DNA of 64,000 nucleotides, taken from an uncultured Gemmatimonadales bacterium. GTDB taxonomy: Bacteria > Gemmatimonadota > Gemmatimonadetes > Gemmatimonadales > Gemmatimonadaceae. Made by a program: the position numbers and the translations under genes. Shown in pieces: positions 1 through 64,000 of this stretch. Location: positions 128,001 to 192,000 of the forward strand of contig CAWKNZ010000003.1 in the NCBI GenBank assembly GCA_963851265.1, read 5' to 3'. Below the pieces are notes generated by a model. That model saw only the letters and a program-made list of their open reading frames with translations. It did no database searches and was not told where the DNA came from. Each line of letters begins with the position of its first letter. Positions within the stretch are counted from its first letter, which is position 1.

Positions 1-515
1 CCGAACGGGGCGAGCGAGAGTCCACTCTCGCGTTCGAGCGCGCCCAACGCGTCGCGCACCTCGGCGTTGGTGCGCAGCGCGGCGATGCGGCCGAGCACGG
101 GTGCGATCGGGGTCAGGCCGCGGCGGTCGACGGCCGCGGAGTCGAGGCAGCTGCGGTAGTAGGCGCCGATCTTCTGGGCGTTGCTGCCGGCGGCAGCGGA
201 CCGGTCGGCCGCGGCGGCATCGAGGATCCGGCGCAGGACGGTCTCGTTGCGGTCCTGCAACTCGTTGAAGCTGCCCCACGACGCGTACGCGGCGGGGATG
301 GTGTTGCGCTTCAACCAGCCGCCGTCGGCGAACTGGAAGAAGTTGGTGCAGGCCGCGCAGGTCGTGTCGAGGTTGGCGGGGTCGATGCCGCGGCCGCGCG
401 CGGAAGCCCCGGACGCCGCGGATGGGCCCTGCGCGGAGAGTATGACCGGGAAGGCGGCGGGGGCCGCCGCGAGGGCGAGCGCGAAGCGGAAGATCCGGAA
501 ACGGCGGAGCGACAT
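1..515 (-). CDS. M13 family zinc metallopeptidase (PepO/neprilysin-like), 5' part; runs off the window edge
   Basis: ATG at 515 gives MSLRRFRIFRFALALAAAP (signal-like) then DTTCAACTNFFQFADGGWLK..YASWGSFNELQD, near-identical to the adjacent M13 gene. Confidence 0.85.
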   Translation of the reverse strand, partial: MSLRRFRIFRFALALAAAPAAFPVILSAQGPSAASGASARGRGIDPANLDTTCAACTNFFQFADGGWLKRNTIPAAYASWGSFNELQDRNETVLRRILDAAAADRSAAAGSNAQKIGAYYRSCLDSAAVDRRGLTPIAPVLGRIAALRTNAEVRDALGALERESGLSLAPF

Positions 516-727
516 CGTCGACGGTTTGGGCGAGATCAGGCGGCGTGGACGGGGGATATTACCCCGGCGCACGCCCGGCGGGCGGGCGCGCCGGGTACGG
601 AGAACGGGCCGCCGTGCGATGCATCGCACGGCGGCCCGTTCAGTCCTTCATCAGCAGCGCCACAGTACGAGCGCCACACCACGAGCGCCGTGCGCCGGCG
701 CTCGGCGAGCGCGCGTCACCGCGCGCG

Positions 728-2818
728 CTACCAGATGCTCGCCCGCTGCTGCGCCGGGCGGACCATCGGGTCGCCGTCCTTGCAACCCCACGCCGCGCGG
801 AACTCGGGCATGTTGGAGAGCGGCCCGTTCACGCGGTACATCCCGGGCGAGTGCGGGTCGGTCGCGGCAGCGACGCGGGCCGCCTCGGGGCGGCTCACCT
901 CGCGCCACACCTGCGCCCAGCCGAGGAAGAAGCGCTGCTCGGGGGTGAAGCCGTCGATCTTCGCCTTCGACTTGCCCTGGTACGCCTTCTCCATCGCCGC
1001 GTAGGCGATCGTGAGGCCGCCCAGGTCGGCGATGTTCTCCCCCTGCGTGAGCGACCCGTTCACGTGCGTCGCCGTGTCGACCACGGTGTAGGCCGAGAAC
1101 TGGTCGACCACGCGCTGCGCCTGCGTCTTGAACTTGGCCGCGTCGGCCGCGGTCCACCAGTCGCGCAGGTTGCCCTGGGCGTCGAACTGGCGCCCCTGGT
1201 CGTCGAAGCCGTGCGACATCTCGTGCCCGATCACCGCGCCCATCGCGCCGTAGTTGACCGCGTCGTCGGCGCGCGGGTTGTAGAACGGGAACTGCAGGAT
1301 GCCCGCCGGGAAGACGATCTCGTTGACGGTCGGGTTGTAGTAGGCGTTGACCGTCGGCGGGGTCATGCCCCACTCGGTGCGGTCGACCGGCTTGCCGAGC
1401 TTGTTCCAGTTGCGCGCCTGGTTGAACTGCTGTGCGCGGCGCGCGTTGTCGTAGTAGGAATTGTCAGCGACGTCGAGCTTCGAGTAGTCGCGCCACGTGT
1501 CGGGGTAGCCGATCTTCTTCGTGAACGCGTTGAGCTTGGTGAGCGCCTGCTGCTTGGTGCTGTCGCTCATCCAGTCGAGCGCCTGGATGCGGTCGCGGAG
1601 GGCGGCCTGCAGGTTCTCGACCATGGCGAGGGCGCGCGCCTTGTCGTTCGGCGTGAACGTGCGCTTCACGTACTCCTGCCCTACGAGCTCGCCGAGTGCG
1701 GCGTTGGTCGCGTTGACGCAGCGCTTCCAGCGCGGCTGCTGCGCGGTGACGCCCGAGAGGTTGCGGCTGAAGGCGAACTGCTCGTTGACGAACGTGCTCG
1801 ACAGGGTGCCGGCCGCGCGGCTCAGCGCCTGCCAGCGCAGGTACGCCTTCCACGTCGCGAGCGGCTGAGTCCCGTAGAGCGTGTCGACGGTTGCGAGGAA
1901 CGCCGGCTGCGCGACGTTGACGGTGGTCGTCCCGCTCACGCCCGGTGCGCCCGCGTCGGTGAAGAAGCGCACCCAGTCGAAGCCGGGGGTCATCTTCTGC
2001 AGTTCGGCGACGCTCATCTTGTGGTACGTCGCGTTGGGATCGCGCATCGCGACGCGCGGCATCTGCGCCTGCGCGAGCTTCGTCTCGAGCGCGACCACGC
2101 GCGCCGCGTCGGAGTCGGCCGCGGTCTGGCTCTCCCCGGCGAGCACGAACATGCGCGCGACGTGCGGCGCATAGGCGTCGCGCACGGTCTTGTAGCGCGG
2201 CGCGTCGCTCAGGTAATAGTCGCGGTCGGGCAGCGACGTGCCGCCCTGGCCGACGTTGACGATCACCGTCTTGCTATCCTTGCGGTCCTGCCCCGCTCCC
2301 GCGCCGAACGGCGCCACGCCGGCATCGTGCTCCAGCAAGCCGAGGCGCTGCTTCATCTGGTCGACGCTGGTGAGCGCGTCGATCTCCTTCAAGACCGGGC
2401 GCACGGGGTCGAGCCCCATGCGCTCGGCCGCGGTGGAGTCCATGCACGACCGGTAGTAGCCGCCGATCTTCTGGTCGTTGCTGCCGCGCGCGGCCGCGGT
2501 GTTGGCCGCCGACGCCTCGATCACCTGACGCAGAACGGTCTCGTTTTGGTCCTGCAGCTCATTGAAGCTGCCCCAGCGCGAGTACGCGGCCGGGATGGTC
2601 GTCCGCTTCAACCAGCCGCCGTTCGCGAACTCGAAGAAGTTGGTGCACGCGGCACAGGTCGTGTCGAAGTTGGTCGGGTCGAGCGCGCGCGGCAGGGCGG
2701 GCCGGACGGTGGGCTTGGCCGCAACCTGTGCGGCGACGGTCCGCGCGACGACCGGCTGCACGAGCGCGCCAACCACGGCAGCGCCGAGCCAACCGGACCG
2801 GAGAGAGCGAGAAGGCAT
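728..2818 (-). CDS. M13 family zinc metallopeptidase, secreted
   Basis: VNAYY, HEMSH (HExxH), GENIAD and DPHSP motifs; start moved to the ATG of MPSRSLR signal peptide. Confidence 0.93.
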   Translation of the reverse strand: MPSRSLRSGWLGAAVVGALVQPVVARTVAAQVAAKPTVRPALPRALDPTNFDTTCAACTNFFEFANGGWLKRTTIPAAYSRWGSFNELQDQNETVLRQVIEASAANTAAARGSNDQKIGGYYRSCMDSTAAERMGLDPVRPVLKEIDALTSVDQMKQRLGLLEHDAGVAPFGAGAGQDRKDSKTVIVNVGQGGTSLPDRDYYLSDAPRYKTVRDAYAPHVARMFVLAGESQTAADSDAARVVALETKLAQAQMPRVAMRDPNATYHKMSVAELQKMTPGFDWVRFFTDAGAPGVSGTTTVNVAQPAFLATVDTLYGTQPLATWKAYLRWQALSRAAGTLSSTFVNEQFAFSRNLSGVTAQQPRWKRCVNATNAALGELVGQEYVKRTFTPNDKARALAMVENLQAALRDRIQALDWMSDSTKQQALTKLNAFTKKIGYPDTWRDYSKLDVADNSYYDNARRAQQFNQARNWNKLGKPVDRTEWGMTPPTVNAYYNPTVNEIVFPAGILQFPFYNPRADDAVNYGAMGAVIGHEMSHGFDDQGRQFDAQGNLRDWWTAADAAKFKTQAQRVVDQFSAYTVVDTATHVNGSLTQGENIADLGGLTIAYAAMEKAYQGKSKAKIDGFTPEQRFFLGWAQVWREVSRPEAARVAAATDPHSPGMYRVNGPLSNMPEFRAAWGCKDGDPMVRPAQQRASIW

Positions 2819-2934
2819 AAGGGGAACGAAGAGGAACGCACGACGGCCCGCCGTGACCGGGGTGCATACGGTCGGCGGGAGGACGGGGTAGCCGTGATAC
2901 GCGTCGGTGGGGCGAAATGTTCGTCGATCCTGCT

Positions 2935-3072
2935 CGGCAGATAGTGCCGCGATAGCCGTTCCTGCCGCGCGCGGCAGCTCGCGCCGACGACTCGGCACTC
3001 GGTGATAACCGTCTGCCAAACAACGAGTTACACGCATTGCACCGCGTGCGGGTGGGCCGGTCCTGGAGTTGC
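2935..3072 (+). promoter_or_regulatory. Putative sigma-54 promoter of flgB operon with activator sites and IHF-like element
   Basis: CGGCA-GATAG-TGCCG 2935-2949, CGGCA-GCTCG-CGCCG 2972-2986, 25-bp TAA..CAACGAGTTA 3006-3030, GG-TCCTGGAGTT-GC 3059-3072. Confidence 0.65.
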
Positions 3073-3114
3073 CTTCGTCGAGAGCGCGGTTCCTACCCTC
3101 TCTACTCCCGCCCC

Positions 3115-3414
3115 ATGCTCTTCGGCTTGATCGATCGTGTGACCGGCGCGGCGTCGATTCGTGGCGCGCTCGACGCCAGCGCGGCCCGCACGCGCGCCGT
3201 CGCGGACCGCGTGGCCAAGGCGTCGCTCAACAACGCTGACGGCTTCGCGATGCCGGCGACCACGGCCGAGAGTGCGAGCGGAGCCCGCCCCGGACCGCCA
3301 CCCGACCTCGAAGGCGAGATGGTGAGCCTCGGCGACGAGCAACTGCGCTACGAAGCGACCGCCAAGCTGCTGCAGACGGCGTATTCGCAGCTCCGCACGG
3401 CGATGAAGTCGTGA
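3115..3414 (+). CDS. flgB: Flagellar basal-body rod protein FlgB (short, divergent)
   Basis: ALDASAARTRAVADRVA and DLEGEMVSLGDEQLRYEA..LRTAMK; directly upstream of flgC. Confidence 0.8.
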   Translation: MLFGLIDRVTGAASIRGALDASAARTRAVADRVAKASLNNADGFAMPATTAESASGARPGPPPDLEGEMVSLGDEQLRYEATAKLLQTAYSQLRTAMKS

Positions 3415-3487
3415 CGGGCGCGCGTTGATGCCACCCACCCGGATCGGGCTGCTACCCGCGTACGTGCCGCAGTCGCCCGTACGCCCG

Positions 3488-4096
3488 ATGTTCCGCTCGC
3501 TCGCGATCGCGGCGAGTGGGCTGTCGGCGCAGCGCGCGCGCATCGAGACCGTGGCGAGCAACCTCGCCAATGCCGACGTCACGCGCGGACCGGACGGCCA
3601 GCCGTACCGGCGCAAGGTGACGGTGATGCAGCCCGCGACGGCGGACACGCAGCTCTTCGGCGCGCTGACGCCGGGTGGGCTGAGCGGTACGGCGGCCACG
3701 CCGGTCCCGCCGTTCGGCTCGGCCGCGTTCCAAGTGCCTGCACTGGCCGCGGTGCGCAGCAACGCGGCGTTCGGTGGCGCGACGGCCACGACGGGCGACC
3801 AGTCGCGGACCGTGCAGGTGCCACTGCTGCCCGCGGCCGGCTCGCCGTCTCCGTTCGGCGGAGATGACGGGCTGCACGGCGTGCGCGTGGCAGGCATCCA
3901 GGACGACCAGACCGAGGGGCCCCTCGTCTACGATCCCGGCCACCCCGACGCCGACGCCAGCGGCTACGTGCGCTACCCGAACGTCCGCACGACCGACGAG
4001 ATGGTCGACCTCCTGGACGCACGCCGCGTCTACGAGGCGAACGCTACGGTGTTCCAATCGGCCAAAGCGATGTTGAAGAAGGCGATCGAGATCTGA
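3488..4096 (+). CDS. flgC: Flagellar basal-body rod protein FlgC
   Basis: SLAIAASGLSAQRARIETVASNLANAD, PYRRK, YDPGHPDAD..GYVRYPNV..EMVDL..YEAN; start could be 3428. Confidence 0.93.
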   Translation: MFRSLAIAASGLSAQRARIETVASNLANADVTRGPDGQPYRRKVTVMQPATADTQLFGALTPGGLSGTAATPVPPFGSAAFQVPALAAVRSNAAFGGATATTGDQSRTVQVPLLPAAGSPSPFGGDDGLHGVRVAGIQDDQTEGPLVYDPGHPDADASGYVRYPNVRTTDEMVDLLDARRVYEANATVFQSAKAMLKKAIEI

Positions 4097-4138
4097 TCCG
4101 AGTTCCCCCGCGCGAGTCCCCTCCGAGCAAGCCCTCCC

Positions 4139-4546
4139 ATGTCCATTTCCGGCGTCAACAACCCGCTCACGAGCGGACTCGGCGCGATCGGCCGCCCGCT
4201 CACGCCGTCGGCTCCGGGCGGCGCGAACGGAGCCGGCACGCCCGGCGTGCGTCCCGGCGTCGCGCGCCCGACCGCCCCGGCCACGCCGCTCCCGCTGCGC
4301 GGCGCGACGTCGCCGCTGGGCGGCGCGCAGGCCTCGCTTCCGGCCGAGGCCCCGGCGGGTACCGACCCGGCGCTGTGGGGCGTGCTGACCAGCGAGGAGC
4401 GGTCGTTTTTCGCCAAGAGCGCGACGAGCGGCCCGCTGACCTACGGGCGCGTGGCGGCCGGCGTGCAGGCGCTGCAGGGCAACACCGCGGCCGCCAACGC
4501 GTTCGGCGCGGCCGCGCGCGGCGGGCGCCTCGACGTGAAGGCGTAG
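4139..4546 (+). CDS. Hypothetical protein between flgC and fliE
   Basis: ATG ORF packed in the operon; Pro/Gly-rich N-terminus and ordered-looking C-terminus LWGVLTSEERSFF..LTYG..RGGRLDVKA. Confidence 0.7.
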   Translation: MSISGVNNPLTSGLGAIGRPLTPSAPGGANGAGTPGVRPGVARPTAPATPLPLRGATSPLGGAQASLPAEAPAGTDPALWGVLTSEERSFFAKSATSGPLTYGRVAAGVQALQGNTAAANAFGAAARGGRLDVKA

Positions 4547-4549
4547 CCC

Positions 4550-4906
4550 GTGTCCGACGCGATCTCCGCGATCACGAGCCGGATGCGGATGCATTCGGCG
4601 ATCGGGAACGGCATCGCCGGCGGGCTCGGACTCGACTCCGGGTCTTCGATCCACGTCCCGATCGGCGCCCCCCGAGACGCCGGCGGCGCCTCGTTCGGCG
4701 ACACGCTCAAGCAGTTCGTGAGCGGCGTCTCGGACCAGCAGGACGCGGCGGGGGAGCTCAAGGACCGCTTTCTCCGGGGCGAGCCGGTCGAGCTGCACCA
4801 GGTGATGGCGGCGGGCGAGGAGGCGAGCCTCTCGCTCGAGATGATGGTCGAGCTGCGCAACAAGGTGCTCGACGCGTACAAGACGCTCACCGCGATGCAG
4901 AGCTGA
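4550..4906 (+). CDS. fliE: Flagellar hook-basal body protein FliE
   Basis: SFGDTLKQ..ELHQVMAAGEEASLSLEMMVELRNKVLDAYK. Confidence 0.93.
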   Translation: MSDAISAITSRMRMHSAIGNGIAGGLGLDSGSSIHVPIGAPRDAGGASFGDTLKQFVSGVSDQQDAAGELKDRFLRGEPVELHQVMAAGEEASLSLEMMVELRNKVLDAYKTLTAMQS

Positions 4907-5041
4907 CGCCGCGCGGGCGCTCGCTTTCCTCCCATCCGGCCGAAACCGCCGCGCCGGTGTATCATCCCGTGTCCAGGACAGGGTCCTGGTCGGCGGGGCA
5001 CCAATGCGGCGCCCTCGTCCGCGCTCCTTCACCCGTACCGC

Positions 5042-5716
5042 ATGACAGCACCACCCGCGCGCCGGCAGCAGGCCGCGCGCCCACACTCGGCGGAACGCGC
5101 CCCCAAGAGCAACGCTCGGGGCGCACCGGCCGACGCGCTTTACGCGCCATCCCAGCAGCACGGGCACATTGCCCACCCCCAGGGCGGCCACCCGACCAAC
5201 GGCCAGCAGCACCACGGCCACGGCCCGCTGACGCACGACGCGCCCTCACACGCGACGTCGCTGCACGAGGCGCCCAAGCGCGCCCGCCGCTCGCGCCGCC
5301 GGTCGCCGTACGCCGCCGCCGAGCAGGAACGCTCGGTGTCGCTGCCGACCGACCGCGAGGCCTACGGCGAGACCCGCCGGTGGTTGCTCGCGCAGCACGG
5401 CCCGGTGTGCGCCTACTGCGCGCGCAAGGTGCCCGAAGGGGAAATCACTCTCGACCACGTGACGCCCCGCCGCGGGCGCACGGCGTACGACCGCCGCGAC
5501 AACCTCGTCCTGGCGTGCCGGCGGTGTAACGGCCTCAAGGCCGACAAGCCGATCCTGGCGTACCTGATGTCGCACCGCCCCCGGGCGGCCTCGCTGCTCT
5601 ACTACGGGCGGCACCTCAGTCCCATGCTCGTCGACCTCGCCCGCAACATGGCCGATCCCGAGGATCTGGCCCGCGTGACGCGACTCGCCGATCCGGACTA
5701 CCCGTACCGCGACTGA
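5042..5716 (+). CDS. HNH endonuclease family protein
   Basis: CAYC..ITLDHVTPRRG..DNLVLACRRCNGLKADK; His-rich disordered N-terminus; start uncertain. Confidence 0.85.
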   Translation: MTAPPARRQQAARPHSAERAPKSNARGAPADALYAPSQQHGHIAHPQGGHPTNGQQHHGHGPLTHDAPSHATSLHEAPKRARRSRRRSPYAAAEQERSVSLPTDREAYGETRRWLLAQHGPVCAYCARKVPEGEITLDHVTPRRGRTAYDRRDNLVLACRRCNGLKADKPILAYLMSHRPRAASLLYYGRHLSPMLVDLARNMADPEDLARVTRLADPDYPYRD

Positions 5717-5751
5717 ATCCGGCGCTCGTCGCCCGACACCCGACGGCGAAG

Positions 5752-5889
5752 CGGCCGAGCATGCCGCTTCGCACTCGGTAAAAGCTGCCGCTCGGCGAAG
5801 TCGAGTAGATGGGCCGACGCCTCCGACGTCGGCCCAAGTCGTTTCCGGGCAACGTGTTAGCGAGAGTCGGCCGGTGGAACGGGCAGTGC
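5752..5889 (+). promoter_or_regulatory. Putative sigma-54 promoter of fliF operon
   Basis: CGGCC-GAGCA-TGCCG 5752, CGGTA-AAAGC-TGCCG 5776, 25-bp element 5835-5859, TGG-AACGGGCAGT-GC 5875-5889. Confidence 0.65.
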
Positions 5890-5902
5890 CTCTGCGCTTG
5901 GC

Positions 5903-7504
5903 GTGCTCGCCGCCCTCCCCGCCCCCCTCGCGCCCCTCCAGCCCGTCGTCGACCGACTGGGCGGACCCCGCCGCGCGCTGATCCTCCTCGTCGGGCTCCT
6001 CACCGCCGGGCTCGTGTTCGGGGTCTCGCGCTGGGCGACCGCGCCGACCTTCGTCCCCGTGTTCGCCAACGTCCCGGTCGAGCAGTCGGGCAAGATGACC
6101 GACAAGCTCGGCGAGGCCGGCATCGAGTACCACCTCGAGAAGGGAGGCACCGAGATCCAGGTGAAGACCGAGGACCTCGCGCGCGCCCGCGTCACGCTCG
6201 CGCGCGACGGCGGCCTGCCCAACGCGGGGCGGCCCGGGCTCGAGCTGTTCGACCAGCCGTCGTGGGGGACGACCGAGTTCACGCAGCGGATCAACTACCG
6301 CCGCGCGCTGGAAGGCGAGTTGGAGCGCACGATCGGCAAGATGCGAGGGATCGAGCAGGCGCAGGTGCACGTCGCGATGCCCGAGACGCAGCTCTTCCGC
6401 CGCGGCGACCGCCCGCTCGAGGCGAGCGTCGTGTTGAAGCTGACCAACGGCGAGCGGCCGAGCGCCGACGTCGTCGAGGGGATGACGCACCTCGTCGCGG
6501 CGAGCGTGGACGGCCTCGCGAGCGACCGCGTGACGATCGTCGACGACGCGGGGCGGATGCTCACGATGGACGGCGAGGCGGGGTCGGTCGCCGGCCTCAC
6601 GAGCCGCCAACTCGCCGTACAGCGCGAGGTCGAGGGTTACCTCGAGAAGAAGGCGCAGGAGATCGTCTCGCAGGTGGTGGGCACCAAGAACGCGCGCGTG
6701 CAGGTGAGTGCACTCGTCAACTTCGACAAGGTCGAGCGCACCGTCGAGGCCGTCGACCCCGACAAGCAGGCGGTCGCGACCGAGCAGAAGGCCGAGATCA
6801 CGCCGGGCGCGCAGGGCGGCGCGGCGAGCACGAACGTCGCGACCAGCTACGAAACGACCAAGAGCACCGAGACTTTCAGCGGCGCGATCGGCAACGTGCG
6901 CCGCCTCACCGTCGCGGTGCTCGTCAACGACAAGCTGTCGACCGGGCCCAAGCCGGCGCCGGTTCCGCGGAGCCCGGTCGAGCTGGCGCGCATCGACACG
7001 CTCGTGCGCAACGCCGTCGGCCTCGACTCCGCGCGCGGCGACAAGTTGAGCGTGGTGAACGTCGCGTTCGACGGCGGCCTCGCGCCGCCGCCGGAGCAGG
7101 CGCCCGACGTGTGGCAGAAGATCTCGGGCGCGGAGAAGCCGCTCGTCACCGGGCTGGCGCTCGCCGCGCTGCTCGTCGTCGCCGTGGTGACGATGCGCGC
7201 GCTCAAGCCGGCGGCGGACCCCGAGGCCGCGGTCGCGGCCCTCACGGCCGGCGCCGCGGGCACCCCGGGCGCGGTCGACGTGGCCGGCGAGGAGATCGCC
7301 GCGGTCGGCACGCCGGCCCTCGCCGCGGGCGGCGACGCCCTCGGCGGCGCACCCGGAGACGGCGCGCTCGGCGCGGGTGCCGAGACGCAAACGGTGCTGC
7401 GCGACTTCAGCAACCCGGTGCGCGACCAGGTCGCCGCGACGATCGAGCAGCGCCCCGAGGCGGCCGCGCGCGTGGTGCGCGCCTGGCTGCGCCAGACCAA
7501 CTGA
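5903..7504 (+). CDS. fliF: Flagellar MS-ring protein FliF
   Basis: GLELFDQPSWGTTEFTQRINYRRALEGELERTI, ASVVLKL, RRLTVAVLVN; two TM segments. Confidence 0.96.
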   Translation: MLAALPAPLAPLQPVVDRLGGPRRALILLVGLLTAGLVFGVSRWATAPTFVPVFANVPVEQSGKMTDKLGEAGIEYHLEKGGTEIQVKTEDLARARVTLARDGGLPNAGRPGLELFDQPSWGTTEFTQRINYRRALEGELERTIGKMRGIEQAQVHVAMPETQLFRRGDRPLEASVVLKLTNGERPSADVVEGMTHLVAASVDGLASDRVTIVDDAGRMLTMDGEAGSVAGLTSRQLAVQREVEGYLEKKAQEIVSQVVGTKNARVQVSALVNFDKVERTVEAVDPDKQAVATEQKAEITPGAQGGAASTNVATSYETTKSTETFSGAIGNVRRLTVAVLVNDKLSTGPKPAPVPRSPVELARIDTLVRNAVGLDSARGDKLSVVNVAFDGGLAPPPEQAPDVWQKISGAEKPLVTGLALAALLVVAVVTMRALKPAADPEAAVAALTAGAAGTPGAVDVAGEEIAAVGTPALAAGGDALGGAPGDGALGAGAETQTVLRDFSNPVRDQVAATIEQRPEAAARVVRAWLRQTN

Positions 7505-7537
7505 CGGGCACCCGGCCCGACGCCTCCCCCACCCGCC

Positions 7538-8560
7538 ATGTCGCTCGCCTTCCCCGCCACGCGCCCCCTCACGGGCCGCCAGAAGCTCGCGGTCGTCTTC
7601 ATGGCGGTCGGCCCCGAAGTCACGGCCACGCTCGGCGCCGAACTCTCGCCCGACGAGATCGAGCAGATCAGCCTCGAGATCGCGCAGACCGAGCGCGTGC
7701 CCGCGGAGGTGACCGAGCAGGTGCTCGCGGAGTGGCTCGAGGCCACGTTAGGCGTCGCCTCGCTGTCGATGGGCGGCATGGAGTTCGCGCGCGAGGTGCT
7801 CGAGCGCGCGTACGGGCGCGCGAAGGCCGAGCAGATGCTCAAGCGCATCCAGAATCAGCTCACCGACACGGTCGGGATGCCGCGGCTACGCAAGCTCGAC
7901 CCGCAGCAGCTCGCGACGACCCTGCGCGGCGAGCACCCGCAGACGGCGGCGCTCGTGCTGTCGCACCTCGAGCCGTCGCACACGGCGGCGATCGTGCGCG
8001 AGTTGCCCGCGGTGTTCGGCGGCGACGTGCTCTACCGCATGGCGAAGATGGAGAAGGTCGCGCCCGAGATGCTGCAGCTGGTCGAGCGGGCGCTGTCGAG
8101 CGACGCGGACCTCACGTTCACGACGGGGATGGCGGCCGCGGGCGGCCCGGCGGCGGTGGCGAGCGTGCTCAACCTCGTCTCCGGCGCGCTCGAGAAGGAG
8201 TTCATCGAGGGGTTCTCGGAGCGCGACGCGACGCTCGCCGAGCAGATCAAGAATCTCATGTTCGTCTTCGAGGACCTCGTCGGGCTCGACGACAAGTCGC
8301 TCCAGCGACTGCTGCGCGAGGTCGACGCGAAGCAGCTCGCGCTGGCGCTCAAGGCCGCCAGCGACGACCTCAAGGCGAAGATCCTCGGCTCGATGTCGCA
8401 GCGCGCGGTCGCCGCGCTCAAGGAGGAGATGGAGTTCATGGGCCCGGTCAAGATGCGCGACGTCGAGACGGCACAGACGACGATCGTCACCCAGGTCCGC
8501 AAGCTCGAAGAGTCCGGCGAGATCGTGCTGAGCGCCGGCGGCGACGACGTGCTCGTCTGA
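7538..8560 (+). CDS. fliG: Flagellar motor switch protein FliG
   Basis: LTGRQKLA, EHPQ, MFVFEDL, MGPVKMRDVE. Confidence 0.96.
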   Translation: MSLAFPATRPLTGRQKLAVVFMAVGPEVTATLGAELSPDEIEQISLEIAQTERVPAEVTEQVLAEWLEATLGVASLSMGGMEFAREVLERAYGRAKAEQMLKRIQNQLTDTVGMPRLRKLDPQQLATTLRGEHPQTAALVLSHLEPSHTAAIVRELPAVFGGDVLYRMAKMEKVAPEMLQLVERALSSDADLTFTTGMAAAGGPAAVASVLNLVSGALEKEFIEGFSERDATLAEQIKNLMFVFEDLVGLDDKSLQRLLREVDAKQLALALKAASDDLKAKILGSMSQRAVAALKEEMEFMGPVKMRDVETAQTTIVTQVRKLEESGEIVLSAGGDDVLV

Positions 8561-8583
8561 CGGGCTCCCCGCACCGCCTCCCC

Positions 8584-9462
8584 ATGTCGCACAGTCGTCC
8601 GTTCCGCGCGCCCGACGCGTCGCCCTGGCTCCCCGACGCGTGGTTCGCGCCCGAGTTGCCCGACGCCGGCGGGACAGGTGCCGGCGCCGCGCGCGAGCGC
8701 GCACCGGAGCCCTTCGGCGGGTTCGTCGCCGGGTGGGCGGCGGAAGCGGCTGCAGGTGCGGCTGCGGATGCGCGCGTGTCGCCGTCGACTCACGCCCTCG
8801 ACGCCCTGTTGCCCGAGTTCGGGACCGGGTTGGGTCGCGGTGTCGGGCGCCACGGCGACCACGCGCTCGACGCGCTCGCTGCCGAGGCGGCCGACGCGCG
8901 CGAGGCCGAGGTCCGTGCCGAGCTCGCCGAACTGTATGCCGCCGAACTCGCCGCGCGCGACGCCGCACACGGCGAGACGCTCGAACAGGCCTGGGCGGAC
9001 GGACACGCGGCGGGGCACGCGGCCGGCGAAGCGCAGGCACACGCGATGTTCGCCGAGGCGGCCGGCGCGCTCGACGCCGCCGTGCGCGACGTCCAGCACC
9101 ACGAGGAGCGCTGGCTGGGCGATCTGCGCGCGCACGTCGCCGCACTCGCCGTCGCGGTTGCGCAGCACGTGGTCGGGCGCGAGGTCGCGGCCGACGACGC
9201 ACTCGTCGTCGCGCTCGTCGCGCGAGCGGTGGCGGAATTCCCCGCGCAGGAGGCGCTCGTCGCCCGCGTGCACCCCGCCGACCTCGACGCGCTGAAGGCG
9301 GCGTGGGCCGGCGCGGCGCGCGAAGGCGAGGTGCGCTGGACGCCCGACGCGCGCGTCGCGCGCGGCGGCGCCCTCATCGAAGGGCGCGAGCGCATCGTCG
9401 ACGGGCGCGTGGACGCGGCGCTCGAACGGCTGTACCGCGCGCTCGGGGGGCACGCGGCGTGA
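8584..9462 (+). CDS. fliH: Flagellar assembly protein FliH
   Basis: AxxxGxxxGxxxG repeats, ARVHPADL, DARVARGGALIE; between fliG and fliI. Confidence 0.88.
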   Translation: MSHSRPFRAPDASPWLPDAWFAPELPDAGGTGAGAARERAPEPFGGFVAGWAAEAAAGAAADARVSPSTHALDALLPEFGTGLGRGVGRHGDHALDALAAEAADAREAEVRAELAELYAAELAARDAAHGETLEQAWADGHAAGHAAGEAQAHAMFAEAAGALDAAVRDVQHHEERWLGDLRAHVAALAVAVAQHVVGREVAADDALVVALVARAVAEFPAQEALVARVHPADLDALKAAWAGAAREGEVRWTPDARVARGGALIEGRERIVDGRVDAALERLYRALGGHAA

Positions 9463-10844
9463 ACGGCCGCGTCACGCCGGCCGTCGGCATGCCGTGGGTG
9501 AACACGCCCGGCGACGCCGCCGGCATCATGCGCGCGCTGGCCGTGGTCCCGCGCCTCGCCACGTACGGCAAGGTGACGCGCGTCGTGGGCCTCGTCATCG
9601 AGGCGGCCGGGTTGGACGTCGGGCTCGGCGAGTTGTGCCGCATCACGTCGCTCACCGGTGATCGCTCGGTGCTGGCCGAGGTGGTAGGGTTTCACCAGGG
9701 CGGCGTGCTCCTCATGCCGCTCGGCGAGATGGACGGGCTGCATCCGGGGAGTGCGGTGCGCGCGCTGGGCCGGTCGTTCGGCGTCGACGTCGGCGCGGGC
9801 CTGCTCGGCCGCGTGCTCAACGGACTCGGCCACCCCATCGACGGCCTCGGGAAGCTCGACGTCAACGAGCGCGTCCCGCTCTCCGCCGAGCCGCCCAACC
9901 CGCTCGCGCGCGAGATGGTCGGCGAGGTGCTCGAGACCGGCGTGCGCGCCATCGACGGGTGCCTCACGTTCGGTAGAGGGCAACGCGTCGGGATCTTCGC
10001 CGGCTCGGGGGTGGGCAAGAGCACGCTCCTCGGGATGATCGCGCGCCAGGCGCGCGCCGACGTGAACGTGATCGCGCTACTCGGCGAGCGCGGGCGCGAG
10101 GTGCGCGAGTTCATCGAGCACTCGTTAGGCCCCGAAGGGCTCGCCCGCTCGGTGCTCGTCGTGGCGACCGGCGATCAGGCGGCGCTCGTGCGCGCCCGCG
10201 GCGCGCTCGTCGCGACGGCGATCGCGGAATACTTCCGCGACCAGGGCAAGCAGGTGCTGCTGATGGTCGACTCGGTGACGCGCGTCGCGATGGCGTGGCG
10301 CGAGATCGGCCTCGCCGTCGGCGAGCCGCCGACGACCAAGGGGTACCCGCCGAGCGTGTTCGCCGCGTTGCCGCGGCTGCTCGAACGCGCCGGCAACGGC
10401 GAGCGCGGAGGGATCACGGGCATCTACACCGTGCTCGTCGACGGCGACGACTTCAACGAGCCCGTGGCCGACGCGGCGCGCTCGATCCTCGACGGGCACG
10501 TCGTGCTCACGCGCAAGCTCGCGGCGGCCGGGCACTTCCCGGCGATCGACGTGCTCGACTCCAAGAGCCGCGTGCGCGACCAGATCATCCCGCCCGACCA
10601 GCGCACCGCGGCCAACATGCTGCTGAAGATCGAAGCGGCCTACCGGGAGAAGGAGGATCTGATCCTCGTCGGCGCGTACCAGAAGGGCAGCGACCCGCTG
10701 GTCGACGCCGCGGTCGCGCTCCGCGAGCAGGCGCTCGGCTTCTTCCAGCAGCGACCCGACGAGAGCTCGCCGCTGACGACGACGCGCGCCGCGCTCCGGC
10801 ACCTCAACGTGCAGATCGATGGGTCGACGCGTCGCGCCGCATGA
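9459..10844 (+). CDS. fliI: Flagellar export ATPase FliI
   Basis: GQRVGIFAGSGVGKS, GERGREV, DSVTR, GEPPTTKGYPPS; GTG overlaps fliH stop. Confidence 0.96.
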   Translation: MNGRVTPAVGMPWVNTPGDAAGIMRALAVVPRLATYGKVTRVVGLVIEAAGLDVGLGELCRITSLTGDRSVLAEVVGFHQGGVLLMPLGEMDGLHPGSAVRALGRSFGVDVGAGLLGRVLNGLGHPIDGLGKLDVNERVPLSAEPPNPLAREMVGEVLETGVRAIDGCLTFGRGQRVGIFAGSGVGKSTLLGMIARQARADVNVIALLGERGREVREFIEHSLGPEGLARSVLVVATGDQAALVRARGALVATAIAEYFRDQGKQVLLMVDSVTRVAMAWREIGLAVGEPPTTKGYPPSVFAALPRLLERAGNGERGGITGIYTVLVDGDDFNEPVADAARSILDGHVVLTRKLAAAGHFPAIDVLDSKSRVRDQIIPPDQRTAANMLLKIEAAYREKEDLILVGAYQKGSDPLVDAAVALREQALGFFQQRPDESSPLTTTRAALRHLNVQIDGSTRRAA

Positions 10845-10893
10845 CGACGGCCACGCGCCGTGACGCCGGGCTCGCGCCGCCCGTCCTGACCAC

Positions 10894-11349
10894 GTGTTCC
10901 GCTTTCCCCTCCAACGTGTGCTCGATCTTCGCGAGCGCCAGCAACGCGACGCCGCCGCGGCGCTCGCCTCCGCCCAGGATGTGGCCGACGCCGCACGCCG
11001 CGCCGAGGACGCGGTGCTGAACGCGCGCGCCGAGCTCGCGGCCGTCGGTGCGGCGCACAGCGCCGGCCTGCCGGTTGGCGCGCTGCGCACGACGGCGTTC
11101 CTGCTCGCCCGAATGGACGAGGAGGTGCATGCCGCCGGCGCAGCCGCCGACGCCGCCGCGGCGGCCGTCTCGGACCGCGAGCGCGCCCTCCATACCGCCT
11201 ACCGCGACCGCCGCGCCCTCGACCGGCTGCGCGAACGCCACCACGCGGCGTGGCAGCACGGCGCCGTCACGACCGACCGGCAGAACATGGACGAGATCGC
11301 GCTGACGCGGTTCACGCAGCGCGCGGTCCGCCCCGCCGGCGGCGCCTGA
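10894..11349 (+). CDS. fliJ: Flagellar export protein FliJ
   Basis: FRFPLQRVLDLRE N-terminus, coiled coil, QNMDEIA C-terminus; follows fliI. Confidence 0.88.
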   Translation: MFRFPLQRVLDLRERQQRDAAAALASAQDVADAARRAEDAVLNARAELAAVGAAHSAGLPVGALRTTAFLLARMDEEVHAAGAAADAAAAAVSDRERALHTAYRDRRALDRLRERHHAAWQHGAVTTDRQNMDEIALTRFTQRAVRPAGGA

Positions 11350-11398
11350 GCGCCGCCGCCCCGCCCCTTCTCCTTCCCGCGTTCCCCCGCCCCCGCGC

Positions 11399-12108
11399 AT
11401 GCTCCGCCTCATCATGCCCCTCCTCGTCGGGTTCCTGACCGGCCTGAGCGGAGCCACGATCGCCGTCGTGCAGCGTGCCAAGCACGCCGTCGCGCCGTTA
11501 GGCACGGCGCCGGCGGCCGTCGGCGCCGCGGGCCGCTCGGGCGCGACGCCGGCCGCGGCGTCCGCGACCGCGGGAGTCGCCCCCACGCCAACCGCCGCCG
11601 GCGAAGCCGTCGGCGCGCACGGCGAGGCCCCGGTCGCGGCGGAAGTCGCCGACGCACCGCCGGCCGCGAACGCGCCCGCGGCGGATCCACACGCCGCGGC
11701 CGCGCACCCCGCCGAGACCCGCCCGGCCGACGCGCACGTCGCCGCGACGGCGGCGGCGCTGCGCGCCCGGGCAGGGCGCGCGGCGCGCGCGGCACACGAG
11801 GCGCCGGCGCACCCGGGAACCGACGCCCCGACCAAGGCCCCAGCGCCGGCCGCGTCGACGGGCGAGTCGGCGCGGCCCGCCAGCGACCCCGCATCCGGGC
11901 CGCCCGAGCGGCGGCTCGCGAAGTATTTCGGCGCGATGCCGCCGAAGGACGCCGCGAAGATCCTGGAGCAGATGGACGATCGTGACATCCAGACGATCCT
12001 CGGCTACGTCGGCGACCGCCAGGCCGCTGCGATCCTCGGCAACCTCTCGGCGCCGCGCGCGGCGGCGGTCGGGCGCGCAACGCTGCGCACACCGGTCAAA
12101 GGCCGTTG

Positions 12109-12109
<1 letters not shown>
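11399..12109 (+). CDS. MotE/FlbB-like flagellar protein with MgtE N-terminal-like C-terminal domain
   Basis: N-terminal TM, Ala/Pro linker, RLAKYFGAMPPKDAAKILEQMDD..AAAILGNL; usual position after fliJ. Confidence 0.75.
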
Positions 12110-14332
<2,223 letters not shown>

Positions 14333-14405
14333 CCCGCCGCCTCTCACCGTCGTTCCCCCCGCGCGCCCCGAGGCGGCGGGTCGTTTCTCCCCCGTCCCCA
14401 ACAAC

Positions 14406-14771
14406 ATGCAGCTCCGCCCTCTCAGCGCGGCCGTCGGCTCGGTCGCGACGCCGCCCAGCGCGCCCGCCGCCCCGACCACGCCCAAGGTCACCACGCCCAC
14501 CAGCTCGAGCCCCGGTGGCGCGATGGGGAAAGATCAGTTCCTCCAGCTGCTGGTCGCGCAGATGAAGAACCAGGATCCGGAAAGCCCGATGGACGGCACG
14601 CAGATGGCCGCCCAACTCGCGCAGTTCTCGACCGTCGAGCAGCTGCAGAACGCGAACGACACGCTGACGCAGATCGCGAGCGCGGTCCGCGTTGCGAACG
14701 GCACCACGAGCACGTCCTCCACCGGCGGCTCCACGTCGACCGGCGACACCACGCCGACGACCAGCGCCTAA
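14406..14771 (+). CDS. flgD: Flagellar hook capping protein FlgD (N-terminal domain only)
   Basis: MGKDQFLQLLVAQMKNQDPESPMDGTQMAAQLAQFSTVEQL. Confidence 0.93.
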   Translation: MQLRPLSAAVGSVATPPSAPAAPTTPKVTTPTSSSPGGAMGKDQFLQLLVAQMKNQDPESPMDGTQMAAQLAQFSTVEQLQNANDTLTQIASAVRVANGTTSTSSTGGSTSTGDTTPTTSA

Positions 14772-14893
14772 CACTTCCCGCGCGGCCCGCCGCGCGCGTC
14801 CGGCCGCCCGCCGGGCCGGTCATCCGTCGCGCGCCCAGACGCCCACGCGGGGCGCCCGCGCGCGACGCCACACCCTCCGCCTCACCCCGCCCG

Positions 14894-16459
14894 ATGCTGC
14901 GCTCCCTCTTCGACGGCGTTTCCGGTTTGCGCGCTCAGCAGACCCGTCTTGATGTTATCGGCAACAACATCGCCAACGTTAACACCGTCGCTTTCAAGGC
15001 CGGCCGCGTCACCTTCAAGGAAGGCTTCGCGCAGTTGCTCCAGGGCGCGAGCCGCCCGCCGGGCGACGAGGGCGGGACGGACCCGATCCAGATCGGCCTC
15101 GGGACCCAGATCGGGTCGATCGACCAGCAGTTCACGCAGGGCAACCTCGAGACGACGGGCAACGCCACCGACCTCGCGATCCAGGGGAACTCGCTGTTCG
15201 TCGTCCGGAAGGGCGCGCAGAGCTCCTACACCCGGGCGGGCAACTTCCAGCTCGATGCGACCGGCAAGCTCGTGTCCCCGACGAACGGGTTCGTCGTGCA
15301 GGGCGAGATGTACCAGAACGGCGTGCCGCAGAACAACGGCATCCACGACATCCAGATCCCCTTCGGGCAGAAGATCGCGGCGAAGGCCACCACCAGCGCC
15401 ACGCTCGGCGGCAACCTCGACGCGTCCGCGGCGCAGGTCCCGGCCGGGTTCGACATCGCGAGCGCGACCGACCGGGCGGCGAACCCGACCTCCTACACCG
15501 AGACGTCGCTCACCACCTACGACTCGCTCGGCAACCAGCACAACGTCAAGATCCAGACGTACAAGACCGGGCCGAACGAGTGGGCGTGGCGCCTGGATCC
15601 GACGTCGCCGACGGTGAGCGTCCCGACGACGATCGGCGCGGCCGACTCGAACGGCGCGCACCACTTCTCGATCCCGGCAGTGCCGGCCGGCGAGACCGTG
15701 ACGATGGCCGGCCTAACGACTTCGAGCGGCCAGGCGGTCGACCCGTCCGCGATCAGCTACGACGCGACCACGAACGACTACGTGATCGCGGCGAGCGTGA
15801 ACCTGAACGGGAACCAGTCGGCGACGGCCACGTATTCGATCATGCCGACCGCGCCGGCGGACGCGAGCGGCAAGCCGAGCACCGACCCGTCGACGTACAA
15901 GGGGATCAACGGCGGCGTGTTCTCGTTCGACACGCAGGGGAACCTCGACCCGACGAAGTCGGACATGCCGGTCCTCAAGTTCTCGATCCCGGGCGCGGAC
16001 GACGTCAGCGTGAAGCTGAACCTCGGCGGCGGGGCGTCGGGGCTGACGCAGTTCGCGACGGCCTCGACGGCCGTGCTCCGCGACCAGAACGGCTTCACCG
16101 GCGGCACCTTGCAGAACTTCTCGATCGACCGCTTCGGCGGCATCAACGGCGCCTATTCGAACGGCACGACGGAGCCGATCGGCCGGATCGTGCTCGCCGA
16201 CTTCAACAACGAGGCCGGCCTGCTGCGCACGGGCGACAACATGTACCAGGAGTCGGCGAACTCCGGCGGTCCGGTCCTCGGCTACGCGGGCGAAGGCAGC
16301 CAGTCGGAGGTCACGGCCGGCGCGACGGAGATGTCGAACGTCGACCTCGCGCAGGAGTTCACGAACATGATCGTCGCGCAGCGCGCCTTCCAGGCCAACG
16401 GCAAGGTCATCACGACGAGTGACCAGATGCTGCAGGAGCTGATGCAGGTGAAGCAGTAA
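14894..16459 (+). CDS. flgE: Flagellar hook protein FlgE
   Basis: GVSGL..IGNNIANVNT, DLAIQG, YTRAGNF, YDSLG, EMSNVDLAQEFTNMIVAQRAFQAN. Confidence 0.96.
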   Translation: MLRSLFDGVSGLRAQQTRLDVIGNNIANVNTVAFKAGRVTFKEGFAQLLQGASRPPGDEGGTDPIQIGLGTQIGSIDQQFTQGNLETTGNATDLAIQGNSLFVVRKGAQSSYTRAGNFQLDATGKLVSPTNGFVVQGEMYQNGVPQNNGIHDIQIPFGQKIAAKATTSATLGGNLDASAAQVPAGFDIASATDRAANPTSYTETSLTTYDSLGNQHNVKIQTYKTGPNEWAWRLDPTSPTVSVPTTIGAADSNGAHHFSIPAVPAGETVTMAGLTTSSGQAVDPSAISYDATTNDYVIAASVNLNGNQSATATYSIMPTAPADASGKPSTDPSTYKGINGGVFSFDTQGNLDPTKSDMPVLKFSIPGADDVSVKLNLGGGASGLTQFATASTAVLRDQNGFTGGTLQNFSIDRFGGINGAYSNGTTEPIGRIVLADFNNEAGLLRTGDNMYQESANSGGPVLGYAGEGSQSEVTAGATEMSNVDLAQEFTNMIVAQRAFQANGKVITTSDQMLQELMQVKQ

Positions 16460-16496
16460 ACGCCCGCCCCGGCACGGCCCGGGGCGCGCATCACAG

Positions 16497-16634
16497 CGGC
16501 AATTCTGGCCATGCGCCGGGCGGCAGACGTTGCCGTCCGGCGCGTTCGTTCGTCCGGCTGGCGCGCCGTCGGACATGCGTAAGTGTTTCACAGACAATGG
16601 GTTACGCACATCTCGACGATGGCACCGCCCCTGC
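16497..16634 (+). promoter_or_regulatory. Putative sigma-54 promoter of fliL operon
   Basis: CGGCA-ATTCT-GGCCA 16497, CGGCA-GACGT-TGCCG 16521, 25-bp element 16580-16604, TGGCAC-CGCCCC-TGC 16620-16634. Confidence 0.72.
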
Positions 16635-16678
16635 TTTCTGCGGTCGCGCCCCGCCCTCCCCCTTCTGCCGCCCCGCCC

Positions 16679-17272
16679 GTGTCCGCCGAAGCTCCCTCTC
16701 CTGAAGCCACCGAGCAGCCGCCCACCGGTGCCGGCGGCGCGAAGCCGCTGCCCGTGATCCTCGCCATCGTCGCCGGACTCGCGCTCGGTGCCGGGGCGGG
16801 CGCGTTCGGCGTCGGGCCCGCGCTCGCGAGCGGGATCGTGCCGTCCGCGCCTGCCGCGCACGCCAAACATCACGCGAAGGCGGACGAGGCCGACAGCAGC
16901 GAGGCAGACACCCCCGAGGACGAGGCGGGCGACGCGGCTGCCGACAAGAAGGGCGGAAAGGAAGGTGCGACCGCGTCGGTCTACACCATCGACAACCTCG
17001 TGCTCAACCCGGCCGGCTCGGGCGGCACGCGCTTCCTGCTGCTCTCGATCGCGTTCGAGATGAAGGACGCGGCGGCGCTCGAGTCGCTCAAGTCGCGCGA
17101 CGCGGAGCTGCGCGACGCCATCCTCGTCACACTCGGGGCCAAGACGGTCGAGCAGCTCTCGGACATGGTCTCGCGCGACTCGTTGAAGACCGAGCTGCGC
17201 GCGGCGACGGCGAAGGCGCTCCACACGCGCGGCGTACGACGCGTGTACTTCCCGCAGTTCGTCATTCAGTAG
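16679..17272 (+). CDS. fliL: Flagellar basal body-associated protein FliL
   Basis: TM segment, LVLNPAGSGGTRFL, LRDAIL, VYFPQFVIQ; GTG start chosen downstream of the sigma-54 site. Confidence 0.9.
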   Translation: MSAEAPSPEATEQPPTGAGGAKPLPVILAIVAGLALGAGAGAFGVGPALASGIVPSAPAAHAKHHAKADEADSSEADTPEDEAGDAAADKKGGKEGATASVYTIDNLVLNPAGSGGTRFLLLSIAFEMKDAAALESLKSRDAELRDAILVTLGAKTVEQLSDMVSRDSLKTELRAATAKALHTRGVRRVYFPQFVIQ

Positions 17273-17285
17273 GCCCGGCCGCGCG

Positions 17286-18308
17286 ATGAAGTCGATTTCG
17301 CAGAACGACATCGACCGCCTGCTCGGCAGTACCGGCGGCGCGATGTCGCAGTCGGCTCCGGCGGCCGGCGGTTCGGGAGCCGCGTTCGACATGGATGCGG
17401 ACGTGCAGGCGTACGACTTCCGCCGCCCGCACCGCGTCAGCAAGGAGCGCCTCCGAACGCTCGAGGCGATGTACGAGCGCATGGTCAAGGCGCTCGAGGG
17501 GTGGCTCATCTCGCGCGTGCGCGGCAACGTCGAGATGCGCCTGCAGAACGTCGAACAGTTCACCTTCGGCGAGTTCACGCAGTCGCTCCCCACGCCGAGC
17601 GCCACCTACATCTTCGAGGTGCTGAACTCGGGCGGGGCGCAGGGCGTGGTGGACGTCGGCGGCGAGCTCGCGTACTTCCTCGTCGATCGCCTGTTCGGCG
17701 GCAGCGGCCAGTCGACGATTCTCACCCGCGCGTTGTCGCCCGTGGAGCGTCTCGCGTTGCGCACCGTGGCCGAGCGCACGTGCCAGCTGCTGGAGGAGAT
17801 CTGGCAGGACCACGTGCCGCTCACGCTCGGCGTGACCGGGTTCGAGTCGAGCCCCGAGATCCTGCAGATCGCCAACCGCGAGGACCCGGTGCTCGTGGCG
17901 AACGTCGAGGTGAACGTCGGGCAGGCCAGCTCGCTGCTGCTCGTCTGTCTGCCGTTCGCCGTGCTGGAGAAGTTCTTCCAGGGCACCGGCCAGCGCCGAG
18001 CGAGTGGCTCGGCGGGCACGGAGCGCGAGCGCGACGAGGCGCGCGAACGGGCCGAGCGGGCCTTGCGCGCCACGCCGGTACCCGTGTCGGCGCGGCTGCC
18101 GGCGTTCAACCTCTCGCTCCGCGAGCTCGCCGCGCTCGTGCCGGGCGAGGTGCTCGCCACGGGCGTGCCGCGCGACGCCGAGCTGCTGGTGCTCGTCGGC
18201 GGGCGCCCCCGCTATACCGGATCGCCGGGCCGCATCGGGCGCCGGCTCGCGGTGCGCCTGCACGACCTCGCCGCGCCCGCGGGCGCCGGCGACGAGCCCG
18301 ATGCCTGA
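17286..18308 (+). CDS. fliM: Flagellar motor switch protein FliM
   Basis: SISQNDIDRLL, YDFRRP, VDRLFGG, SpoA-like C-terminus. Confidence 0.94.
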   Translation: MKSISQNDIDRLLGSTGGAMSQSAPAAGGSGAAFDMDADVQAYDFRRPHRVSKERLRTLEAMYERMVKALEGWLISRVRGNVEMRLQNVEQFTFGEFTQSLPTPSATYIFEVLNSGGAQGVVDVGGELAYFLVDRLFGGSGQSTILTRALSPVERLALRTVAERTCQLLEEIWQDHVPLTLGVTGFESSPEILQIANREDPVLVANVEVNVGQASSLLLVCLPFAVLEKFFQGTGQRRASGSAGTERERDEARERAERALRATPVPVSARLPAFNLSLRELAALVPGEVLATGVPRDAELLVLVGGRPRYTGSPGRIGRRLAVRLHDLAAPAGAGDEPDA

Positions 18309-18347
18309 CGCCATCCCAGTTCCCCCGCCTTTCTTCCTGCCCCCCGG

Positions 18348-18746
18348 ATGAACCCCGCAGAGATCGACGCGCTCGTCGCGAGCGTGCAGGCCGCGAAGGC
18401 CAGCGGCCAGCCGGTCGCCCCACCGGCCCCGCCCCCCCCGGCCAGCTACGACCCGGACTTCGGCACCACGCCAGCGTCCGGCGGCAGCGAGATCCCGTTA
18501 GGCATGATCTTCGACCTCTCGCTGCCCGTCTCGATCGAGCTCGGGCGGACGTCGATGACCGTGCAGGAAATCCTGCGTCTCGGGCGCGGGTCGGTGATTC
18601 AGCTCGACCGCCTCGCGGGCGAGCCGATCGACATCTACGTCGGCGAGCGCAAGTTCGCCGAGGGCGAAGTGGTGGTGCTCGGCGAGCACTTCGGCGTGCG
18701 GATCGTGCGGATCTTCGCCGGGGCGACGTCGGCGCTCGCGGCGTGA
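18348..18746 (+). CDS. fliN: Flagellar motor switch protein FliN
   Basis: VSIELGRT..GSVIQLDRLAGEPIDIYV..AEGEVVV..FGVRI. Confidence 0.94.
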   Translation: MNPAEIDALVASVQAAKASGQPVAPPAPPPPASYDPDFGTTPASGGSEIPLGMIFDLSLPVSIELGRTSMTVQEILRLGRGSVIQLDRLAGEPIDIYVGERKFAEGEVVVLGEHFGVRIVRIFAGATSALAA

Positions 18747-18783
18747 CCGGCCCCGCCACGTCCAGGCTCGACATGTCCGCGCG

Positions 18784-20328
18784 ATGACGCCAAGCGCGGT
18801 CGCCGGCGTGCTCGTCGCGCTCGGTGCGGTGCTCGCCCTCATGCTCGCCACGCTCCGGCTGCTGCAGCGTTTCGCGCCCGCGGCGTCGGGTGGGCGCGCA
18901 CGGCTGCCGCTCGAAGTCGTGCAGCGGCTCTCGCTCGGGCCCAAGCAGGGCGTCGCGGTGGTCCGGGTAGGCGCGCGAGTGCTGGTGCTCGGAACGGGCG
19001 AGGGCGGCGTGCAGGCGATCGCTGAGCTGGACGGCGACGACCTTGCGGGCGTGCTCGCGGCGGCGTCGGCATCGACGCCCGGCGTGCCGGCCATCGGCGG
19101 TCTCACCGGTGCGCGCTTCGGCGAGGCGCTGCGGACGGCGCTCACGCGCGGCGCCGCTCAGGGTTCGCGCGTCGCGGGCGTGCTCGTGCTTGCGGCCGCG
19201 CTGGCGCGCGCTGGCAGGGCGCAGGTGCCGGCGCGCCCCGCGGCCGGGTCCGCGCCCGCGTCCGCGTCCGCGCCGGCCGTGGTCCCGGCCGCCGCAACCG
19301 GTGCGCCCGGCGCGACCGCGCCGGCCGCCCTCCCCACCTCGACGCAGAACGCGCTCGTGCAGAGCGCGCTCCGTCAGGCCGCGCTGCGCCAGCAGGCGGT
19401 GCAGCAGGTCACGCGCGCCGCGCCGGCGCGCCTCGGCGTCGGCGCGCCGACCGTGGCGGGCGCGCCCGCGACGGTGGGTCCGACGGCGCCCGGTGTGCCC
19501 GCCAGGCCGAGCCCGACGCCGCCGGCGCTCCCCGGACCCGCGGCCGGGTTTGCCGCGCGCCCCCCGTCGGGTACCGCCCCGCCCCCGCCGACGAGCGTCG
19601 TCACCGTCGACACGATGGTCGCCAGGCTCGCGCCGACCATGGACGTGCGCGTGGGCGGCGGCGCCGGTGCGGCGCAGGGACTCCGCCTGAGCGGAACGGT
19701 CGGCGTCGTCGTGATGCTCGGGCTGCTCACGCTGCTGCCCTCGCTCGTCCTGATGATGACGGGGTTCACGCGCATCCTCGTCGTCCTGCAGTTCCTCAAA
19801 CAGGCGCTCGGCACGCAGACCGCGCCGCCCAACCAGCTCGTCGCGGGGCTCGCCCTGTTGCTCACGGGTTTCGTGATGGCGCCGACGGTGGGCGAGATCA
19901 ACCGCACGGCGCTGCAGCCCTGGCTCGGTGGGCAGATCCAGCAGGTCGAGATGCTCGAGCGCGGCGCGAAGCCGCTGCGCGCGTTCATGCTGCGGCAGAC
20001 GCGCGAGCGCGACCTCGAAACCTTTCTCGACCTCAGCCGTGCGCGCGAGGACAGCGCGGCCGTCGCGCCGCGCACGCCCGACGACGTGCCGCTCGTCGTG
20101 CTCACGTCCGCGTTCGTGACGAGCGAGCTCCGCACCTCCTTTCAGCTCGGCTTCGCGCTCTTCCTGCCGTTCATCGTCATCGACGTCGTGGTGAGCGCGG
20201 TACTGACGAGCATGGGGATGATGATGCTCCCCCCGGCGATGGTGTCGCTCCCGTTCAAGTTGCTGCTCTTCGTGCTCGTCGACGGGTGGACCCTCGTCGT
20301 GCAGTCGCTCGTGCAAAGTTTTCGTTAA
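18784..20328 (+). CDS. fliP: FliO-FliP fusion protein
   Basis: N-terminal FliO (LEVVQRLSLGPKQGVAVVRVG); C-terminal FliP (MMTGFTRI, PPNQ, SELRTSFQLG, MMMLPP..KLLLFVLVDGW); one uninterrupted frame. Confidence 0.92.
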   Translation: MTPSAVAGVLVALGAVLALMLATLRLLQRFAPAASGGRARLPLEVVQRLSLGPKQGVAVVRVGARVLVLGTGEGGVQAIAELDGDDLAGVLAAASASTPGVPAIGGLTGARFGEALRTALTRGAAQGSRVAGVLVLAAALARAGRAQVPARPAAGSAPASASAPAVVPAAATGAPGATAPAALPTSTQNALVQSALRQAALRQQAVQQVTRAAPARLGVGAPTVAGAPATVGPTAPGVPARPSPTPPALPGPAAGFAARPPSGTAPPPPTSVVTVDTMVARLAPTMDVRVGGGAGAAQGLRLSGTVGVVVMLGLLTLLPSLVLMMTGFTRILVVLQFLKQALGTQTAPPNQLVAGLALLLTGFVMAPTVGEINRTALQPWLGGQIQQVEMLERGAKPLRAFMLRQTRERDLETFLDLSRAREDSAAVAPRTPDDVPLVVLTSAFVTSELRTSFQLGFALFLPFIVIDVVVSAVLTSMGMMMLPPAMVSLPFKLLLFVLVDGWTLVVQSLVQSFR

Positions 20329-20431
20329 GGGGCCGGTCGAGACGTCTGCAGTCGGCCGCAGGGAGAACGGCCCGTCGGGTGTTTGCGTCTATGTAGGAGA
20401 AGTATCCCTCCACGACACACCTGGCGTTTTC

Positions 20432-21799
20432 ATGGGTTTCGACCGCACGCTCTTCCTCACGCCGTCGCCTCGGCGACGTGCCGCGCTCGGCCTCGGGGCT
20501 CTCGCGACCGCGGTCGGCATCGCCGCGTGTGGCGACTCCGCCTCGACGGCTCCGGCCCGAAACATCTCGCCGGCCGCGACGGCGTACATCGATTCCGGAC
20601 TCTCGTTCGAGAACGGCGTCTTTTACTGGTACAAGAACGTCAACTGGCCCGCCCAACGCGCCGACGTCTTCAAGGTTGCGGGTGCGGCGCAGGTGGACAG
20701 CCAGACGTGGAGCGCGATGGACACGAGCATCGTGCCGTGGCTGCAGAACGCGGATCCCGCGCCCGGTGGCGACCAGCACAGCGCGTTCTTCCCCGCGTCC
20801 GATGCGCCGGGCGTGGTGAACTCGCCCAACAACCCGATCTATCTCACGTCGGGGACGAACTTTCCGCTCAGCGGCTCGACCAACAACGTCGGGTACGTGT
20901 GGCTGCCGACGTACGACGGCACCAACGACACCGGCCGAGCGGACTCGATCCAGACGGTCATCCGCACGCTCGACCAGAGCTCGCCGTGCGGGTGGATCAT
21001 CGACCTGCGCTACAATCCGGGCGGAACGTGGGCGGCGATGCTCGACGGCATCAACCCCATCCTAGGCAACGCGCCGTACGGCAACGGCCAGCAGGGCTTC
21101 CTGAGCATCGTCGACCGTGACGGCGTGAAGTCGTACTTCTTCCTCCAGAACGGCGTGGCGGGAATCACTACCCCCGGCCAGAACGGCGGCTACGACACGG
21201 TTTACACGCGCGCGTCGAGCAACTACACGCTCAAGCGCCCGGGCTCGCCGGTGGCGATCCTGCAGGGCGACGCGACGGCGAGCGCGGGCGAGGAGATCGT
21301 GCTCGCGTTCCGCGGCGTGTCGTTCCCGGTGCGAACGTTCGGCGCAAATACCTACGGGGTGACGACCGCGCCGTACGGTGCGTACATGTACGAACTCGAC
21401 CCTGGCGCGGACAGCAGCTTCCTCAACGTCGTGGGCGCGATCGACGTCGACCGCACCGGAAAGCTGTGGGGCGGGTCGATCCCGCCAACCGTCGCGGTCA
21501 ATGGACCGTCGGGGCAGACCGTCGTTCCGGCCACGACGTCGTCGTCCGATCCGGTCGTGCAGGCCGCGACGCAGTGGCTGCAGACCCAGACCACCTGCGG
21601 TGGCACGGCCGTCTCGTCGCGCTCCGAGGTGCCGGCGCCACTGTTCAGCGTGGCGCCAGTGGCCGCCGCGCCGCGCGCGGGCGCTTCCGCGGCCGGGCCG
21701 CTCCGCCGACCGTCGAGGTACCACGTCGCGCAGGCGCCCCGCGAGCGCCTACGGGCGCGCGTGCTCGGTGGCCGGGCGCGAGTGGCCGGAGGGCGCTGA
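20432..21799 (+). CDS. S41 family peptidase, predicted lipoprotein
   Basis: Lipobox-like IAAC; WIIDLRYNPGG; TASAGE; DQHS; TFGANTYG. Confidence 0.85.
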   Translation: MGFDRTLFLTPSPRRRAALGLGALATAVGIAACGDSASTAPARNISPAATAYIDSGLSFENGVFYWYKNVNWPAQRADVFKVAGAAQVDSQTWSAMDTSIVPWLQNADPAPGGDQHSAFFPASDAPGVVNSPNNPIYLTSGTNFPLSGSTNNVGYVWLPTYDGTNDTGRADSIQTVIRTLDQSSPCGWIIDLRYNPGGTWAAMLDGINPILGNAPYGNGQQGFLSIVDRDGVKSYFFLQNGVAGITTPGQNGGYDTVYTRASSNYTLKRPGSPVAILQGDATASAGEEIVLAFRGVSFPVRTFGANTYGVTTAPYGAYMYELDPGADSSFLNVVGAIDVDRTGKLWGGSIPPTVAVNGPSGQTVVPATTSSSDPVVQAATQWLQTQTTCGGTAVSSRSEVPAPLFSVAPVAAAPRAGASAAGPLRRPSRYHVAQAPRERLRARVLGGRARVAGGR

Positions 21800-21829
21800 C
21801 CGGACATCCTCCCCACTACCGGCGCCACG

Positions 21830-21976
21830 CGGCAACGCGCGCCGGCTGCACGCGGACGAATCTGCCGGCCGGCACGGGCCGCCACGCGGGATGCATCCCG
21901 CTGGCGGCCCGTTTCGCGTTGTGGCTCAACGACTTACACCGTTCTCACGGCTCCGGGCAGACGGCACCGGCCCTGC
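21830..21976 (+). promoter_or_regulatory. Putative sigma-54 promoter of fliQ operon
   Basis: CGGCA-ACGCG-CGCCG 21830, CGGAC-GAATC-TGCCG 21853, CAACGACTTA ending 21936, CGGCAC-CGGCCC-TGC 21962-21976. Confidence 0.65.
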
Positions 21977-22031
21977 CCTACGCGCCTGTGCCTGCTCCCT
22001 CCTGCTCGACCGCCCGCCGCCCGCCACGCCC

Positions 22032-22301
22032 GTGTCCTATCAGCTCGTCGTCGACCTCGCCCGCAACGCGATCCTCCTCGCGCTCATGGTCGCTGGGCCA
22101 ATGCTCGTCGTCGCCCTCGGCGTCGGCCTCGTCGTCAGCATCGTCCAGGCGGTAACGCAGATCCAGGAGCAGACGCTCGCGTTCGTGCCGAAGCTCATCG
22201 CCGTCGCCGCGACGTTCCTGATCGCGCTACCGTGGGCGCTTCAGCTGATGGTGAAGTACACGACCGAGCTGTTCCGCTCGCTCCCGTCGTTCGTTCGCTA
22301 G
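22032..22301 (+). CDS. fliQ: Flagellar biosynthesis protein FliQ
   Basis: VGLVVSIVQAVTQIQEQTLAFVPKL. Confidence 0.95.
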   Translation: MSYQLVVDLARNAILLALMVAGPMLVVALGVGLVVSIVQAVTQIQEQTLAFVPKLIAVAATFLIALPWALQLMVKYTTELFRSLPSFVR

Positions 22302-22333
22302 CGCGCGCCCCGCCACACCGCCCGCGCGTGCCC

Positions 22334-23110
22334 GTGGACCTGTATGCGCCCGGCGTTCCGCAGGCGCTCGTGCTGCTCGCCGTGCGCCTGACGGGGTTGC
22401 TGCTCGTCGCGCCGGTGTTCTCGGCGCGCACGGTGCCGGTCCGCCTGCGCACCGCGTTCCTACTCGTTCTCACGCTCCTGCTCGCGCCGGCGGCGGTGGC
22501 CGCGCTCGGCCGGCGCGCGGCTGCCGTCACGGTCACGCCCGAAGCGTTCGCGGCCGAGTTGCTCGTCGGCGTCGCGCTCGGCTTCGGCGCGGCGGTCCTT
22601 ATCGGCGCGGTCGAGACGGCGGGCGACCTGATGTCGACCACCGTCGGACTTTCGGGTGCGGCGCTGCTCGACCCGATGACGGGCGCGTCGTCGCCTGTGC
22701 TCGCGCAGTTCTCGCAGCTGTTCGCGGTGACCGTGCTCCTCGCGCTCGACGGGCACCTCGTGATGCTCGACGCCGTGGCCGAGAGCGTGCGCGCGCTGCC
22801 CGTGGGCGGGCCGGTCGACCTGCGGGCCGGGCTCGCGGCGCTCGTCGCGTCGGGTTCGTCGCTCTTCCTGTTAGGCCTGCGCTTCGCCGCCCCGGCGATC
22901 GCGGCGTCGATGATCGGCAACACCGCGCTGGCCGTGCTCACGCGCGTCGCGCCGTCGATCAACGTGCTCACGGTGGCGTTCCCGCTGCAGGCCGCGCTGG
23001 GGCTGACGGCGGTGACCGCCGCCTTCGCGATGACGGCGACGTGGTTCGTCGGCTGGAGCGGGCACTACGGCGACGCGCTCGCCCGCGTCTTCGCCGCGTT
23101 GGCGCCGTGA
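22334..23110 (+). CDS. fliR: Flagellar biosynthesis protein FliR
   Basis: RLTGLLLVAPVFS, LALDGHL, RVAPSINVLTVAFP; between fliQ and flhB; start could be 22328. Confidence 0.92.
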   Translation: MDLYAPGVPQALVLLAVRLTGLLLVAPVFSARTVPVRLRTAFLLVLTLLLAPAAVAALGRRAAAVTVTPEAFAAELLVGVALGFGAAVLIGAVETAGDLMSTTVGLSGAALLDPMTGASSPVLAQFSQLFAVTVLLALDGHLVMLDAVAESVRALPVGGPVDLRAGLAALVASGSSLFLLGLRFAAPAIAASMIGNTALAVLTRVAPSINVLTVAFPLQAALGLTAVTAAFAMTATWFVGWSGHYGDALARVFAALAP

Positions 23111-23121
23111 GGCGGTAGGCG

Positions 23122-24213
23122 ATGGCCGAGACCGAACAGGAGAAGACCGAAGCCCCGAGCCAGCGGCGGCGCGACGACGCGGCGGACGAGGGGCGCGTCC
23201 CGCGCAGCCCCGAGGTGAACGCGGCCGCCCTGCTGCTCGCCTCGGCGCTCGCGTTCTCGGTGGCCGGGCCCGCGCTCGCGCAGTCGTTGCGCGACATCGT
23301 CGGCACGGGGCTCGGCTTTGGTGCCGCCGGTCAGCTCACGTCTGCGGGTGCGATCGAGCTGATCCGCGCGCTCGGGTGGAAGGCGATGGCGGGGAGCGCC
23401 GGGTTCCTTGCCGCGCTCTCGCTCACCGCGCTCGTCGTCGGCGCGGCGCAGGCCCGCGGCACCTTCACGCTGCAGCCGCTCGCCCCAAAATTCTCGCGGC
23501 TCAACCCGGCCGAGAACGCGAAGCGCGTGGTCGGCACGCAGGGGTTCGTCGAGCTCGGCAAGTCGCTCGTCAAGCTCGTCGTCGTCGGCTGGGCCGTGCG
23601 CGGCGTGCTCGAGGCCGCGTGGCCGGACGTGGTCGCGTTAGGCCAGGAGTCGCCGCGCGCGCTGCTCGAGGTGGCGCGCACGCACGGCATCAAGCTGTTC
23701 GTGCACGCGGGCACGGCCTACCTCGCGCTCGCCGGGGCGGACTACGGCTGGCAGCTCTGGCAGTTCGAGCAGTCGCTGCGGATGACGAAGGAGGAGGTCA
23801 AGCAGGAGTCGCGGCAGCAGGACGGCGATCCGATGGTGAAGCAGCGCATGCGCGCGCTCGCCCGGCAGCGCGCGCGGCGGCAGATGATGAAGGACGTGCC
23901 GAAGGCGGACGTCGTCGTCGTCAACCCGGTGCACATCGCCGTCGCGCTCCGCTACGACCCCGACGTCGCCCCGGCGCCGTACGTGGTCGCGCTCGGGCGC
24001 CGCAAGGTGGCCGAGCGGATCAAGGAGATCGCGTTCGCCTCGGGCGTGCCCGTGGTCGAGAACATCCCGCTCGCCCGCGCGCTGATCGCCGGCGTGCAGT
24101 TGGGCAGCATCATCCCCGCCGAACTCTACGTGGCGGTCGCCGAGGTGCTCGCGTTCGTCCTGCGCCGCCGCGGCGGCGCGCCGCAGCAGCCCACGGTCGA
24201 CGCGTCCGCGTGA
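23122..24213 (+). CDS. flhB: Flagellar export switch protein FlhB
   Basis: EKTEAPS, LRMTKEEVKQE..GDP, ADVVVVNPVH, ENIPLARAL. Confidence 0.95.
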   Translation: MAETEQEKTEAPSQRRRDDAADEGRVPRSPEVNAAALLLASALAFSVAGPALAQSLRDIVGTGLGFGAAGQLTSAGAIELIRALGWKAMAGSAGFLAALSLTALVVGAAQARGTFTLQPLAPKFSRLNPAENAKRVVGTQGFVELGKSLVKLVVVGWAVRGVLEAAWPDVVALGQESPRALLEVARTHGIKLFVHAGTAYLALAGADYGWQLWQFEQSLRMTKEEVKQESRQQDGDPMVKQRMRALARQRARRQMMKDVPKADVVVVNPVHIAVALRYDPDVAPAPYVVALGRRKVAERIKEIAFASGVPVVENIPLARALIAGVQLGSIIPAELYVAVAEVLAFVLRRRGGAPQQPTVDASA

Positions 24214-24253
24214 CCCGCGCCCGACGTCGGCCCCCCACGACCCCGATTCCGCA

Positions 24254-26341
24254 ATGAGTACCGCCGTCCTGCCCGCCGCCGAATCGGCCGGGAAGCGCCG
24301 CGCCGAGGCGGGCATGGCCTTCGCCGTGCTGCTCGTCGTGTCGCTGCTCGTGCTGCCGCTCCCCGGGGTGCTGCTCGACCTCGCGCTCGCGCTCTCGATC
24401 GGGCTGTCGCTCGTCGTGCTGCTCGTCGCGCTCTACACGCACGACCCGCTCGAGTTCAGCTCGTTCCCGGCGCTGCTGCTCGTGATGACGCTGTTCCGCC
24501 TCGCGCTCAACATCTCGAGCACGCGGTTGATCCTCAGCAAGGGCGAGGCGGGCAAGGTCATCCAGGCGTTCGGGCAGTTCATCATCGGCGGCAACTACGC
24601 CGTCGGCCTGGTCATCTTCCTCATCCTCATCGGCATCAACTTCGTCGTCATCACCAAGGGCGCGGGGCGCGTCGCCGAGGTGGCCGCGCGCTTCACGCTC
24701 GACGCGATGCCCGGCAAGCAGATGGCCATCGACGCCGACCTCGGCGCGGGGCTGATCGACGAGAAGGAGGCGCGCCGACGCCGCTCCGAGATCTCGCGCC
24801 TCGCCGACTTCCACGGCGCGATGGACGGTTCGTCCAAGTTCGTCAAGGGCGACGCGATCGCCGCGCTGCTGATCACCGGCGTCAACATCATCGGCGGCAT
24901 CTTCATCGGGGTCGTGCAGCGCGGCATGCCGATCGGCAAGGCGGCGGCGACGTACACCATCCTCACCGTCGGCGACGGGCTCGTGTCGCAGGTGCCGGCG
25001 CTCATCACGAGCACGGCCGCCGGCCTCATGGTCACCGCCGCCGGCCAGGAGGAGCGCATCGGGTCGGTGATCAGCGGGCAGCTCGGGGCCCACCCCCGCG
25101 CGATGTACCTCGCGGCCGGCGTGCTCGGCGCGTTCGCGATCGCGCCCGGCCTGCCCGCGGTCCCCTTCCTCGCCCTCGCCGGCGGGATGGGCGCGTTAGG
25201 CCGCGTCGCCGACACGGCGCAGAAGCGCCAGCGCGCCGTGGTCCAGCGCGCCGCCGAGACGCCCGTCGAGGCGCCCCCGCCGCCGCCCGACCCGATGAAG
25301 GACCTGCTCCAGCTCGACCCGATCGAGCTCGAGGTCGGCTACGCGCTCATCCCGCTCGTCGACGAGAAGCAGGGCGGCGACCTCCTCGAGCGCATCTCGC
25401 TCCTGCGCAAGCAGAGCGCGCTCGAACTCGGCATCCTCATCCCGCCCATCCGCATCCGCGACGACATCCGCCTGCCGAGCAACGAGTACCTCGTCAAGCT
25501 GCGCGGCTCGGAGTGCGCGCGCGCCGAGGTGCTGCCGCGCTTCCTCATGGCGCTCGACACCGGCGGCGTGGTGCAGCAGGTCGACGGCATGGACACGATC
25601 GACCCGAGCTTCGGGATGCCCGCCAAGTGGATTCCGGCATCACGCCGCCAGGACGCCGAGGCGAACGGCTACGTCGTCGTCGAGCCGACCACGGTCGTCG
25701 CCACGCACCTCATCGAGGTGCTCAAGGGGAACGCCGCCGAACTGCTCGGCCGCCAGGACGTGCAGGAGATGGTCGAGACGCTCAAGAAGTCGCACCCCGC
25801 GCTCGTCGACGAGGTGGTGCCCAACAAGATCTCGCTCGGCACGCTCCACCGCGTGCTGCAGCGGCTGCTGCGCGAACGCATCCCCATCCGCGACCTCGTC
25901 ACGATCCTCGAGGCGCTGGGCGACGCGGCCGACACGACCAAGGACCCGGAGCACCTCACGGAGCACGCGCGCCGCGCGCTCGCCAACGTGATCGCGCGCC
26001 TGTTCGCCGACCCGACCGGGGCGGTACGCGGCGTGACGTTAGGCCCGAAGCTCGAGCAGGCGCTCGCGGCGCTGTTCTCGCCCCGTGCCGGGCAGCAGCA
26101 GCAGGCCATGGCGCTGCTCACGCCGGACGGGCTCGCGGGCATGCTGCGCGACCTCAACGCGCAGGCCGTCGCGGGCTCGGTCGACGGGCGGCCGCTGCCG
26201 CTCATCGTCCCGCCGTCGTTGCGCGTGGGCGTGCGCCGGCTGGTCGAGCCGGTGCTTCCCGCGCTGCCGGTCGTCTCGCTCGCCGAGCTGCCGGCGCACG
26301 TGACGCTCCAGAGCGAGGGCGTGTGGGAGATGAGCGGATAG
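24254..26341 (+). CDS. flhA: Flagellar export gate protein FlhA
   Basis: RVAEVAARFTLDAMPGKQMAIDADL, GAMDGSSKFVKGDA. Confidence 0.97.
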   Translation: MSTAVLPAAESAGKRRAEAGMAFAVLLVVSLLVLPLPGVLLDLALALSIGLSLVVLLVALYTHDPLEFSSFPALLLVMTLFRLALNISSTRLILSKGEAGKVIQAFGQFIIGGNYAVGLVIFLILIGINFVVITKGAGRVAEVAARFTLDAMPGKQMAIDADLGAGLIDEKEARRRRSEISRLADFHGAMDGSSKFVKGDAIAALLITGVNIIGGIFIGVVQRGMPIGKAAATYTILTVGDGLVSQVPALITSTAAGLMVTAAGQEERIGSVISGQLGAHPRAMYLAAGVLGAFAIAPGLPAVPFLALAGGMGALGRVADTAQKRQRAVVQRAAETPVEAPPPPPDPMKDLLQLDPIELEVGYALIPLVDEKQGGDLLERISLLRKQSALELGILIPPIRIRDDIRLPSNEYLVKLRGSECARAEVLPRFLMALDTGGVVQQVDGMDTIDPSFGMPAKWIPASRRQDAEANGYVVVEPTTVVATHLIEVLKGNAAELLGRQDVQEMVETLKKSHPALVDEVVPNKISLGTLHRVLQRLLRERIPIRDLVTILEALGDAADTTKDPEHLTEHARRALANVIARLFADPTGAVRGVTLGPKLEQALAALFSPRAGQQQQAMALLTPDGLAGMLRDLNAQAVAGSVDGRPLPLIVPPSLRVGVRRLVEPVLPALPVVSLAELPAHVTLQSEGVWEMSG

Positions 26342-26420
26342 ACCAGCGCACGGCCCGGCGCGTGGCGCGGCCGGTCGCCACATTGCAGGCGAGCCACCAG
26401 CCACCGCGCCCGCTCCGCCC

Positions 26421-27716
26421 ATGCCGCACCGCCCGCCCGCCCCCCTCGACCCCGAAGAGCGCCTCGACGTCGACGCCGTCCGCGCGCTGCAGCTCGAGCG
26501 ACTGCGGGCCACGCTGCACCGCGCCTACGACGCCGTCCCGCACTACCGCGCGGCGTTCGCGGCGGCGGGCGCGCACCCGGACGACGTGCGTACGCTCGAC
26601 CACCTCGCGCGGCTGCCGTTCACGACCAAGGCCGACCTGCGCGCCGCCTATCCGTTCGGCATGCTCGCGGTGCCGCGCGAACGGCTCGCGCGCGTCCACG
26701 CGTCCACCGGCACCACCGGCCAGCCGACGATCGTCGGCTACACCGCGGCCGACGTCGAGACGTGGGCGCGGCTCGTCGCGCGTTCGCTGCGTGCCGCGGG
26801 CGTGCGCCCGGGCGACCTCGTGCACGTGGCCTACGGCTACGGCCTGTTCACCGGCGGACTCGGGCTGCATTACGGCGCCGAGCGCCTCGGCTGCACGGTC
26901 GTGCCGGCGGGCGGCGGGCAGACGGAGAAGCAGGTGCGCCTCATCGGCGACCTGCGCCCCGACGCGATCTGCGTCACGCCGTCGTACATGCTCGCGCTCG
27001 GCGAAGAATTCGTGCGGCAGGGGCTCGACCCGCGCGAGAGTTCGCTCCGCGTGGGGATCCACGGCGCGGAGCCCTGGTCGGACGGCATCCGCCGGGAGAT
27101 CGAGGCGCGGTTCGCACTCGACGCGGTCGACATCTACGGCCTGTCCGAAGTGATGGGCCCCGGCGTCGCGATGGAGTGCGTCGAGACCAAGGACGGGCCG
27201 CACGTCTGGGAAGACCATTTCTACCCCGAGATCGTCGACCCCGAGACCGGCGCCGTGTTGCCCGAGGGTGCGACGGGCGAACTGGTACTCACCACGCTCA
27301 CGCGCGACGCGATGCCGCTCGTCCGCTATCGCACGCGTGACCTGACCGCGCTGCACCGGGGCACCGCCCGCCCGGGCATGCGCCGCCTCGCGCGCATTCG
27401 CGCGCGGAGCGACGACATGCTGATCGTGCGGGGCGTGAACGTCTTCCCGTCGCAACTCGAGGAGCTGCTGCTCCGCGACGCGCGGTGCAGCCCGCACTGG
27501 CTCGTCGAGGTGCGCCGCGCGGGTACCCTCGACGAGCTCACGCTCGTGGCCGAACTCGCGCCGGGGTGCGACGACGCCGACGCGGTCGCCGCCGCGCTGG
27601 CCGCGCGCGTGAAGGACGTCGTCGGCGTGAGCGCCCGAGTGCGCGCCGTCGCCGCGGGCTCGCTCGAGCGCTCGGCGGGCAAGGCCCGCCGGGTCGTCGA
27701 CCTGCGCTCGTCCTGA
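26421..27716 (+). CDS. paaK: Phenylacetate-CoA ligase
   Basis: HASTGTTG, YGLFTGG, DIYGLSEVMGPGVA, EDHFYPE, RSDDMLIVRGVNVFPSQ. Confidence 0.92.
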   Translation: MPHRPPAPLDPEERLDVDAVRALQLERLRATLHRAYDAVPHYRAAFAAAGAHPDDVRTLDHLARLPFTTKADLRAAYPFGMLAVPRERLARVHASTGTTGQPTIVGYTAADVETWARLVARSLRAAGVRPGDLVHVAYGYGLFTGGLGLHYGAERLGCTVVPAGGGQTEKQVRLIGDLRPDAICVTPSYMLALGEEFVRQGLDPRESSLRVGIHGAEPWSDGIRREIEARFALDAVDIYGLSEVMGPGVAMECVETKDGPHVWEDHFYPEIVDPETGAVLPEGATGELVLTTLTRDAMPLVRYRTRDLTALHRGTARPGMRRLARIRARSDDMLIVRGVNVFPSQLEELLLRDARCSPHWLVEVRRAGTLDELTLVAELAPGCDDADAVAAALAARVKDVVGVSARVRAVAAGSLERSAGKARRVVDLRSS

Positions 27717-28073
27717 CGCACGGGCGTGCTCGCGCGCGACGCGCGTTCCGTTCGCGCGGCCGCCGCGTGCGCGAGGACGACGCGGGACCGGGCCCGCGCG
27801 CTGCCCTAGGCGCCGCGCGGCACCTCGCCTAACGCTTCGGCGGTCGCGCCGTCGTCGCGCCCGCGGTTCGGCGCGACCGCGAGGGCACGGCGGCGACGCA
27901 CGCCCTCACCGACGCCGCGGCCCGCGTGCGGCGCCGCGCGGGGAGGCTCGGCACCACCGCCGATTTTGCGCGGCCGCCCGTCGGTCGTCCTGTGACCGAT
28001 CTCACTGTGGCACCTCGCCACCGTCGCGCGCGCGCCGTAGCCGCGCCGCGACATCGCCCCCCGCCCGCCCGCC

Positions 28074-28970
28074 GTGAGCTACCCGTCTCTTGCCCAACGC
28101 GCCGCGACGCCCGCCCGTTCGGGCGGTGCGGCCGCCGTGCGCGGGGTGGACGGTCCGCTGCCGCAGATCCTCGTCGCCGCGAGCGGCGCGACGCGCTGCG
28201 GCACCACGCTCGCGAGCGCCCTGGTGGCGGTCACCGCGTCCGCGCTCGGCCGCAACGTGCTGCTCGTCGACGCGACGCAGTCCGGGGGGATGCTGCCGCT
28301 GCTCGGCGCGCCAGCGTCTCCGCCGTTCGCCGCGGTGAGCCCCACACTCACCGCGGCCGCGGCCGACGTCGCGGCGCTCGTGCCGCTGTTCGAAGCGGGG
28401 CCGGTGTCGACCGGCGACGCCGTGCTCGTCGACGCCGGCGCGCGACTCGGCAACGTGTTGGGCGCGCTCGCCGCGGCCCTCGCGGCCGGGGTCACGCCCG
28501 GGCTCCTGGTCGTGACCGGAACCGAGGCCGCGCAGCTCGCTGCCGCGTACGCGCTCATCAAGATCGCCGCCGAGCGCGGCCTGAGTGCCGCCACCGAGGT
28601 GGTGATCGTCGGTGGAGACGAGGCGGAAGCGCGCGACGCGTTCGCGCTCCTCACCGCCGGCGTCCGCCGCTTCCTCGACCGTCCCCTCGCGCTCGCCGCG
28701 CACGTCCCCGAAGACCCGTCGCTCGCCGTCGCGCTCTCGGCGGGCATGTCCGTCCACGACGCCGCCGCGGGCTCGCCCGCGGCGGCCGCCCTCACCGACC
28801 TCGCGGGGCGGTGGGCGGCGTCCGCGCCGGCGCCGGCCGCGGGCGCGCCTAACGAATCCGCGCGCGCGGCGCGCACCTCCCGCCCGCAGCCCGCCGCGTC
28901 CCCGCCCCGCCGGCCCGCCGTTCCCGGCCTCTCCGGCCCCCTCGCCTTCGCCGCCGCACCCGCGCGATGA
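28074..28970 (+). CDS. FlhG/FleN (MinD-like) protein with degenerate P-loop
   Basis: GRNVLLVDA, VLVDAGA, AYALIK, VPEDPSL; overlaps fliA start; Walker A KGGVGKT absent. Confidence 0.7.
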   Translation: MSYPSLAQRAATPARSGGAAAVRGVDGPLPQILVAASGATRCGTTLASALVAVTASALGRNVLLVDATQSGGMLPLLGAPASPPFAAVSPTLTAAAADVAALVPLFEAGPVSTGDAVLVDAGARLGNVLGALAAALAAGVTPGLLVVTGTEAAQLAAAYALIKIAAERGLSAATEVVIVGGDEAEARDAFALLTAGVRRFLDRPLALAAHVPEDPSLAVALSAGMSVHDAAAGSPAAAALTDLAGRWAASAPAPAAGAPNESARAARTSRPQPAASPPRRPAVPGLSGPLAFAAAPAR

Positions 28971-29797
28971 CCACCGCCGCTTCCACGCCCCGCACGCGCT
29001 CCGCCCGCTCGGCGCCGCTCCGTCCCGCCGCCGGCGACGAGCCCAACTGGTGGGCCCGCATGGCCGCCGGCGACATCGACGCGCGCAACCACCTCATCAC
29101 CGAGCACCTCGGCCTCGTGCACCACGTCGCGCGGCAGATGTCGCGCACGCTCGCCGTGAAGGCCGACTTCGACGAGTTGGTCAGCGCGGGCACGATGGGG
29201 CTGATGGCCGCGCTCGAGGCGTTCGACCACAGCCGCGGGCTCGCCTTCAGCACGTTCGCCGCGCCGCGCATCCGCGGCTCGATCCTCGACGACCTGCGCC
29301 GCCAGGATCACGTCCCGCGCTCGGTGCGCCGCAAGACTCGCGAGATCCACGCCGCGCGCGAGACGCTCATGCGCGTGCTCGGGCGCGCGCCCGAGGACGC
29401 GGAAGTCGCCGAGCACCTCGGCGTCGACCTGGCGACGCTCTGGAAGTGGAAGGGCGACATCGAGAGCGCGCACCAGGTGCCGCTCGAGCGCGGGCCGAGC
29501 GACCGCGACGGCGCGACCCCCGCGCCGGCCGACGTGCTCGCGCACGACGAGCAGAAGGGCGGCGTCGAGGAGCGCATCAACCACGAGCAGGAGGTCGCCA
29601 TCCTCCGCGACGCGATCCTGCAGTTGAAGGAGCAGGAGCGCGTCGTACTGTCGCTCTACTACTTCGAGGAGCTCAAGCTGCACGAGATCGCGACGGTGCT
29701 TGAACTCACCGAGAGCCGCGTCTCGCAGATCCGCAGCAAGGCGCTGGTCAAGCTGCGCGGCCAACTCGGCCCGCTGCGCGGGGCGCGCGCGGCGTAA
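28967..29797 (+). CDS. fliA: RNA polymerase sigma-28 factor FliA/WhiG
   Basis: ELVSAGTMGL, FSTFAAPRIRGSILDDLR..DHVPRSVR, LYYFEEL..EIA..LTESRVSQI. Confidence 0.95.
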   Translation: MTTAASTPRTRSARSAPLRPAAGDEPNWWARMAAGDIDARNHLITEHLGLVHHVARQMSRTLAVKADFDELVSAGTMGLMAALEAFDHSRGLAFSTFAAPRIRGSILDDLRRQDHVPRSVRRKTREIHAARETLMRVLGRAPEDAEVAEHLGVDLATLWKWKGDIESAHQVPLERGPSDRDGATPAPADVLAHDEQKGGVEERINHEQEVAILRDAILQLKEQERVVLSLYYFEELKLHEIATVLELTESRVSQIRSKALVKLRGQLGPLRGARAA

Positions 29798-29812
29798 ACG
29801 CGCCGCGTCATG

Positions 29813-29874
29813 GCGCACGACGACGCGCGGGGCGCGGCGGGTCGACCCGCCGCGCCCCGCGCGTCGTCGTGCGC
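29813..29874. repeat. Perfect 62-bp palindrome with no spacer, 15 bp after fliA stop
   Basis: 31-nt arm GCGCACGACGACGCGCGGGGCGCGGCGGGTC followed directly by its exact reverse complement. Confidence 0.95.
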
Positions 29875-29958
29875 GCTTGACGGGGAGCCGCGCCGCGGGC
29901 AAGCTGCGGGGCCGCGGGCCGTCGCCCGCGCCTTCCGCCGACGCAGCCCGCACCACCC

Positions 29959-31809
29959 ATGCCCCGCCCGATCTCGTTCGTCGTCCTCGCCGCGGTCTCG
30001 CTGTTCGCGGCCGCGCCCGCCCGCGCGCAGGGCGCCCCGACCGCCACGTCGGCGGCGCCCGCGGCGCGCCGCGTGACCCGCGGGGGCGGGCTGCCCCGGG
30101 CCTTCGCCGGCGCCGACGCGCCGCAACGCGCCTGGTGGAAGGAGGCGGTCGTCTATCAGATCTACCCGCGCTCGTTCCAGGACACGAACGGCGACGGCGT
30201 CGGCGACCTCCGGGGGATCATCCGGCACCTCGACTACGTCAAGTCGCTCGGCGTCGACGTCGTCTGGCTCAACCCGATCTACGGATCGCCTAACGACGAC
30301 AACGGCTACGACATCAGCGACTACCGCGCCATCATGGCGCAGATGGGTACGATGGCCGACTTCGACGCCATGCTCAAGGGCATGCACGCGCGCGGCATCA
30401 AGCTCGTCATGGACCTGGTCGTCAATCACTCGAGCGACGAGCACCGCTGGTTCGAGGCGTCGCGGCGGAGCCGCACGAATCCGTACCGCGACTACTACCA
30501 TTGGTGGCCGGCCGAGAAGGGCACGCCGCCCAAGCGCGCCAGCTTCTTCGACGTGAACGGCGACGCGTGGCGCTACGACTCGACGACCAACGCGTACTAC
30601 CTCCACTACTTCAGCCGCAAGCAGCCCGACCTGAAGTGGGAGAACCCGAAAGTCCGGCGGGAAGTCTACGACCTCATGAAGTTCTGGTTCGACAAGGGCG
30701 TCGACGGCTTCCGCATGGACGTGATCCCGTTCATCTCCAAGGACACCACGTACCCGCCGATGCCGGCCGAGTACGGCGGCGACTGGGGCCGCTTCTACGC
30801 CAGCGGCCCGCACCTGCACGAGTACCTGCACGAGATGAACCGGCAGGTGCTGAGCAAGTACGACGTGATGACCGTGGGCGAGGGCGCCGGCGTGCAGATT
30901 GGCGACGCGCTCAAGTTCGTCGACCCGGCGCGGCAGGAGCTGCAGACGTTCTACCACTTCGACGTGCAGGGGTGGGGTCGCAACGCCAAGGACGGCGCGT
31001 ACCCCGACAGCGGCAACCGCCGCCTCCCCGACCTCAAGGCGATCTTCACGCGTTGGGACTCGGTCTTCGCCGACCGCGGGTGGGGCACGGTGTACTGGGG
31101 CACGCACGACCAGGCCCGCGCCGTGAGCCGCTTCGGCAACGACGCGCCGGCGTACCGCGTGCCGTCGGCCGAGATGCTCCACACGCTGCTGCTCACCATG
31201 CGCGCGACGCCGTACATCTACAACGGCGACGAGATCGGGATGACCAACCCGCGCCTCGCGCGCATCGAAGACTACCGCGACATCGAGACGCGCAACCGGT
31301 ACACGCGGATGCAGCGCGAGGGCGTGGGCCCGGACTCGCTGCGCGCGTTCGTCCGCGGGCAGGCCGAAGTCGCGCGCGAGAACGGCCGCACGCCGATGCA
31401 GTGGACCGCCGGGCCCAACGCGGGGTTCACGACCGGCACGCCGTGGCTCGGCGTCAATTCGAACCATGACGCCATCAACGTCGCGGCCGCGGAGCGCGAC
31501 ACGGGGTCGGTGCTGCACTACTTCCGGCGCATGGTCGCGCTGCGCAAGTCCGAGCCGGCGCTCGTCTACGGTCGTTACCAGCTGCTGGACCGCGACAACC
31601 CCGACGTCTTCACGTACACGCGGACCCTGAACGGGCGCACGCTCCTCGTGGCGCTCAGCTTCAGCACGGGGGGCGGTCGGACGGCGATCCCGGCCGGTTA
31701 CGCCGTCGGGCGCACCCTCATCAACAACCTCGCGAGCGCGCCGGTGCAGGGCGGCGCGCTGGTCCTGCAGCCGTACCAGGCGGTCGTGATGGAGCTGCAG
31801 AAGCGCTGA
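29959..31809 (+). CDS. GH13 alpha-glucosidase/oligo-1,6-glucosidase with signal peptide
   Basis: WWKEAVVYQIYPRSF, DLVVNH, QPDL, GFRMD, THDQ, RTPMQW. Confidence 0.93.
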   Translation: MPRPISFVVLAAVSLFAAAPARAQGAPTATSAAPAARRVTRGGGLPRAFAGADAPQRAWWKEAVVYQIYPRSFQDTNGDGVGDLRGIIRHLDYVKSLGVDVVWLNPIYGSPNDDNGYDISDYRAIMAQMGTMADFDAMLKGMHARGIKLVMDLVVNHSSDEHRWFEASRRSRTNPYRDYYHWWPAEKGTPPKRASFFDVNGDAWRYDSTTNAYYLHYFSRKQPDLKWENPKVRREVYDLMKFWFDKGVDGFRMDVIPFISKDTTYPPMPAEYGGDWGRFYASGPHLHEYLHEMNRQVLSKYDVMTVGEGAGVQIGDALKFVDPARQELQTFYHFDVQGWGRNAKDGAYPDSGNRRLPDLKAIFTRWDSVFADRGWGTVYWGTHDQARAVSRFGNDAPAYRVPSAEMLHTLLLTMRATPYIYNGDEIGMTNPRLARIEDYRDIETRNRYTRMQREGVGPDSLRAFVRGQAEVARENGRTPMQWTAGPNAGFTTGTPWLGVNSNHDAINVAAAERDTGSVLHYFRRMVALRKSEPALVYGRYQLLDRDNPDVFTYTRTLNGRTLLVALSFSTGGGRTAIPAGYAVGRTLINNLASAPVQGGALVLQPYQAVVMELQKR

Positions 31810-31825
31810 CGTCGGCGCGGGTGAC

Positions 31826-31961
31826 CGGCAGCTCCGGCCGGGCGGGCAATTCATGCCGCCCGGCGAACCCGGTCAGTGCCGGCGGCGTCGTCCCGTAAGT
31901 CGTTTCTTGACAATCTGTTACCCGGCAGGCGCGGACACTTGGACTCGGGCGTGTGGCTTGC
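31826..31961 (+). promoter_or_regulatory. Putative sigma-54 promoter of flgF operon
   Basis: CGGCA-GCTCC-GGCCG 31826, GGGCA-ATTCA-TGCCG 31844, 25-bp element 31896-31920, GG-CGTGTGGCTT-GC 31948-31961. Confidence 0.65.
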
Positions 31962-31974
31962 CTTCACCCGTGGC

Positions 31975-32745
31975 ATGCCCCGTCCCACCGGTCTCACCAG
32001 CGCCGCGGGCGCGCTCCGCTACTGGGAGCGCCGCCAGGAAATCGTCGCCAACAACCTCGCCAACACATCGACGGACGGTTTCAAGGGCGACCGCGGCTAC
32101 GCGCGCCTCGTCGGCACCGGCACCGCGGGCGAGAGCACGGTCGTCCAGAGCGCGGTCGACCAGAGCGCGGGCACGCTCCGCGAAACGCACAACCCGCTCG
32201 ACCTCGCGCTGCAGTCGGGCGGATTCTTCGTCGTCCAGCCTCGTGCGGGCCAGGGCGCCGCGGGCAAGAGCGCCGCGGGTCAGGCCGCCGCGGGCGAGCG
32301 CTGGACGCGTGCGGGGTCGTTCCAGCTCGACGCCAACCGGCAACTCGTCGACGCGGACGGCGCGGCCGTGTTAGGCACGACCGGCCCGATCACCGTCCCG
32401 CCCGACACCACCGTGTCCGTCGGCCCCGACGGCACCGTGCGCGCGAGCGGCGCCGACGGCGGCAGCCGCGTCGTCGCGCAGCTGCGCGTCGAGCGCGCGC
32501 CGGCCGGCGCCTCGCTCGCCCACGACGGCGCGACCCGCTTCGTGCCCGACCCCGCACGCCAGAGCGTGCCGCCCGCCGAGCGCCGCGTGCGCCAGGGATT
32601 CGTCGAGGAGAGCAACGTCACCCCCATCGGCGCCCTCGTCGACATGATCGCCGTCCAGCGCGCCTACGCCTCGGTGCAGAAGGCCGTCACGACGATCGAC
32701 GCCGTGCGCGGCGTCGCGACGAGCGAACTCGGCAAGCCCGTCTGA
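31975..32745 (+). CDS. flgF: Flagellar basal-body rod protein FlgF
   Basis: QEIVANNLANTSTDGFK, NPLDLAL, TRAGSF, QGFVEESNV. Confidence 0.9.
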   Translation: MPRPTGLTSAAGALRYWERRQEIVANNLANTSTDGFKGDRGYARLVGTGTAGESTVVQSAVDQSAGTLRETHNPLDLALQSGGFFVVQPRAGQGAAGKSAAGQAAAGERWTRAGSFQLDANRQLVDADGAAVLGTTGPITVPPDTTVSVGPDGTVRASGADGGSRVVAQLRVERAPAGASLAHDGATRFVPDPARQSVPPAERRVRQGFVEESNVTPIGALVDMIAVQRAYASVQKAVTTIDAVRGVATSELGKPV

Positions 32746-32770
32746 CCGCCCCCTCCCCAGAGCCCCGCCC

Positions 32771-33568
32771 ATGGATCCCGCGCTCCGCGCCGCCGCGAGC
32801 GGCATGATGGCCCAGCAGACCCGCAGCGAGGTCATCGCCAACAACCTCGCCAACGTCAACACGACCGGCTTCAAGCGGAGCCGCGCGCAGTTCGAGGACC
32901 TGCTCTACCAGACGGTCCAGGGCGCCGCCGTGATCGGCGCGTCGGAGAGCCAGACCACGCCCGCCGTGCAGGTCGGCCGCGGCACCCGCCTCACCGCGGT
33001 CACCCGGCTGCACACGCAGGGCATCCTCGAGACCACCAACCGCCCGCTCGACGTCGCGATCGAGGGGGAGGGCTTCTTCCAGGTCCAGACCGGCAGCGGC
33101 AGCGGCTCGCTCGCCTACACGCGCGACGGCTCGTTCCAGATCAGCGACCAGGGCGTGCTCGTGACGAGCGAGGGCTACACGGTCCAGCCGTCCATCCGCA
33201 TCCCCTCCGACGCGACCACCGTGTCGGTGTCGCGCACCGGCGTCGTCACCGCGACCCGCGGCAACGACACGTCCAAGCCCCAGGAGCTCGGCCGCATCGA
33301 ACTCGCGCGCTTCGTCAACCCCGCCGGGCTGCAGACCAACGGGCAGAACCTCTACTCGCCCACGCCGGCGAGCGGCGAGGCGCAGGCCGGCTTTCCCGGC
33401 GACGACGGCATCGGCTCGCTCGTCCAGGGTTCGCTCGAGGGGAGCAACGTCGAGATCGTGCAGGAGATGGTCGACATGATCACCGCCATGCGCGCCTACG
33501 AGATCAACTCGAAGGCGATCAAGAACAGCGAGGACATGTCCGACATCGCCGGGAACCTGGTGAAGTGA
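32771..33568 (+). CDS. flgG: Flagellar distal rod protein FlgG
   Basis: IANNLANVNTTGFK..FEDLLYQ, YTRDGSF, LEGSNVEIVQEMVDMI..RAYEINSK. Confidence 0.96.
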   Translation: MDPALRAAASGMMAQQTRSEVIANNLANVNTTGFKRSRAQFEDLLYQTVQGAAVIGASESQTTPAVQVGRGTRLTAVTRLHTQGILETTNRPLDVAIEGEGFFQVQTGSGSGSLAYTRDGSFQISDQGVLVTSEGYTVQPSIRIPSDATTVSVSRTGVVTATRGNDTSKPQELGRIELARFVNPAGLQTNGQNLYSPTPASGEAQAGFPGDDGIGSLVQGSLEGSNVEIVQEMVDMITAMRAYEINSKAIKNSEDMSDIAGNLVK

Positions 33569-34032
33569 TGCGGCCGCAATCGCCACGCCTCCGCCGCGCC
33601 CTGCGTTGGGCGCCCCTCCCGCTCCTCGGCGCCGGCCTCGCCGACGCGCGCGCGCTCGCGGCGCAGCCGACGCCCGCCGCCGTCGCACAGGGCCCGCGCG
33701 CCGCGCGCGCCCTCGCCCGCGGCGAGTCGCTCGCCGCGGGCGACATCGTCGCCGCACCGGGCGACACGCTCGCCCCGCGGCTCGTCGGCTGGACCACGCG
33801 ACGCGTGATCGCCGCGGGCGAGGTGCTCCACGCGCCCGCCGTCGCGCCGCCCGCCGCCGTGCGCGCGGGCGACCACGTCGCCGTCGTCTACCAGCAGTCC
33901 GGCGTCGCGCTCCGGCTCGCGGGCACCGCGGCCGCCGACGCCGCGTTAGGCGCCCGCGTGGCCGTGCGCGTCGACACGCGCCGCCGCTTCGAGGGCACCG
34001 TCACGGCGCCCGGCGTGGTGACGCTGCCGTGA
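33568..34032 (+). CDS. flgA: P-ring formation chaperone FlgA (short)
   Basis: Signal peptide, SAF-like ARALARGESL, VRAGDHV..LAGTA..LGARVAVR; between flgG and flgH. Confidence 0.85.
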   Translation: MRPQSPRLRRALRWAPLPLLGAGLADARALAAQPTPAAVAQGPRAARALARGESLAAGDIVAAPGDTLAPRLVGWTTRRVIAAGEVLHAPAVAPPAAVRAGDHVAVVYQQSGVALRLAGTAAADAALGARVAVRVDTRRRFEGTVTAPGVVTLP

Positions 34033-34727
34033 GCCCGGCCGCCCGCCTCACCGCCGTCGCGATCGTGCTCACGCTCGAGCCAGGGATCGCGCGCTCACAA
34101 CCGCCCGCGGGCCGGGCGCCCGCGGGCGGGCCGGCCGCGGCTGCGGCCGCCCCCGCCGCGACGACCGCCGCGTCCGCCGAGCCCGCACCGACGTTCGCCC
34201 CCACGGCGGCCCCCCTCCGCCCGGGCCTCCGCGCCTGGACGCAGGACCGCCGCGACTTCGGGGTCGGCGACATCCTCACCGTGCTCGTCGACGATTACAC
34301 GATCTCGACGGCCATCAAGGACGACATCGACTCGCAGCGCCGTACGCGCGACCTCGGCCTCACGATCAGCAAGCCCGGCGGCGGCCTGTCCACGTCGGCC
34401 GGCCTCAGCTCCAACAACAACGCCGACGCCGAGAACCGCGGCGAGGCGCGCCGCGAAAACCGCTTCCAGAGCGAGATGAGCGTGCGCATCGTTGGTGTAT
34501 CGCCCAACGGCACGCTACAGGTACGGGGGCTGCGCCGCATCAACGTGGACAAGGGCATGCAGGACGTCACCCTCGCGGGCTACGTTCGCCCGCAAGACGT
34601 CTCGGCCGCCAACACGGTCGAAAGCTCCCGCCTCGCCGACGTCCAGCTCACGTACCAGTCGCCCGGCCCGCTCGGCAAGCCGAAGCAGGGCATGCTCACC
34701 CGCATCATCAGCATCTTCTGGCCCTGA
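34029..34727 (+). CDS. flgH: Flagellar L-ring protein FlgH
   Basis: DRR..VGDILTVLV, PNGTLQVRG, GYVRPQDV..NTVESSRLAD, C-terminal FWP. Confidence 0.92.
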   Translation: MSPAARLTAVAIVLTLEPGIARSQPPAGRAPAGGPAAAAAAPAATTAASAEPAPTFAPTAAPLRPGLRAWTQDRRDFGVGDILTVLVDDYTISTAIKDDIDSQRRTRDLGLTISKPGGGLSTSAGLSSNNNADAENRGEARRENRFQSEMSVRIVGVSPNGTLQVRGLRRINVDKGMQDVTLAGYVRPQDVSAANTVESSRLADVQLTYQSPGPLGKPKQGMLTRIISIFWP

Positions 34728-34735
34728 CCGCGCCG

Positions 34736-36169
34736 ATGCTCCGCGCCCTCGCCTACCGCATCCTCGCCGTGTTTCGGCGCCCGCGCGCCGCCGCTCCGGC
34801 CGCGCGCCCCGACTACGCCGCGATCGGCCGCGCCCTCGCCGCCGAGGACGCGCGCCGGCTCGCCGCACGCCGCGCCACCGACGCCGCCACGCGCGCCGCC
34901 CTGCTCCGACTCGCCCCCGACGGTGCGCAGGCCCGCGCCGATGCCGCGCGCCAGAGCGCGGCCGGTGCCGCCGGCGCCGCCGCGGGCACCGCGCCCGGCG
35001 ACCGCCCCGTCGCCTTCCGCGTTCCGGGGGTTGCCGACCGCGAGCGGCTCACGCCTCCCATCGGCGTCGACGTCGTGCGCGACGCGACCACGCGCGGCCG
35101 CCGCTACACCCTCGCCTTCCTCTCGGCCGTGACCGCCCTCGCCGCGGCCCTCGGCGGCGCCCGCCCGGCCGCCGCGCAGGACGCGACCGGCGTGCGCATC
35201 CGCGACCTCACCCTCGCCGACGGGGCCGCCCCGATTCGGCTCATGGGTTACGGGCTCGCCGTCGGGCTCGACGGCTCCGGCGACCGCTCGGTCGGCGGTG
35301 GGGGCGGCGGGATGACGGTGCAGAGCGTCGTCAACCTGCTCCGCAACTTCAACGTCGAGGTGCCCGCGGGGCTCGTGCGGACGCGCAACGCCGCCGCGGT
35401 GCTCGTGACGGCCGAGGTGTCGCCGTACCTGCGCGCGGGCGGCCGGTTCGAGGTACAGGTCGCCTCGCTCGGCGATGCGCGCTCGCTACGCGGCGGTCTG
35501 CTCTACATGACGCCCCTGCTCGCCGAGGCCGGCGGCCGGCCCGTCGCCGCCGCCCAGGGCGCGCTGATGATCTCGGACGGCTCCGACCCGCGCAACCGCT
35601 TCGGGCCGCCCACGGTCGAGACGACCGTGCGCCTTCCCGGCGGCGGTCAGCTCGAAGCCGACCTGCCGCGCCCGACGCTCGCCCAGAGCAACCGCCTCCT
35701 CCTGCGCGAACCCGACATCGGCACCGCGACGAAGATCGCCGCGGCCGTGAACGCGGCGATGGGGCCAACCGCCGCCGCCGTCGAGGATCCGGGCTCCATC
35801 ACGCTCAACCTGCCGGCAGCCGGGCGTGCGGCGGCCCTCGCCCGGCTCGGCGATCTGCGCGTCACCCCGGACCGTGCTGCCCGCGTCGTCATCGACGCGC
35901 GCGACGGAACGGTCGTCGCCGGCGGCGACCTCGCGGTCGGCGCCGCAGTGGTGAGCCACGGCGCGATCACGCTCTCGATCGCCGCCGGCGGCGCCGCGCC
36001 CAGCGCGCCGAACGCCCCGTCGGGCGACGTGCGGGTCGCGCCGGGCACGTCCGTGCAGCAGATCGCGGCCGCGCTCCACGCGGTGCAGACTCCTGCCAGC
36101 GACATCGCCGCCATCTTTGCCGCGCTCCGCGAAGTCGGCGCGCTGGCGGCAGAGGTCGTGGTGCGGTGA
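34736..36169 (+). CDS. flgI: Flagellar P-ring protein FlgI
   Basis: RIRDL..LMGYGLAVGLDGSGD, NAAAVLVTA, GDARSLRGG, RVVIDARDGTVV; alternative start 35075. Confidence 0.94.
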   Translation: MLRALAYRILAVFRRPRAAAPAARPDYAAIGRALAAEDARRLAARRATDAATRAALLRLAPDGAQARADAARQSAAGAAGAAAGTAPGDRPVAFRVPGVADRERLTPPIGVDVVRDATTRGRRYTLAFLSAVTALAAALGGARPAAAQDATGVRIRDLTLADGAAPIRLMGYGLAVGLDGSGDRSVGGGGGGMTVQSVVNLLRNFNVEVPAGLVRTRNAAAVLVTAEVSPYLRAGGRFEVQVASLGDARSLRGGLLYMTPLLAEAGGRPVAAAQGALMISDGSDPRNRFGPPTVETTVRLPGGGQLEADLPRPTLAQSNRLLLREPDIGTATKIAAAVNAAMGPTAAAVEDPGSITLNLPAAGRAAALARLGDLRVTPDRAARVVIDARDGTVVAGGDLAVGAAVVSHGAITLSIAAGGAAPSAPNAPSGDVRVAPGTSVQQIAAALHAVQTPASDIAAIFAALREVGALAAEVVVR

Positions 36170-36591
36170 CCGCGCCCATCTCGGGGCCGACCGGCGGTTC
36201 GGCGGCGGGGGCGACGGCCGCCCGCGCGGACGCCGAGGACGCCAAGCTGCGCAACGCCGCGCGCCAGCTCGAAGGCGTGTTCACGCAGCAACTGTTCAAG
36301 GCCATGCGCGCCACCGTGCCCGAGGGCCAGGGCGAGATCGGCGACAGCGGCGGCGCGCAGGACATGTTCACCGGCCTGCTCGACGAACGCCTCGCCAACG
36401 ACCCGCGCGCGTCGAGCACGCACGGCATCGGCGACGCGATCTACCACCACCTGCTCCGCGTGCGCGGCGGCCAGCACTCGGCGACGCAGCCCGACTCCGC
36501 CCAGCCCACCGCGGCACCCAACGCCGCCCCGCCGTCGCCCGCCGGCGTGACCATGCCGGCCGGCGGGGCGTCGTTGCGTGCGACGCGGTAG
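36166..36591 (+). CDS. flgJ: FlgJ, rod-binding domain only
   Basis: KLRNAARQLEGVFTQQLFKAMRATVP..MFTGLLDERLA; 141 aa, no muramidase domain. Confidence 0.9.
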   Translation: MTAPISGPTGGSAAGATAARADAEDAKLRNAARQLEGVFTQQLFKAMRATVPEGQGEIGDSGGAQDMFTGLLDERLANDPRASSTHGIGDAIYHHLLRVRGGQHSATQPDSAQPTAAPNAAPPSPAGVTMPAGGASLRATR

Positions 36592-36627
36592 CACGAGCCC
36601 GTCGCGCACTCTCCCGCCCCGCCGGTC

Positions 36628-37158
36628 ATGGTCACGCTGCCCCTTCCCACCACCGCCCCGCCGTCCGCCGCTCCGGCCACCGGGGCGGCACCGGCCGTCG
36701 TCGCCGCCCTGCTCGAGGCGCTCCGCACCGAGCAGCGCCTCGTCGACGACCTGGCGGCGACGATGCGGCAGCAGCGCTCCGCGGTCGGCGGCGACGACCT
36801 CGAAACGGTCGACGACACGGTCTTCGCGACGCACCGCCTGCTCGCGACCCTCGGCCAGGCGCGGCTGCGACGTCGGCAGCTCGGGCGGCTGGTCGCCGGC
36901 AGTGACGACATGCCGATCCGCCACCTACGCGAGCGCGCCGCGGCCGCGGCCGGGAGCGAGCCCACCGCCGACGCGCTCTGCGGCGCGTGCGACGCCCTCC
37001 TCGCCAGCGCGGCCGTGCTCGCCCGCGAGGTCGACATGAACCGCCGCGTGCTCCGCGAGGCGCTCGCCGGCGGCGACGCACACGCGCGCGCGCTCCGCGG
37101 GCTCCCCGCCGCGATGCCCGCCGGCGGCGCCGCGGCGATGGTCGACCGGCGCGCCTGA
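36628..37158 (+). CDS. flgN: FlgN-like export chaperone
   Basis: Helical protein with REVDMNRRVL; directly upstream of flgK. Confidence 0.7.
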   Translation: MVTLPLPTTAPPSAAPATGAAPAVVAALLEALRTEQRLVDDLAATMRQQRSAVGGDDLETVDDTVFATHRLLATLGQARLRRRQLGRLVAGSDDMPIRHLRERAAAAAGSEPTADALCGACDALLASAAVLAREVDMNRRVLREALAGGDAHARALRGLPAAMPAGGAAAMVDRRA

Positions 37159-37168
37159 GACGCCGCCC

Positions 37169-38716
37169 ATGTCGCTCACCTCCGTCCTCGGCACCGCCCG
37201 CTCCGCGCTCACCGCGCAGCAGGTCGTCATCGACACCGCGGGCCACAACATCGCCAACGCGCAGACCGCCGGGTACGCGCGCCAGACGGTCGACCTCTCG
37301 GCCTCCGTCGCGCAGCAGTTGACGTACGGCACCATCGGCTCCGGGGTGCAGGTCGCCACCATCACGAGCGCGCGCGACGCGCTGCTCGACGGGACGGTGC
37401 GCCAGGAGCAGGGGAACGCGAGCGCGTCCACGCAACGGCAGTCGTTGCTGAATTCCGTGCAGGACATCCTCGGCGAACCGTCGGACACGGGACTCGCGTC
37501 GGCGATGGACGCGTTCTGGTCCGGCTGGTCCGACCTCGCTGCGCAGCCGACGAGCGGGGCGGCGAAGGCCGTGGTCGTGCAGCGCGGCGCGGCCGCGGCG
37601 ACGATCCTCAACCAGTTCGACGGCCGTCTGAGCGACCTGCGCGCGCAGACCACGCAGTCGCTCGACAGCAACCTCACGCAGGTCAACACGCTCGCCAAGC
37701 AGATCGCCGACCTCAACGGCCGCATCGCCTCGGCGGAAGTGGGCGGCCACGAGGCCAACGATCTGCGCGACGCGCGAGGCACGGCGATCGACCAGCTCTC
37801 GGCGTTCGGCACCGTGCGGACCACCGCGAAGCCCAACGGCTCCACCGAGGTGACGTTCGGCAACTACGCGCTCGTCACCGACATCGGTGCCCGTCAGCTG
37901 CAGCGCACGACCGACGTCGAAGGCAAGGTCGCACTCGCGTTCACCGACCAGCCGTCCCAGCCGTTGCAGGCGGCCGGCGGGTCGACGCAGGCGATGACCG
38001 ACTTCCTCAACGGCGGCGCGCAGCGGGTGCAGGACCAGCTCGACGCGCTGGCCAACCAGCTCGCGACGTCGGTCAACCGGGTCGCGGCGCAGGGGAAGGA
38101 CGCGTCCGGCGCGGGCGCGCAGTCGTTCTTCGTGAGCACGCTCGGCGGCACGTTCGTGCCCGGTGCCAACCCGTACACGGTGCCGCCCACGGACGGCACC
38201 GTCACCGCGCGCACGATCACCGTCAACGCCGCGCTGGTCGCCGACGCGTCGGGCGTTCCCACGTCGTCGTCCGCGCAGCAGCCGAACGGCAACGACGTGG
38301 CCCTCGCGCTCGCGGGGCTGCGGACGTCCGCCACCGCGGCGGTCGGCGGCGTGTCGGTCGCCTTCACGCTGCCTGACCGTTCGGCGCCGCCGACGGTCGC
38401 GACGACCACGATGGGCGGCACGACCGTCACCACCACCACGCCCGCGATGGGCGCCGCGTCGGCCCCGACCTCGTTCGCCGACTTCTACAACGGCACGGTC
38501 ACCTCGCTCGGCGTCGACGTCAAGGCGGCGACCGACGACGCGTCGGTGCACACCGCCCTCGCCGACCAGGCCAGCGCGCGCCGGCAGAGCACCGAGGGCG
38601 TGAACACCGACGAGGAGCTGACGAACCTCATGCAGGCACAGCAGGCGTACGCCGCCGCCGCCAAGATCGTCACCACCGTCAGCGACATGATGAAGACGCT
38701 CGTGGAGATGATCTGA
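37169..38716 (+). CDS. flgK: Hook-associated protein FlgK
   Basis: TAGHNIANAQTAGYARQ, ANDLRDAR, GVNTDEELTNLMQAQQAYAAAAK. Confidence 0.95.
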   Translation: MSLTSVLGTARSALTAQQVVIDTAGHNIANAQTAGYARQTVDLSASVAQQLTYGTIGSGVQVATITSARDALLDGTVRQEQGNASASTQRQSLLNSVQDILGEPSDTGLASAMDAFWSGWSDLAAQPTSGAAKAVVVQRGAAAATILNQFDGRLSDLRAQTTQSLDSNLTQVNTLAKQIADLNGRIASAEVGGHEANDLRDARGTAIDQLSAFGTVRTTAKPNGSTEVTFGNYALVTDIGARQLQRTTDVEGKVALAFTDQPSQPLQAAGGSTQAMTDFLNGGAQRVQDQLDALANQLATSVNRVAAQGKDASGAGAQSFFVSTLGGTFVPGANPYTVPPTDGTVTARTITVNAALVADASGVPTSSSAQQPNGNDVALALAGLRTSATAAVGGVSVAFTLPDRSAPPTVATTTMGGTTVTTTTPAMGAASAPTSFADFYNGTVTSLGVDVKAATDDASVHTALADQASARRQSTEGVNTDEELTNLMQAQQAYAAAAKIVTTVSDMMKTLVEMI

Positions 38717-38949
38717 TGCTGATTCTCGGACGGAAACCCGGCGACACCGTCGTCATCGACGGCGGCATCACGATCGTCGTGCTCGCCTGCGAGAAGGGGG
38801 GCGTGCGCCTCGGCTTCTCCGCGCCCAGCGACGTCACGATCCTGCGCGGCGAGATCCTGCGTCAGGTCGCCGACGAGAACCGCCGCGCGGTCGCCGCGCC
38901 GACCGGCGCCGCGCGCGCGCTCGCCGCGCTCCTCCCCGCGACCGCCTGA
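38716..38949 (+). CDS. csrA: Carbon storage regulator CsrA
   Basis: MLILGRKPGD..VRLGFSAPSDVTILRGEI. Confidence 0.92.
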   Translation: MLILGRKPGDTVVIDGGITIVVLACEKGGVRLGFSAPSDVTILRGEILRQVADENRRAVAAPTGAARALAALLPATA

Positions 38950-38959
38950 GGGAGTTCCG

Positions 38960-40081
38960 CTACTCGCCGCCGTCGATGCGGAAGAGTTGGGTCGTCAGCG
39001 CCTTCGGGTTCTGCGGCTTGTACCAGTTCATGTCCTGGATGTGCGAGGCGGTCACGTAGACCGCGCCGTCCGGGCCCTGTGAGAACGTGTCGGGCCAGCG
39101 CAGCCGCGCGTCGCTCACGACCGGCGTCAATCGGCCGTCGGCCTCACGCACCTTCACCGCGTTGTCCTCGGGCGCGGAGACGTACAGCCGCCCCGCGGGC
39201 GTCATCCACAGCCCGTCGGCCACGTTCGTCGTCCCCACGCGCTCGACCCGGGCGGCCAGCGCGGCGGGCGCCAGGGAGGCGTCGCGCAGCGCGGCGGTGG
39301 CGATGCGGTAGAGCGTGCGGCCGGTGAGGGCCTGGTAGTACAGGTACTGCCCGTCGGGCGAGAGCGCGATCCCGTCCGACGCGAACTCGACGCCGCGTCC
39401 GTCGGGGCGGCGCAGCTCGCGCCCGTCCGCATGCACCACGACGTCCTTCTCCGCCTGCACACTCGGGTGCGCCGACAGAAGGCGGCGCGCCGTGCCCGCC
39501 TGCAGGTCGACCACGACCAGCGCGCCCTGCCCGCCCGAGTCGGTGATGTAGGCGGTGCCGCCGTCGGGGCTGAAGCGCACGTCGTTCAGGTACGACCCGT
39601 TAGGCGCGACGGTCGTGTCGAAGCGGATCGTCTGCGCGGGGCGGTTGCTCGCGAGGTCGATGCGCACCAGCTTCGGCCCGCCCGGCACGAGTGCGCCGTT
39701 CCCCGGCGCCGCCGGGTCGAGCACCCAGAGGTTCCCGCGCCGGTCGGCCACGACGCTCTGCACGCACACGAAGTGCGCGCCGGCCGCGAGCTGGTTCTTC
39801 TTCGCGTTCCGCCACGCGTTCCACTCGGCGTCGGGGTACGGGCGCACGCTCCCGTCCTTCATCACCTCCGCGACCGACACCGGCGCGTCTTCCGTCCAGC
39901 GCGGGAAGTTGACGAAGATGCGGCCGTCGGGCGCGACCGACACGCCGGTCACCTGGTGGCCGAACGTCGCGACCTGCGTGAGGCGTGCCGGCGCGCCACG
40001 CGCGGCAGCACGGGGCGCGAGGCGGGGGGCGGCTGCGAGGACGGCAGCGGCCGCGAGCGAAGCGACGGTGAACTTGGTCAT
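38960..40081 (-). CDS. Major royal jelly/SMP-30-like beta-propeller protein, secreted
   Basis: GRIFVNFPRW, LWVLD, YLNDVR, AYITDSG, DGIALSPDG, WPD. Confidence 0.85.
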   Translation of the reverse strand: MTKFTVASLAAAAVLAAAPRLAPRAAARGAPARLTQVATFGHQVTGVSVAPDGRIFVNFPRWTEDAPVSVAEVMKDGSVRPYPDAEWNAWRNAKKNQLAAGAHFVCVQSVVADRRGNLWVLDPAAPGNGALVPGGPKLVRIDLASNRPAQTIRFDTTVAPNGSYLNDVRFSPDGGTAYITDSGGQGALVVVDLQAGTARRLLSAHPSVQAEKDVVVHADGRELRRPDGRGVEFASDGIALSPDGQYLYYQALTGRTLYRIATAALRDASLAPAALAARVERVGTTNVADGLWMTPAGRLYVSAPEDNAVKVREADGRLTPVVSDARLRWPDTFSQGPDGAVYVTASHIQDMNWYKPQNPKALTTQLFRIDGGE

Positions 40082-40130
40082 GCGCGCTGCCCCGGGCAGA
40101 GCCCATGCCGGCGGTGCCGCGCGTGGTCGA

Positions 40131-40742
40131 TCAGGCGCCCGCGTGTTGCATCACTTCGAACCGCGGCAACAGCACGCCCTGCCCCGCCGCCGCTCCCAGC
40201 AGCCACGCGGCAGCGGCGACCGCGTCCGGCGCGACCGCGGGGTCGGCCCGCACCTCGACGCCACGCTCGTCCACGTGCGCCCGGAGCGTGACCGCATCCC
40301 CCTCGACACCCGCCAGCAACACGACCAGGGCCTGCAGCAGCGCCGCCCGCGACGCCAGCACCGGCGGTGCCTCGCTCACGCCCTCGCACGCCGCACCCGC
40401 GTCCGGCGCGCCTCCGAGGTGTGCCCGCAGCGCGACGGCCTGTGCGACGACTTCGTGCAGCACCACCGGCTCCGGCGCGGCCTCGTCCCCGAACGGGTCC
40501 GCGGCGAGGAGCCGAAACTCTGCGAGCAGCAGCTCGAGCCGCTCCGCCTCGCCCTCCAGCACCCGGCCGGCCACCTCCGCGCTGCCTGCCGCGAGAATGC
40601 CGCCCGCGGCGACGACCGTGCCGATGCGGTTGCTCAAGGTGTGGACGAGGCCACGGAGGACCGCGTCGCGGGCGGCCGCCCACCGGAGCACGACGGCCGG
40701 ACTCACCGGCGCCGCAGGCCGTGCCGCGTCGGCGCTACGCAT
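40131..40742 (-). CDS. Hypothetical protein resembling a degenerate histidine-kinase core
   Basis: LRGLVHTLSNR H-box-like and LLQALVVLL N-box-like segments; no G boxes. Confidence 0.55.
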   Translation of the reverse strand: MRSADAARPAAPVSPAVVLRWAAARDAVLRGLVHTLSNRIGTVVAAGGILAAGSAEVAGRVLEGEAERLELLLAEFRLLAADPFGDEAAPEPVVLHEVVAQAVALRAHLGGAPDAGAACEGVSEAPPVLASRAALLQALVVLLAGVEGDAVTLRAHVDERGVEVRADPAVAPDAVAAAAWLLGAAAGQGVLLPRFEVMQHAGA

Positions 40743-40746
40743 CGGG

Positions 40747-40774
40747 TCCAGCGCGGCGCTTCTGTGGCCGATAC
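40747..40774 (+). promoter_or_regulatory. Putative sigma-28 promoter of motAB
   Basis: TCCAG-N15-GCCGATAC, about 70 bp upstream of motA. Confidence 0.5.
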
Positions 40775-40843
40775 TCCACACCGTTCGGCCCCCTCTCGTC
40801 CTCTAGCGGGACGTCGCTCCCCCGCACTGCCGCCCCCCGCCCC

Positions 40844-41701
40844 GTGTTCGTCGCCATCGGACTGCTGATCGTTTTCGGAAGCGTTATCGGCGGGTTCGTC
40901 ATGAACCACGGCCAGGTCGGCGTTCTCATCCAGGTCAACGAGTTTATCGTCATCGGCGGCGCCGCGCTCGGCGCGTTCGTGATCGCCAACGGGTTCGGCG
41001 CGCTCAAGGGCGCGCTCATGTCCACGATCGGGCTGCTCAAGCCCAACCCGTACGCCAAGGCCGGCTATTCCGAGCTGCTGCAGGTGCTCTACGAGACGTT
41101 CCAGAAGGCGCGCAAGGACGGTCTCGTCGGCCTCGAGTCGCACATCGAGGAGCCGGAGAAGAGCGACATCTTCTCCAAGTTCCCCGGCTTCGCGCACCAC
41201 CACCACGCGCTCTCGATGCTCGCCGACACCCTCAAGGTGCTGCTCTCGGGCGCGGTCGAGGACCACAACCTCGCCGAGATCCTCGACCTCGACCTCGACC
41301 AGCAGCTCGAGGCGAGCATGCACATCCCGCACGCCATCAACGGCGTGTCCGACGCGATGCCCGGGTTCGGGATCGTCGCCGCGGTGCTCGGCATCATCGT
41401 GACGATGGGCGCGATCGGCGGTGCGGCGAGCGAGATCGGCGAGCACGTGGCCGCGGCGCTCGTCGGCACGTTCGTCGGCATCCTCGTGTCGTACGGAGTG
41501 CTCGGCCCACTCGCCAAGGCCATCGAGGGGCGCGTGAAGGCGGAGCACGCGTACATGTGCTGCATCCGCACGGCGCTGCTCTCGTTCGCCCGGGGCGATG
41601 CGCCGATGACCGCGGTCGAGTTCGCGCGGCGCAACATCGACCCGCACGAGCGCCCGAGCTTCTCGGAGCTCGAGGGGCTCACGCGCAAGAAGGCCGCCTA
41701 A
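40844..41701 (+). CDS. motA: Flagellar stator protein MotA
   Basis: ARKDGLVGLE, MPGFGIVAAVLG, AAALVGTFVGI, AVEFARR. Confidence 0.96.
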   Translation: MFVAIGLLIVFGSVIGGFVMNHGQVGVLIQVNEFIVIGGAALGAFVIANGFGALKGALMSTIGLLKPNPYAKAGYSELLQVLYETFQKARKDGLVGLESHIEEPEKSDIFSKFPGFAHHHHALSMLADTLKVLLSGAVEDHNLAEILDLDLDQQLEASMHIPHAINGVSDAMPGFGIVAAVLGIIVTMGAIGGAASEIGEHVAAALVGTFVGILVSYGVLGPLAKAIEGRVKAEHAYMCCIRTALLSFARGDAPMTAVEFARRNIDPHERPSFSELEGLTRKKAA

Positions 41702-41704
41702 CCC

Positions 41705-42559
41705 GTGGCGGCCGACAAGGGTGTGAAGAAGATCGTCATCGTCAAGAAGAAGAAGGGCGGCGGCGGCGGGCACCACGGCGGGTCGTGGAAGGTGGCCTAC
41801 GCCGACTTCGTGACCGCCATGATGGCCTTCTTCATGGTGATGTGGATCCTCGGGATGGACGACAAGGTCAAGCAGGCGGTCGAGGGCTACTTCTCCAACC
41901 CGATCGGCTACAAGAAGGGCTACGGCGCGGGCGCGAGCCCCATCTCGAGCGGGGCGAGTCCGGCGAGGGCGGCCACGCAGCAGGTGCGGATCCTCATGCG
42001 GGGCGCCGAATCGCAGGCGATGGCGAAGACCGCCGCCCAGATCAAGCAGCTCATCGCGGGCGACCCCAGCCTCAAGCAGCTGCACGCGAAGGTCGACGTG
42101 GTCGTGAGCGAGGACGGGCTGCGCATCGAACTCGTGGAGAGCGGCGACGGCGAGACGTTCTTCCCCGTGGGTTCGACGTCGATGAAGCCGGCTACCGTGA
42201 TCGCCCTGCGCCTGATCACCCCGGCCGTCGAGGCGCTCGGCAACCCGGTCGTGATCGAGGGGCACACCGACGCCGCGACGTACGGGGCCGGGGCGCAGTA
42301 CAACAACTGGGACCTCTCGGCCGAGCGCGCCAACGCCGCACGCCGCGTGCTCGAGGCCTCGGGCCTCCCCTCGGAACGGATCGACGAGGTGCGCGGGATG
42401 GCGGACCGCCGGCCGCGCGTGCCGGACGACCCGTACGCGGCGGCCAACCGGCGCATCAGCATCCTGCTCCCGTACCGCAGCCAATCCCCGGGCCCCGACG
42501 GTGCCGGGGCCGGGAAGTTGGCGACGCTGCCCGTGCGGGGCGCGCCGGCGCGCGACTAA
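41705..42559 (+). CDS. motB: Flagellar stator protein MotB
   Basis: WKVAYADFVTAMMAFF, IEGHTD, NWDLSAERA, NRRI. Confidence 0.96.
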   Translation: MAADKGVKKIVIVKKKKGGGGGHHGGSWKVAYADFVTAMMAFFMVMWILGMDDKVKQAVEGYFSNPIGYKKGYGAGASPISSGASPARAATQQVRILMRGAESQAMAKTAAQIKQLIAGDPSLKQLHAKVDVVVSEDGLRIELVESGDGETFFPVGSTSMKPATVIALRLITPAVEALGNPVVIEGHTDAATYGAGAQYNNWDLSAERANAARRVLEASGLPSERIDEVRGMADRRPRVPDDPYAAANRRISILLPYRSQSPGPDGAGAGKLATLPVRGAPARD

Positions 42560-42984
42560 CGCTCGGCGGCCTCGCCGTCGGAGTGGTCGAGCGCGTGATC
42601 GGCCGCGGGCTCGGCCGCGCCGCCCGCGGCGGTCCCGCCCCGCGCTTCGGCGAGTAGCGCGTCGGACAGCTGCCGCATGGCGTCGGCGTGCGCCGCGAGG
42701 AAGGTGGCGAGGCGGGCACGCACGGGCGCCGGCATGCGCCGGGTGCCGAGGCGGTACGCCTCGAGCGTCGCGCGGGGGACGCCGAGCACGTCGGCCATGC
42801 GCGTGATCGTGAGGCGAGGGACGTCCAGCGCGGCATGTACCTGCGCGTCGCGGGGGTCGGGGCGGCGGCGTCCCATCTGGGCCACGGGCTCGGCGTACGT
42901 TGGGCGGACCACCGGCATCTCGGTGCGCGCCGGCGCGCCGGCGTGATCGGTGGCGTGGTTCGGGGTGAACACGAAGGGGATCAC
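42556..42984 (-). CDS. Small XRE-like helix-turn-helix protein
   Basis: LTITRMADVLGVPRATLEAYRLGTRRMP; start uncertain (42984 or 42918). Confidence 0.65.
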   Translation of the reverse strand: MIPFVFTPNHATDHAGAPARTEMPVVRPTYAEPVAQMGRRRPDPRDAQVHAALDVPRLTITRMADVLGVPRATLEAYRLGTRRMPAPVRARLATFLAAHADAMRQLSDALLAEARGGTAAGGAAEPAADHALDHSDGEAAER

Positions 42985-43340
42985 GTGGTCACCCCGCGAG
43001 GTCGGTGCGGGACGTACGGCGGGCGGTCGATCGGCGGGCGGGCATCGGGCGGCTCGGGTGCGTGGTGTTAGGCGGTGGACGGCGGGGCGGCTCGCGCCAC
43101 GCCGCCGGCGGGACGGCCTCACACAAGGCAGCGGTCGGGCCGCCCGGCGCGGCGCGCCGGCGCGGCGGGCATTCACGCCGTAAGTACATCGCCAGCAACG
43201 CTTTACGTTGCCGAAGCATAGAACGGCTCGCCGATGCGGGCGCGCGCCGAAGCCCGACCTGTTGCGGCGCTGCTACGCTTCTCGCAACACCGACGCTACT
43301 GGCGTCCTACGACACCCGCGGCGGGCGGAGGCGTCGGGCG

Positions 43341-43375
43341 AAACGCGAAACGGACGGCGGGAATCCGCCGTCCGT
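43341..43375 (-). terminator. Intrinsic terminator of the pilin operon
   Basis: 11-bp stem ACGGACGGCGG/CCGCCGTCCGT with 4-nt loop, U-rich tail on the minus strand. Confidence 0.65.
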
Positions 43376-43435
43376 CCTGCGTTAGTCTTGCCCTTCGACG
43401 CGCCGTCGATACGCCTGCGGACGGCACGCCGGCGG

Positions 43436-45418
43436 TCAGTACGCCTGCAGCGAGTTGAACAGCTGCACCGGGTTGAACCGCGATGGGTCGCTCTCGTAGT
43501 AGCGGTTGAGCAGGTAGCGGCCCGTCGTCGGGAAGTACGGCGGCGAAGACACGAGCATGCACTGGTCGACCTCGCGGTTCTCCGCGAAGCCGGTCGCGTT
43601 GCCGGTCCACGTGGCGGAAATCGACTGCTCGATCACGCCGCCGACTTGCGCGATGCAGCCGCCCGACGTCGGCTGCCCCATGCAGTCGCCGGCCGCCACG
43701 CGCGGCCCGGTCAGCGGGTTCACCACGCCCACCGTGCCCGTGAGCGACATCAGCACGCCGTTGAGCCGGAAGTTCGGCCCGGTGCCCGACATGAAGCGGA
43801 CCTGGTTGGTGTCGTACGCCGCCGGGGGCTGGTTGTAGAGGATTTTCTGCGGCCGGTTCAGCGCGTTGTCCTCGATCATGATGTCGTTGACGGCGATCAT
43901 GCCGAGCATGTTCAGCGCGTCCGCGTTGCAATCGGTGCCTGGGGTGTTGGGCGGGACGACGTACACGAGGTCGTCGAGGAAGGTGAGATACCCGGAGGAG
44001 TAGAGGGTCACGCGCGAGCGGAGCAGCCCCGACACGTAGGCGTTGCCGTTCACGTAGACGATCCCCTTCCAACCGGAGTTCATCTGCTTGCCGAGCGGGA
44101 AGAGCCACTTCGCCTGGCCGTTGCGCTTGCTCGCGGTGAGGGCCGGGTTCACCGCGCCGGGCCAGGCGAGCCAGGTCCCCCACCGGCCGTTCGGCGTGAA
44201 CGTGGTGTCCGATCCGCCCTTGTAGCCGTCCTGCGCCGTCCAGTTGTTGCCCGACGGGCTGCGCTTGGTCACGTCGCGCTCGACGGCGGCCAGCTGCGGC
44301 GAGCCCGCCGGGAAGCAGCGGGCGCTCGGGTTCCGCATCACGGCGTCGTGCTCGGATTGCGACGGCGACCCCGGCGTGTTGTTGCTCGGCGTCGTGATCA
44401 TGTCGCTCGTCGTGCCGATGGAGTCCTTCATCCACTTCATCTTGTGGACGATGACCGGGTAGAACTTGCCGCCGTGGAAGTCGCCGCACAGGCTGTCGCT
44501 CCAGGCCGGCGGCGCGCTGGTCCCGCCCCAGCTCGGGAGCACGAGGCGGTCCCGGTAGGTGCTCCCCGCGTAAGTCTGAAACGCGCGCACGAAGCCCTCG
44601 TTCAGGCCCACGGAGTCGCCGTTGGCGTCGATGTCGGCGGCGACGAACTCGAGCCGGAGCGTCGTGTTGGGCGCCGGCGTGAAGCTCAGGCTGGCCGCGG
44701 CCGCGTAGCCCGGCATGAACGCGAGGCGCGACACCGTCGGCATCGGGATCGCGGCCTGGTTGGGCTTCACGGCGCCGACGCCCTTCACGTACGTCGGCGT
44801 GCCGCCCTGCGTGGTGATCGCGCCGACGGCTCCGACGGTGTCGTAGTACGTCGGCGTGCCCACGGAGGCCCAGGTCTGATTACTCCACGCCAGCCCGCGG
44901 ATGAACTCGCCCGTGCCGTAGGCGAGGCCGTTCGGCCACGTGTTGGTGAACATCGCGAAGCGCGCGAAGTTCTCCGCGGCGAGTTCGAGGCGCCGGACGT
45001 AGCGCGTGTTGTTGCCGTCGTCCGCGCGCGCGACCACGGTCACGAACTGCCCGTACTGCCCGGTCGTGATGCCCGACTTGCCGATGTAGAGCGTCACTCC
45101 GGTGCGCGGGAGCGCGACGCCGCTCGCGTTGTAGATGGGCGCGCGCGCCACGGTGACGAAGCCGCTGTCGGGGAGCCGCAGCGTGGTGTCGCGCTGAACG
45201 CGGCTCCGGCCGATCGCGAGCCCGGCCTCGGCGGCGTACCGGAAATCGCGCTCGCGCTCGTAGTACTTACCGACCAACGTCGTCGTGCGCGTGAGCGCGA
45301 CCGCCGACGCCGCGATCGCCCCGAGCGCGACGGTGACGAACAACACGAGGAGCAGGGCGCCGCCGCGGCGGCACGTGGCGAACGACGAACGACGGGCGAC
45401 GGGCGACGGCGGGCGCAT
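43436..45418 (-). CDS. Large PilX-like minor pilin
   Basis: RRG|GALLLVLFV (no Glu5), YAAEAGL; long beta-rich, Cys-containing C-terminal region. Confidence 0.8.
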   Translation of the reverse strand: MRPPSPVARRSSFATCRRGGALLLVLFVTVALGAIAASAVALTRTTTLVGKYYERERDFRYAAEAGLAIGRSRVQRDTTLRLPDSGFVTVARAPIYNASGVALPRTGVTLYIGKSGITTGQYGQFVTVVARADDGNNTRYVRRLELAAENFARFAMFTNTWPNGLAYGTGEFIRGLAWSNQTWASVGTPTYYDTVGAVGAITTQGGTPTYVKGVGAVKPNQAAIPMPTVSRLAFMPGYAAAASLSFTPAPNTTLRLEFVAADIDANGDSVGLNEGFVRAFQTYAGSTYRDRLVLPSWGGTSAPPAWSDSLCGDFHGGKFYPVIVHKMKWMKDSIGTTSDMITTPSNNTPGSPSQSEHDAVMRNPSARCFPAGSPQLAAVERDVTKRSPSGNNWTAQDGYKGGSDTTFTPNGRWGTWLAWPGAVNPALTASKRNGQAKWLFPLGKQMNSGWKGIVYVNGNAYVSGLLRSRVTLYSSGYLTFLDDLVYVVPPNTPGTDCNADALNMLGMIAVNDIMIEDNALNRPQKILYNQPPAAYDTNQVRFMSGTGPNFRLNGVLMSLTGTVGVVNPLTGPRVAAGDCMGQPTSGGCIAQVGGVIEQSISATWTGNATGFAENREVDQCMLVSSPPYFPTTGRYLLNRYYESDPSRFNPVQLFNSLQAY

Positions 45419-45441
45419 GGCGGCGGGCGGCGGGGCGGCAG

Positions 45442-46671
45442 TCAGGGGACGACGGGGATCTGCAGCGGCATCGTCGGCCACATCGTCGCGACCTGTGGCT
45501 GGCAGTCCTGCGCGACGACGGCGTAGATGAACGTGTTGGTGCTCGACGACGTCTGGGTGGCGAGCGGGGCGCGCTTCACGTCGTAGTCGACGTACGTGTA
45601 GACCTGCCCCGCGCGCCCGGCTGCGGGCACGTCGGCGATCGGGTTCGTGTACGGGGCGCCGTTGATCGACCGGTAGATGAGGTAGCGGTCGACGTCGCGC
45701 TCGCCCGCGCCGTCGTCGGTGACGGCAGTCCAGATCACCGTCACGTGGTCGGGGTTCCCGCTGTTCGACGCGAGGGCGGCGGCCGCCGGCGACGGGTCGG
45801 GCGCGGTGCCGCACGAGTTGCGGCGGAGCGCCGTCACGTTGATGAGCGCCGTACTCGCGCTGGCCGTGCGTTGGCCGAGCGCGCCGCCCCGCCGCGGGTC
45901 ACGGTACTGCCCCGCCGCGTTCACCACCACGACGCGCACCCGGTCCACCTGGGACGCGATGCGCCCGGTTTCGCCGGTGTCGGCCGGGGACCCGTGGGTG
46001 GCGGCGAGGTGCCGCAGGGGGAACGCGCTCGCGGGGACGGTGTCGAGTGCCGCCGTCGTGTCCTTGACCCAGACGTACTTGAAAAAGGGGTCGCCCGGCC
46101 TGATGTAGAGGCCGGTCGTGACGACGACCGGCGCGAGGCGGTTGACCTGGCGGAACAGCACGTATTCGTTAGGCCGCGGGCTGGACGAGTCCCGGCTCAC
46201 CCAGTACGACACGGTTTCGGCGAACGCGGGGCTGCCGTCGGAGAGGACGAAGGGCACCTGCGGGTAGCTCCCGAGCGCGCGCGGGAGCGTCACCGCCGGC
46301 GGCTGCAGCGCGACGGCCGCCGTGCTGTCGACGCTCGGGTCGTAGGTGATGGCCCAGATGTCGAGCGAGTCCTTCGCGTTGACGAGGTCGGCGTTGAAGG
46401 TGATCGCGTACGGGTCGGCCGCGACGAGCATCGGCTGCGTCGACAACGTGCCGGTGCCGATCATGCGGAGCTCGCGTTCGAGCGTCGTGATCGCGAATCG
46501 CGCGTTCTGCCCGGCGTCGCCCCGCGCCGCCGCGGCCGCGATCACCTTGGGCTGCCCGGTGACGAACGGCAGTGCGGCGCCGACGACGACCGCCGTGAGC
46601 ACGGCGGCGACGAGCAGTTCGGCGAGCGTGAAGCCGGGGCGCGCGCGCCGCGGGTGCGTGGGTGAGCGCAT
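45442..46671 (-). CDS. PilW-like minor pilin with C-terminal FN3-like domain
   Basis: RPG|FTLAELLV, LERELRMIG, C-terminal VTVIW..YLIYRS..YIYAVVA-type pattern. Confidence 0.8.
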   Translation of the reverse strand: MRSPTHPRRARPGFTLAELLVAAVLTAVVVGAALPFVTGQPKVIAAAAARGDAGQNARFAITTLERELRMIGTGTLSTQPMLVAADPYAITFNADLVNAKDSLDIWAITYDPSVDSTAAVALQPPAVTLPRALGSYPQVPFVLSDGSPAFAETVSYWVSRDSSSPRPNEYVLFRQVNRLAPVVVTTGLYIRPGDPFFKYVWVKDTTAALDTVPASAFPLRHLAATHGSPADTGETGRIASQVDRVRVVVVNAAGQYRDPRRGGALGQRTASASTALINVTALRRNSCGTAPDPSPAAAALASNSGNPDHVTVIWTAVTDDGAGERDVDRYLIYRSINGAPYTNPIADVPAAGRAGQVYTYVDYDVKRAPLATQTSSSTNTFIYAVVAQDCQPQVATMWPTMPLQIPVVP

Positions 46672-46673
46672 GG

Positions 46674-47090
46674 TCAAAAGGCGGCGATTGCGGTCGTCTT
46701 GCTCACGGACGTCGCGAGCGCCGAGTTCGTGACGGTGACGGTCACGGTCTTGTAGTCGACCGTCGAGGTGCTGGTGTGCAGGACGACGGTGCGACGCGTG
46801 AAGTGCGGCGCGTTGGCGATGGTGGGCTCGGTTCCGGCGAGCGCGTCGATGGCCGCGTAGCTCGTCGCCGACTTGGCCGACTCGACGCGCTGCACGGCGA
46901 GATCGCTGGCCGACGCGCGGAGCGCGGCGCTATTGGACGCGCGCACGAAGTTGCGCGTGAAGACGGCGAACCCGAGGAGCACCGCGCCGATCATCGCGAT
47001 GGCGAAGATCACCTCGACGAGGGTGAACCCGGCGCGCCCGCGGCCGCGCCCGCGGATCCGGCCCGCACGCGGCGACCCGGGCGACGTCAC
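46674..47090 (-). CDS. PilV-like minor pilin
   Basis: RAG|FTLVEVIFAI prepilin motif; KTVTVTV. Confidence 0.82.
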   Translation of the reverse strand: MTSPGSPRAGRIRGRGRGRAGFTLVEVIFAIAMIGAVLLGFAVFTRNFVRASNSAALRASASDLAVQRVESAKSATSYAAIDALAGTEPTIANAPHFTRRTVVLHTSTSTVDYKTVTVTVTNSALATSVSKTTAIAAF

Positions 47091-47779
47091 AGGCTCCTCC
47101 GCACCCACGCCGCGGCCGCCGCGTTGCGCGCCCACCACGTGACGCGCCCGGTGCCGCGCGCGACGGTGATCGCGCGCCACTGGGTCGTCGCGCCGCGGAC
47201 GACGCGCACGTAGATCTCGACGTTGTCGCTCGCCGCGCCGTCGCGCCGGAACGCCACGCTCGGCAGCCCGTCGGTGAGCGCCGGGGAGGTGTTGAAGCTG
47301 ACGAGTGAGGAGACGACGGCGCCGTTCACCCCGGTGGGCGGCCTGCCGAACTTGGCCGCGGGGGTGTCGACCGGCCTCCAGGTGACGCGCTCCGAATCGG
47401 CGACGCCGGCGTCGTACCGCAGGTTGCCGTTACGGTCCTCGAGGACGCGCATCCGGGCCCGCGTCGTGTCGAAGCCGACGACGACGGTCGACTGTTCGGT
47501 CACCGCGAGGCGCTCGGCGGTCTGCAGCGCGCCCGCGATCACGCGGGCGGCGGCGTCGGCGTCGTAGGCGGCCCGGTTCACGCGCGGCGTGACGGCGGCG
47601 AGCGCGACGGCCATGATCACGAGCGTGACGAACAGCTCAATGATCGAGTAGCCCGCACGCGCCCTGGGGCGCGGCGGGAGGGGTGCCGCCGCGGGCGCGG
47701 CAGCGAGGGCGGAGTCTGGCACGACGGCAGGGGGCGGACGGGTCCGCACCCGGGACGAGCGACGCGGCCGCCGCGTCAC
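47087..47779 (-). CDS. FimT/GspH-like minor pilin
   Basis: RAG|YSIIELFV, LQTAERLAV, VAFRRDG, ITVARGTGRV; start uncertain. Confidence 0.8.
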   Translation of the reverse strand: MTRRPRRSSRVRTRPPPAVVPDSALAAAPAAAPLPPRPRARAGYSIIELFVTLVIMAVALAAVTPRVNRAAYDADAAARVIAGALQTAERLAVTEQSTVVVGFDTTRARMRVLEDRNGNLRYDAGVADSERVTWRPVDTPAAKFGRPPTGVNGAVVSSLVSFNTSPALTDGLPSVAFRRDGAASDNVEIYVRVVRGATTQWRAITVARGTGRVTWWARNAAAAAWVRRSL

Positions 47780-47800
47780 GCGCCTGCGACGGCGCCCGCG

Positions 47801-48949
47801 CTACTCTCGCAGAAACGCCCCCAGCGGCGCGAGCGACGGCACGTGCTCGGCCAACACGTTGAGCGCCGCGGCCGCCGGCACGGCGAGGAAGACGCCGGCG
47901 ACCCCCCAGAGCGCGTATCCCGCGAGCACGGCCACGAGGATCGCGAACGGGTTCAGGCTCAGGCGCCGCCCGTACGCAATGGGGCTGACGAAGCTGTTCT
48001 GGAGGGTGCTGACGAGCAGGTACGTCGCGGGCGGCGCGAGCGCCGCGGCAACCGAGCCGGTCGACGCGAGGCCGACGACCGTGAGGCCGGCGACCATCAC
48101 CGCCGCGCCGAGGTACGGCAGCGTCTCGAGGAACACGGTCGCGAGGCCCCACAGGATCGGGCTCGGCACGTGCAGCGCCCAGAGGGCGAGCGCGACGACC
48201 GTTCCCTGCGCGGAGCTGATGAGCAGGAGCGTACCGAGGTAGCGCGCGACGTGCGCCTCGGAGGCGCGGACGACCTCGACGGCCGTACGCTTGGCGTTCG
48301 GGTCGTTCAGGCCGCCGACGAGGCGCCGCAAGAAACGGTCGTCGCCTGCCAGCAAGAAGTAGAGCAGGAGCAGCACCTCCGCCGCGCTCGCCAGCAGGCC
48401 GGCCGTCGTCCCGAACAGGTGCTGGATGGCCGTGCCGAGCGCGTTGGGTGGGACGCCGGGGATGGCGCCGGCCGCGGACCCGGTGCCCGCAGCGCCGCCG
48501 GCCGCCTGCGCCTCAGTCGCGCGGCGGCCCCGCGTGCGCGGGCCGGACCCGTCCACGGCCTGGGTCATGCGCTGCAGCGGGCGCCGGAGGTCGTCGAGGC
48601 GCGTGCGCGCCTTCGTCAGCAGCTGCGGCATCTCGGTGACGAGGTCGCGCGCGGGCTGCTCGAGCGCGATGCCGGCAGCGCCTAACGTCCCCAGGAGGGC
48701 GAGCATGACGACGGCCGCGCCGACGGGCACCGGGAGGCGGAGGTGGTCGCGCAGCCAGCGCACCACGGGGCGGAGCACGGACGCGAACGCGGCCGCGAGG
48801 CCGAGCGGGACGAACACGTCGCGCCCGGCCCAGAGCGCCCCTACGGCGGCCACCGCCGCGATGACCCCGACGCTGACAGTTCGGACGGCGTCGGGGGACC
48901 ACGCGCGGGAGAGTACGTGCGTCGGGGACTGCGGTTCGTCAGAGGTCAT
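47801..48949 (-). CDS. AI-2E family transporter
   Basis: Multi-TM; LPYLG, LSLNPFAIL, WGVAGVFLAVP. Confidence 0.9.
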   Translation of the reverse strand: MTSDEPQSPTHVLSRAWSPDAVRTVSVGVIAAVAAVGALWAGRDVFVPLGLAAAFASVLRPVVRWLRDHLRLPVPVGAAVVMLALLGTLGAAGIALEQPARDLVTEMPQLLTKARTRLDDLRRPLQRMTQAVDGSGPRTRGRRATEAQAAGGAAGTGSAAGAIPGVPPNALGTAIQHLFGTTAGLLASAAEVLLLLYFLLAGDDRFLRRLVGGLNDPNAKRTAVEVVRASEAHVARYLGTLLLISSAQGTVVALALWALHVPSPILWGLATVFLETLPYLGAAVMVAGLTVVGLASTGSVAAALAPPATYLLVSTLQNSFVSPIAYGRRLSLNPFAILVAVLAGYALWGVAGVFLAVPAAAALNVLAEHVPSLAPLGAFLRE

Positions 48950-49000
48950 GGGTGCGCCGACGGCATGGTGCGTACCGCGTCGGTGCCCGCCGTGCACACC

Positions 49001-50365
49001 TCAGGCAGCGGTGGCGAGCCGGTCGCGCGCCCACCCGAGCGCTTCGGTGTAGTCGGCGCTGACCGCCTGGGCGGCGATGCCGATCGCGGCGGACGCGTCG
49101 GCGACCGCGTCCCAATCGCCGCGCTCCTGCGCCTCGACGAGGGCGAGGGTGGCCGCGTACGGGCCGGAGCGGGTGAGCAGGGCCGCCTTGACGTCGCTGG
49201 CGATCGACATGCGCGAGAGTACGCCGTCCATGGGCATGCGGAGCAGCACGTCGAGCAGCGAAAAGAGACCGGTGAGGAAGAGCGGTCCGGTGGCGACCAT
49301 GCCCGGACGCAGCCCGCGCGCCTGCGCCCCGCGTTCGCCGATGAGCTCGGACAGCCGCCCGCGCGCGAGTGCGGCGAGCACGAGCTCGCGCGAGATGCCG
49401 CTGCGCGCGGCCATGCTCGACACGAAGAGCAGGGTGAGCCAACGGTGCAGCGGCTTGCGCCCGACCATGCGCAGCGCGAACCCGATCGACGACACCTCGC
49501 GCCCGGAGAACGCCGCCGAGTTGGCGATGCGGAGCAGCTTGTACGAGAGCGACGGGTCGCCCTTGAACGCCTGCTCGATGTCGGCGTCGGCGGTGGCGGG
49601 CTCGTCGACGAGGTTCATGAGCCGCACCAGCGTGGAATGCTCGACGCCGAGCTCGCGGTGCGAGACGATCTGCGGGCGGCTGTAGAAGTAGCCCTGGAAC
49701 AGCGTGTAGCCCAGGCGGCGGCAGACGTCGCGGACCTCCGACGTCTCGACGCGCTCGGCGAGGAGGCGGACGCCGTACGGGCGCAGCTCGTCGGCGGCGC
49801 GTTTGAGCTCCGCCTCGCTCTGGCCGAGCACGTCGATCTTGACGACGCTGGCGAGCTTCAGCAGCGGCTCGTAGCCGGGACGGTTGACGAAGTCGTCGAG
49901 GGCAAGCGAGTAGCCCTGCGAGACGAGGCGCTCGCACGCGCGCACCACCTCCTCGTCCGGCTCGACGGTTTCGAGCAGCTCGATCATGACCGTGCTCGGC
50001 TCGAACAGTTCGTACAGGCGGCCGAGGAGGAAGTCGCGCGTCAGGTTCACGAACGCGAGCGTCCCGCCGGTGAGCGGCCCGATGCCGATCGTCATCAGGG
50101 TGTGCAGCACCGTGTCGGTGCACATCTGGTCGATCGACGCACCGTACGCGGCGGTCGCCGTCGCGCCGCTCCGGTACAGGAGTTCGTACGCGAAGAGGCG
50201 ATCGCTCTCGTCGAAGATCGGCTGGCGTCCCACGAACACGTCGTGGATGCCGCCCACGCCCGCCGCGGCCGCAGCCGGGTCGAACGACGGCGGCGGAGGC
50301 GTTGGCGTCGTTGGAACCGGAGACGGGAGTGCGACGGGCGCGGCGCGGCGGAACAGGGTGCGCAT
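49001..50365 (-). CDS. EAL-HDOD domain protein (PdeH/YuxH-like)
   Basis: VGRQPI..YELLYR, LALDDF, LLAERVET, FQGYFYSRP, DPSLSYKLLRIANS, GLFSLLD. Confidence 0.9.
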   Translation of the reverse strand: MRTLFRRAAPVALPSPVPTTPTPPPPSFDPAAAAAGVGGIHDVFVGRQPIFDESDRLFAYELLYRSGATATAAYGASIDQMCTDTVLHTLMTIGIGPLTGGTLAFVNLTRDFLLGRLYELFEPSTVMIELLETVEPDEEVVRACERLVSQGYSLALDDFVNRPGYEPLLKLASVVKIDVLGQSEAELKRAADELRPYGVRLLAERVETSEVRDVCRRLGYTLFQGYFYSRPQIVSHRELGVEHSTLVRLMNLVDEPATADADIEQAFKGDPSLSYKLLRIANSAAFSGREVSSIGFALRMVGRKPLHRWLTLLFVSSMAARSGISRELVLAALARGRLSELIGERGAQARGLRPGMVATGPLFLTGLFSLLDVLLRMPMDGVLSRMSIASDVKAALLTRSGPYAATLALVEAQERGDWDAVADASAAIGIAAQAVSADYTEALGWARDRLATAA

Positions 50366-50564
50366 GGGCGCGGGGTGCGGGCGGGAGGGGGAAGCAACGG
50401 GGGGACGACCGAGGGAGGGCAAGGGCACGGCGGGTGGCGCGTGAGATCGGCCGCGGTCCGAATGCCCGCGGTGGGCCGCCGTGCCCTCGGCGGTCGCCGC
50501 CGCACTCCGCGCGGCGGCCATCGCGGGCGTGGGCCGTTACGTTTTCGGGGTGACGCCCGACCTC

Positions 50565-51311
50565 ATGCTCGAGCTCCGCGACGTGCGGAAGCGTTACGAC
50601 GGCCAACTCGCCCTCCGGGGGGTCTCGTTCGCCGTCGCGGCCGGAGAGATCGTCGGACTCGTTGGGCCGAACGGCGCGGGGAAGACGACGACGCTGCGCT
50701 GCACGGCGGGGATCCTCACGCCGAGCGCGGGGAGCGTGCGCGTCGCCGGCGTGGACGTGGCGCGCGACCCCGTCGCGGCCAAGCGCGCGCTCGCCTTCGT
50801 GCCCGACGAGCCGCACCTGTTCGACTATCTGACGGTGGAGGAGCACCTGCGGTTCGTGGCGCGGCTGTACGGCGTGCGCGACGCGGCGGTCCGCGGGCCC
50901 GCGCTGCTCGGCGAGTTGGAGCTGGCGGACAAACGGCGCGCGCTGCCGAGCGAACTGTCGCGGGGGATGCGGCAGAAGCTGGCGATCGCGTGCGCCCTCC
51001 TGCACGACCCGCGGCTGCTGCTGCTGGACGAGCCGTTGACGGGGCTGGACCCGTCGGGGATGCGGCGGATGAAGGCGACGATCGCGGCGCGCGCGGGCGC
51101 GGGCGCGGCGGTGGTGCTCTCGTCGCACCTGCTGCACCTGGTCGAGGAGCTGTGCACGCGCGTGGTCGTGCTGCACCGCGGGGCGGTGGCCGCGCAGGGC
51201 GCGATCACCGACATCGTCGCGCAACGCCCGGAGTTCGCGGGGCAGTCGCTCGAGGAGATCTTCGAGGCGCTGACGGCCGGACGCGAGCCGGACGAGGCCG
51301 GGGTGGTGTGA
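50565..51311 (+). CDS. ABC transporter ATP-binding protein
   Basis: GPNGAGKTT, LSRGMRQ, LLLDEP, SSH. Confidence 0.95.
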   Translation: MLELRDVRKRYDGQLALRGVSFAVAAGEIVGLVGPNGAGKTTTLRCTAGILTPSAGSVRVAGVDVARDPVAAKRALAFVPDEPHLFDYLTVEEHLRFVARLYGVRDAAVRGPALLGELELADKRRALPSELSRGMRQKLAIACALLHDPRLLLLDEPLTGLDPSGMRRMKATIAARAGAGAAVVLSSHLLHLVEELCTRVVVLHRGAVAAQGAITDIVAQRPEFAGQSLEEIFEALTAGREPDEAGVV

Positions 51312-53158
51312 GCGGCGGCGGGCCAGACGGCGCCGCCGCGTCGCCGATCCGCGCGGTCGCGTACCTCACGGCCGTGTCGCTGAAGAACCGGGTGCTCGTG
51401 CAACTGCGTCGCCTGCGCTCGCCCCGGGCGCTGGTCGCGGCGGCCGCGGGCGCGGCGTACATGTGGTATTTCCTGTTCCGGCAGGACGCGCGTTCGGCGG
51501 CCGGCTCGCTGCTGACCGGGGCGTCGTGGCCGTTGCGGGTCGCGGCGCTGGTCGCGTTAGGCTTCCCCGCGTTCTGGTGGCTCGCGCGCGGGGGCAAGGA
51601 GGCGTCGGGCGCGCTCGCGTTCACGCCGGCGGAAGAGTACCTCTTGTTCGCCGCGCCGGTGTCGCGTCGCGGACTCGTCCACTGGAAGCTGTGGCGGGCG
51701 CAGCTCGCCGTGCTGTTCAACACCGTGCTGTTCACGGTGCTGTTGCGCGGGGGCGCCGGGCACGCGGGGGCCTGGGCGCGCGCGCTCTCGCTGTGGCTGG
51801 TGTTCTCGACCCTGCAGCTGCACCGGCTCGCCGCGGCGCTCGTCACGGGGCCGGCCGACGGGCGGGGTGCGGCGGGTGGACGCGGGACGGCCGAGCGCGG
51901 CGGGCGCTCGGTCGTGGCGCGGTGGGCGCCGGCGGCGGTTCTCGCCGCGTTGGTCGGGGCCGTGGCGGTCACGCTCGCGCCGCGGGCGGGCGCGCTCGCG
52001 GCGGCGTGGGACGCCGGGTTCGGCGCGTTCGGAACGATGCTCGGCGCGGCGCTCGACCAGACGCCGGCGCGGTGGGCGCTCTGGCCCACGCGCGCGCTGC
52101 TCGCGCCGCTGTTCGCGCTCGGGGCCCAGGCCGCGTCGTATCAGGGCGTCGGCGGCGCGTTCGGCGACGTCACGGCACGACAGCGCTGGGCGGCGACGCT
52201 GCTCCCGGCGGTGCTCCTCGTCGCGGCGCATTACTTCTGGGTGATCCGCATCGACGCGCGCCTCACGGAGCTCGCCCTCGACGCGGGCGAGGCCAAGCGC
52301 CGCGCGCGCGCGAAGGCCCGCACGCGGGCGCCGGGCGCGGGGGCGCGACGGACGCTGCGGCTGGCGCCCGTCGGTCCACCCGCGGTCGCCCTGGTGTGGA
52401 AGAACTGGCTCGCGTTCACGCGGGCGACGGCGCTGGTGCGCGTGCTCACGCTCCTCGGGGTCGCTGCCGCCGGGACGCTCGCCGCGACGATGCGCAGTCC
52501 GCGGTTCGCGGAGCTGGCCACCGTCGTCGCGGCGACGTGGGGGGCGCTCCTCGTCGCCGCGGGACCGCTCTGGGTGCGCTACGACATCCGCCACGATCTA
52601 CCGCACCTGCCGTTCCTCAAGGCTGTGCCGATCGCTGGGCGGACGCTCGTCGCCGCGGAGATCACCGCGTCGGTGCTGGCCCTGACCGGAGTGCAGCTTG
52701 CGGCGCTCGCCTTTCTCCTGATCGCGGCGGCCGGCGCGCGGGACGAGTTCGGACTCCGGCCGGCGGAGCGCGCCGTGTATGCGCTCGCGCTCGCCATTGC
52801 GTTGCCGGGGTTGAACGCGGCGACGCTCACCGTCCAGAACGGGATCGCCCTGCTCTTCCCGGCCTGGGTGCGCCAGCCGGGGGGGAGCGCGCGCGGGATC
52901 GAGGCGACCGGACAGAACCTCGTCGGAACCGCACTCACACTCGCCGCGTCGGCCGTGCTGCTGGCGATCCCCGCGGGACTCGCCCTCGCCCTCGTGTGGG
53001 CGCTTCGACGCTCGGCCGCCGCCGCGCTCGGCCCGTGGCTCGCGGTGCCGGCCGCCGCGCTCTTCACACTCGGCGCGGCCGGCGTGTTGTGGCCCGTGGT
53101 CGGCTGGCTCGGCCGGGTGTTCGATCGCACCGATCCGATCGAGACGACGCCCGCGTGA
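51308..53158 (+). CDS. Putative ABC exporter membrane protein
   Basis: Many TM segments; FTPAEEYLLFAAPVSRR; start overlaps ATPase stop. Confidence 0.82.
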   Translation: MSGGGPDGAAASPIRAVAYLTAVSLKNRVLVQLRRLRSPRALVAAAAGAAYMWYFLFRQDARSAAGSLLTGASWPLRVAALVALGFPAFWWLARGGKEASGALAFTPAEEYLLFAAPVSRRGLVHWKLWRAQLAVLFNTVLFTVLLRGGAGHAGAWARALSLWLVFSTLQLHRLAAALVTGPADGRGAAGGRGTAERGGRSVVARWAPAAVLAALVGAVAVTLAPRAGALAAAWDAGFGAFGTMLGAALDQTPARWALWPTRALLAPLFALGAQAASYQGVGGAFGDVTARQRWAATLLPAVLLVAAHYFWVIRIDARLTELALDAGEAKRRARAKARTRAPGAGARRTLRLAPVGPPAVALVWKNWLAFTRATALVRVLTLLGVAAAGTLAATMRSPRFAELATVVAATWGALLVAAGPLWVRYDIRHDLPHLPFLKAVPIAGRTLVAAEITASVLALTGVQLAALAFLLIAAAGARDEFGLRPAERAVYALALAIALPGLNAATLTVQNGIALLFPAWVRQPGGSARGIEATGQNLVGTALTLAASAVLLAIPAGLALALVWALRRSAAAALGPWLAVPAAALFTLGAAGVLWPVVGWLGRVFDRTDPIETTPA

Positions 53159-53288
53159 ACGTCGCCCGGTCGCTCGACGACGGCCGCTTGCCGGCGCCCG
53201 GCGACGTGATCGCGACGCGTCAAGCCGATACTTTGGTGCGAATGATTGTGGCGTGACCGCAGGGGCACGCTCGCGTCTCTGACGTACC

Positions 53289-53720
53289 ATGACCATCGAA
53301 TTCCTCACCGCACGTGGCGTCGACCACGTGGTCTACGCCGCCGACGCGCTCAGCTCAATGGAGCTCGACGCGCTTCCGTACGGGATGATCCAGCTCGACT
53401 CGCGGGGCGTGGTGCTGCGCTACAGCAGCGCCGAAGCCCGGCTGAGCGGGCTCGACGCGGGGGACACGGTGGGGCGCGACTTCTTCCGAGAGGTCGCACC
53501 CTGCACGCAGGTCGCGGAGTTCTACGGGCGGTTTCAGGACGGGGTGCGGGCGCGCCAGCTCGACGTCGTGTTCAACTTCCGTTTCGAGTTCCGGCCGCCG
53601 AAAGACGTGCGCATCCACCTGTTCTATTCCAAGGCGACGCGTTCGGTGTGGGTGAAGGTCGTCGACCTCACCGAAGTGACCGAGGCGGAAGAACCGGCTC
53701 GCGCCGGCCGCTCCGACTGA
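53289..53720 (+). CDS. pyp: Photoactive yellow protein homologue
   Basis: LDALPYGMIQLD..LRYSSAE..GRDFFREVAPCT..FYGRF..VWV; equivalents of Y42, E46 and C69 present. Confidence 0.88.
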   Translation: MTIEFLTARGVDHVVYAADALSSMELDALPYGMIQLDSRGVVLRYSSAEARLSGLDAGDTVGRDFFREVAPCTQVAEFYGRFQDGVRARQLDVVFNFRFEFRPPKDVRIHLFYSKATRSVWVKVVDLTEVTEAEEPARAGRSD

Positions 53721-53728
53721 AGCCTGCC

Positions 53729-55471
53729 GTGGCGTATCGCACTCTCGAGGCATCACCGAACGCTCCCGACCCGGCGCTGCTGTACCGCGCCCTGCTCGAC
53801 TCGCACCCGGAGCCGACGTTCACGCTCGACCGTTCGGGCGCGATCCGGGAGTGCAACCGCGCGTTCGCGCATTTCGTCGGGCGACCGAGTCGTGCCCTCG
53901 TCGGGGAGTCGTTCGCCTCGCTCGTGCTGCCCGGGCACCGGCCCGCGGCGGAACAGGCGTGGGCGGTCGCGTCGATGGGGCGGGCGCAGTCCTGGCAGGC
54001 GGAGTTCGTCGGTCCGGACGACACGGTGAGCATCGCGTACGTCACGCTCGTACCGGTGGTCGTGGACGCGGACGTGGTGGGGCTGCAGGGGATCGCGCGC
54101 GACGTCACCGTCTATCAGGTGATCGAGGAGCAGCTGCAGGCGCGCGTCTTCACCGACCCGCTCACCGGACTGGCGAGCCGCACGCAGCTGTTGGAGGGCG
54201 CGGCGCGCGCGTGCCGGCGGGCCGAGCGGCCGCAGTCGGTGGCGATGCTCTTTCTGGACCTCGACGACTTCAAGCTCGTGAACGACGCGCTCGGGCACGC
54301 GATCGGCGACCAGGTGCTGGCCGCGGTGGGGGCGCGGCTTCGGCGCGCGACACGCGGCGCCGACCTGCCGGCGCGGCTCGGCGGCGACGAGTTCGCGGTG
54401 CTGCTCGATGCGCTCGCGACGCCCGAGGACGCGGCGGTGGTCGTGGAGCGGATCTCCGCGGCGCTGTGTGAGCCGCTCGTCGTGGACGGGCGGTCGATCA
54501 CGACGGTGGCGAGCATCGGGGTGGCGCACTGGGACGGCGCGGCCACGCCTGCGGAGTTGCTGCGGAACGCGGACCTCGCCATGTACCGGGCGAAGTCGTT
54601 AGGCAAGGGGCGGCACGCCGTGTACGACGCGGGCATGCAGGCCGCCGCGCGCGCGCGCCTCGAGCTGGCGAGCGATCTGCGCGCCGCGCTGCGCGGCGAC
54701 GCGGACGGCGGGATGCTGCACGCGGCCTACCAGCCGATCGTGGACGCGGCGAGCGGAGTGCCGGTGAAGGCCGAGGCGCTCGCGCGCTGGACGCACCCGA
54801 CGCGCGGCCCGGTGTCGCCGGGCGAGTTCATCCCGGTGGCGGAGGAGACGGGGCTGATCGAGGAATTGGGCGCGTTCATGCTGCGCGCGGGGTGCCGACA
54901 GTTGCGCGCGTGGGCGGACGCGGCATGCGAGTCGGGCGCCGCGCCGATCGGGGTGACGGTGAACGTGTCGGGGCGGCAGATCGAGCGCGGGACGCTCGTC
55001 GCGACGGTGCGCGAGGTGCTCGCGCAGACCGGCGCCGACCCGGACGGGCTGACGCTCGAACTCACCGAGAGCGTGGCGATGCGCGACCCGCAGCGCGTCC
55101 TCGCGACGCTGACCGCGCTCACGTCGTTGGGCGTGAAGCTCGCGATCGACGATTTCGGCACGGGGTACTCTTCGCTGTCGTACCTGCAGCGGTTTCCGCT
55201 CGACGCGCTGAAGATCGACAAGAGCTTCGTCGACGGGCTCGCGCTCGATGGCGCGGCGGGGGTGCAGGCGGCGGGGCTGGTGCGGGCGGTGGTGCAGATG
55301 GCCGCGGCGCTCGGGCTGCAGACGGTCGCGGAGGGCGTGGAGACCGCGGCGCAGTTCGAGGCGGTGCGCGCACTCGGCTGCGACCTCGCGCAGGGCTACC
55401 ACTTCGGCCGGCCGGGGACGGCCGCGGCGGTGGACGCGCTGGCGGACGCGGCGCCCGCGGCACGCGCCTAA
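53729..55471 (+). CDS. PAS-GGDEF-EAL diguanylate cyclase/phosphodiesterase
   Basis: PAS; DPLTGL, DLDDFK, RGAD I-site, GGDEF; EALARW, DDFGTGYSS, KIDKSF, AEGVE, QGY. Confidence 0.95.
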   Translation: MAYRTLEASPNAPDPALLYRALLDSHPEPTFTLDRSGAIRECNRAFAHFVGRPSRALVGESFASLVLPGHRPAAEQAWAVASMGRAQSWQAEFVGPDDTVSIAYVTLVPVVVDADVVGLQGIARDVTVYQVIEEQLQARVFTDPLTGLASRTQLLEGAARACRRAERPQSVAMLFLDLDDFKLVNDALGHAIGDQVLAAVGARLRRATRGADLPARLGGDEFAVLLDALATPEDAAVVVERISAALCEPLVVDGRSITTVASIGVAHWDGAATPAELLRNADLAMYRAKSLGKGRHAVYDAGMQAAARARLELASDLRAALRGDADGGMLHAAYQPIVDAASGVPVKAEALARWTHPTRGPVSPGEFIPVAEETGLIEELGAFMLRAGCRQLRAWADAACESGAAPIGVTVNVSGRQIERGTLVATVREVLAQTGADPDGLTLELTESVAMRDPQRVLATLTALTSLGVKLAIDDFGTGYSSLSYLQRFPLDALKIDKSFVDGLALDGAAGVQAAGLVRAVVQMAAALGLQTVAEGVETAAQFEAVRALGCDLAQGYHFGRPGTAAAVDALADAAPAARA

Positions 55472-55569
55472 CCGTACCGCCGTCTGCGGACGGTCGCGCC
55501 GAACGCGCGAGCGGGCGGCGCTCGGTGCGCCGCCCGCTCGTCATTCGGAACGCGGGGTGTACGCCGCGA

Positions 55570-55767
55570 TCACTCCGACAGCTTGCGCTCCACCTTGCCG
55601 AGGGCGTCCTGCGCCTTGCCCTTGAGCTGGTCGAGCTTGCCCTCGCCCTGGAGCTGGCTGTCGCCGGTGAGGCCGCCCGCCGCGTCCTTGAGCTTGCCCT
55701 TGAGGTCGCTGCCCTTGCCGGACACCGAGTCGTTCACGCCCTGGTCGTATGTGCGATCGTCAGCCAT
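55570..55767 (-). CDS. CsbD family stress protein
   Basis: KGKLKDAAGGLTGD..EGKLDQLKGKAQ; AAGGAG Shine-Dalgarno. Confidence 0.9.
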   Translation of the reverse strand: MADDRTYDQGVNDSVSGKGSDLKGKLKDAAGGLTGDSQLQGEGKLDQLKGKAQDALGKVERKLSE

Positions 55768-55974
55768 GGGAATCTCCTTGGAGGAAGCTACGCGTCGCCT
55801 TCGCGAGTGTCCCCCGGCGGTGGCGGCGCGTGGCGCGCGGGGTGACGGGCACGAGATAAGGCAAACACGGGGCCGCCACGGGGCGACGGGGCGAAGCCGG
55901 GCATGCGACGCGCGAGGCCAAACGCACGGCGTGCACTATCTTGCGTTGGCACGCTTCCCCATCTGCCAGATCGC

Positions 55975-56679
55975 ATGCCCCGAGACCGCGACGACCACTT
56001 CGCCGGCGAGCACGACCCGGACGACCACGAGCCGGACGAGCACGAGCCCGACGAGCCGGACGAGCCCGAGTCGGACGACGAGGACTATGACGCCGCCGAC
56101 GATGACGACGACGATGAGGACGAAGATGACGACGGCGAGCCGCAGCGGCCGGCCGTGTTCATCACGACCGCGCAGCCCGTAGATCTTTCGGTGACGCGGA
56201 TCGAGGACGAGCGTGCGCCGGACGGCGCGGCACTTGGCGCGTTCATCGACGGGCGCCTCGTCGCACGGTCGGCGATGCCGGCGGAGGCGATCGACCGTCT
56301 CCTCGCGCTCGGGCTGTTCGACACCCCGGTGCCGCTCGGGCTGTTCGCCTACGAGGAGGAGCCGGGGCTCCAGTGTCGGCTGTTCGCGCTCGTGCCGAGC
56401 GGGATGCTGGAGGAGGCCGGGCACGCGGACGAGCCGTGGAAGGCGAGCGTGCCGAGCTACGAGGACCGGCTGGCGCGCGGGGGGGACGACGACGACGAGG
56501 ACGACGGGCCGTCGCTGGAGACGATCCTGCTCGGGCACATCGTGCGGTTCGCCGGGGATCGGAAGCACCCGGACGACCTCGCGGCCGAGGCCGTCGACAT
56601 CCTGCACAAGATCCTGACCGGCGGCCCGCTGGCCGACGCGAACAGCAAGGCGATCGACGACCTGCTGGACAGCCTGTAA
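55975..56679 (+). CDS. Hypothetical protein with highly acidic N-terminus
   Basis: Long Asp/Glu tract followed by a globular-looking region; followed by a strong hairpin. Confidence 0.75.
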   Translation: MPRDRDDHFAGEHDPDDHEPDEHEPDEPDEPESDDEDYDAADDDDDDEDEDDDGEPQRPAVFITTAQPVDLSVTRIEDERAPDGAALGAFIDGRLVARSAMPAEAIDRLLALGLFDTPVPLGLFAYEEEPGLQCRLFALVPSGMLEEAGHADEPWKASVPSYEDRLARGGDDDDEDDGPSLETILLGHIVRFAGDRKHPDDLAAEAVDILHKILTGGPLADANSKAIDDLLDSL

Positions 56680-56686
56680 TCCCGGA

Positions 56687-56726
56687 ACGCAGAAGACCCC
56701 CGCGACACCGCGGGGGTCTTCTGCGT
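56687..56726. terminator. Hairpin between convergent genes, probable bidirectional terminator
   Basis: 18-bp perfect stem ACGCAGAAGACCCCCGCG, loop ACAC. Confidence 0.8.
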
Positions 56727-56740
56727 GCGTCGCCGGTGCG

Positions 56741-56977
56741 TTAGGCGGCGAGCTGGGTGCCGTGGGCCGGGCGCCAGCCGCGCGAGCGGCGGCCGGTCTT
56801 GATGAGTTCGAAGCGTGCCGGCGGGAAGCCGTGGACTCCGATCTCCAGCGTGTCGCCGAGATGGGCCTCGGCCTGCTCGGCGATCGCGTCGAGCGCCTCG
56901 CGGAACGAATCGCTGGTCACCGCGCCGGCTTCGCGCACGGTGCCTTCGTTGGCGAGGGAGAACTGGAAGCGGGGCAT
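56741..56977 (-). CDS. Small hypothetical protein
   Basis: MPRFQFSLANEG..LEIGVHGFPPARF; AGGAG Shine-Dalgarno. Confidence 0.7.
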   Translation of the reverse strand: MPRFQFSLANEGTVREAGAVTSDSFREALDAIAEQAEAHLGDTLEIGVHGFPPARFELIKTGRRSRGWRPAHGTQLAA

Positions 56978-57136
56978 GGTCGTCTCCTGGGGTGGAAAGG
57001 CCGGGGACTGGCGACGCGAGCACACCGAACGCGACGACGTAACGCGAGCGCCGTGCCGAGCCGCCGCCGGCTGCGTTAGAGTACCCCGGCGCGCGTGCGG
57101 CGTTCGCCGCGCGCCCTCCCGACGCCCCCACTTCGC

Positions 57137-58138
57137 ATGGCCGACTTCCGCCCCAGCGCGCCCGCGCACGTCCAGCCGCTCGCGACCTCGTCGGGCAGTG
57201 TCGACACGTGGTGCATCGACCTGAACTTTCAGGGGCACCCGAACGCGGTCGCCGCGTACCTGCTCGCCGACGGCGACGATCTGTTGCTGGTCGAGACGGG
57301 GCCGGGGTCGACGCTCGACGCGCTCGAGGCGGGCGTGCGGGCCGCGGGGTTCGCGCTCGACCAGCTCACGGGCGTGGTGGTCACGCACATCCACCTCGAC
57401 CACGCGGGCGGCGCGGGGGCGGTGCTCGCGCGCGCGCCGCGGGCGCGCTTCTACGTGCACCCGCGCGGCGCGGCGCACATGATCGACCCGTCGAAGCTGG
57501 TCGCGAGCGCGACGCGCATCTACGGCGCGGACATGGATCGGCTGTGGGGGTCGTTCGAGGCGGTGCCGGCGGAGCGCCTCACCCAACTGGCCGACGGCGA
57601 CGCGGTGCGCTGCGGTGGGCGGACGCTCACCGCGCTGCACACGCCGGGGCACGCGGTGCACCACGTGGTGCTGCACGAGGCCGAGCGCGGCGACGTGTAC
57701 GCGGGCGACGTGGCCGGCGTGCGCGTGGGGCCGATGCGCGTCGTGGTGCCGCCCACGCCGCCGCCGGACATCGACCCGCCGGCATGGCGCGAGAGCATCG
57801 CGCGCATCCGGGCGCTCGCACCGCGGCGGTTGCTGCTGACGCACTTCGGCGCGTTCGACGACGCGGCGTGGCACCTGGACGACTGCCTCACGCGCCTGTA
57901 CGCGTGGACGGGTTACGTGGAGGGACGGTTGGACGCGGCGGGCGGCGTGGGTGCCGCGACGCCGGCGGTGCTGGCCGAGGTGGGGGCCGCGCTGGCCGCG
58001 CGGGCGCGCCGGGAGTTCGACGCGGCCGGCGCGGGTGCCGACACGGTGGGAAGCTCCGAGGCGGCGATGCCGATGAACACCGCGCTGCCGGGGATCGTGC
58101 GCTGGCTGCAGGTGCGGGACCGGGCGCCGCGCGCGTGA
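57137..58138 (+). CDS. MBL-fold metallo-hydrolase
   Basis: THIHLDHAGG, HTPGHAVHH, GD, THFG. Confidence 0.92.
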   Translation: MADFRPSAPAHVQPLATSSGSVDTWCIDLNFQGHPNAVAAYLLADGDDLLLVETGPGSTLDALEAGVRAAGFALDQLTGVVVTHIHLDHAGGAGAVLARAPRARFYVHPRGAAHMIDPSKLVASATRIYGADMDRLWGSFEAVPAERLTQLADGDAVRCGGRTLTALHTPGHAVHHVVLHEAERGDVYAGDVAGVRVGPMRVVVPPTPPPDIDPPAWRESIARIRALAPRRLLLTHFGAFDDAAWHLDDCLTRLYAWTGYVEGRLDAAGGVGAATPAVLAEVGAALAARARREFDAAGAGADTVGSSEAAMPMNTALPGIVRWLQVRDRAPRA

Positions 58139-59046
58139 CGACGCCGGTGACGCCGTCGGCGACCGCGCCGGCCGCGGCGCCGGGCGAGGTGCCGGGCGAG
58201 GTGCCCGCCGTCCCCGTGGTGACGGCGCGGCGCTACGTGCAGCCGCTGCGCGAGGGCGGGTCGCTGCCGGCGGTGGTCGAGGGCGACGACGGCGGGCTCT
58301 GGGTGGCGAAATTCCGTGGTGCCGGGCAGGGCGCGCGGGTGCTCATCGCGGAGCTCGTCGTCGGGCTGCTGGCGCAGGCGTTAGGCCTGCCGGTGCCGGC
58401 GCTCGCCGTGGTCGACGTGCCCGCCGAGTTCGGGCGCATCGAGCGCGACCCGGAGATCCAGGACCTGCTGCGGAAGAGCGAGGGGGTGAACGTCGGGCTG
58501 CGGTACCTCGACGGCGCGTTCAACTTCGATCCGCTCGCGGCGGGCTCGCTCATCGAGCCCGCGTTCGCGGCGCGGGTGGTGTGGCTGGACGCGTACACGA
58601 CCAACCCGGACCGGTCGGCGCGCAACCCGAACCTGATGGTGTGGGACCGGCGCCCGTGGCTGATCGATCACGGGGCGGCGCTCTACGTGCAGCACGACTG
58701 GCGCGGGGTGGACGCGTCGCGCGCGCTCGCGCCGTTCCCGCTCGTGCGGCAGCACGTGCTGCTGGCGGCGAGCGCGGACCTGCGCGCGGCGGACGCGGCG
58801 CTGGCGCCGCTCGTGACGGACGCGCTGTTGCACGCCGTGCTGGGGCGCGTGCCGGACGCGCTGTTCGCCGACCCGTCGGGGCCGGTGGGCGCGGGGGAGT
58901 TCGCGGACGCGGGCGCGGCGCGGGCGCGCTACGCGGCGTATCTGGGCGACCGCGTGCGCGGACGCGCGGCGTGGCTCGACGCGGCCGTCGCGGCGCGCGA
59001 GGCCGTGCGGGCGGCGCCGCCGGAACGGCTTCGGGCGAGGCGGTGA
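58135..59046 (+). CDS. HipA-like kinase
   Basis: PLREGGSLP..VAKFRGAGQG, NPDRSARNPN, LIDHG. Confidence 0.85.
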   Translation: MTTPVTPSATAPAAAPGEVPGEVPAVPVVTARRYVQPLREGGSLPAVVEGDDGGLWVAKFRGAGQGARVLIAELVVGLLAQALGLPVPALAVVDVPAEFGRIERDPEIQDLLRKSEGVNVGLRYLDGAFNFDPLAAGSLIEPAFAARVVWLDAYTTNPDRSARNPNLMVWDRRPWLIDHGAALYVQHDWRGVDASRALAPFPLVRQHVLLAASADLRAADAALAPLVTDALLHAVLGRVPDALFADPSGPVGAGEFADAGAARARYAAYLGDRVRGRAAWLDAAVAAREAVRAAPPERLRARR

Positions 59047-59504
59047 GCGGCGGGGCTGGCGACGCGGGCCCGCTGGTCGCGTACGACTACGCGGTGCTGC
59101 GGGCGGTGCCGCACCCGCAGCTCGGGGGTGCGGTGCGGTCGGTGCCGGTGGGCGTCGTGGTGCACGCGCGGACCGCGGGGTTTCTCGAGCTCGCCGTCGT
59201 GGACGACGAGCGGTGGCTGGCCGCGCAGATGCCGAGCGTGGACGCGGGGCTGCTCGCGCGGTACCTGCGGGCGTGCCGGGCGGTGTGCCGCGGCGAGGCG
59301 GTGGGCGAGGGGGGGTGGGTGCACGCGGTGGCGCTGGCGCCGCCGTCGGAGCGGTTCCACTGGATCACGGCGCCGCGGTCGGACGTGGTGCAGTGCGGGG
59401 CGGTGCACGGGGGGATGGCGCGGGCGTTAGGCCACGAGTTGAGGCGGTTGTTCGAGGGGTACGTCGAAGGGGGTGGCGGACCGGGGCCGCACGCGGGTCC
59501 GTGA
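59043..59504 (+). CDS. DUF3037-like protein
   Basis: YDYAVLRAVP..VGVVV..ERFHWITAPRS..VHGG; coupled to the kinase. Confidence 0.82.
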   Translation: MSGGAGDAGPLVAYDYAVLRAVPHPQLGGAVRSVPVGVVVHARTAGFLELAVVDDERWLAAQMPSVDAGLLARYLRACRAVCRGEAVGEGGWVHAVALAPPSERFHWITAPRSDVVQCGAVHGGMARALGHELRRLFEGYVEGGGGPGPHAGP

Positions 59505-59536
59505 CCCTCCGTCCCGTCGCGCCAGCGGCCGGACGA

Positions 59537-59908
59537 TCAATCGGCGTATTCCATCGCCCCCTTCGCGTCGCGGAGCATCACGCAGGCCGACGCCTCGGCG
59601 GTGTGAAAGACGAGGGCGACGGCGGGCGAAGCGGCGGGCTGCGGCGGCGTGGCGAGGCCGAGGGTGAGCGTGGTGCCACGTTGCGTGACGTCCTGGACGG
59701 CGAGGCCGGTCGCGCCGTCGGCGCCCGCCGGCGCCGTGCCGTCGGTACGTACCGCGAGTGACGAGCCGTCGCCGAATCGTACGTGCCACGTGGCCGCGGG
59801 GCTCGGCGCGAACGGACTGGCAGGGGCCGACGCAGCCGGCGCGGGCGGCTCGACGGCGGTAATGGTGCGGCCGCGGAGGAGCGGGGCGAGTTTCTGGTTG
59901 CGCGACAT
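59537..59908 (-). CDS. Hypothetical protein
   Basis: ATG ORF MSRNQKLAPLLRGRTI..VMLRDAKGAMEYAD. Confidence 0.6.
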   Translation of the reverse strand: MSRNQKLAPLLRGRTITAVEPPAPAASAPASPFAPSPAATWHVRFGDGSSLAVRTDGTAPAGADGATGLAVQDVTQRGTTLTLGLATPPQPAASPAVALVFHTAEASACVMLRDAKGAMEYAD

Positions 59909-59946
59909 GGGGGGCGCGGGTAGCGGGCGCGGGTAGCGGGGCTAGG

Positions 59947-60579
59947 TCAGTTGCCGTCGGGCGGGCCGCCAAAGTGCTTGCGATACGCGGCGACCCAGTC
60001 GCCCGCGATCTCCTGCTGCGCGGTGGCGAGGTCCTCCTGGCCGGCGCAGACGAGGCGGTGGAGCTCGTTCTCCAGGCGGTCCTTGGTGTGCGCGTTCCAG
60101 GGCTGCGTCCGGAACGACTCCGGCCAGAGATTGCGGATCGAGTTGGAGCCGCCCAGTTCGAGCGAGATCAGGTGGTCGACCTCGTACTCACCGGGCTCGT
60201 GCGACGCGATGCCGTACTCGTCGTAGGCCTGCCGTTTGACGCCGGAGGGGACGTTGCGCACACGGGACGAGTAGCCCGAGACGCAGATGTCCTGTGCGGT
60301 CACGTCGAGCGTGGCACCGGGCGTCATGGTCGGGTCGGGGAGGATCGGCGGCCGCGCGGCGCGCAGGGCCGCCGGATCCTCGCTCGCGAGCGTGGCAGGC
60401 TGACCGGGCTGGGCGCGCGCCGGGCGCGCGCTGCCTCGTGTCGCGGCGGGTGCCCCGGCCGAGGGCGATCCGGGGCGGAGGAGCGCGATCGCGAGCAGGA
60501 GCAGGGTGACGACGCCGAGGACTACGAGGATGCCGCCGCTGCCTGCTCCGCGGCGGTCGGTGGGACGATGATGCCGCAT
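59947..60579 (-). CDS. Membrane-anchored/secreted HNH-like protein
   Basis: N-terminal TM; YEVDHLISLELGGSNSIRNLWPE..KDRLEN. Confidence 0.78.
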   Translation of the reverse strand: MRHHRPTDRRGAGSGGILVVLGVVTLLLLAIALLRPGSPSAGAPAATRGSARPARAQPGQPATLASEDPAALRAARPPILPDPTMTPGATLDVTAQDICVSGYSSRVRNVPSGVKRQAYDEYGIASHEPGEYEVDHLISLELGGSNSIRNLWPESFRTQPWNAHTKDRLENELHRLVCAGQEDLATAQQEIAGDWVAAYRKHFGGPPDGN

Positions 60580-60666
60580 GCGACGCTCCAGATTGGGGGA
60601 ACGGCCGAGAAGCTACGGGGGGTCGCGGACGTCGTCGTGCGATACCGATGCAGCGCGCGCATGCGG

Positions 60667-61047
60667 TCAGCGTACGACGTATGTCAGTCGCTGGCGTTTG
60701 GGGTGGGCGGAGCAGAAGCCGCCGTACACGCCGGGGGTGGCGATGGTGAAGTCGCGCGACTCGCCGGGGGCAGACGGGAAGATCCCGAGGGTGGCGCGGG
60801 CGGTGTCGTGGTTGACGATGCGAACGGTCGTCTCGCGGCCGCGAGCCTGAAGGAAGATCGTGTCGGGAAGTGGAGCGCGGCGTCCGAAGCGATCAACGAC
60901 CGACCCGATGCCGCCGCGCGCGACGTCGAGTACGAGATCGGGGTGCGGCCACGTCCACCAGGCCGCGAGCCCCGTGAGCGCGATGATCCCGCCGAGGCCG
61001 ACGGCGCGCCGAAACGATCGCGGCTCGGGGGCGGCCAGACGGTTCAT
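60667..61047 (-). CDS. Small cupredoxin-like protein
   Basis: TM segment, PGES..F..PGVYGGFCSAHP; coupled to SCO gene. Confidence 0.6.
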   Translation of the reverse strand: MNRLAAPEPRSFRRAVGLGGIIALTGLAAWWTWPHPDLVLDVARGGIGSVVDRFGRRAPLPDTIFLQARGRETTVRIVNHDTARATLGIFPSAPGESRDFTIATPGVYGGFCSAHPKRQRLTYVVR

Positions 61048-61727
61048 CCGCCGTGCAGCACCTGCTGCAGGTCGGCCGCGACGTCGGCCGGGGGCACGCC
61101 GAGCGGGTAGATCGTGCGAAGGCGGCCGTCCGGGCCGACGAGAAAGACCTGCGCCGGGTGCGAGACGGTGTAGCTCGCGGCGGGAACGCCGGCCGTCGCG
61201 GGCTCGCGGTAGGAGGAGACGTGCCACGCGGCCTGGACGGCGTCGATGGTGGCACGCGGACCGATCAGCCCGATGAAGCCCGGGTCGAACTGGGTGACGT
61301 AGCGGGCCACGACGGCGGAGGAGTCGCGCTCGGGGTCGACGGTGACGAAGACGAAGCGGACGTGCGCGGTGTCAGACGGGGTGTGCGCGGCGAGTATGTG
61401 CTTGGCGCGCGCCCAGTCGGCGAGCGTGGTCGGGCAGACGTCGGGGCAGTGCGTGTAGCCGAAGAAGACGAGCACCGCCCGCCCGGCCGCCGCGCCGTCG
61501 CGCGCGAGGTCGAAGGTGTCGACCCCGGCCGCGGACCCGGCCCGCGCCAGCCGGAGTGGCGGGGCGGGTTCGGCCGTGGTGTACGCGGCGCCGTGGAGCG
61601 GAGGGGCGGCCCCGACGGCGGCCCGCACGCGGTCGCAGGCGGCCGCGAGGAGCGTCGCGGCGGCGAGGGCGGCGCCGTGCGCCACGGACCGTCGGCCCGG
61701 GCGCGAGAAGGCAGGATGGATCGGCAT
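61044..61727 (-). CDS. SCO1/SenC copper chaperone, predicted lipoprotein
   Basis: LAAAC lipobox-like; FFGYTHCPDVCP, VTVDPERD, YTVSH. Confidence 0.93.
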   Translation of the reverse strand: MPIHPAFSRPGRRSVAHGAALAAATLLAAACDRVRAAVGAAPPLHGAAYTTAEPAPPLRLARAGSAAGVDTFDLARDGAAAGRAVLVFFGYTHCPDVCPTTLADWARAKHILAAHTPSDTAHVRFVFVTVDPERDSSAVVARYVTQFDPGFIGLIGPRATIDAVQAAWHVSSYREPATAGVPAASYTVSHPAQVFLVGPDGRLRTIYPLGVPPADVAADLQQVLHGG

Positions 61728-61756
61728 CGTCCGAAAGATGCGCGGCGCCACGCGGA

Positions 61757-63820
61757 TCACGTCGCCGGTCCGACCGTAACCCGCCAGGTGGTCTGGTCCT
61801 CGACGCCCCACAGGTACTTGTAGCGTTCGCCCCCGCGGAGGAAGTCGAGCGTACGGCAGCCTTCGGCGATGGCCGCCTCGACGGTCGCACGGACGATCGC
61901 CACGCCGGGGCTGTAGTACTCGAACGCGGGGTCGAGCCCGCTCAGGTAGCAGTACGCGCGGCCGTGGTGCACGAGACCGTAGAGCACGGCCGCGGGGCTG
62001 CCGTCGATGCGCAGCACGCGGAGCCGGAGCCAGCCGCGCGCGAGGAAGCCCGCCGCGGCCTCCGCGTGGAATTCGGCGAGCCGGTCGTCGGCGAGCACGC
62101 CGGCCTCGCCGCGCGAGCGCCAGCGCGCCTCGTGGAGGGCGAAGAGCGCGTCGAGGGCGGCGGGGAGGGTGCGGGCGTCGGCGGTCACGAGCTCGACGTG
62201 CTGGGCGCGGCGCAGTCGGTTGGCGCCGAGGTTGAGCTTGCGGCGGAACGTGCCGCCCAACGTCGCGGCGAAGGCGTCCCACCCGCCCTCCCAGGCGCCG
62301 GGGAGCGGGCGCGCGGGGGCGACGCTCTGCACGGCGCGCGCGGCGGTGAGCCCGGCCGGCCATTCGGCTTCGAGCAGCGCGCCAGGGAGGGGCGACTCGT
62401 CGCGGAGTTCGTCGAAGGCGGCGGCGGTCCACGCGCCGTCCGCGGCCTCGCCCGCGAGGTGGCGCACGGCGGCGCGGAGGGCGCCCTGCCCCGCCGCCGG
62501 ATCGGCGAGCGCGTCGCCGTAGTCGGTGACGCCGGCGCCCAACAGGGCGAACGTTCGCGCACCGCCGCGCGGCGCGTCGGCGAAGGTGAAGCCGGGGAGG
62601 AGGGCGGCGAGCGCGCCGGTCGAGGCGTCGCGCACGGCGATGGTGCGCAGGCCGCCCTCCCCCCCGGACGCGCCGGCCCCGGACGGGTCGGCGGCCCGTG
62701 CGCCGGTCGCGCGTCCACCGCCGAGGTGGCGCCACCAGGCGAGCTGCCATTCGGGGCTCTGAAAGGGCGTGGCCCACGGACATCGATCGTGGAGCGCGCG
62801 CCACTCGGGAACGAGCCGGGCGAGCGCGTCGGCGCACGTGACCGACTCGGCGGCGAAGGCGGCCGCGCGGGGGGCGGCGCGGCGTTCGGCGCGGCGGCGC
62901 AGGTGGAAGACGGCGCCGTCCCAGTGGGCGAAGGGCTGCGCGCCGGCGACGACGAGGTCGAGTCCGTGCCGCGCCGCGAGCGCGGCCGCGTCGCGGCGGT
63001 CGGCGGCGAGGTCGCTCCGGTACGAGAAGTTGACGATCACGACGTCGCCGCCAGGGCGGGCGACGCGCGCCATCTCGGCCACGGTCGCGTCGACGAGTGC
63101 CGGTCCGCCGGCGAAGACGTACGGGAACGCGTCGACGGCGAGGACGAGGTCGAACGCCGCGTCGCGGAACATGGCGAGGTCGCGGCCGCCGGTGCGGACG
63201 AACGCGGCGGCCGCGCGCGCCGCGGCGGGGAGCGCGGCCGCGCGGCGGTGGGCCGCCGCGAGCATGCCGGGCGAGACGTCGACGCCGACGGCGAGCGACA
63301 CGCGCGGCGCGAGCGCCTGCTCGAAGCGGCCGATCCCGCAGCCGATCTCGAGGAGCGCGCCGCCACCCCGCGCGGCGCGCTCCGGCACGAGCCCTTCAGC
63401 GTCGAGCCAGGCGACGACCTCGCGGGTGGCGCGGGCGAGGAGGCCGGGGTCGCCTAACGAGTAGAGGGCGACGCTCGCCTCCTCGCTCGCCGCCACGGCG
63501 TCGTCGAAGAGGCGGCGGACCGCGTCGGGGTCGCCGGCCGTTGGTCCGCGCGCCATCGCGGCGACGCGGGCGGCGCCTTCGGTGAGCGCGGGCATGAGCC
63601 CGGCGAGCGCGTCGAGGCGCGCGCGCTGCTCGGCGTCGGGCGCGCCGGCGCGTCGGGCGCGCGCCACGGCAGCCGCGGCGACGGCCGGCCCGCCGTCGCC
63701 GAGCACGAGGAGCGAGACGGCGACCGGTGGCGGGATCTCGCCGCGCAGGCAGCGGGCGATGACGTCGTCGGCTGCCGTCTGGTCGGGCGAGGGCGGCGTG
63801 GTCGCGGGGGCGGGCGGCAT
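61757..63820 (-). CDS. Class I SAM methyltransferase fused to CelD/BcsL-like GNAT
   Basis: LEIGCGIG, GVDVSPGM, RVARPGG; then TPFQSPEW..WW, SPG, DFLRGGERYK. Confidence 0.82.
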   Translation of the reverse strand: MPPAPATTPPSPDQTAADDVIARCLRGEIPPPVAVSLLVLGDGGPAVAAAAVARARRAGAPDAEQRARLDALAGLMPALTEGAARVAAMARGPTAGDPDAVRRLFDDAVAASEEASVALYSLGDPGLLARATREVVAWLDAEGLVPERAARGGGALLEIGCGIGRFEQALAPRVSLAVGVDVSPGMLAAAHRRAAALPAAARAAAAFVRTGGRDLAMFRDAAFDLVLAVDAFPYVFAGGPALVDATVAEMARVARPGGDVVIVNFSYRSDLAADRRDAAALAARHGLDLVVAGAQPFAHWDGAVFHLRRRAERRAAPRAAAFAAESVTCADALARLVPEWRALHDRCPWATPFQSPEWQLAWWRHLGGGRATGARAADPSGAGASGGEGGLRTIAVRDASTGALAALLPGFTFADAPRGGARTFALLGAGVTDYGDALADPAAGQGALRAAVRHLAGEAADGAWTAAAFDELRDESPLPGALLEAEWPAGLTAARAVQSVAPARPLPGAWEGGWDAFAATLGGTFRRKLNLGANRLRRAQHVELVTADARTLPAALDALFALHEARWRSRGEAGVLADDRLAEFHAEAAAGFLARGWLRLRVLRIDGSPAAVLYGLVHHGRAYCYLSGLDPAFEYYSPGVAIVRATVEAAIAEGCRTLDFLRGGERYKYLWGVEDQTTWRVTVGPAT

Positions 63821-63854
63821 CGCGGGAAGATGGCCGCGCGGAGTAGTTTGGGCC

Positions 63855-64000
63855 ATGCGCCCACCCCTCGTCGTCGCCGTGCTGCTCGCTTCCGCCGTGA
63901 CCGCCGTTCCCGCGTCGTCTGCGCGCGCGCAGGCCGCGGACCCCGCCGCGCTAGCCGACCGCGTGCTGCGCGAGCACCCGCTGGTGGACGGGCACAACGA
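63855..64000 (+). CDS. M19 membrane dipeptidase, 5' part; runs off the window edge
   Basis: Signal peptide followed by HPLVDGHN. Confidence 0.72.
   Translation, partial: MRPPLVVAVLLASAVTAVPASSARAQAADPAALADRVLREHPLVDGHN

Follow-up and report, generated by a model that had tools for sequence, protein, structure and literature searches.

Introduction

The DNA uptake sequence (DUS) of the Neisseriaceae is read by the minor pilin ComP. HIP1, a hyper-abundant 8-mer that cyanobacteria carry in their genes against the codon habit and that is patchy among relatives, is palindromic and linked to a cognate methyltransferase. Chi (RecBCD or AddAB) and KOPS (FtsK) are over-represented, non-palindromic 5-8-mers read by DNA-processing machines. 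In PMC1939737, DUS and the USS of the Pasteurellaceae are described as short non-palindromic words, common to related species, that occur in hundreds to thousands of copies in either orientation, without orientation bias or replication skew. Some of the copies fall in reading frames, where coding permits them, and non-coding DNA has more of them than expected. The same paper argues that clustering is not favoured, since each fragment is bound through one uptake sequence. For the USS, a 2025 preprint predicts a minor pilin, ComN.

The first-pass annotation of a stretch of 64,000 nucleotides (the window) from an uncultured soil bacterium of the Gemmatimonadaceae (Gemmatimonadales) drew attention to the word GTTAGGC and stated that no such signal was known for the lineage. 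Our literature searches agree, and yielded nothing relevant on DNA uptake, transformation or competence in the phylum. Here we describe the word in the window, in the 4.6-Mb genome to which the window belongs (G000, 12 contigs), and in 41 relatives, 13 of them word-rich and 28 others. Its pattern is closest to that of DNA uptake sequences.

Results

All 28 positions given for GTTAGGC in the window proved to be exact matches on the strands named, 18 on the plus and 10 on the minus strand. Dinucleotide-preserving shuffles of the window predict 1.79 copies (SD 1.39, maximum 7), and none of 100 shuffles reached 28 or more. The preceding base is C in 22 copies, T in 4 and G in 2; 26 copies are YGTTAGGC, as claimed.

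Gene calls in the window and the genome were crude and GC3-based. In what follows, copies read CGTTAGGC unless marked TGTTAGGC or GGTTAGGC. In plus-strand genes, sense copies in the frame G-TTA-GGC (Leu-Gly) are found in FliG (7747..7753; gene 7538-8560), a FliI-type flagellar ATPase gene (10124..10130; 8640-10844), FliN (18497..18503; 18348-18746), a FliR-type export gene (TGTTAGGC, 22870..22876; 22232-23110), FlhB (23637..23643; 23122-24213), FlhA (25195..25201 and, 843 bp after it, 26038..26044; 24254-26341), a flagellar rod gene (TGTTAGGC, 32370..32376; 31876-32745), FlgA (33945..33951; 33565-34032) and a PAS-GGDEF-EAL gene (54598..54604; 53246-55471). A minus-strand AI-2E family transporter gene (47801-48997) has a minus-strand copy in the same frame at 48680..48686. 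Pfam support reassigns two plus-strand copies to sense Leu-Gly: 58380..58386, in ORF 57208-59046 (plus) with a HipA_2-like kinase domain, where the offset from the ORF start places the G at codon position 3 and hence gives G-TTA-GGC, and 59426..59432, in a DUF3037 ORF (58581-59504, plus), again by offset from the ORF start. The minus-strand copy at 63452..63458 is likewise placed in sense G-TTA-GGC in a minus-strand methyltransferase/GNAT gene (61757-63997), not on the stop codon of the unsupported plus-strand ORF 61556-63457.

Antisense copies on the minus strand face plus-strand genes, as GC-CTA-AC in a FliK-like gene (14004..14010; 12527-14332) and the hook gene FlgE (15711..15717; 14894-16459), and as G-CCT-AAC (Pro-Asn) in an ORF without Pfam match (28847..28853; 28074-28970) and an alpha-amylase family gene (30288..30294; 29959-31809). 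On the plus strand they face minus-strand calls: G-CCT-AAC in an MRJP/SGL-like gene (39599..39605; 38960-40081) and in a called gene without Pfam match (11497..11503; 10804-11988), which lies in coding-like DNA of uncertain gene strand, and GC-CTA-AC in an ORF without Pfam match and of uncertain coding status (TGTTAGGC, 43067..43073; 42556-43176). Two minus-strand GGTTAGGC copies overlap stop codons as GCC-TAA-C, those of MotA (41696..41702; 40367-41701, plus) and of the PAS-GGDEF-EAL gene (55466..55472).

Other copies lie between or outside supported genes. The TGTTAGGC copy at 14766..14772 (minus), between called genes and upstream of FlgE (14894, plus), is intergenic or at a gene edge. The copy at 27827..27833 (minus), between an AMP-binding enzyme gene (26421-27716, plus) and ORF 28074-28970, is probably intergenic, since it is covered by a doubtful 82-aa ORF only. 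The plus-strand copy at 46168..46174 has an uncertain setting in a stretch with a 49-aa call only, 51556..51562 (plus) lies outside called genes downstream of an ABC ATPase gene (50481-51311, plus), and 56740..56746 (plus) is intergenic, between ORF 55903-56679 and a metallo-beta-lactamase-fold gene (57095-58138), both plus. The earlier breakdown (16 sense, 6 antisense, 4 stop, 2 intergenic) is confirmed only approximately: the calls give 14 sense, 8 antisense, 2 stop-overlapping and 4 intergenic copies. The accompanying claim that no in-frame TTA occurs outside the word nearly holds in the window (13 of 14, the exception at 31918) and fails genome-wide, where 818 of 1,187 in-frame TTA codons (69%) lie within G-TTA-GGC.

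The genome contains 1,762 copies, 885 on the plus and 877 on the minus strand, at 0.38 per kb overall and 0.33-0.55 per kb on each of the 12 contigs. Markov models of order 1-3 predict 96-160, and under orders 2 and 3 GTTAGGC is the most over-represented 7-mer. The enrichment also far exceeds a null in which synonymous codons were permuted within each gene, keeping the protein and the gene's own codon usage: called genes contain 859 sense copies versus 38.8 +- 5.7 expected (22-fold) and 317 antisense copies versus 40.1 +- 6.3 (8-fold; 60 shuffles). Single-letter variants are at background level, and no one-letter neighbour is specially depleted. Among the 16 variants of GTTRRRY, GTTAGGC alone is strongly enriched (11-fold; the others 0.09-3.0). 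Genome-wide, C precedes the word in 79% of copies and T follows in 5%. Flank preference is weak beyond 7-8 bp.

Across three frames, 9-22% of the places where the word could be written synonymously do carry it: 818/6,679 for xxG-Leu-Gly, 250/1,197 for xxG-Pro-Asn, 67/774 for xGC-Leu-Thr and 98/439 for Ala-stop-C. The word overlaps about 150 stop codons genome-wide; TAA is the stop in 98 of 204 cases after GCC and before C, versus 23 of 205 after GCG. About two thirds of the copies are within genes, the sense ones in ordinary genes, flagellar and housekeeping, and distributed over their length. The density is highest between genes (0.55 per kb outside gene calls versus 0.35 inside). The word is reached by more than one mutational route (TTG or CTC to TTA, CCC or CCG to CCT, TGA to TAA). 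It is enriched whether it lies sense, antisense, on a stop codon or between genes, which, together with the background level of the variants and the differing routes, bears out the first-pass proposal that the DNA word itself is the target, rather than protein or codon, be it of selection or of biased transmission. The higher the GC3 of a gene, the denser the words (0.19-0.21 rising to 0.58 per kb), and third-position A/T drops locally near words; both trends are compatible with a recombination-linked process.

No replication-related orientation skew was found, with replichores assigned by proxies. Intergenic copies split 46:38 in regions with strong gene-strand bias, and on contig C1 the presumed leading strand has 35 of the 81 copies that lie to the right of dnaA. 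Among the analogies offered earlier, this favours the DUS/HIP1-like class over Chi/KOPS; as to a methyltransferase site, no C5 methyltransferase or Vsr was found in the word-rich genomes G000, G001, G297 and G304. The copies avoid each other: 78 neighbour gaps are shorter than 300 bp versus 193 +- 12 expected, and pair density within 300 bp, whether the pairs are direct or inverted, is 0.31-0.47 of the expected value. Terminator-type inverted pairs closer than 50 bp are not enriched (6 versus about 16 expected). At larger scale the gaps have a coefficient of variation of 1.07, with deserts of up to 45 kb.

Two congeners retain the word at orthologous positions to a greater extent than they do other 7-mers. 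Sites of G000 are identical in G004 in 23 of 45 cases (against 34% of all aligned 7-mers) and in G001 in 30 of 53 (against 32%); matched control words are identical in 14-47%. Where sites differ, the alignment is ungapped and the difference lies in substitutions at the corresponding position, giving states such as GTTGGGC, GCTCGGC, GCTGGGC and GCTAGGC. Abundance of the word is limited to some genera of one order, and G293 is almost without copies though congeneric with three rich genomes. In 100 kb from each of four word-poor genomes no alternative 'dialect' word was found. On contig C3 the density is 0.41 per kb in DNA aligning to both congeners and 0.39 in DNA aligning to neither.

G000 encodes ComEC (C2:1509256-1510986) and, at C5:26-35 kb, a PilQ-like secretin with a pilMNOP-type cluster and pilin genes. 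ComEC and the secretin, each detected in 40 of 41 relatives, explain nothing of the patchiness, because word-poor relatives have them too. None of eight candidates scored in G000 matched the ComP_DUS family, which passes the cut-off in a single relative of 41 (the word-poor G014). In 21 genomes the 16 kb upstream of pilQ revealed no gene peculiar to the word-rich ones, 5 of 9 rich loci being cut by contig ends. No reader of the word was found among the candidates: a ComP-type pilin, RecC, an AddB-like gene, the integron integrase, C5-methylase/Vsr and an extra FtsK do not track it.

Discussion

Enrichment, range of settings, lack of skew, self-avoidance, conservation and patchy spread point to a DNA-level signal that is read as a whole word. 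As the likeliest reading, we tentatively suggest, with clearly less than even confidence, that YGTTAGGC may work like the uptake sequences of the Neisseriaceae and Pasteurellaceae. It shares with these, as described in PMC1939737, a short asymmetric form, a high copy number, indifference to orientation and replication, lack of clustering, placement in genes where coding permits with over-representation between them, and occurrence in related species; its 300-bp self-avoidance fits the argument made there of one uptake sequence per fragment. It differs from DUS and USS in being merely 7-8 bp long with weak flanks, in its lower density in G000, and in having no ComP_DUS homologue found. The lack of dialects in 4/4 word-poor relatives sampled, unlike in Neisseriaceae, the lack of an excess of terminator-type pairs and the equal density in shared and unshared C3 DNA count against uptake.

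So does a coincidence that the uptake model does not predict. By its letters, GTTAGGC is the canonical integron attC/attI core, which the first-pass annotation missed. PMC12901181 gives the consensus GTTRRRY for R' and RYYYAAC for R''; the word fits the former and its complement the latter, and a chance match of the top 7-mer is unlikely (32/16,384 words). In cassette arrays of word-poor relatives (G027:C95, G025:C3, G379:C2), 41 of 47 GTTAGGC copies have RYYYAAC 65-135 bp upstream, C precedes 44/47 and T follows 2/47, flank preferences that the genome-wide copies share. The word might then be a duplex R-box bound by an integron-type tyrosine recombinase or a relative, and its copies either genome-wide attG-like docking or insertion sites for cassettes or by-products of binding; work cited in the same paper describes cassettes inserting at attG sites in genomes. 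Integrons are common in the order, with integrases over the family cut-off in 25 of 41 relatives, but the integrase does not track the word (8/13 word-rich, 17/28 others). It is missing or fragmentary in the rich genomes G001, G008, G012 and G018, and in G000 a serine-recombinase gene has inserted into the sole integron integrase gene and split it. In G000 the copies are single boxes with no L box, hairpin or partner R'' beside them (GCCTAAC...GTTAGGC pairs 50-150 bp apart number only 8), other GTTRRRY variants are not enriched, and most copies lie in conserved genes, independent of an intact integrase and where insertion would be harmful. We regard this explanation as unlikely.

Host-level selection for a chromosome-organising or other intracellular DNA-binding protein, with one site per few kilobases, is rather improbable. 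The fairly even spread over all 12 contigs, the conservation of orthologous sites, the indifference to orientation and the 300-bp exclusion zone, as if near sites interfered or were redundant, would suit it. The gaps, however, are unbounded, no candidate protein was identified, and the near-absence of the word from close relatives such as G293 would be odd for a core architectural role.

A Chi-like control site, which would tame a helicase-nuclease, stimulate recombination and mark the cell's own DNA, is likewise short, non-palindromic and over-represented, and the local rise in GC3 near words could reflect recombination. G000 has an AddAB-like pair (UvrD helicase and PD-(D/E)XK nuclease domains; C3:244.5-251.7 kb). 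The word nevertheless lacks the orientation skew of Chi and KOPS; RecC occurs in 1/41 relatives and was not found in G000, and an AddB-like N-terminal part, found in only 10/41, is present in the poor G006, G009, G014, G024, G032 and G035 and was not found in the rich G001, G004 and G012. FtsK is single in each of five genomes tested. We consider a Chi-like role very doubtful.

A methyltransferase-plus-repair pair that turns near-cognate words into GTTAGGC, in the style of HIP1 or very-short-patch repair, would require no host benefit, and its gain or loss as a mobile gene pair would fit the patchy spread. Several substitutions at differing positions lead to the word, as the orthologous states show, and the stop-codon contrast and undepleted neighbours also speak against such a bias. 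Unlike HIP1, the word is asymmetric, and the four rich genomes searched gave no C5 methyltransferase or Vsr; such a mutation or repair bias is most improbable. In Streptomyces, TTA is a rare regulatory codon with bldA, but a codon-level signal of this kind is scarcely credible here, despite the share of TTA codons inside the word and one tRNA-Leu(UAA) gene in G000, for it is contradicted by the likewise enriched copies, about 850 in number, that are antisense, on stop codons, in other frames or intergenic, and by the spread of sense copies along ordinary genes.

If GTTAGGC is an uptake sequence, the exact 7-8-bp word would be read by a sequence-specific protein held by only some lineages of the order. 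This putative receptor, on the DNA-uptake route, would bind word-bearing duplex DNA in either orientation, and fragments of the cell's own kind would be imported via the encoded ComEC/secretin machinery and then recombined. Mutations that create the word would be over-transmitted and those that destroy it under-transmitted, and a second copy near an existing one would bring little gain. Such drive, rather than host-level selection, may keep the sites, and over time biased transmission would write the word into every place that the protein code allows.

Exact spelling and abundance of the word

The first-pass annotation had listed 28 copies of the word GTTAGGC (reverse complement GCCTAAC) in the window. 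All 28 were exact, against 1.79 expected from dinucleotide-preserving shuffles, and none of 100 shuffles reached this number. The base before the word was C in 22 copies, T in four and G in two. The source genome (G000; 4.6 Mb in 12 contigs, 73% G+C), in which the window is C3:128001-192000, contains 1,762 copies. They divide 885:877 between the strands, and each contig carries 0.33-0.55 per kb.

Markov models of order 1, 2 and 3 predict 160, 96 and 127 genomic copies, respectively, and under orders 2 and 3 GTTAGGC ranks first among all 7-mers. These orders and a codon shuffle replaced a maximum-order Markov ranking, in which the word is hidden because its sub-words absorb the excess. In the shuffle synonymous codons were permuted within each gene, and the usage retained includes the TTA and CCT codons contributed by the word itself. 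Against this null, which preserves protein and codon usage, 859 sense and 317 antisense copies were seen where 38.8 ± 5.7 and 40.1 ± 6.3 were expected, so the enrichment claimed from the window holds genome-wide, and the refuting outcome named in the first-pass annotation, no excess over such a null, did not occur.

G precedes 1,762 of the 1,794 genomic TTAGGC, and single-letter variants of the word with the same A+T content have 8-118 copies each. Genome-wide, 1,396 copies are preceded by C and 243 by T; the following base is G in 953, A in 390, C in 336 and T in 83. Comparison of the 818 copies in the frame G-TTA-GGC with 3,102 frame-matched G-CTC-GGC controls revealed strong differences only at positions -1 (C 78% vs 44%), -3 (A/T 20% vs 6%), -4 and +7. 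The signal is therefore (W)nCGTTAGGCV and nothing longer; outside positions -4 to +7 the genomic copies showed no conservation.

Placement in genes, stop codons and spacers

Genes were called with a crude GC3-based caller (3,493 genes), and a few assignments in the window are uncertain. Called genes contain 1,319 copies in six settings, which we related to the openings, the synonymous sites able to hold the word. The commonest setting is the sense frame G-TTA-GGC (818 of 6,679 xxG-Leu-Gly openings, 12%), followed by antisense G-CCT-AAC with 245-250 copies (250 of 1,197 xxG-Pro-Asn openings, 21%). On stop codons the word is found as GCC-TAA-C in 96-98 copies (98 of 439 Ala-stop-C openings, 22%) and as GT-TAG-GC in about 54-64. 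GC-CTA-AC accounts for 66-67 copies (67 of 774 xGC-Leu-Thr openings, 9%), and GTT-AGG-C, which needs two rare codons, for 40-41 (41 of 3,396 Val-Arg-C openings, 1.2%). The substitutions that lead to these settings differ from one to the next, as do the positions that they change within the word, so the settings cannot all be due to a single hypermutable site. Of 204 genes with GCC before and C after the stop codon, 98 end in TAA, compared with 23 of 205 with GCG before it; among all 3,493 called genes TAG terminates 1,064 (30%) and TAA 381. Outside called genes lie 443 copies, 25% of the total in about 17% of the DNA. The signal sits on the DNA, not on the protein.

Pfam assignments identify an ordinary flagellar gene cluster over most of the window (FliE, FliF, FliG, FliI, FliK, FlgE, FliL, FliM, FliN, FliOP, FliR, FlhB, FlhA, a sigma factor, rod and ring genes, FlgK, CsrA and MotAB), followed by signalling and metabolic genes. 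In-frame TTA-GGC occurs within FliG, FliI, FliN, FliR, FlhB, FlhA (two copies), FlgA and others, antisense copies lie in FliK, FlgE and an amylase gene, and the word overlaps two stop codons, those of MotA and a GGDEF-EAL gene. Between FliE and FliF, within the cluster, lies an ORF that carries an HNH endonuclease domain (window positions 5042-5716, plus strand).

Conservation and spread among relatives

About 110 kb of contig C3 was aligned to each of two genomes of the same genus, G004 and G001, at 72-88% identity. In gap-free alignment 23 of 45 copies were identical in G004 and 30 of 53 in G001, above the background of all aligned 7-mers (34% and 32%, respectively); conservation of the sites across relatives, which the first-pass annotation had named as a check, is thus borne out in both congeners. 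The control words were identical in 47% (G004) and 29% (G001) for GCTCGGC, and in 14% and 24% for GTTGGGC. Where a word site differed, GTTGGGC and GCTCGGC were the commonest states, and the change was a substitution every time. Alignment in both congeners was obtained for 32 copies: 12 are common to all three genomes, 11 to two and 9 private to G000. Identity above background, together with the private copies, indicates that copies are maintained yet also turn over. Word density did not differ between core and accessory DNA of C3.

By FlhA, the closest named relatives (69% identity) are MAGs that bear the labels Gemmatimonadaceae and Gemmatimonadota. Richness was scored as the ratio of CGTTAGGC to its reversed control, and genomes scoring 2 or more were called rich. 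Thirteen of 41 relatives qualified: all five of the genus (9-34), G012, G040, G018, G023, G008, G038, G036 and G017. In G012 the ratio is 23, with 6,360 copies or 1.25 per kb. Most of the remaining relatives score 0.04-0.3, the word being rarer than its reversed control. In a 401-genome sample of the phylum, read off the table, a ratio of at least 2 was found in 13 of 95 genomes of family f1, in 3 of 166 of family f2, every one in genus g79, in none of the five sampled from family f3 and in none of 135 from nine other families. Genus g48 contains three rich genomes (G240, G297 and G401; 12-16) and one poor (G293; 0.35), and g79 is likewise mixed, with G173, G211 and G363 rich but not G152 and G172. 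The tallies include four unpublished genomes (G011, G085, G124, G203), all word-poor, and no claim is based solely on them.

In a small sample, 100 kb from each of the word-poor genomes G006, G021, G024 and G035, we found no rival hyper-abundant word, or dialect; the top word z was 5-11 in these genomes vs 19-24 in rich controls. Two of the segments, G035:C4:200001-300000 (loci L059-L063) and G024:C4:200001-300000 (L054-L058), each carry a different longer repeat containing A+T, with 8-19 copies per 100 kb. The enriched 7- and 8-mers overlap, which indicates an element of at least 11 letters.

Orientation, spacing and local composition

Replichores were assigned by proxy (gene-strand majority and the position of dnaA), GC skew being too weak and noisy, and the 12-contig assembly limits the orientation test. 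On replichores so inferred, the strand-skew check proposed in the first-pass annotation gave no replication-linked bias: besides the 885:877 split, intergenic copies in regions of strong gene-strand bias divide 46:38, and of the 81 copies in the 239 kb to the right of dnaA (C1:11460-12566) 35 lie on the presumed leading strand. By the sign of GC skew, itself weak, the split is 495:464. The sense fraction was 0.75 in co-oriented and 0.63 in counter-oriented genes (p = 0.11), and intergenic copies had no preferred orientation relative to the flanking genes. At about 36000-40000 of the window GC skew flips from negative to positive at a cumulative-skew minimum; dnaA is on another contig, and word orientation is unchanged across the switch.

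Copies avoid each other at short range. Gaps of less than 300 bp between neighbours number 78, compared with 193 ± 12 under random placement. Relative to expectation, the density of pairs is 0.31-0.47 at distances under 300 bp, 0.84-0.90 between 300 and 600 bp and about 1 at greater distances, the avoidance being similar for direct and inverted pairs. Word-free deserts reach 45 kb. The longest, C1:182876-227962, has zero copies and gene GC3 values of 0.79-0.97, many of them 0.84-0.90 (genome median 0.92), and may be a younger island.

Word density climbs with gene GC3 (word masked): genes of the lower half have 0.19-0.21 per kb, those of the top decile 0.58 per kb. The fill per opportunity increases as well, for Leu-Gly openings from 3.9% to 14.1% and for Pro-Asn openings from 10.4% to 22.8%. 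The A/T fraction of third codon positions is 0.056-0.058 up to 200 bp from a word, against about 0.082 at distances over 1 kb. In genes of at least 1,500 nt the ratio of third-position A/T to frame-matched controls was 0.64-0.70 beside sense copies (n = 456) and 0.87-1.0 beside antisense copies (n = 116). The local rise in GC3 may reflect GC-biased conversion linked to recombination; alternatively, the genome may be a kilobase-scale mosaic in which older native DNA carries both features. An asymmetry of the GC3 effect in word orientation was discarded as not robust, being confounded by a 5′-to-3′ gradient in the gene calls.

Comparison with uptake sequences and the search for a reader

There is good support for GTTAGGC being a whole-word DNA signal that is maintained by selection or by biased transmission, and we consider this very probable. 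The pattern is best matched by the published hallmarks of uptake sequences (PMC1939737; PMC3630211 and two 2025 preprints). By this analogy the mechanism may be DNA uptake sequence-like, an explanation that we favour tentatively.

Like the uptake sequences of Neisseriaceae (DUS) and Pasteurellaceae (USS), GTTAGGC is a single over-represented, short, non-palindromic word, occurs in both orientations without chromosome bias (on inferred replichores), and is found in tolerated frames within genes and in excess in non-coding DNA. Uptake machinery is encoded in G000 and shared by the word-poor genomes. Of 41 relatives, G000 included, 40 have ComEC. Matches to a PilQ-like secretin, none of which reaches the curated cut-off, were likewise obtained in 40 of 41, and there are also pilin and pilMNOP-like genes. 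Judged by gene content, the means of DNA uptake seem to be present, but ComEC and the secretin are near-universal and therefore uninformative on the difference between rich and poor genomes. In contrast to the known systems, neither a ComP-type receptor nor, in the four word-poor genomes sampled, dialects were found for GTTAGGC. A ComP-type minor pilin is the DUS receptor in Neisseriaceae; the ComP_DUS family (PF16732) had no match in G000, exceeded the cut-off in one word-poor genome among the 41 relatives, and showed no link to the word. A receptor, if there is one, may be a protein not homologous to ComP.

Among the pilQ loci examined, some of which end at contig edges in rich genomes, there was no rich-specific gene upstream of pilQ. 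In loci L074-L093 a family of 483 aa precedes a sigma-54-activator-like gene, upstream of the pilin genes. It was present in nine of ten word-poor and both intermediate genomes and in none of three complete rich loci of the same genus, the other rich pilQ loci being cut by contig ends. A lone type IV pilin directly downstream of polA (C1:169014-169481, L100) was rejected as a candidate reader, with full-length homologues in rich and poor genomes alike.

In the paper library searched there was nothing linking Gemmatimonadetes with 'DNA uptake sequence', no account of preferential uptake or transformation in the phylum and, judged by title and abstract, nothing relevant on Gemmatimonas and natural transformation; a full-text search with the bare word returned only primers and unrelated matches.

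Identity with the integron core

The integron consensus is R′ GTTRRRY and R′′ RYYYAAC with crossover after the first G, as given in PMC12901181, and PMC8618304 records integrons in Gemmatimonadota. GTTAGGC fits GTTRRRY exactly, and GCCTAAC fits RYYYAAC. The R′ boxes of 47 attC-type sites in three word-poor relatives have exactly this spelling: runs of CGTTAGGC in one orientation, spaced by about 550 bp, are integron cassette arrays. RYYYAAC lies 65-135 bp upstream of 41 of the 47 array copies, C precedes 44 and T follows two; from this pairing and these flanks, the word is the R′ core and its complement the R′′ core.

The exact core identity appears too specific to dismiss, and it speaks for GTTAGGC being an integron-linked site in the word-rich genomes as well. 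We nevertheless regard this as unlikely. Integron integrase did not correlate with word richness across the 41 relatives and was rejected as a reader for that reason, and the other 15 GTTRRRY variants are not enriched in G000. The paired inverse core, L box and acting integrase of attC/attI sites were not found for the genomic copies: the genome contains only eight neighbour pairs of GCCTAAC then GTTAGGC with attC-like spacing (50-150 bp), and no adjacent L box. The only integrase gene of G000 over the family cut-off is split (C6:2951-6044, L099). Its N-terminal part (about C6:5244-6044) and C-terminal end (C6:2951-3322) are on the minus strand, and they flank a plus-strand gene for a large serine recombinase (Resolvase, Recombinase and Zn-ribbon domains).

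In these pairs GTTAGGC follows GCCTAAC after 66-149 bp. Four of them fall within 15 kb at C10:188935-203785 and may mark a small cassette array or a cluster of attC sites without an integrase; word density is highest, and the coding fraction lowest, on this contig. The others are at C6:1591-1701, C6:34251-34317, C9:56164-56278 and C11:4065-4214.

We know of no system that links a DUS-like genome-wide word with an integron recombination core. If in these Gemmatimonadaceae the receptor of a DNA-import (or other DNA-transfer) route were tuned to the universal cassette core CGTTAGGC, the two would be joined, though we think this improbable. Each environmental gene cassette bears the word twice, so that cells with such a receptor would take in cassettes in preference to other DNA. 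A by-product would be the cassette core inscribed thousands of times in their own chromosomes by transmission bias.

Other explanations

Less likely than a link to integrons is that GTTAGGC is the binding site of another intracellular protein. An extra FtsK/TraB-like translocase was considered as reader and set aside, with one copy in each of five genomes.

A Chi-like site is a poor prospect. Chi occurs together with a RecBCD/AddAB-type enzyme and is skewed with replication direction; GTTAGGC showed no orientation skew (12-contig assembly, weak GC skew), and RecC, detected in one of the 41 relatives, does not track the word. AddB families failed to do so too: the N-terminal part of the AddB-like protein of G000 was found in 10 of 41 relatives (4 of 13 rich, 6 of 28 other), with no match in the rich G001, G004 and G012. 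The gene itself (C3:247993-251686, L094) adjoins an AddA-like helicase-nuclease gene and RmuC and consists of two adjacent ORFs in different frames (579 and 649 aa). In G023 the homologue is a single uninterrupted frame (1,360 aa), and the split may be a frameshift or an assembly error.

Slightly poorer still is the case for repair bias. Words of the HIP1 type are palindromic and have a cognate methyltransferase and a repair nuclease, whereas GTTAGGC is asymmetric; in a search covering C5 methyltransferases (PF00145) and Vsr (PF03852), neither family was found in G000, G001, G297 and G304. A single hypermutable site would be insufficient in any case. That the signal acts at the codon level is scarcely credible. 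In-frame TTA is very rare outside the word (1,187 of 114,306 leucine codons, 818 of them inside it), and a tRNA-Leu(UAA) gene is present in G000.

Significance

To our knowledge, only two families, both proteobacterial, are firmly known to have sequence-specific 'self tags' for DNA exchange. A third, from a soil phylum rich in uncultivated members and with a word spelled differently from the known tags, would widen the phenomenon. The word has been gained or lost between genera, and even within genus g48, which provides natural on/off contrasts for finding the reader. In practice GTTAGGC offers a strong marker by which word-rich genomes can be binned and foreign DNA in them recognised, and those who engineer word-rich bacteria should expect word-bearing DNA to behave differently. 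If the word is tied to integrons, it bears on how cassettes meet genomes.
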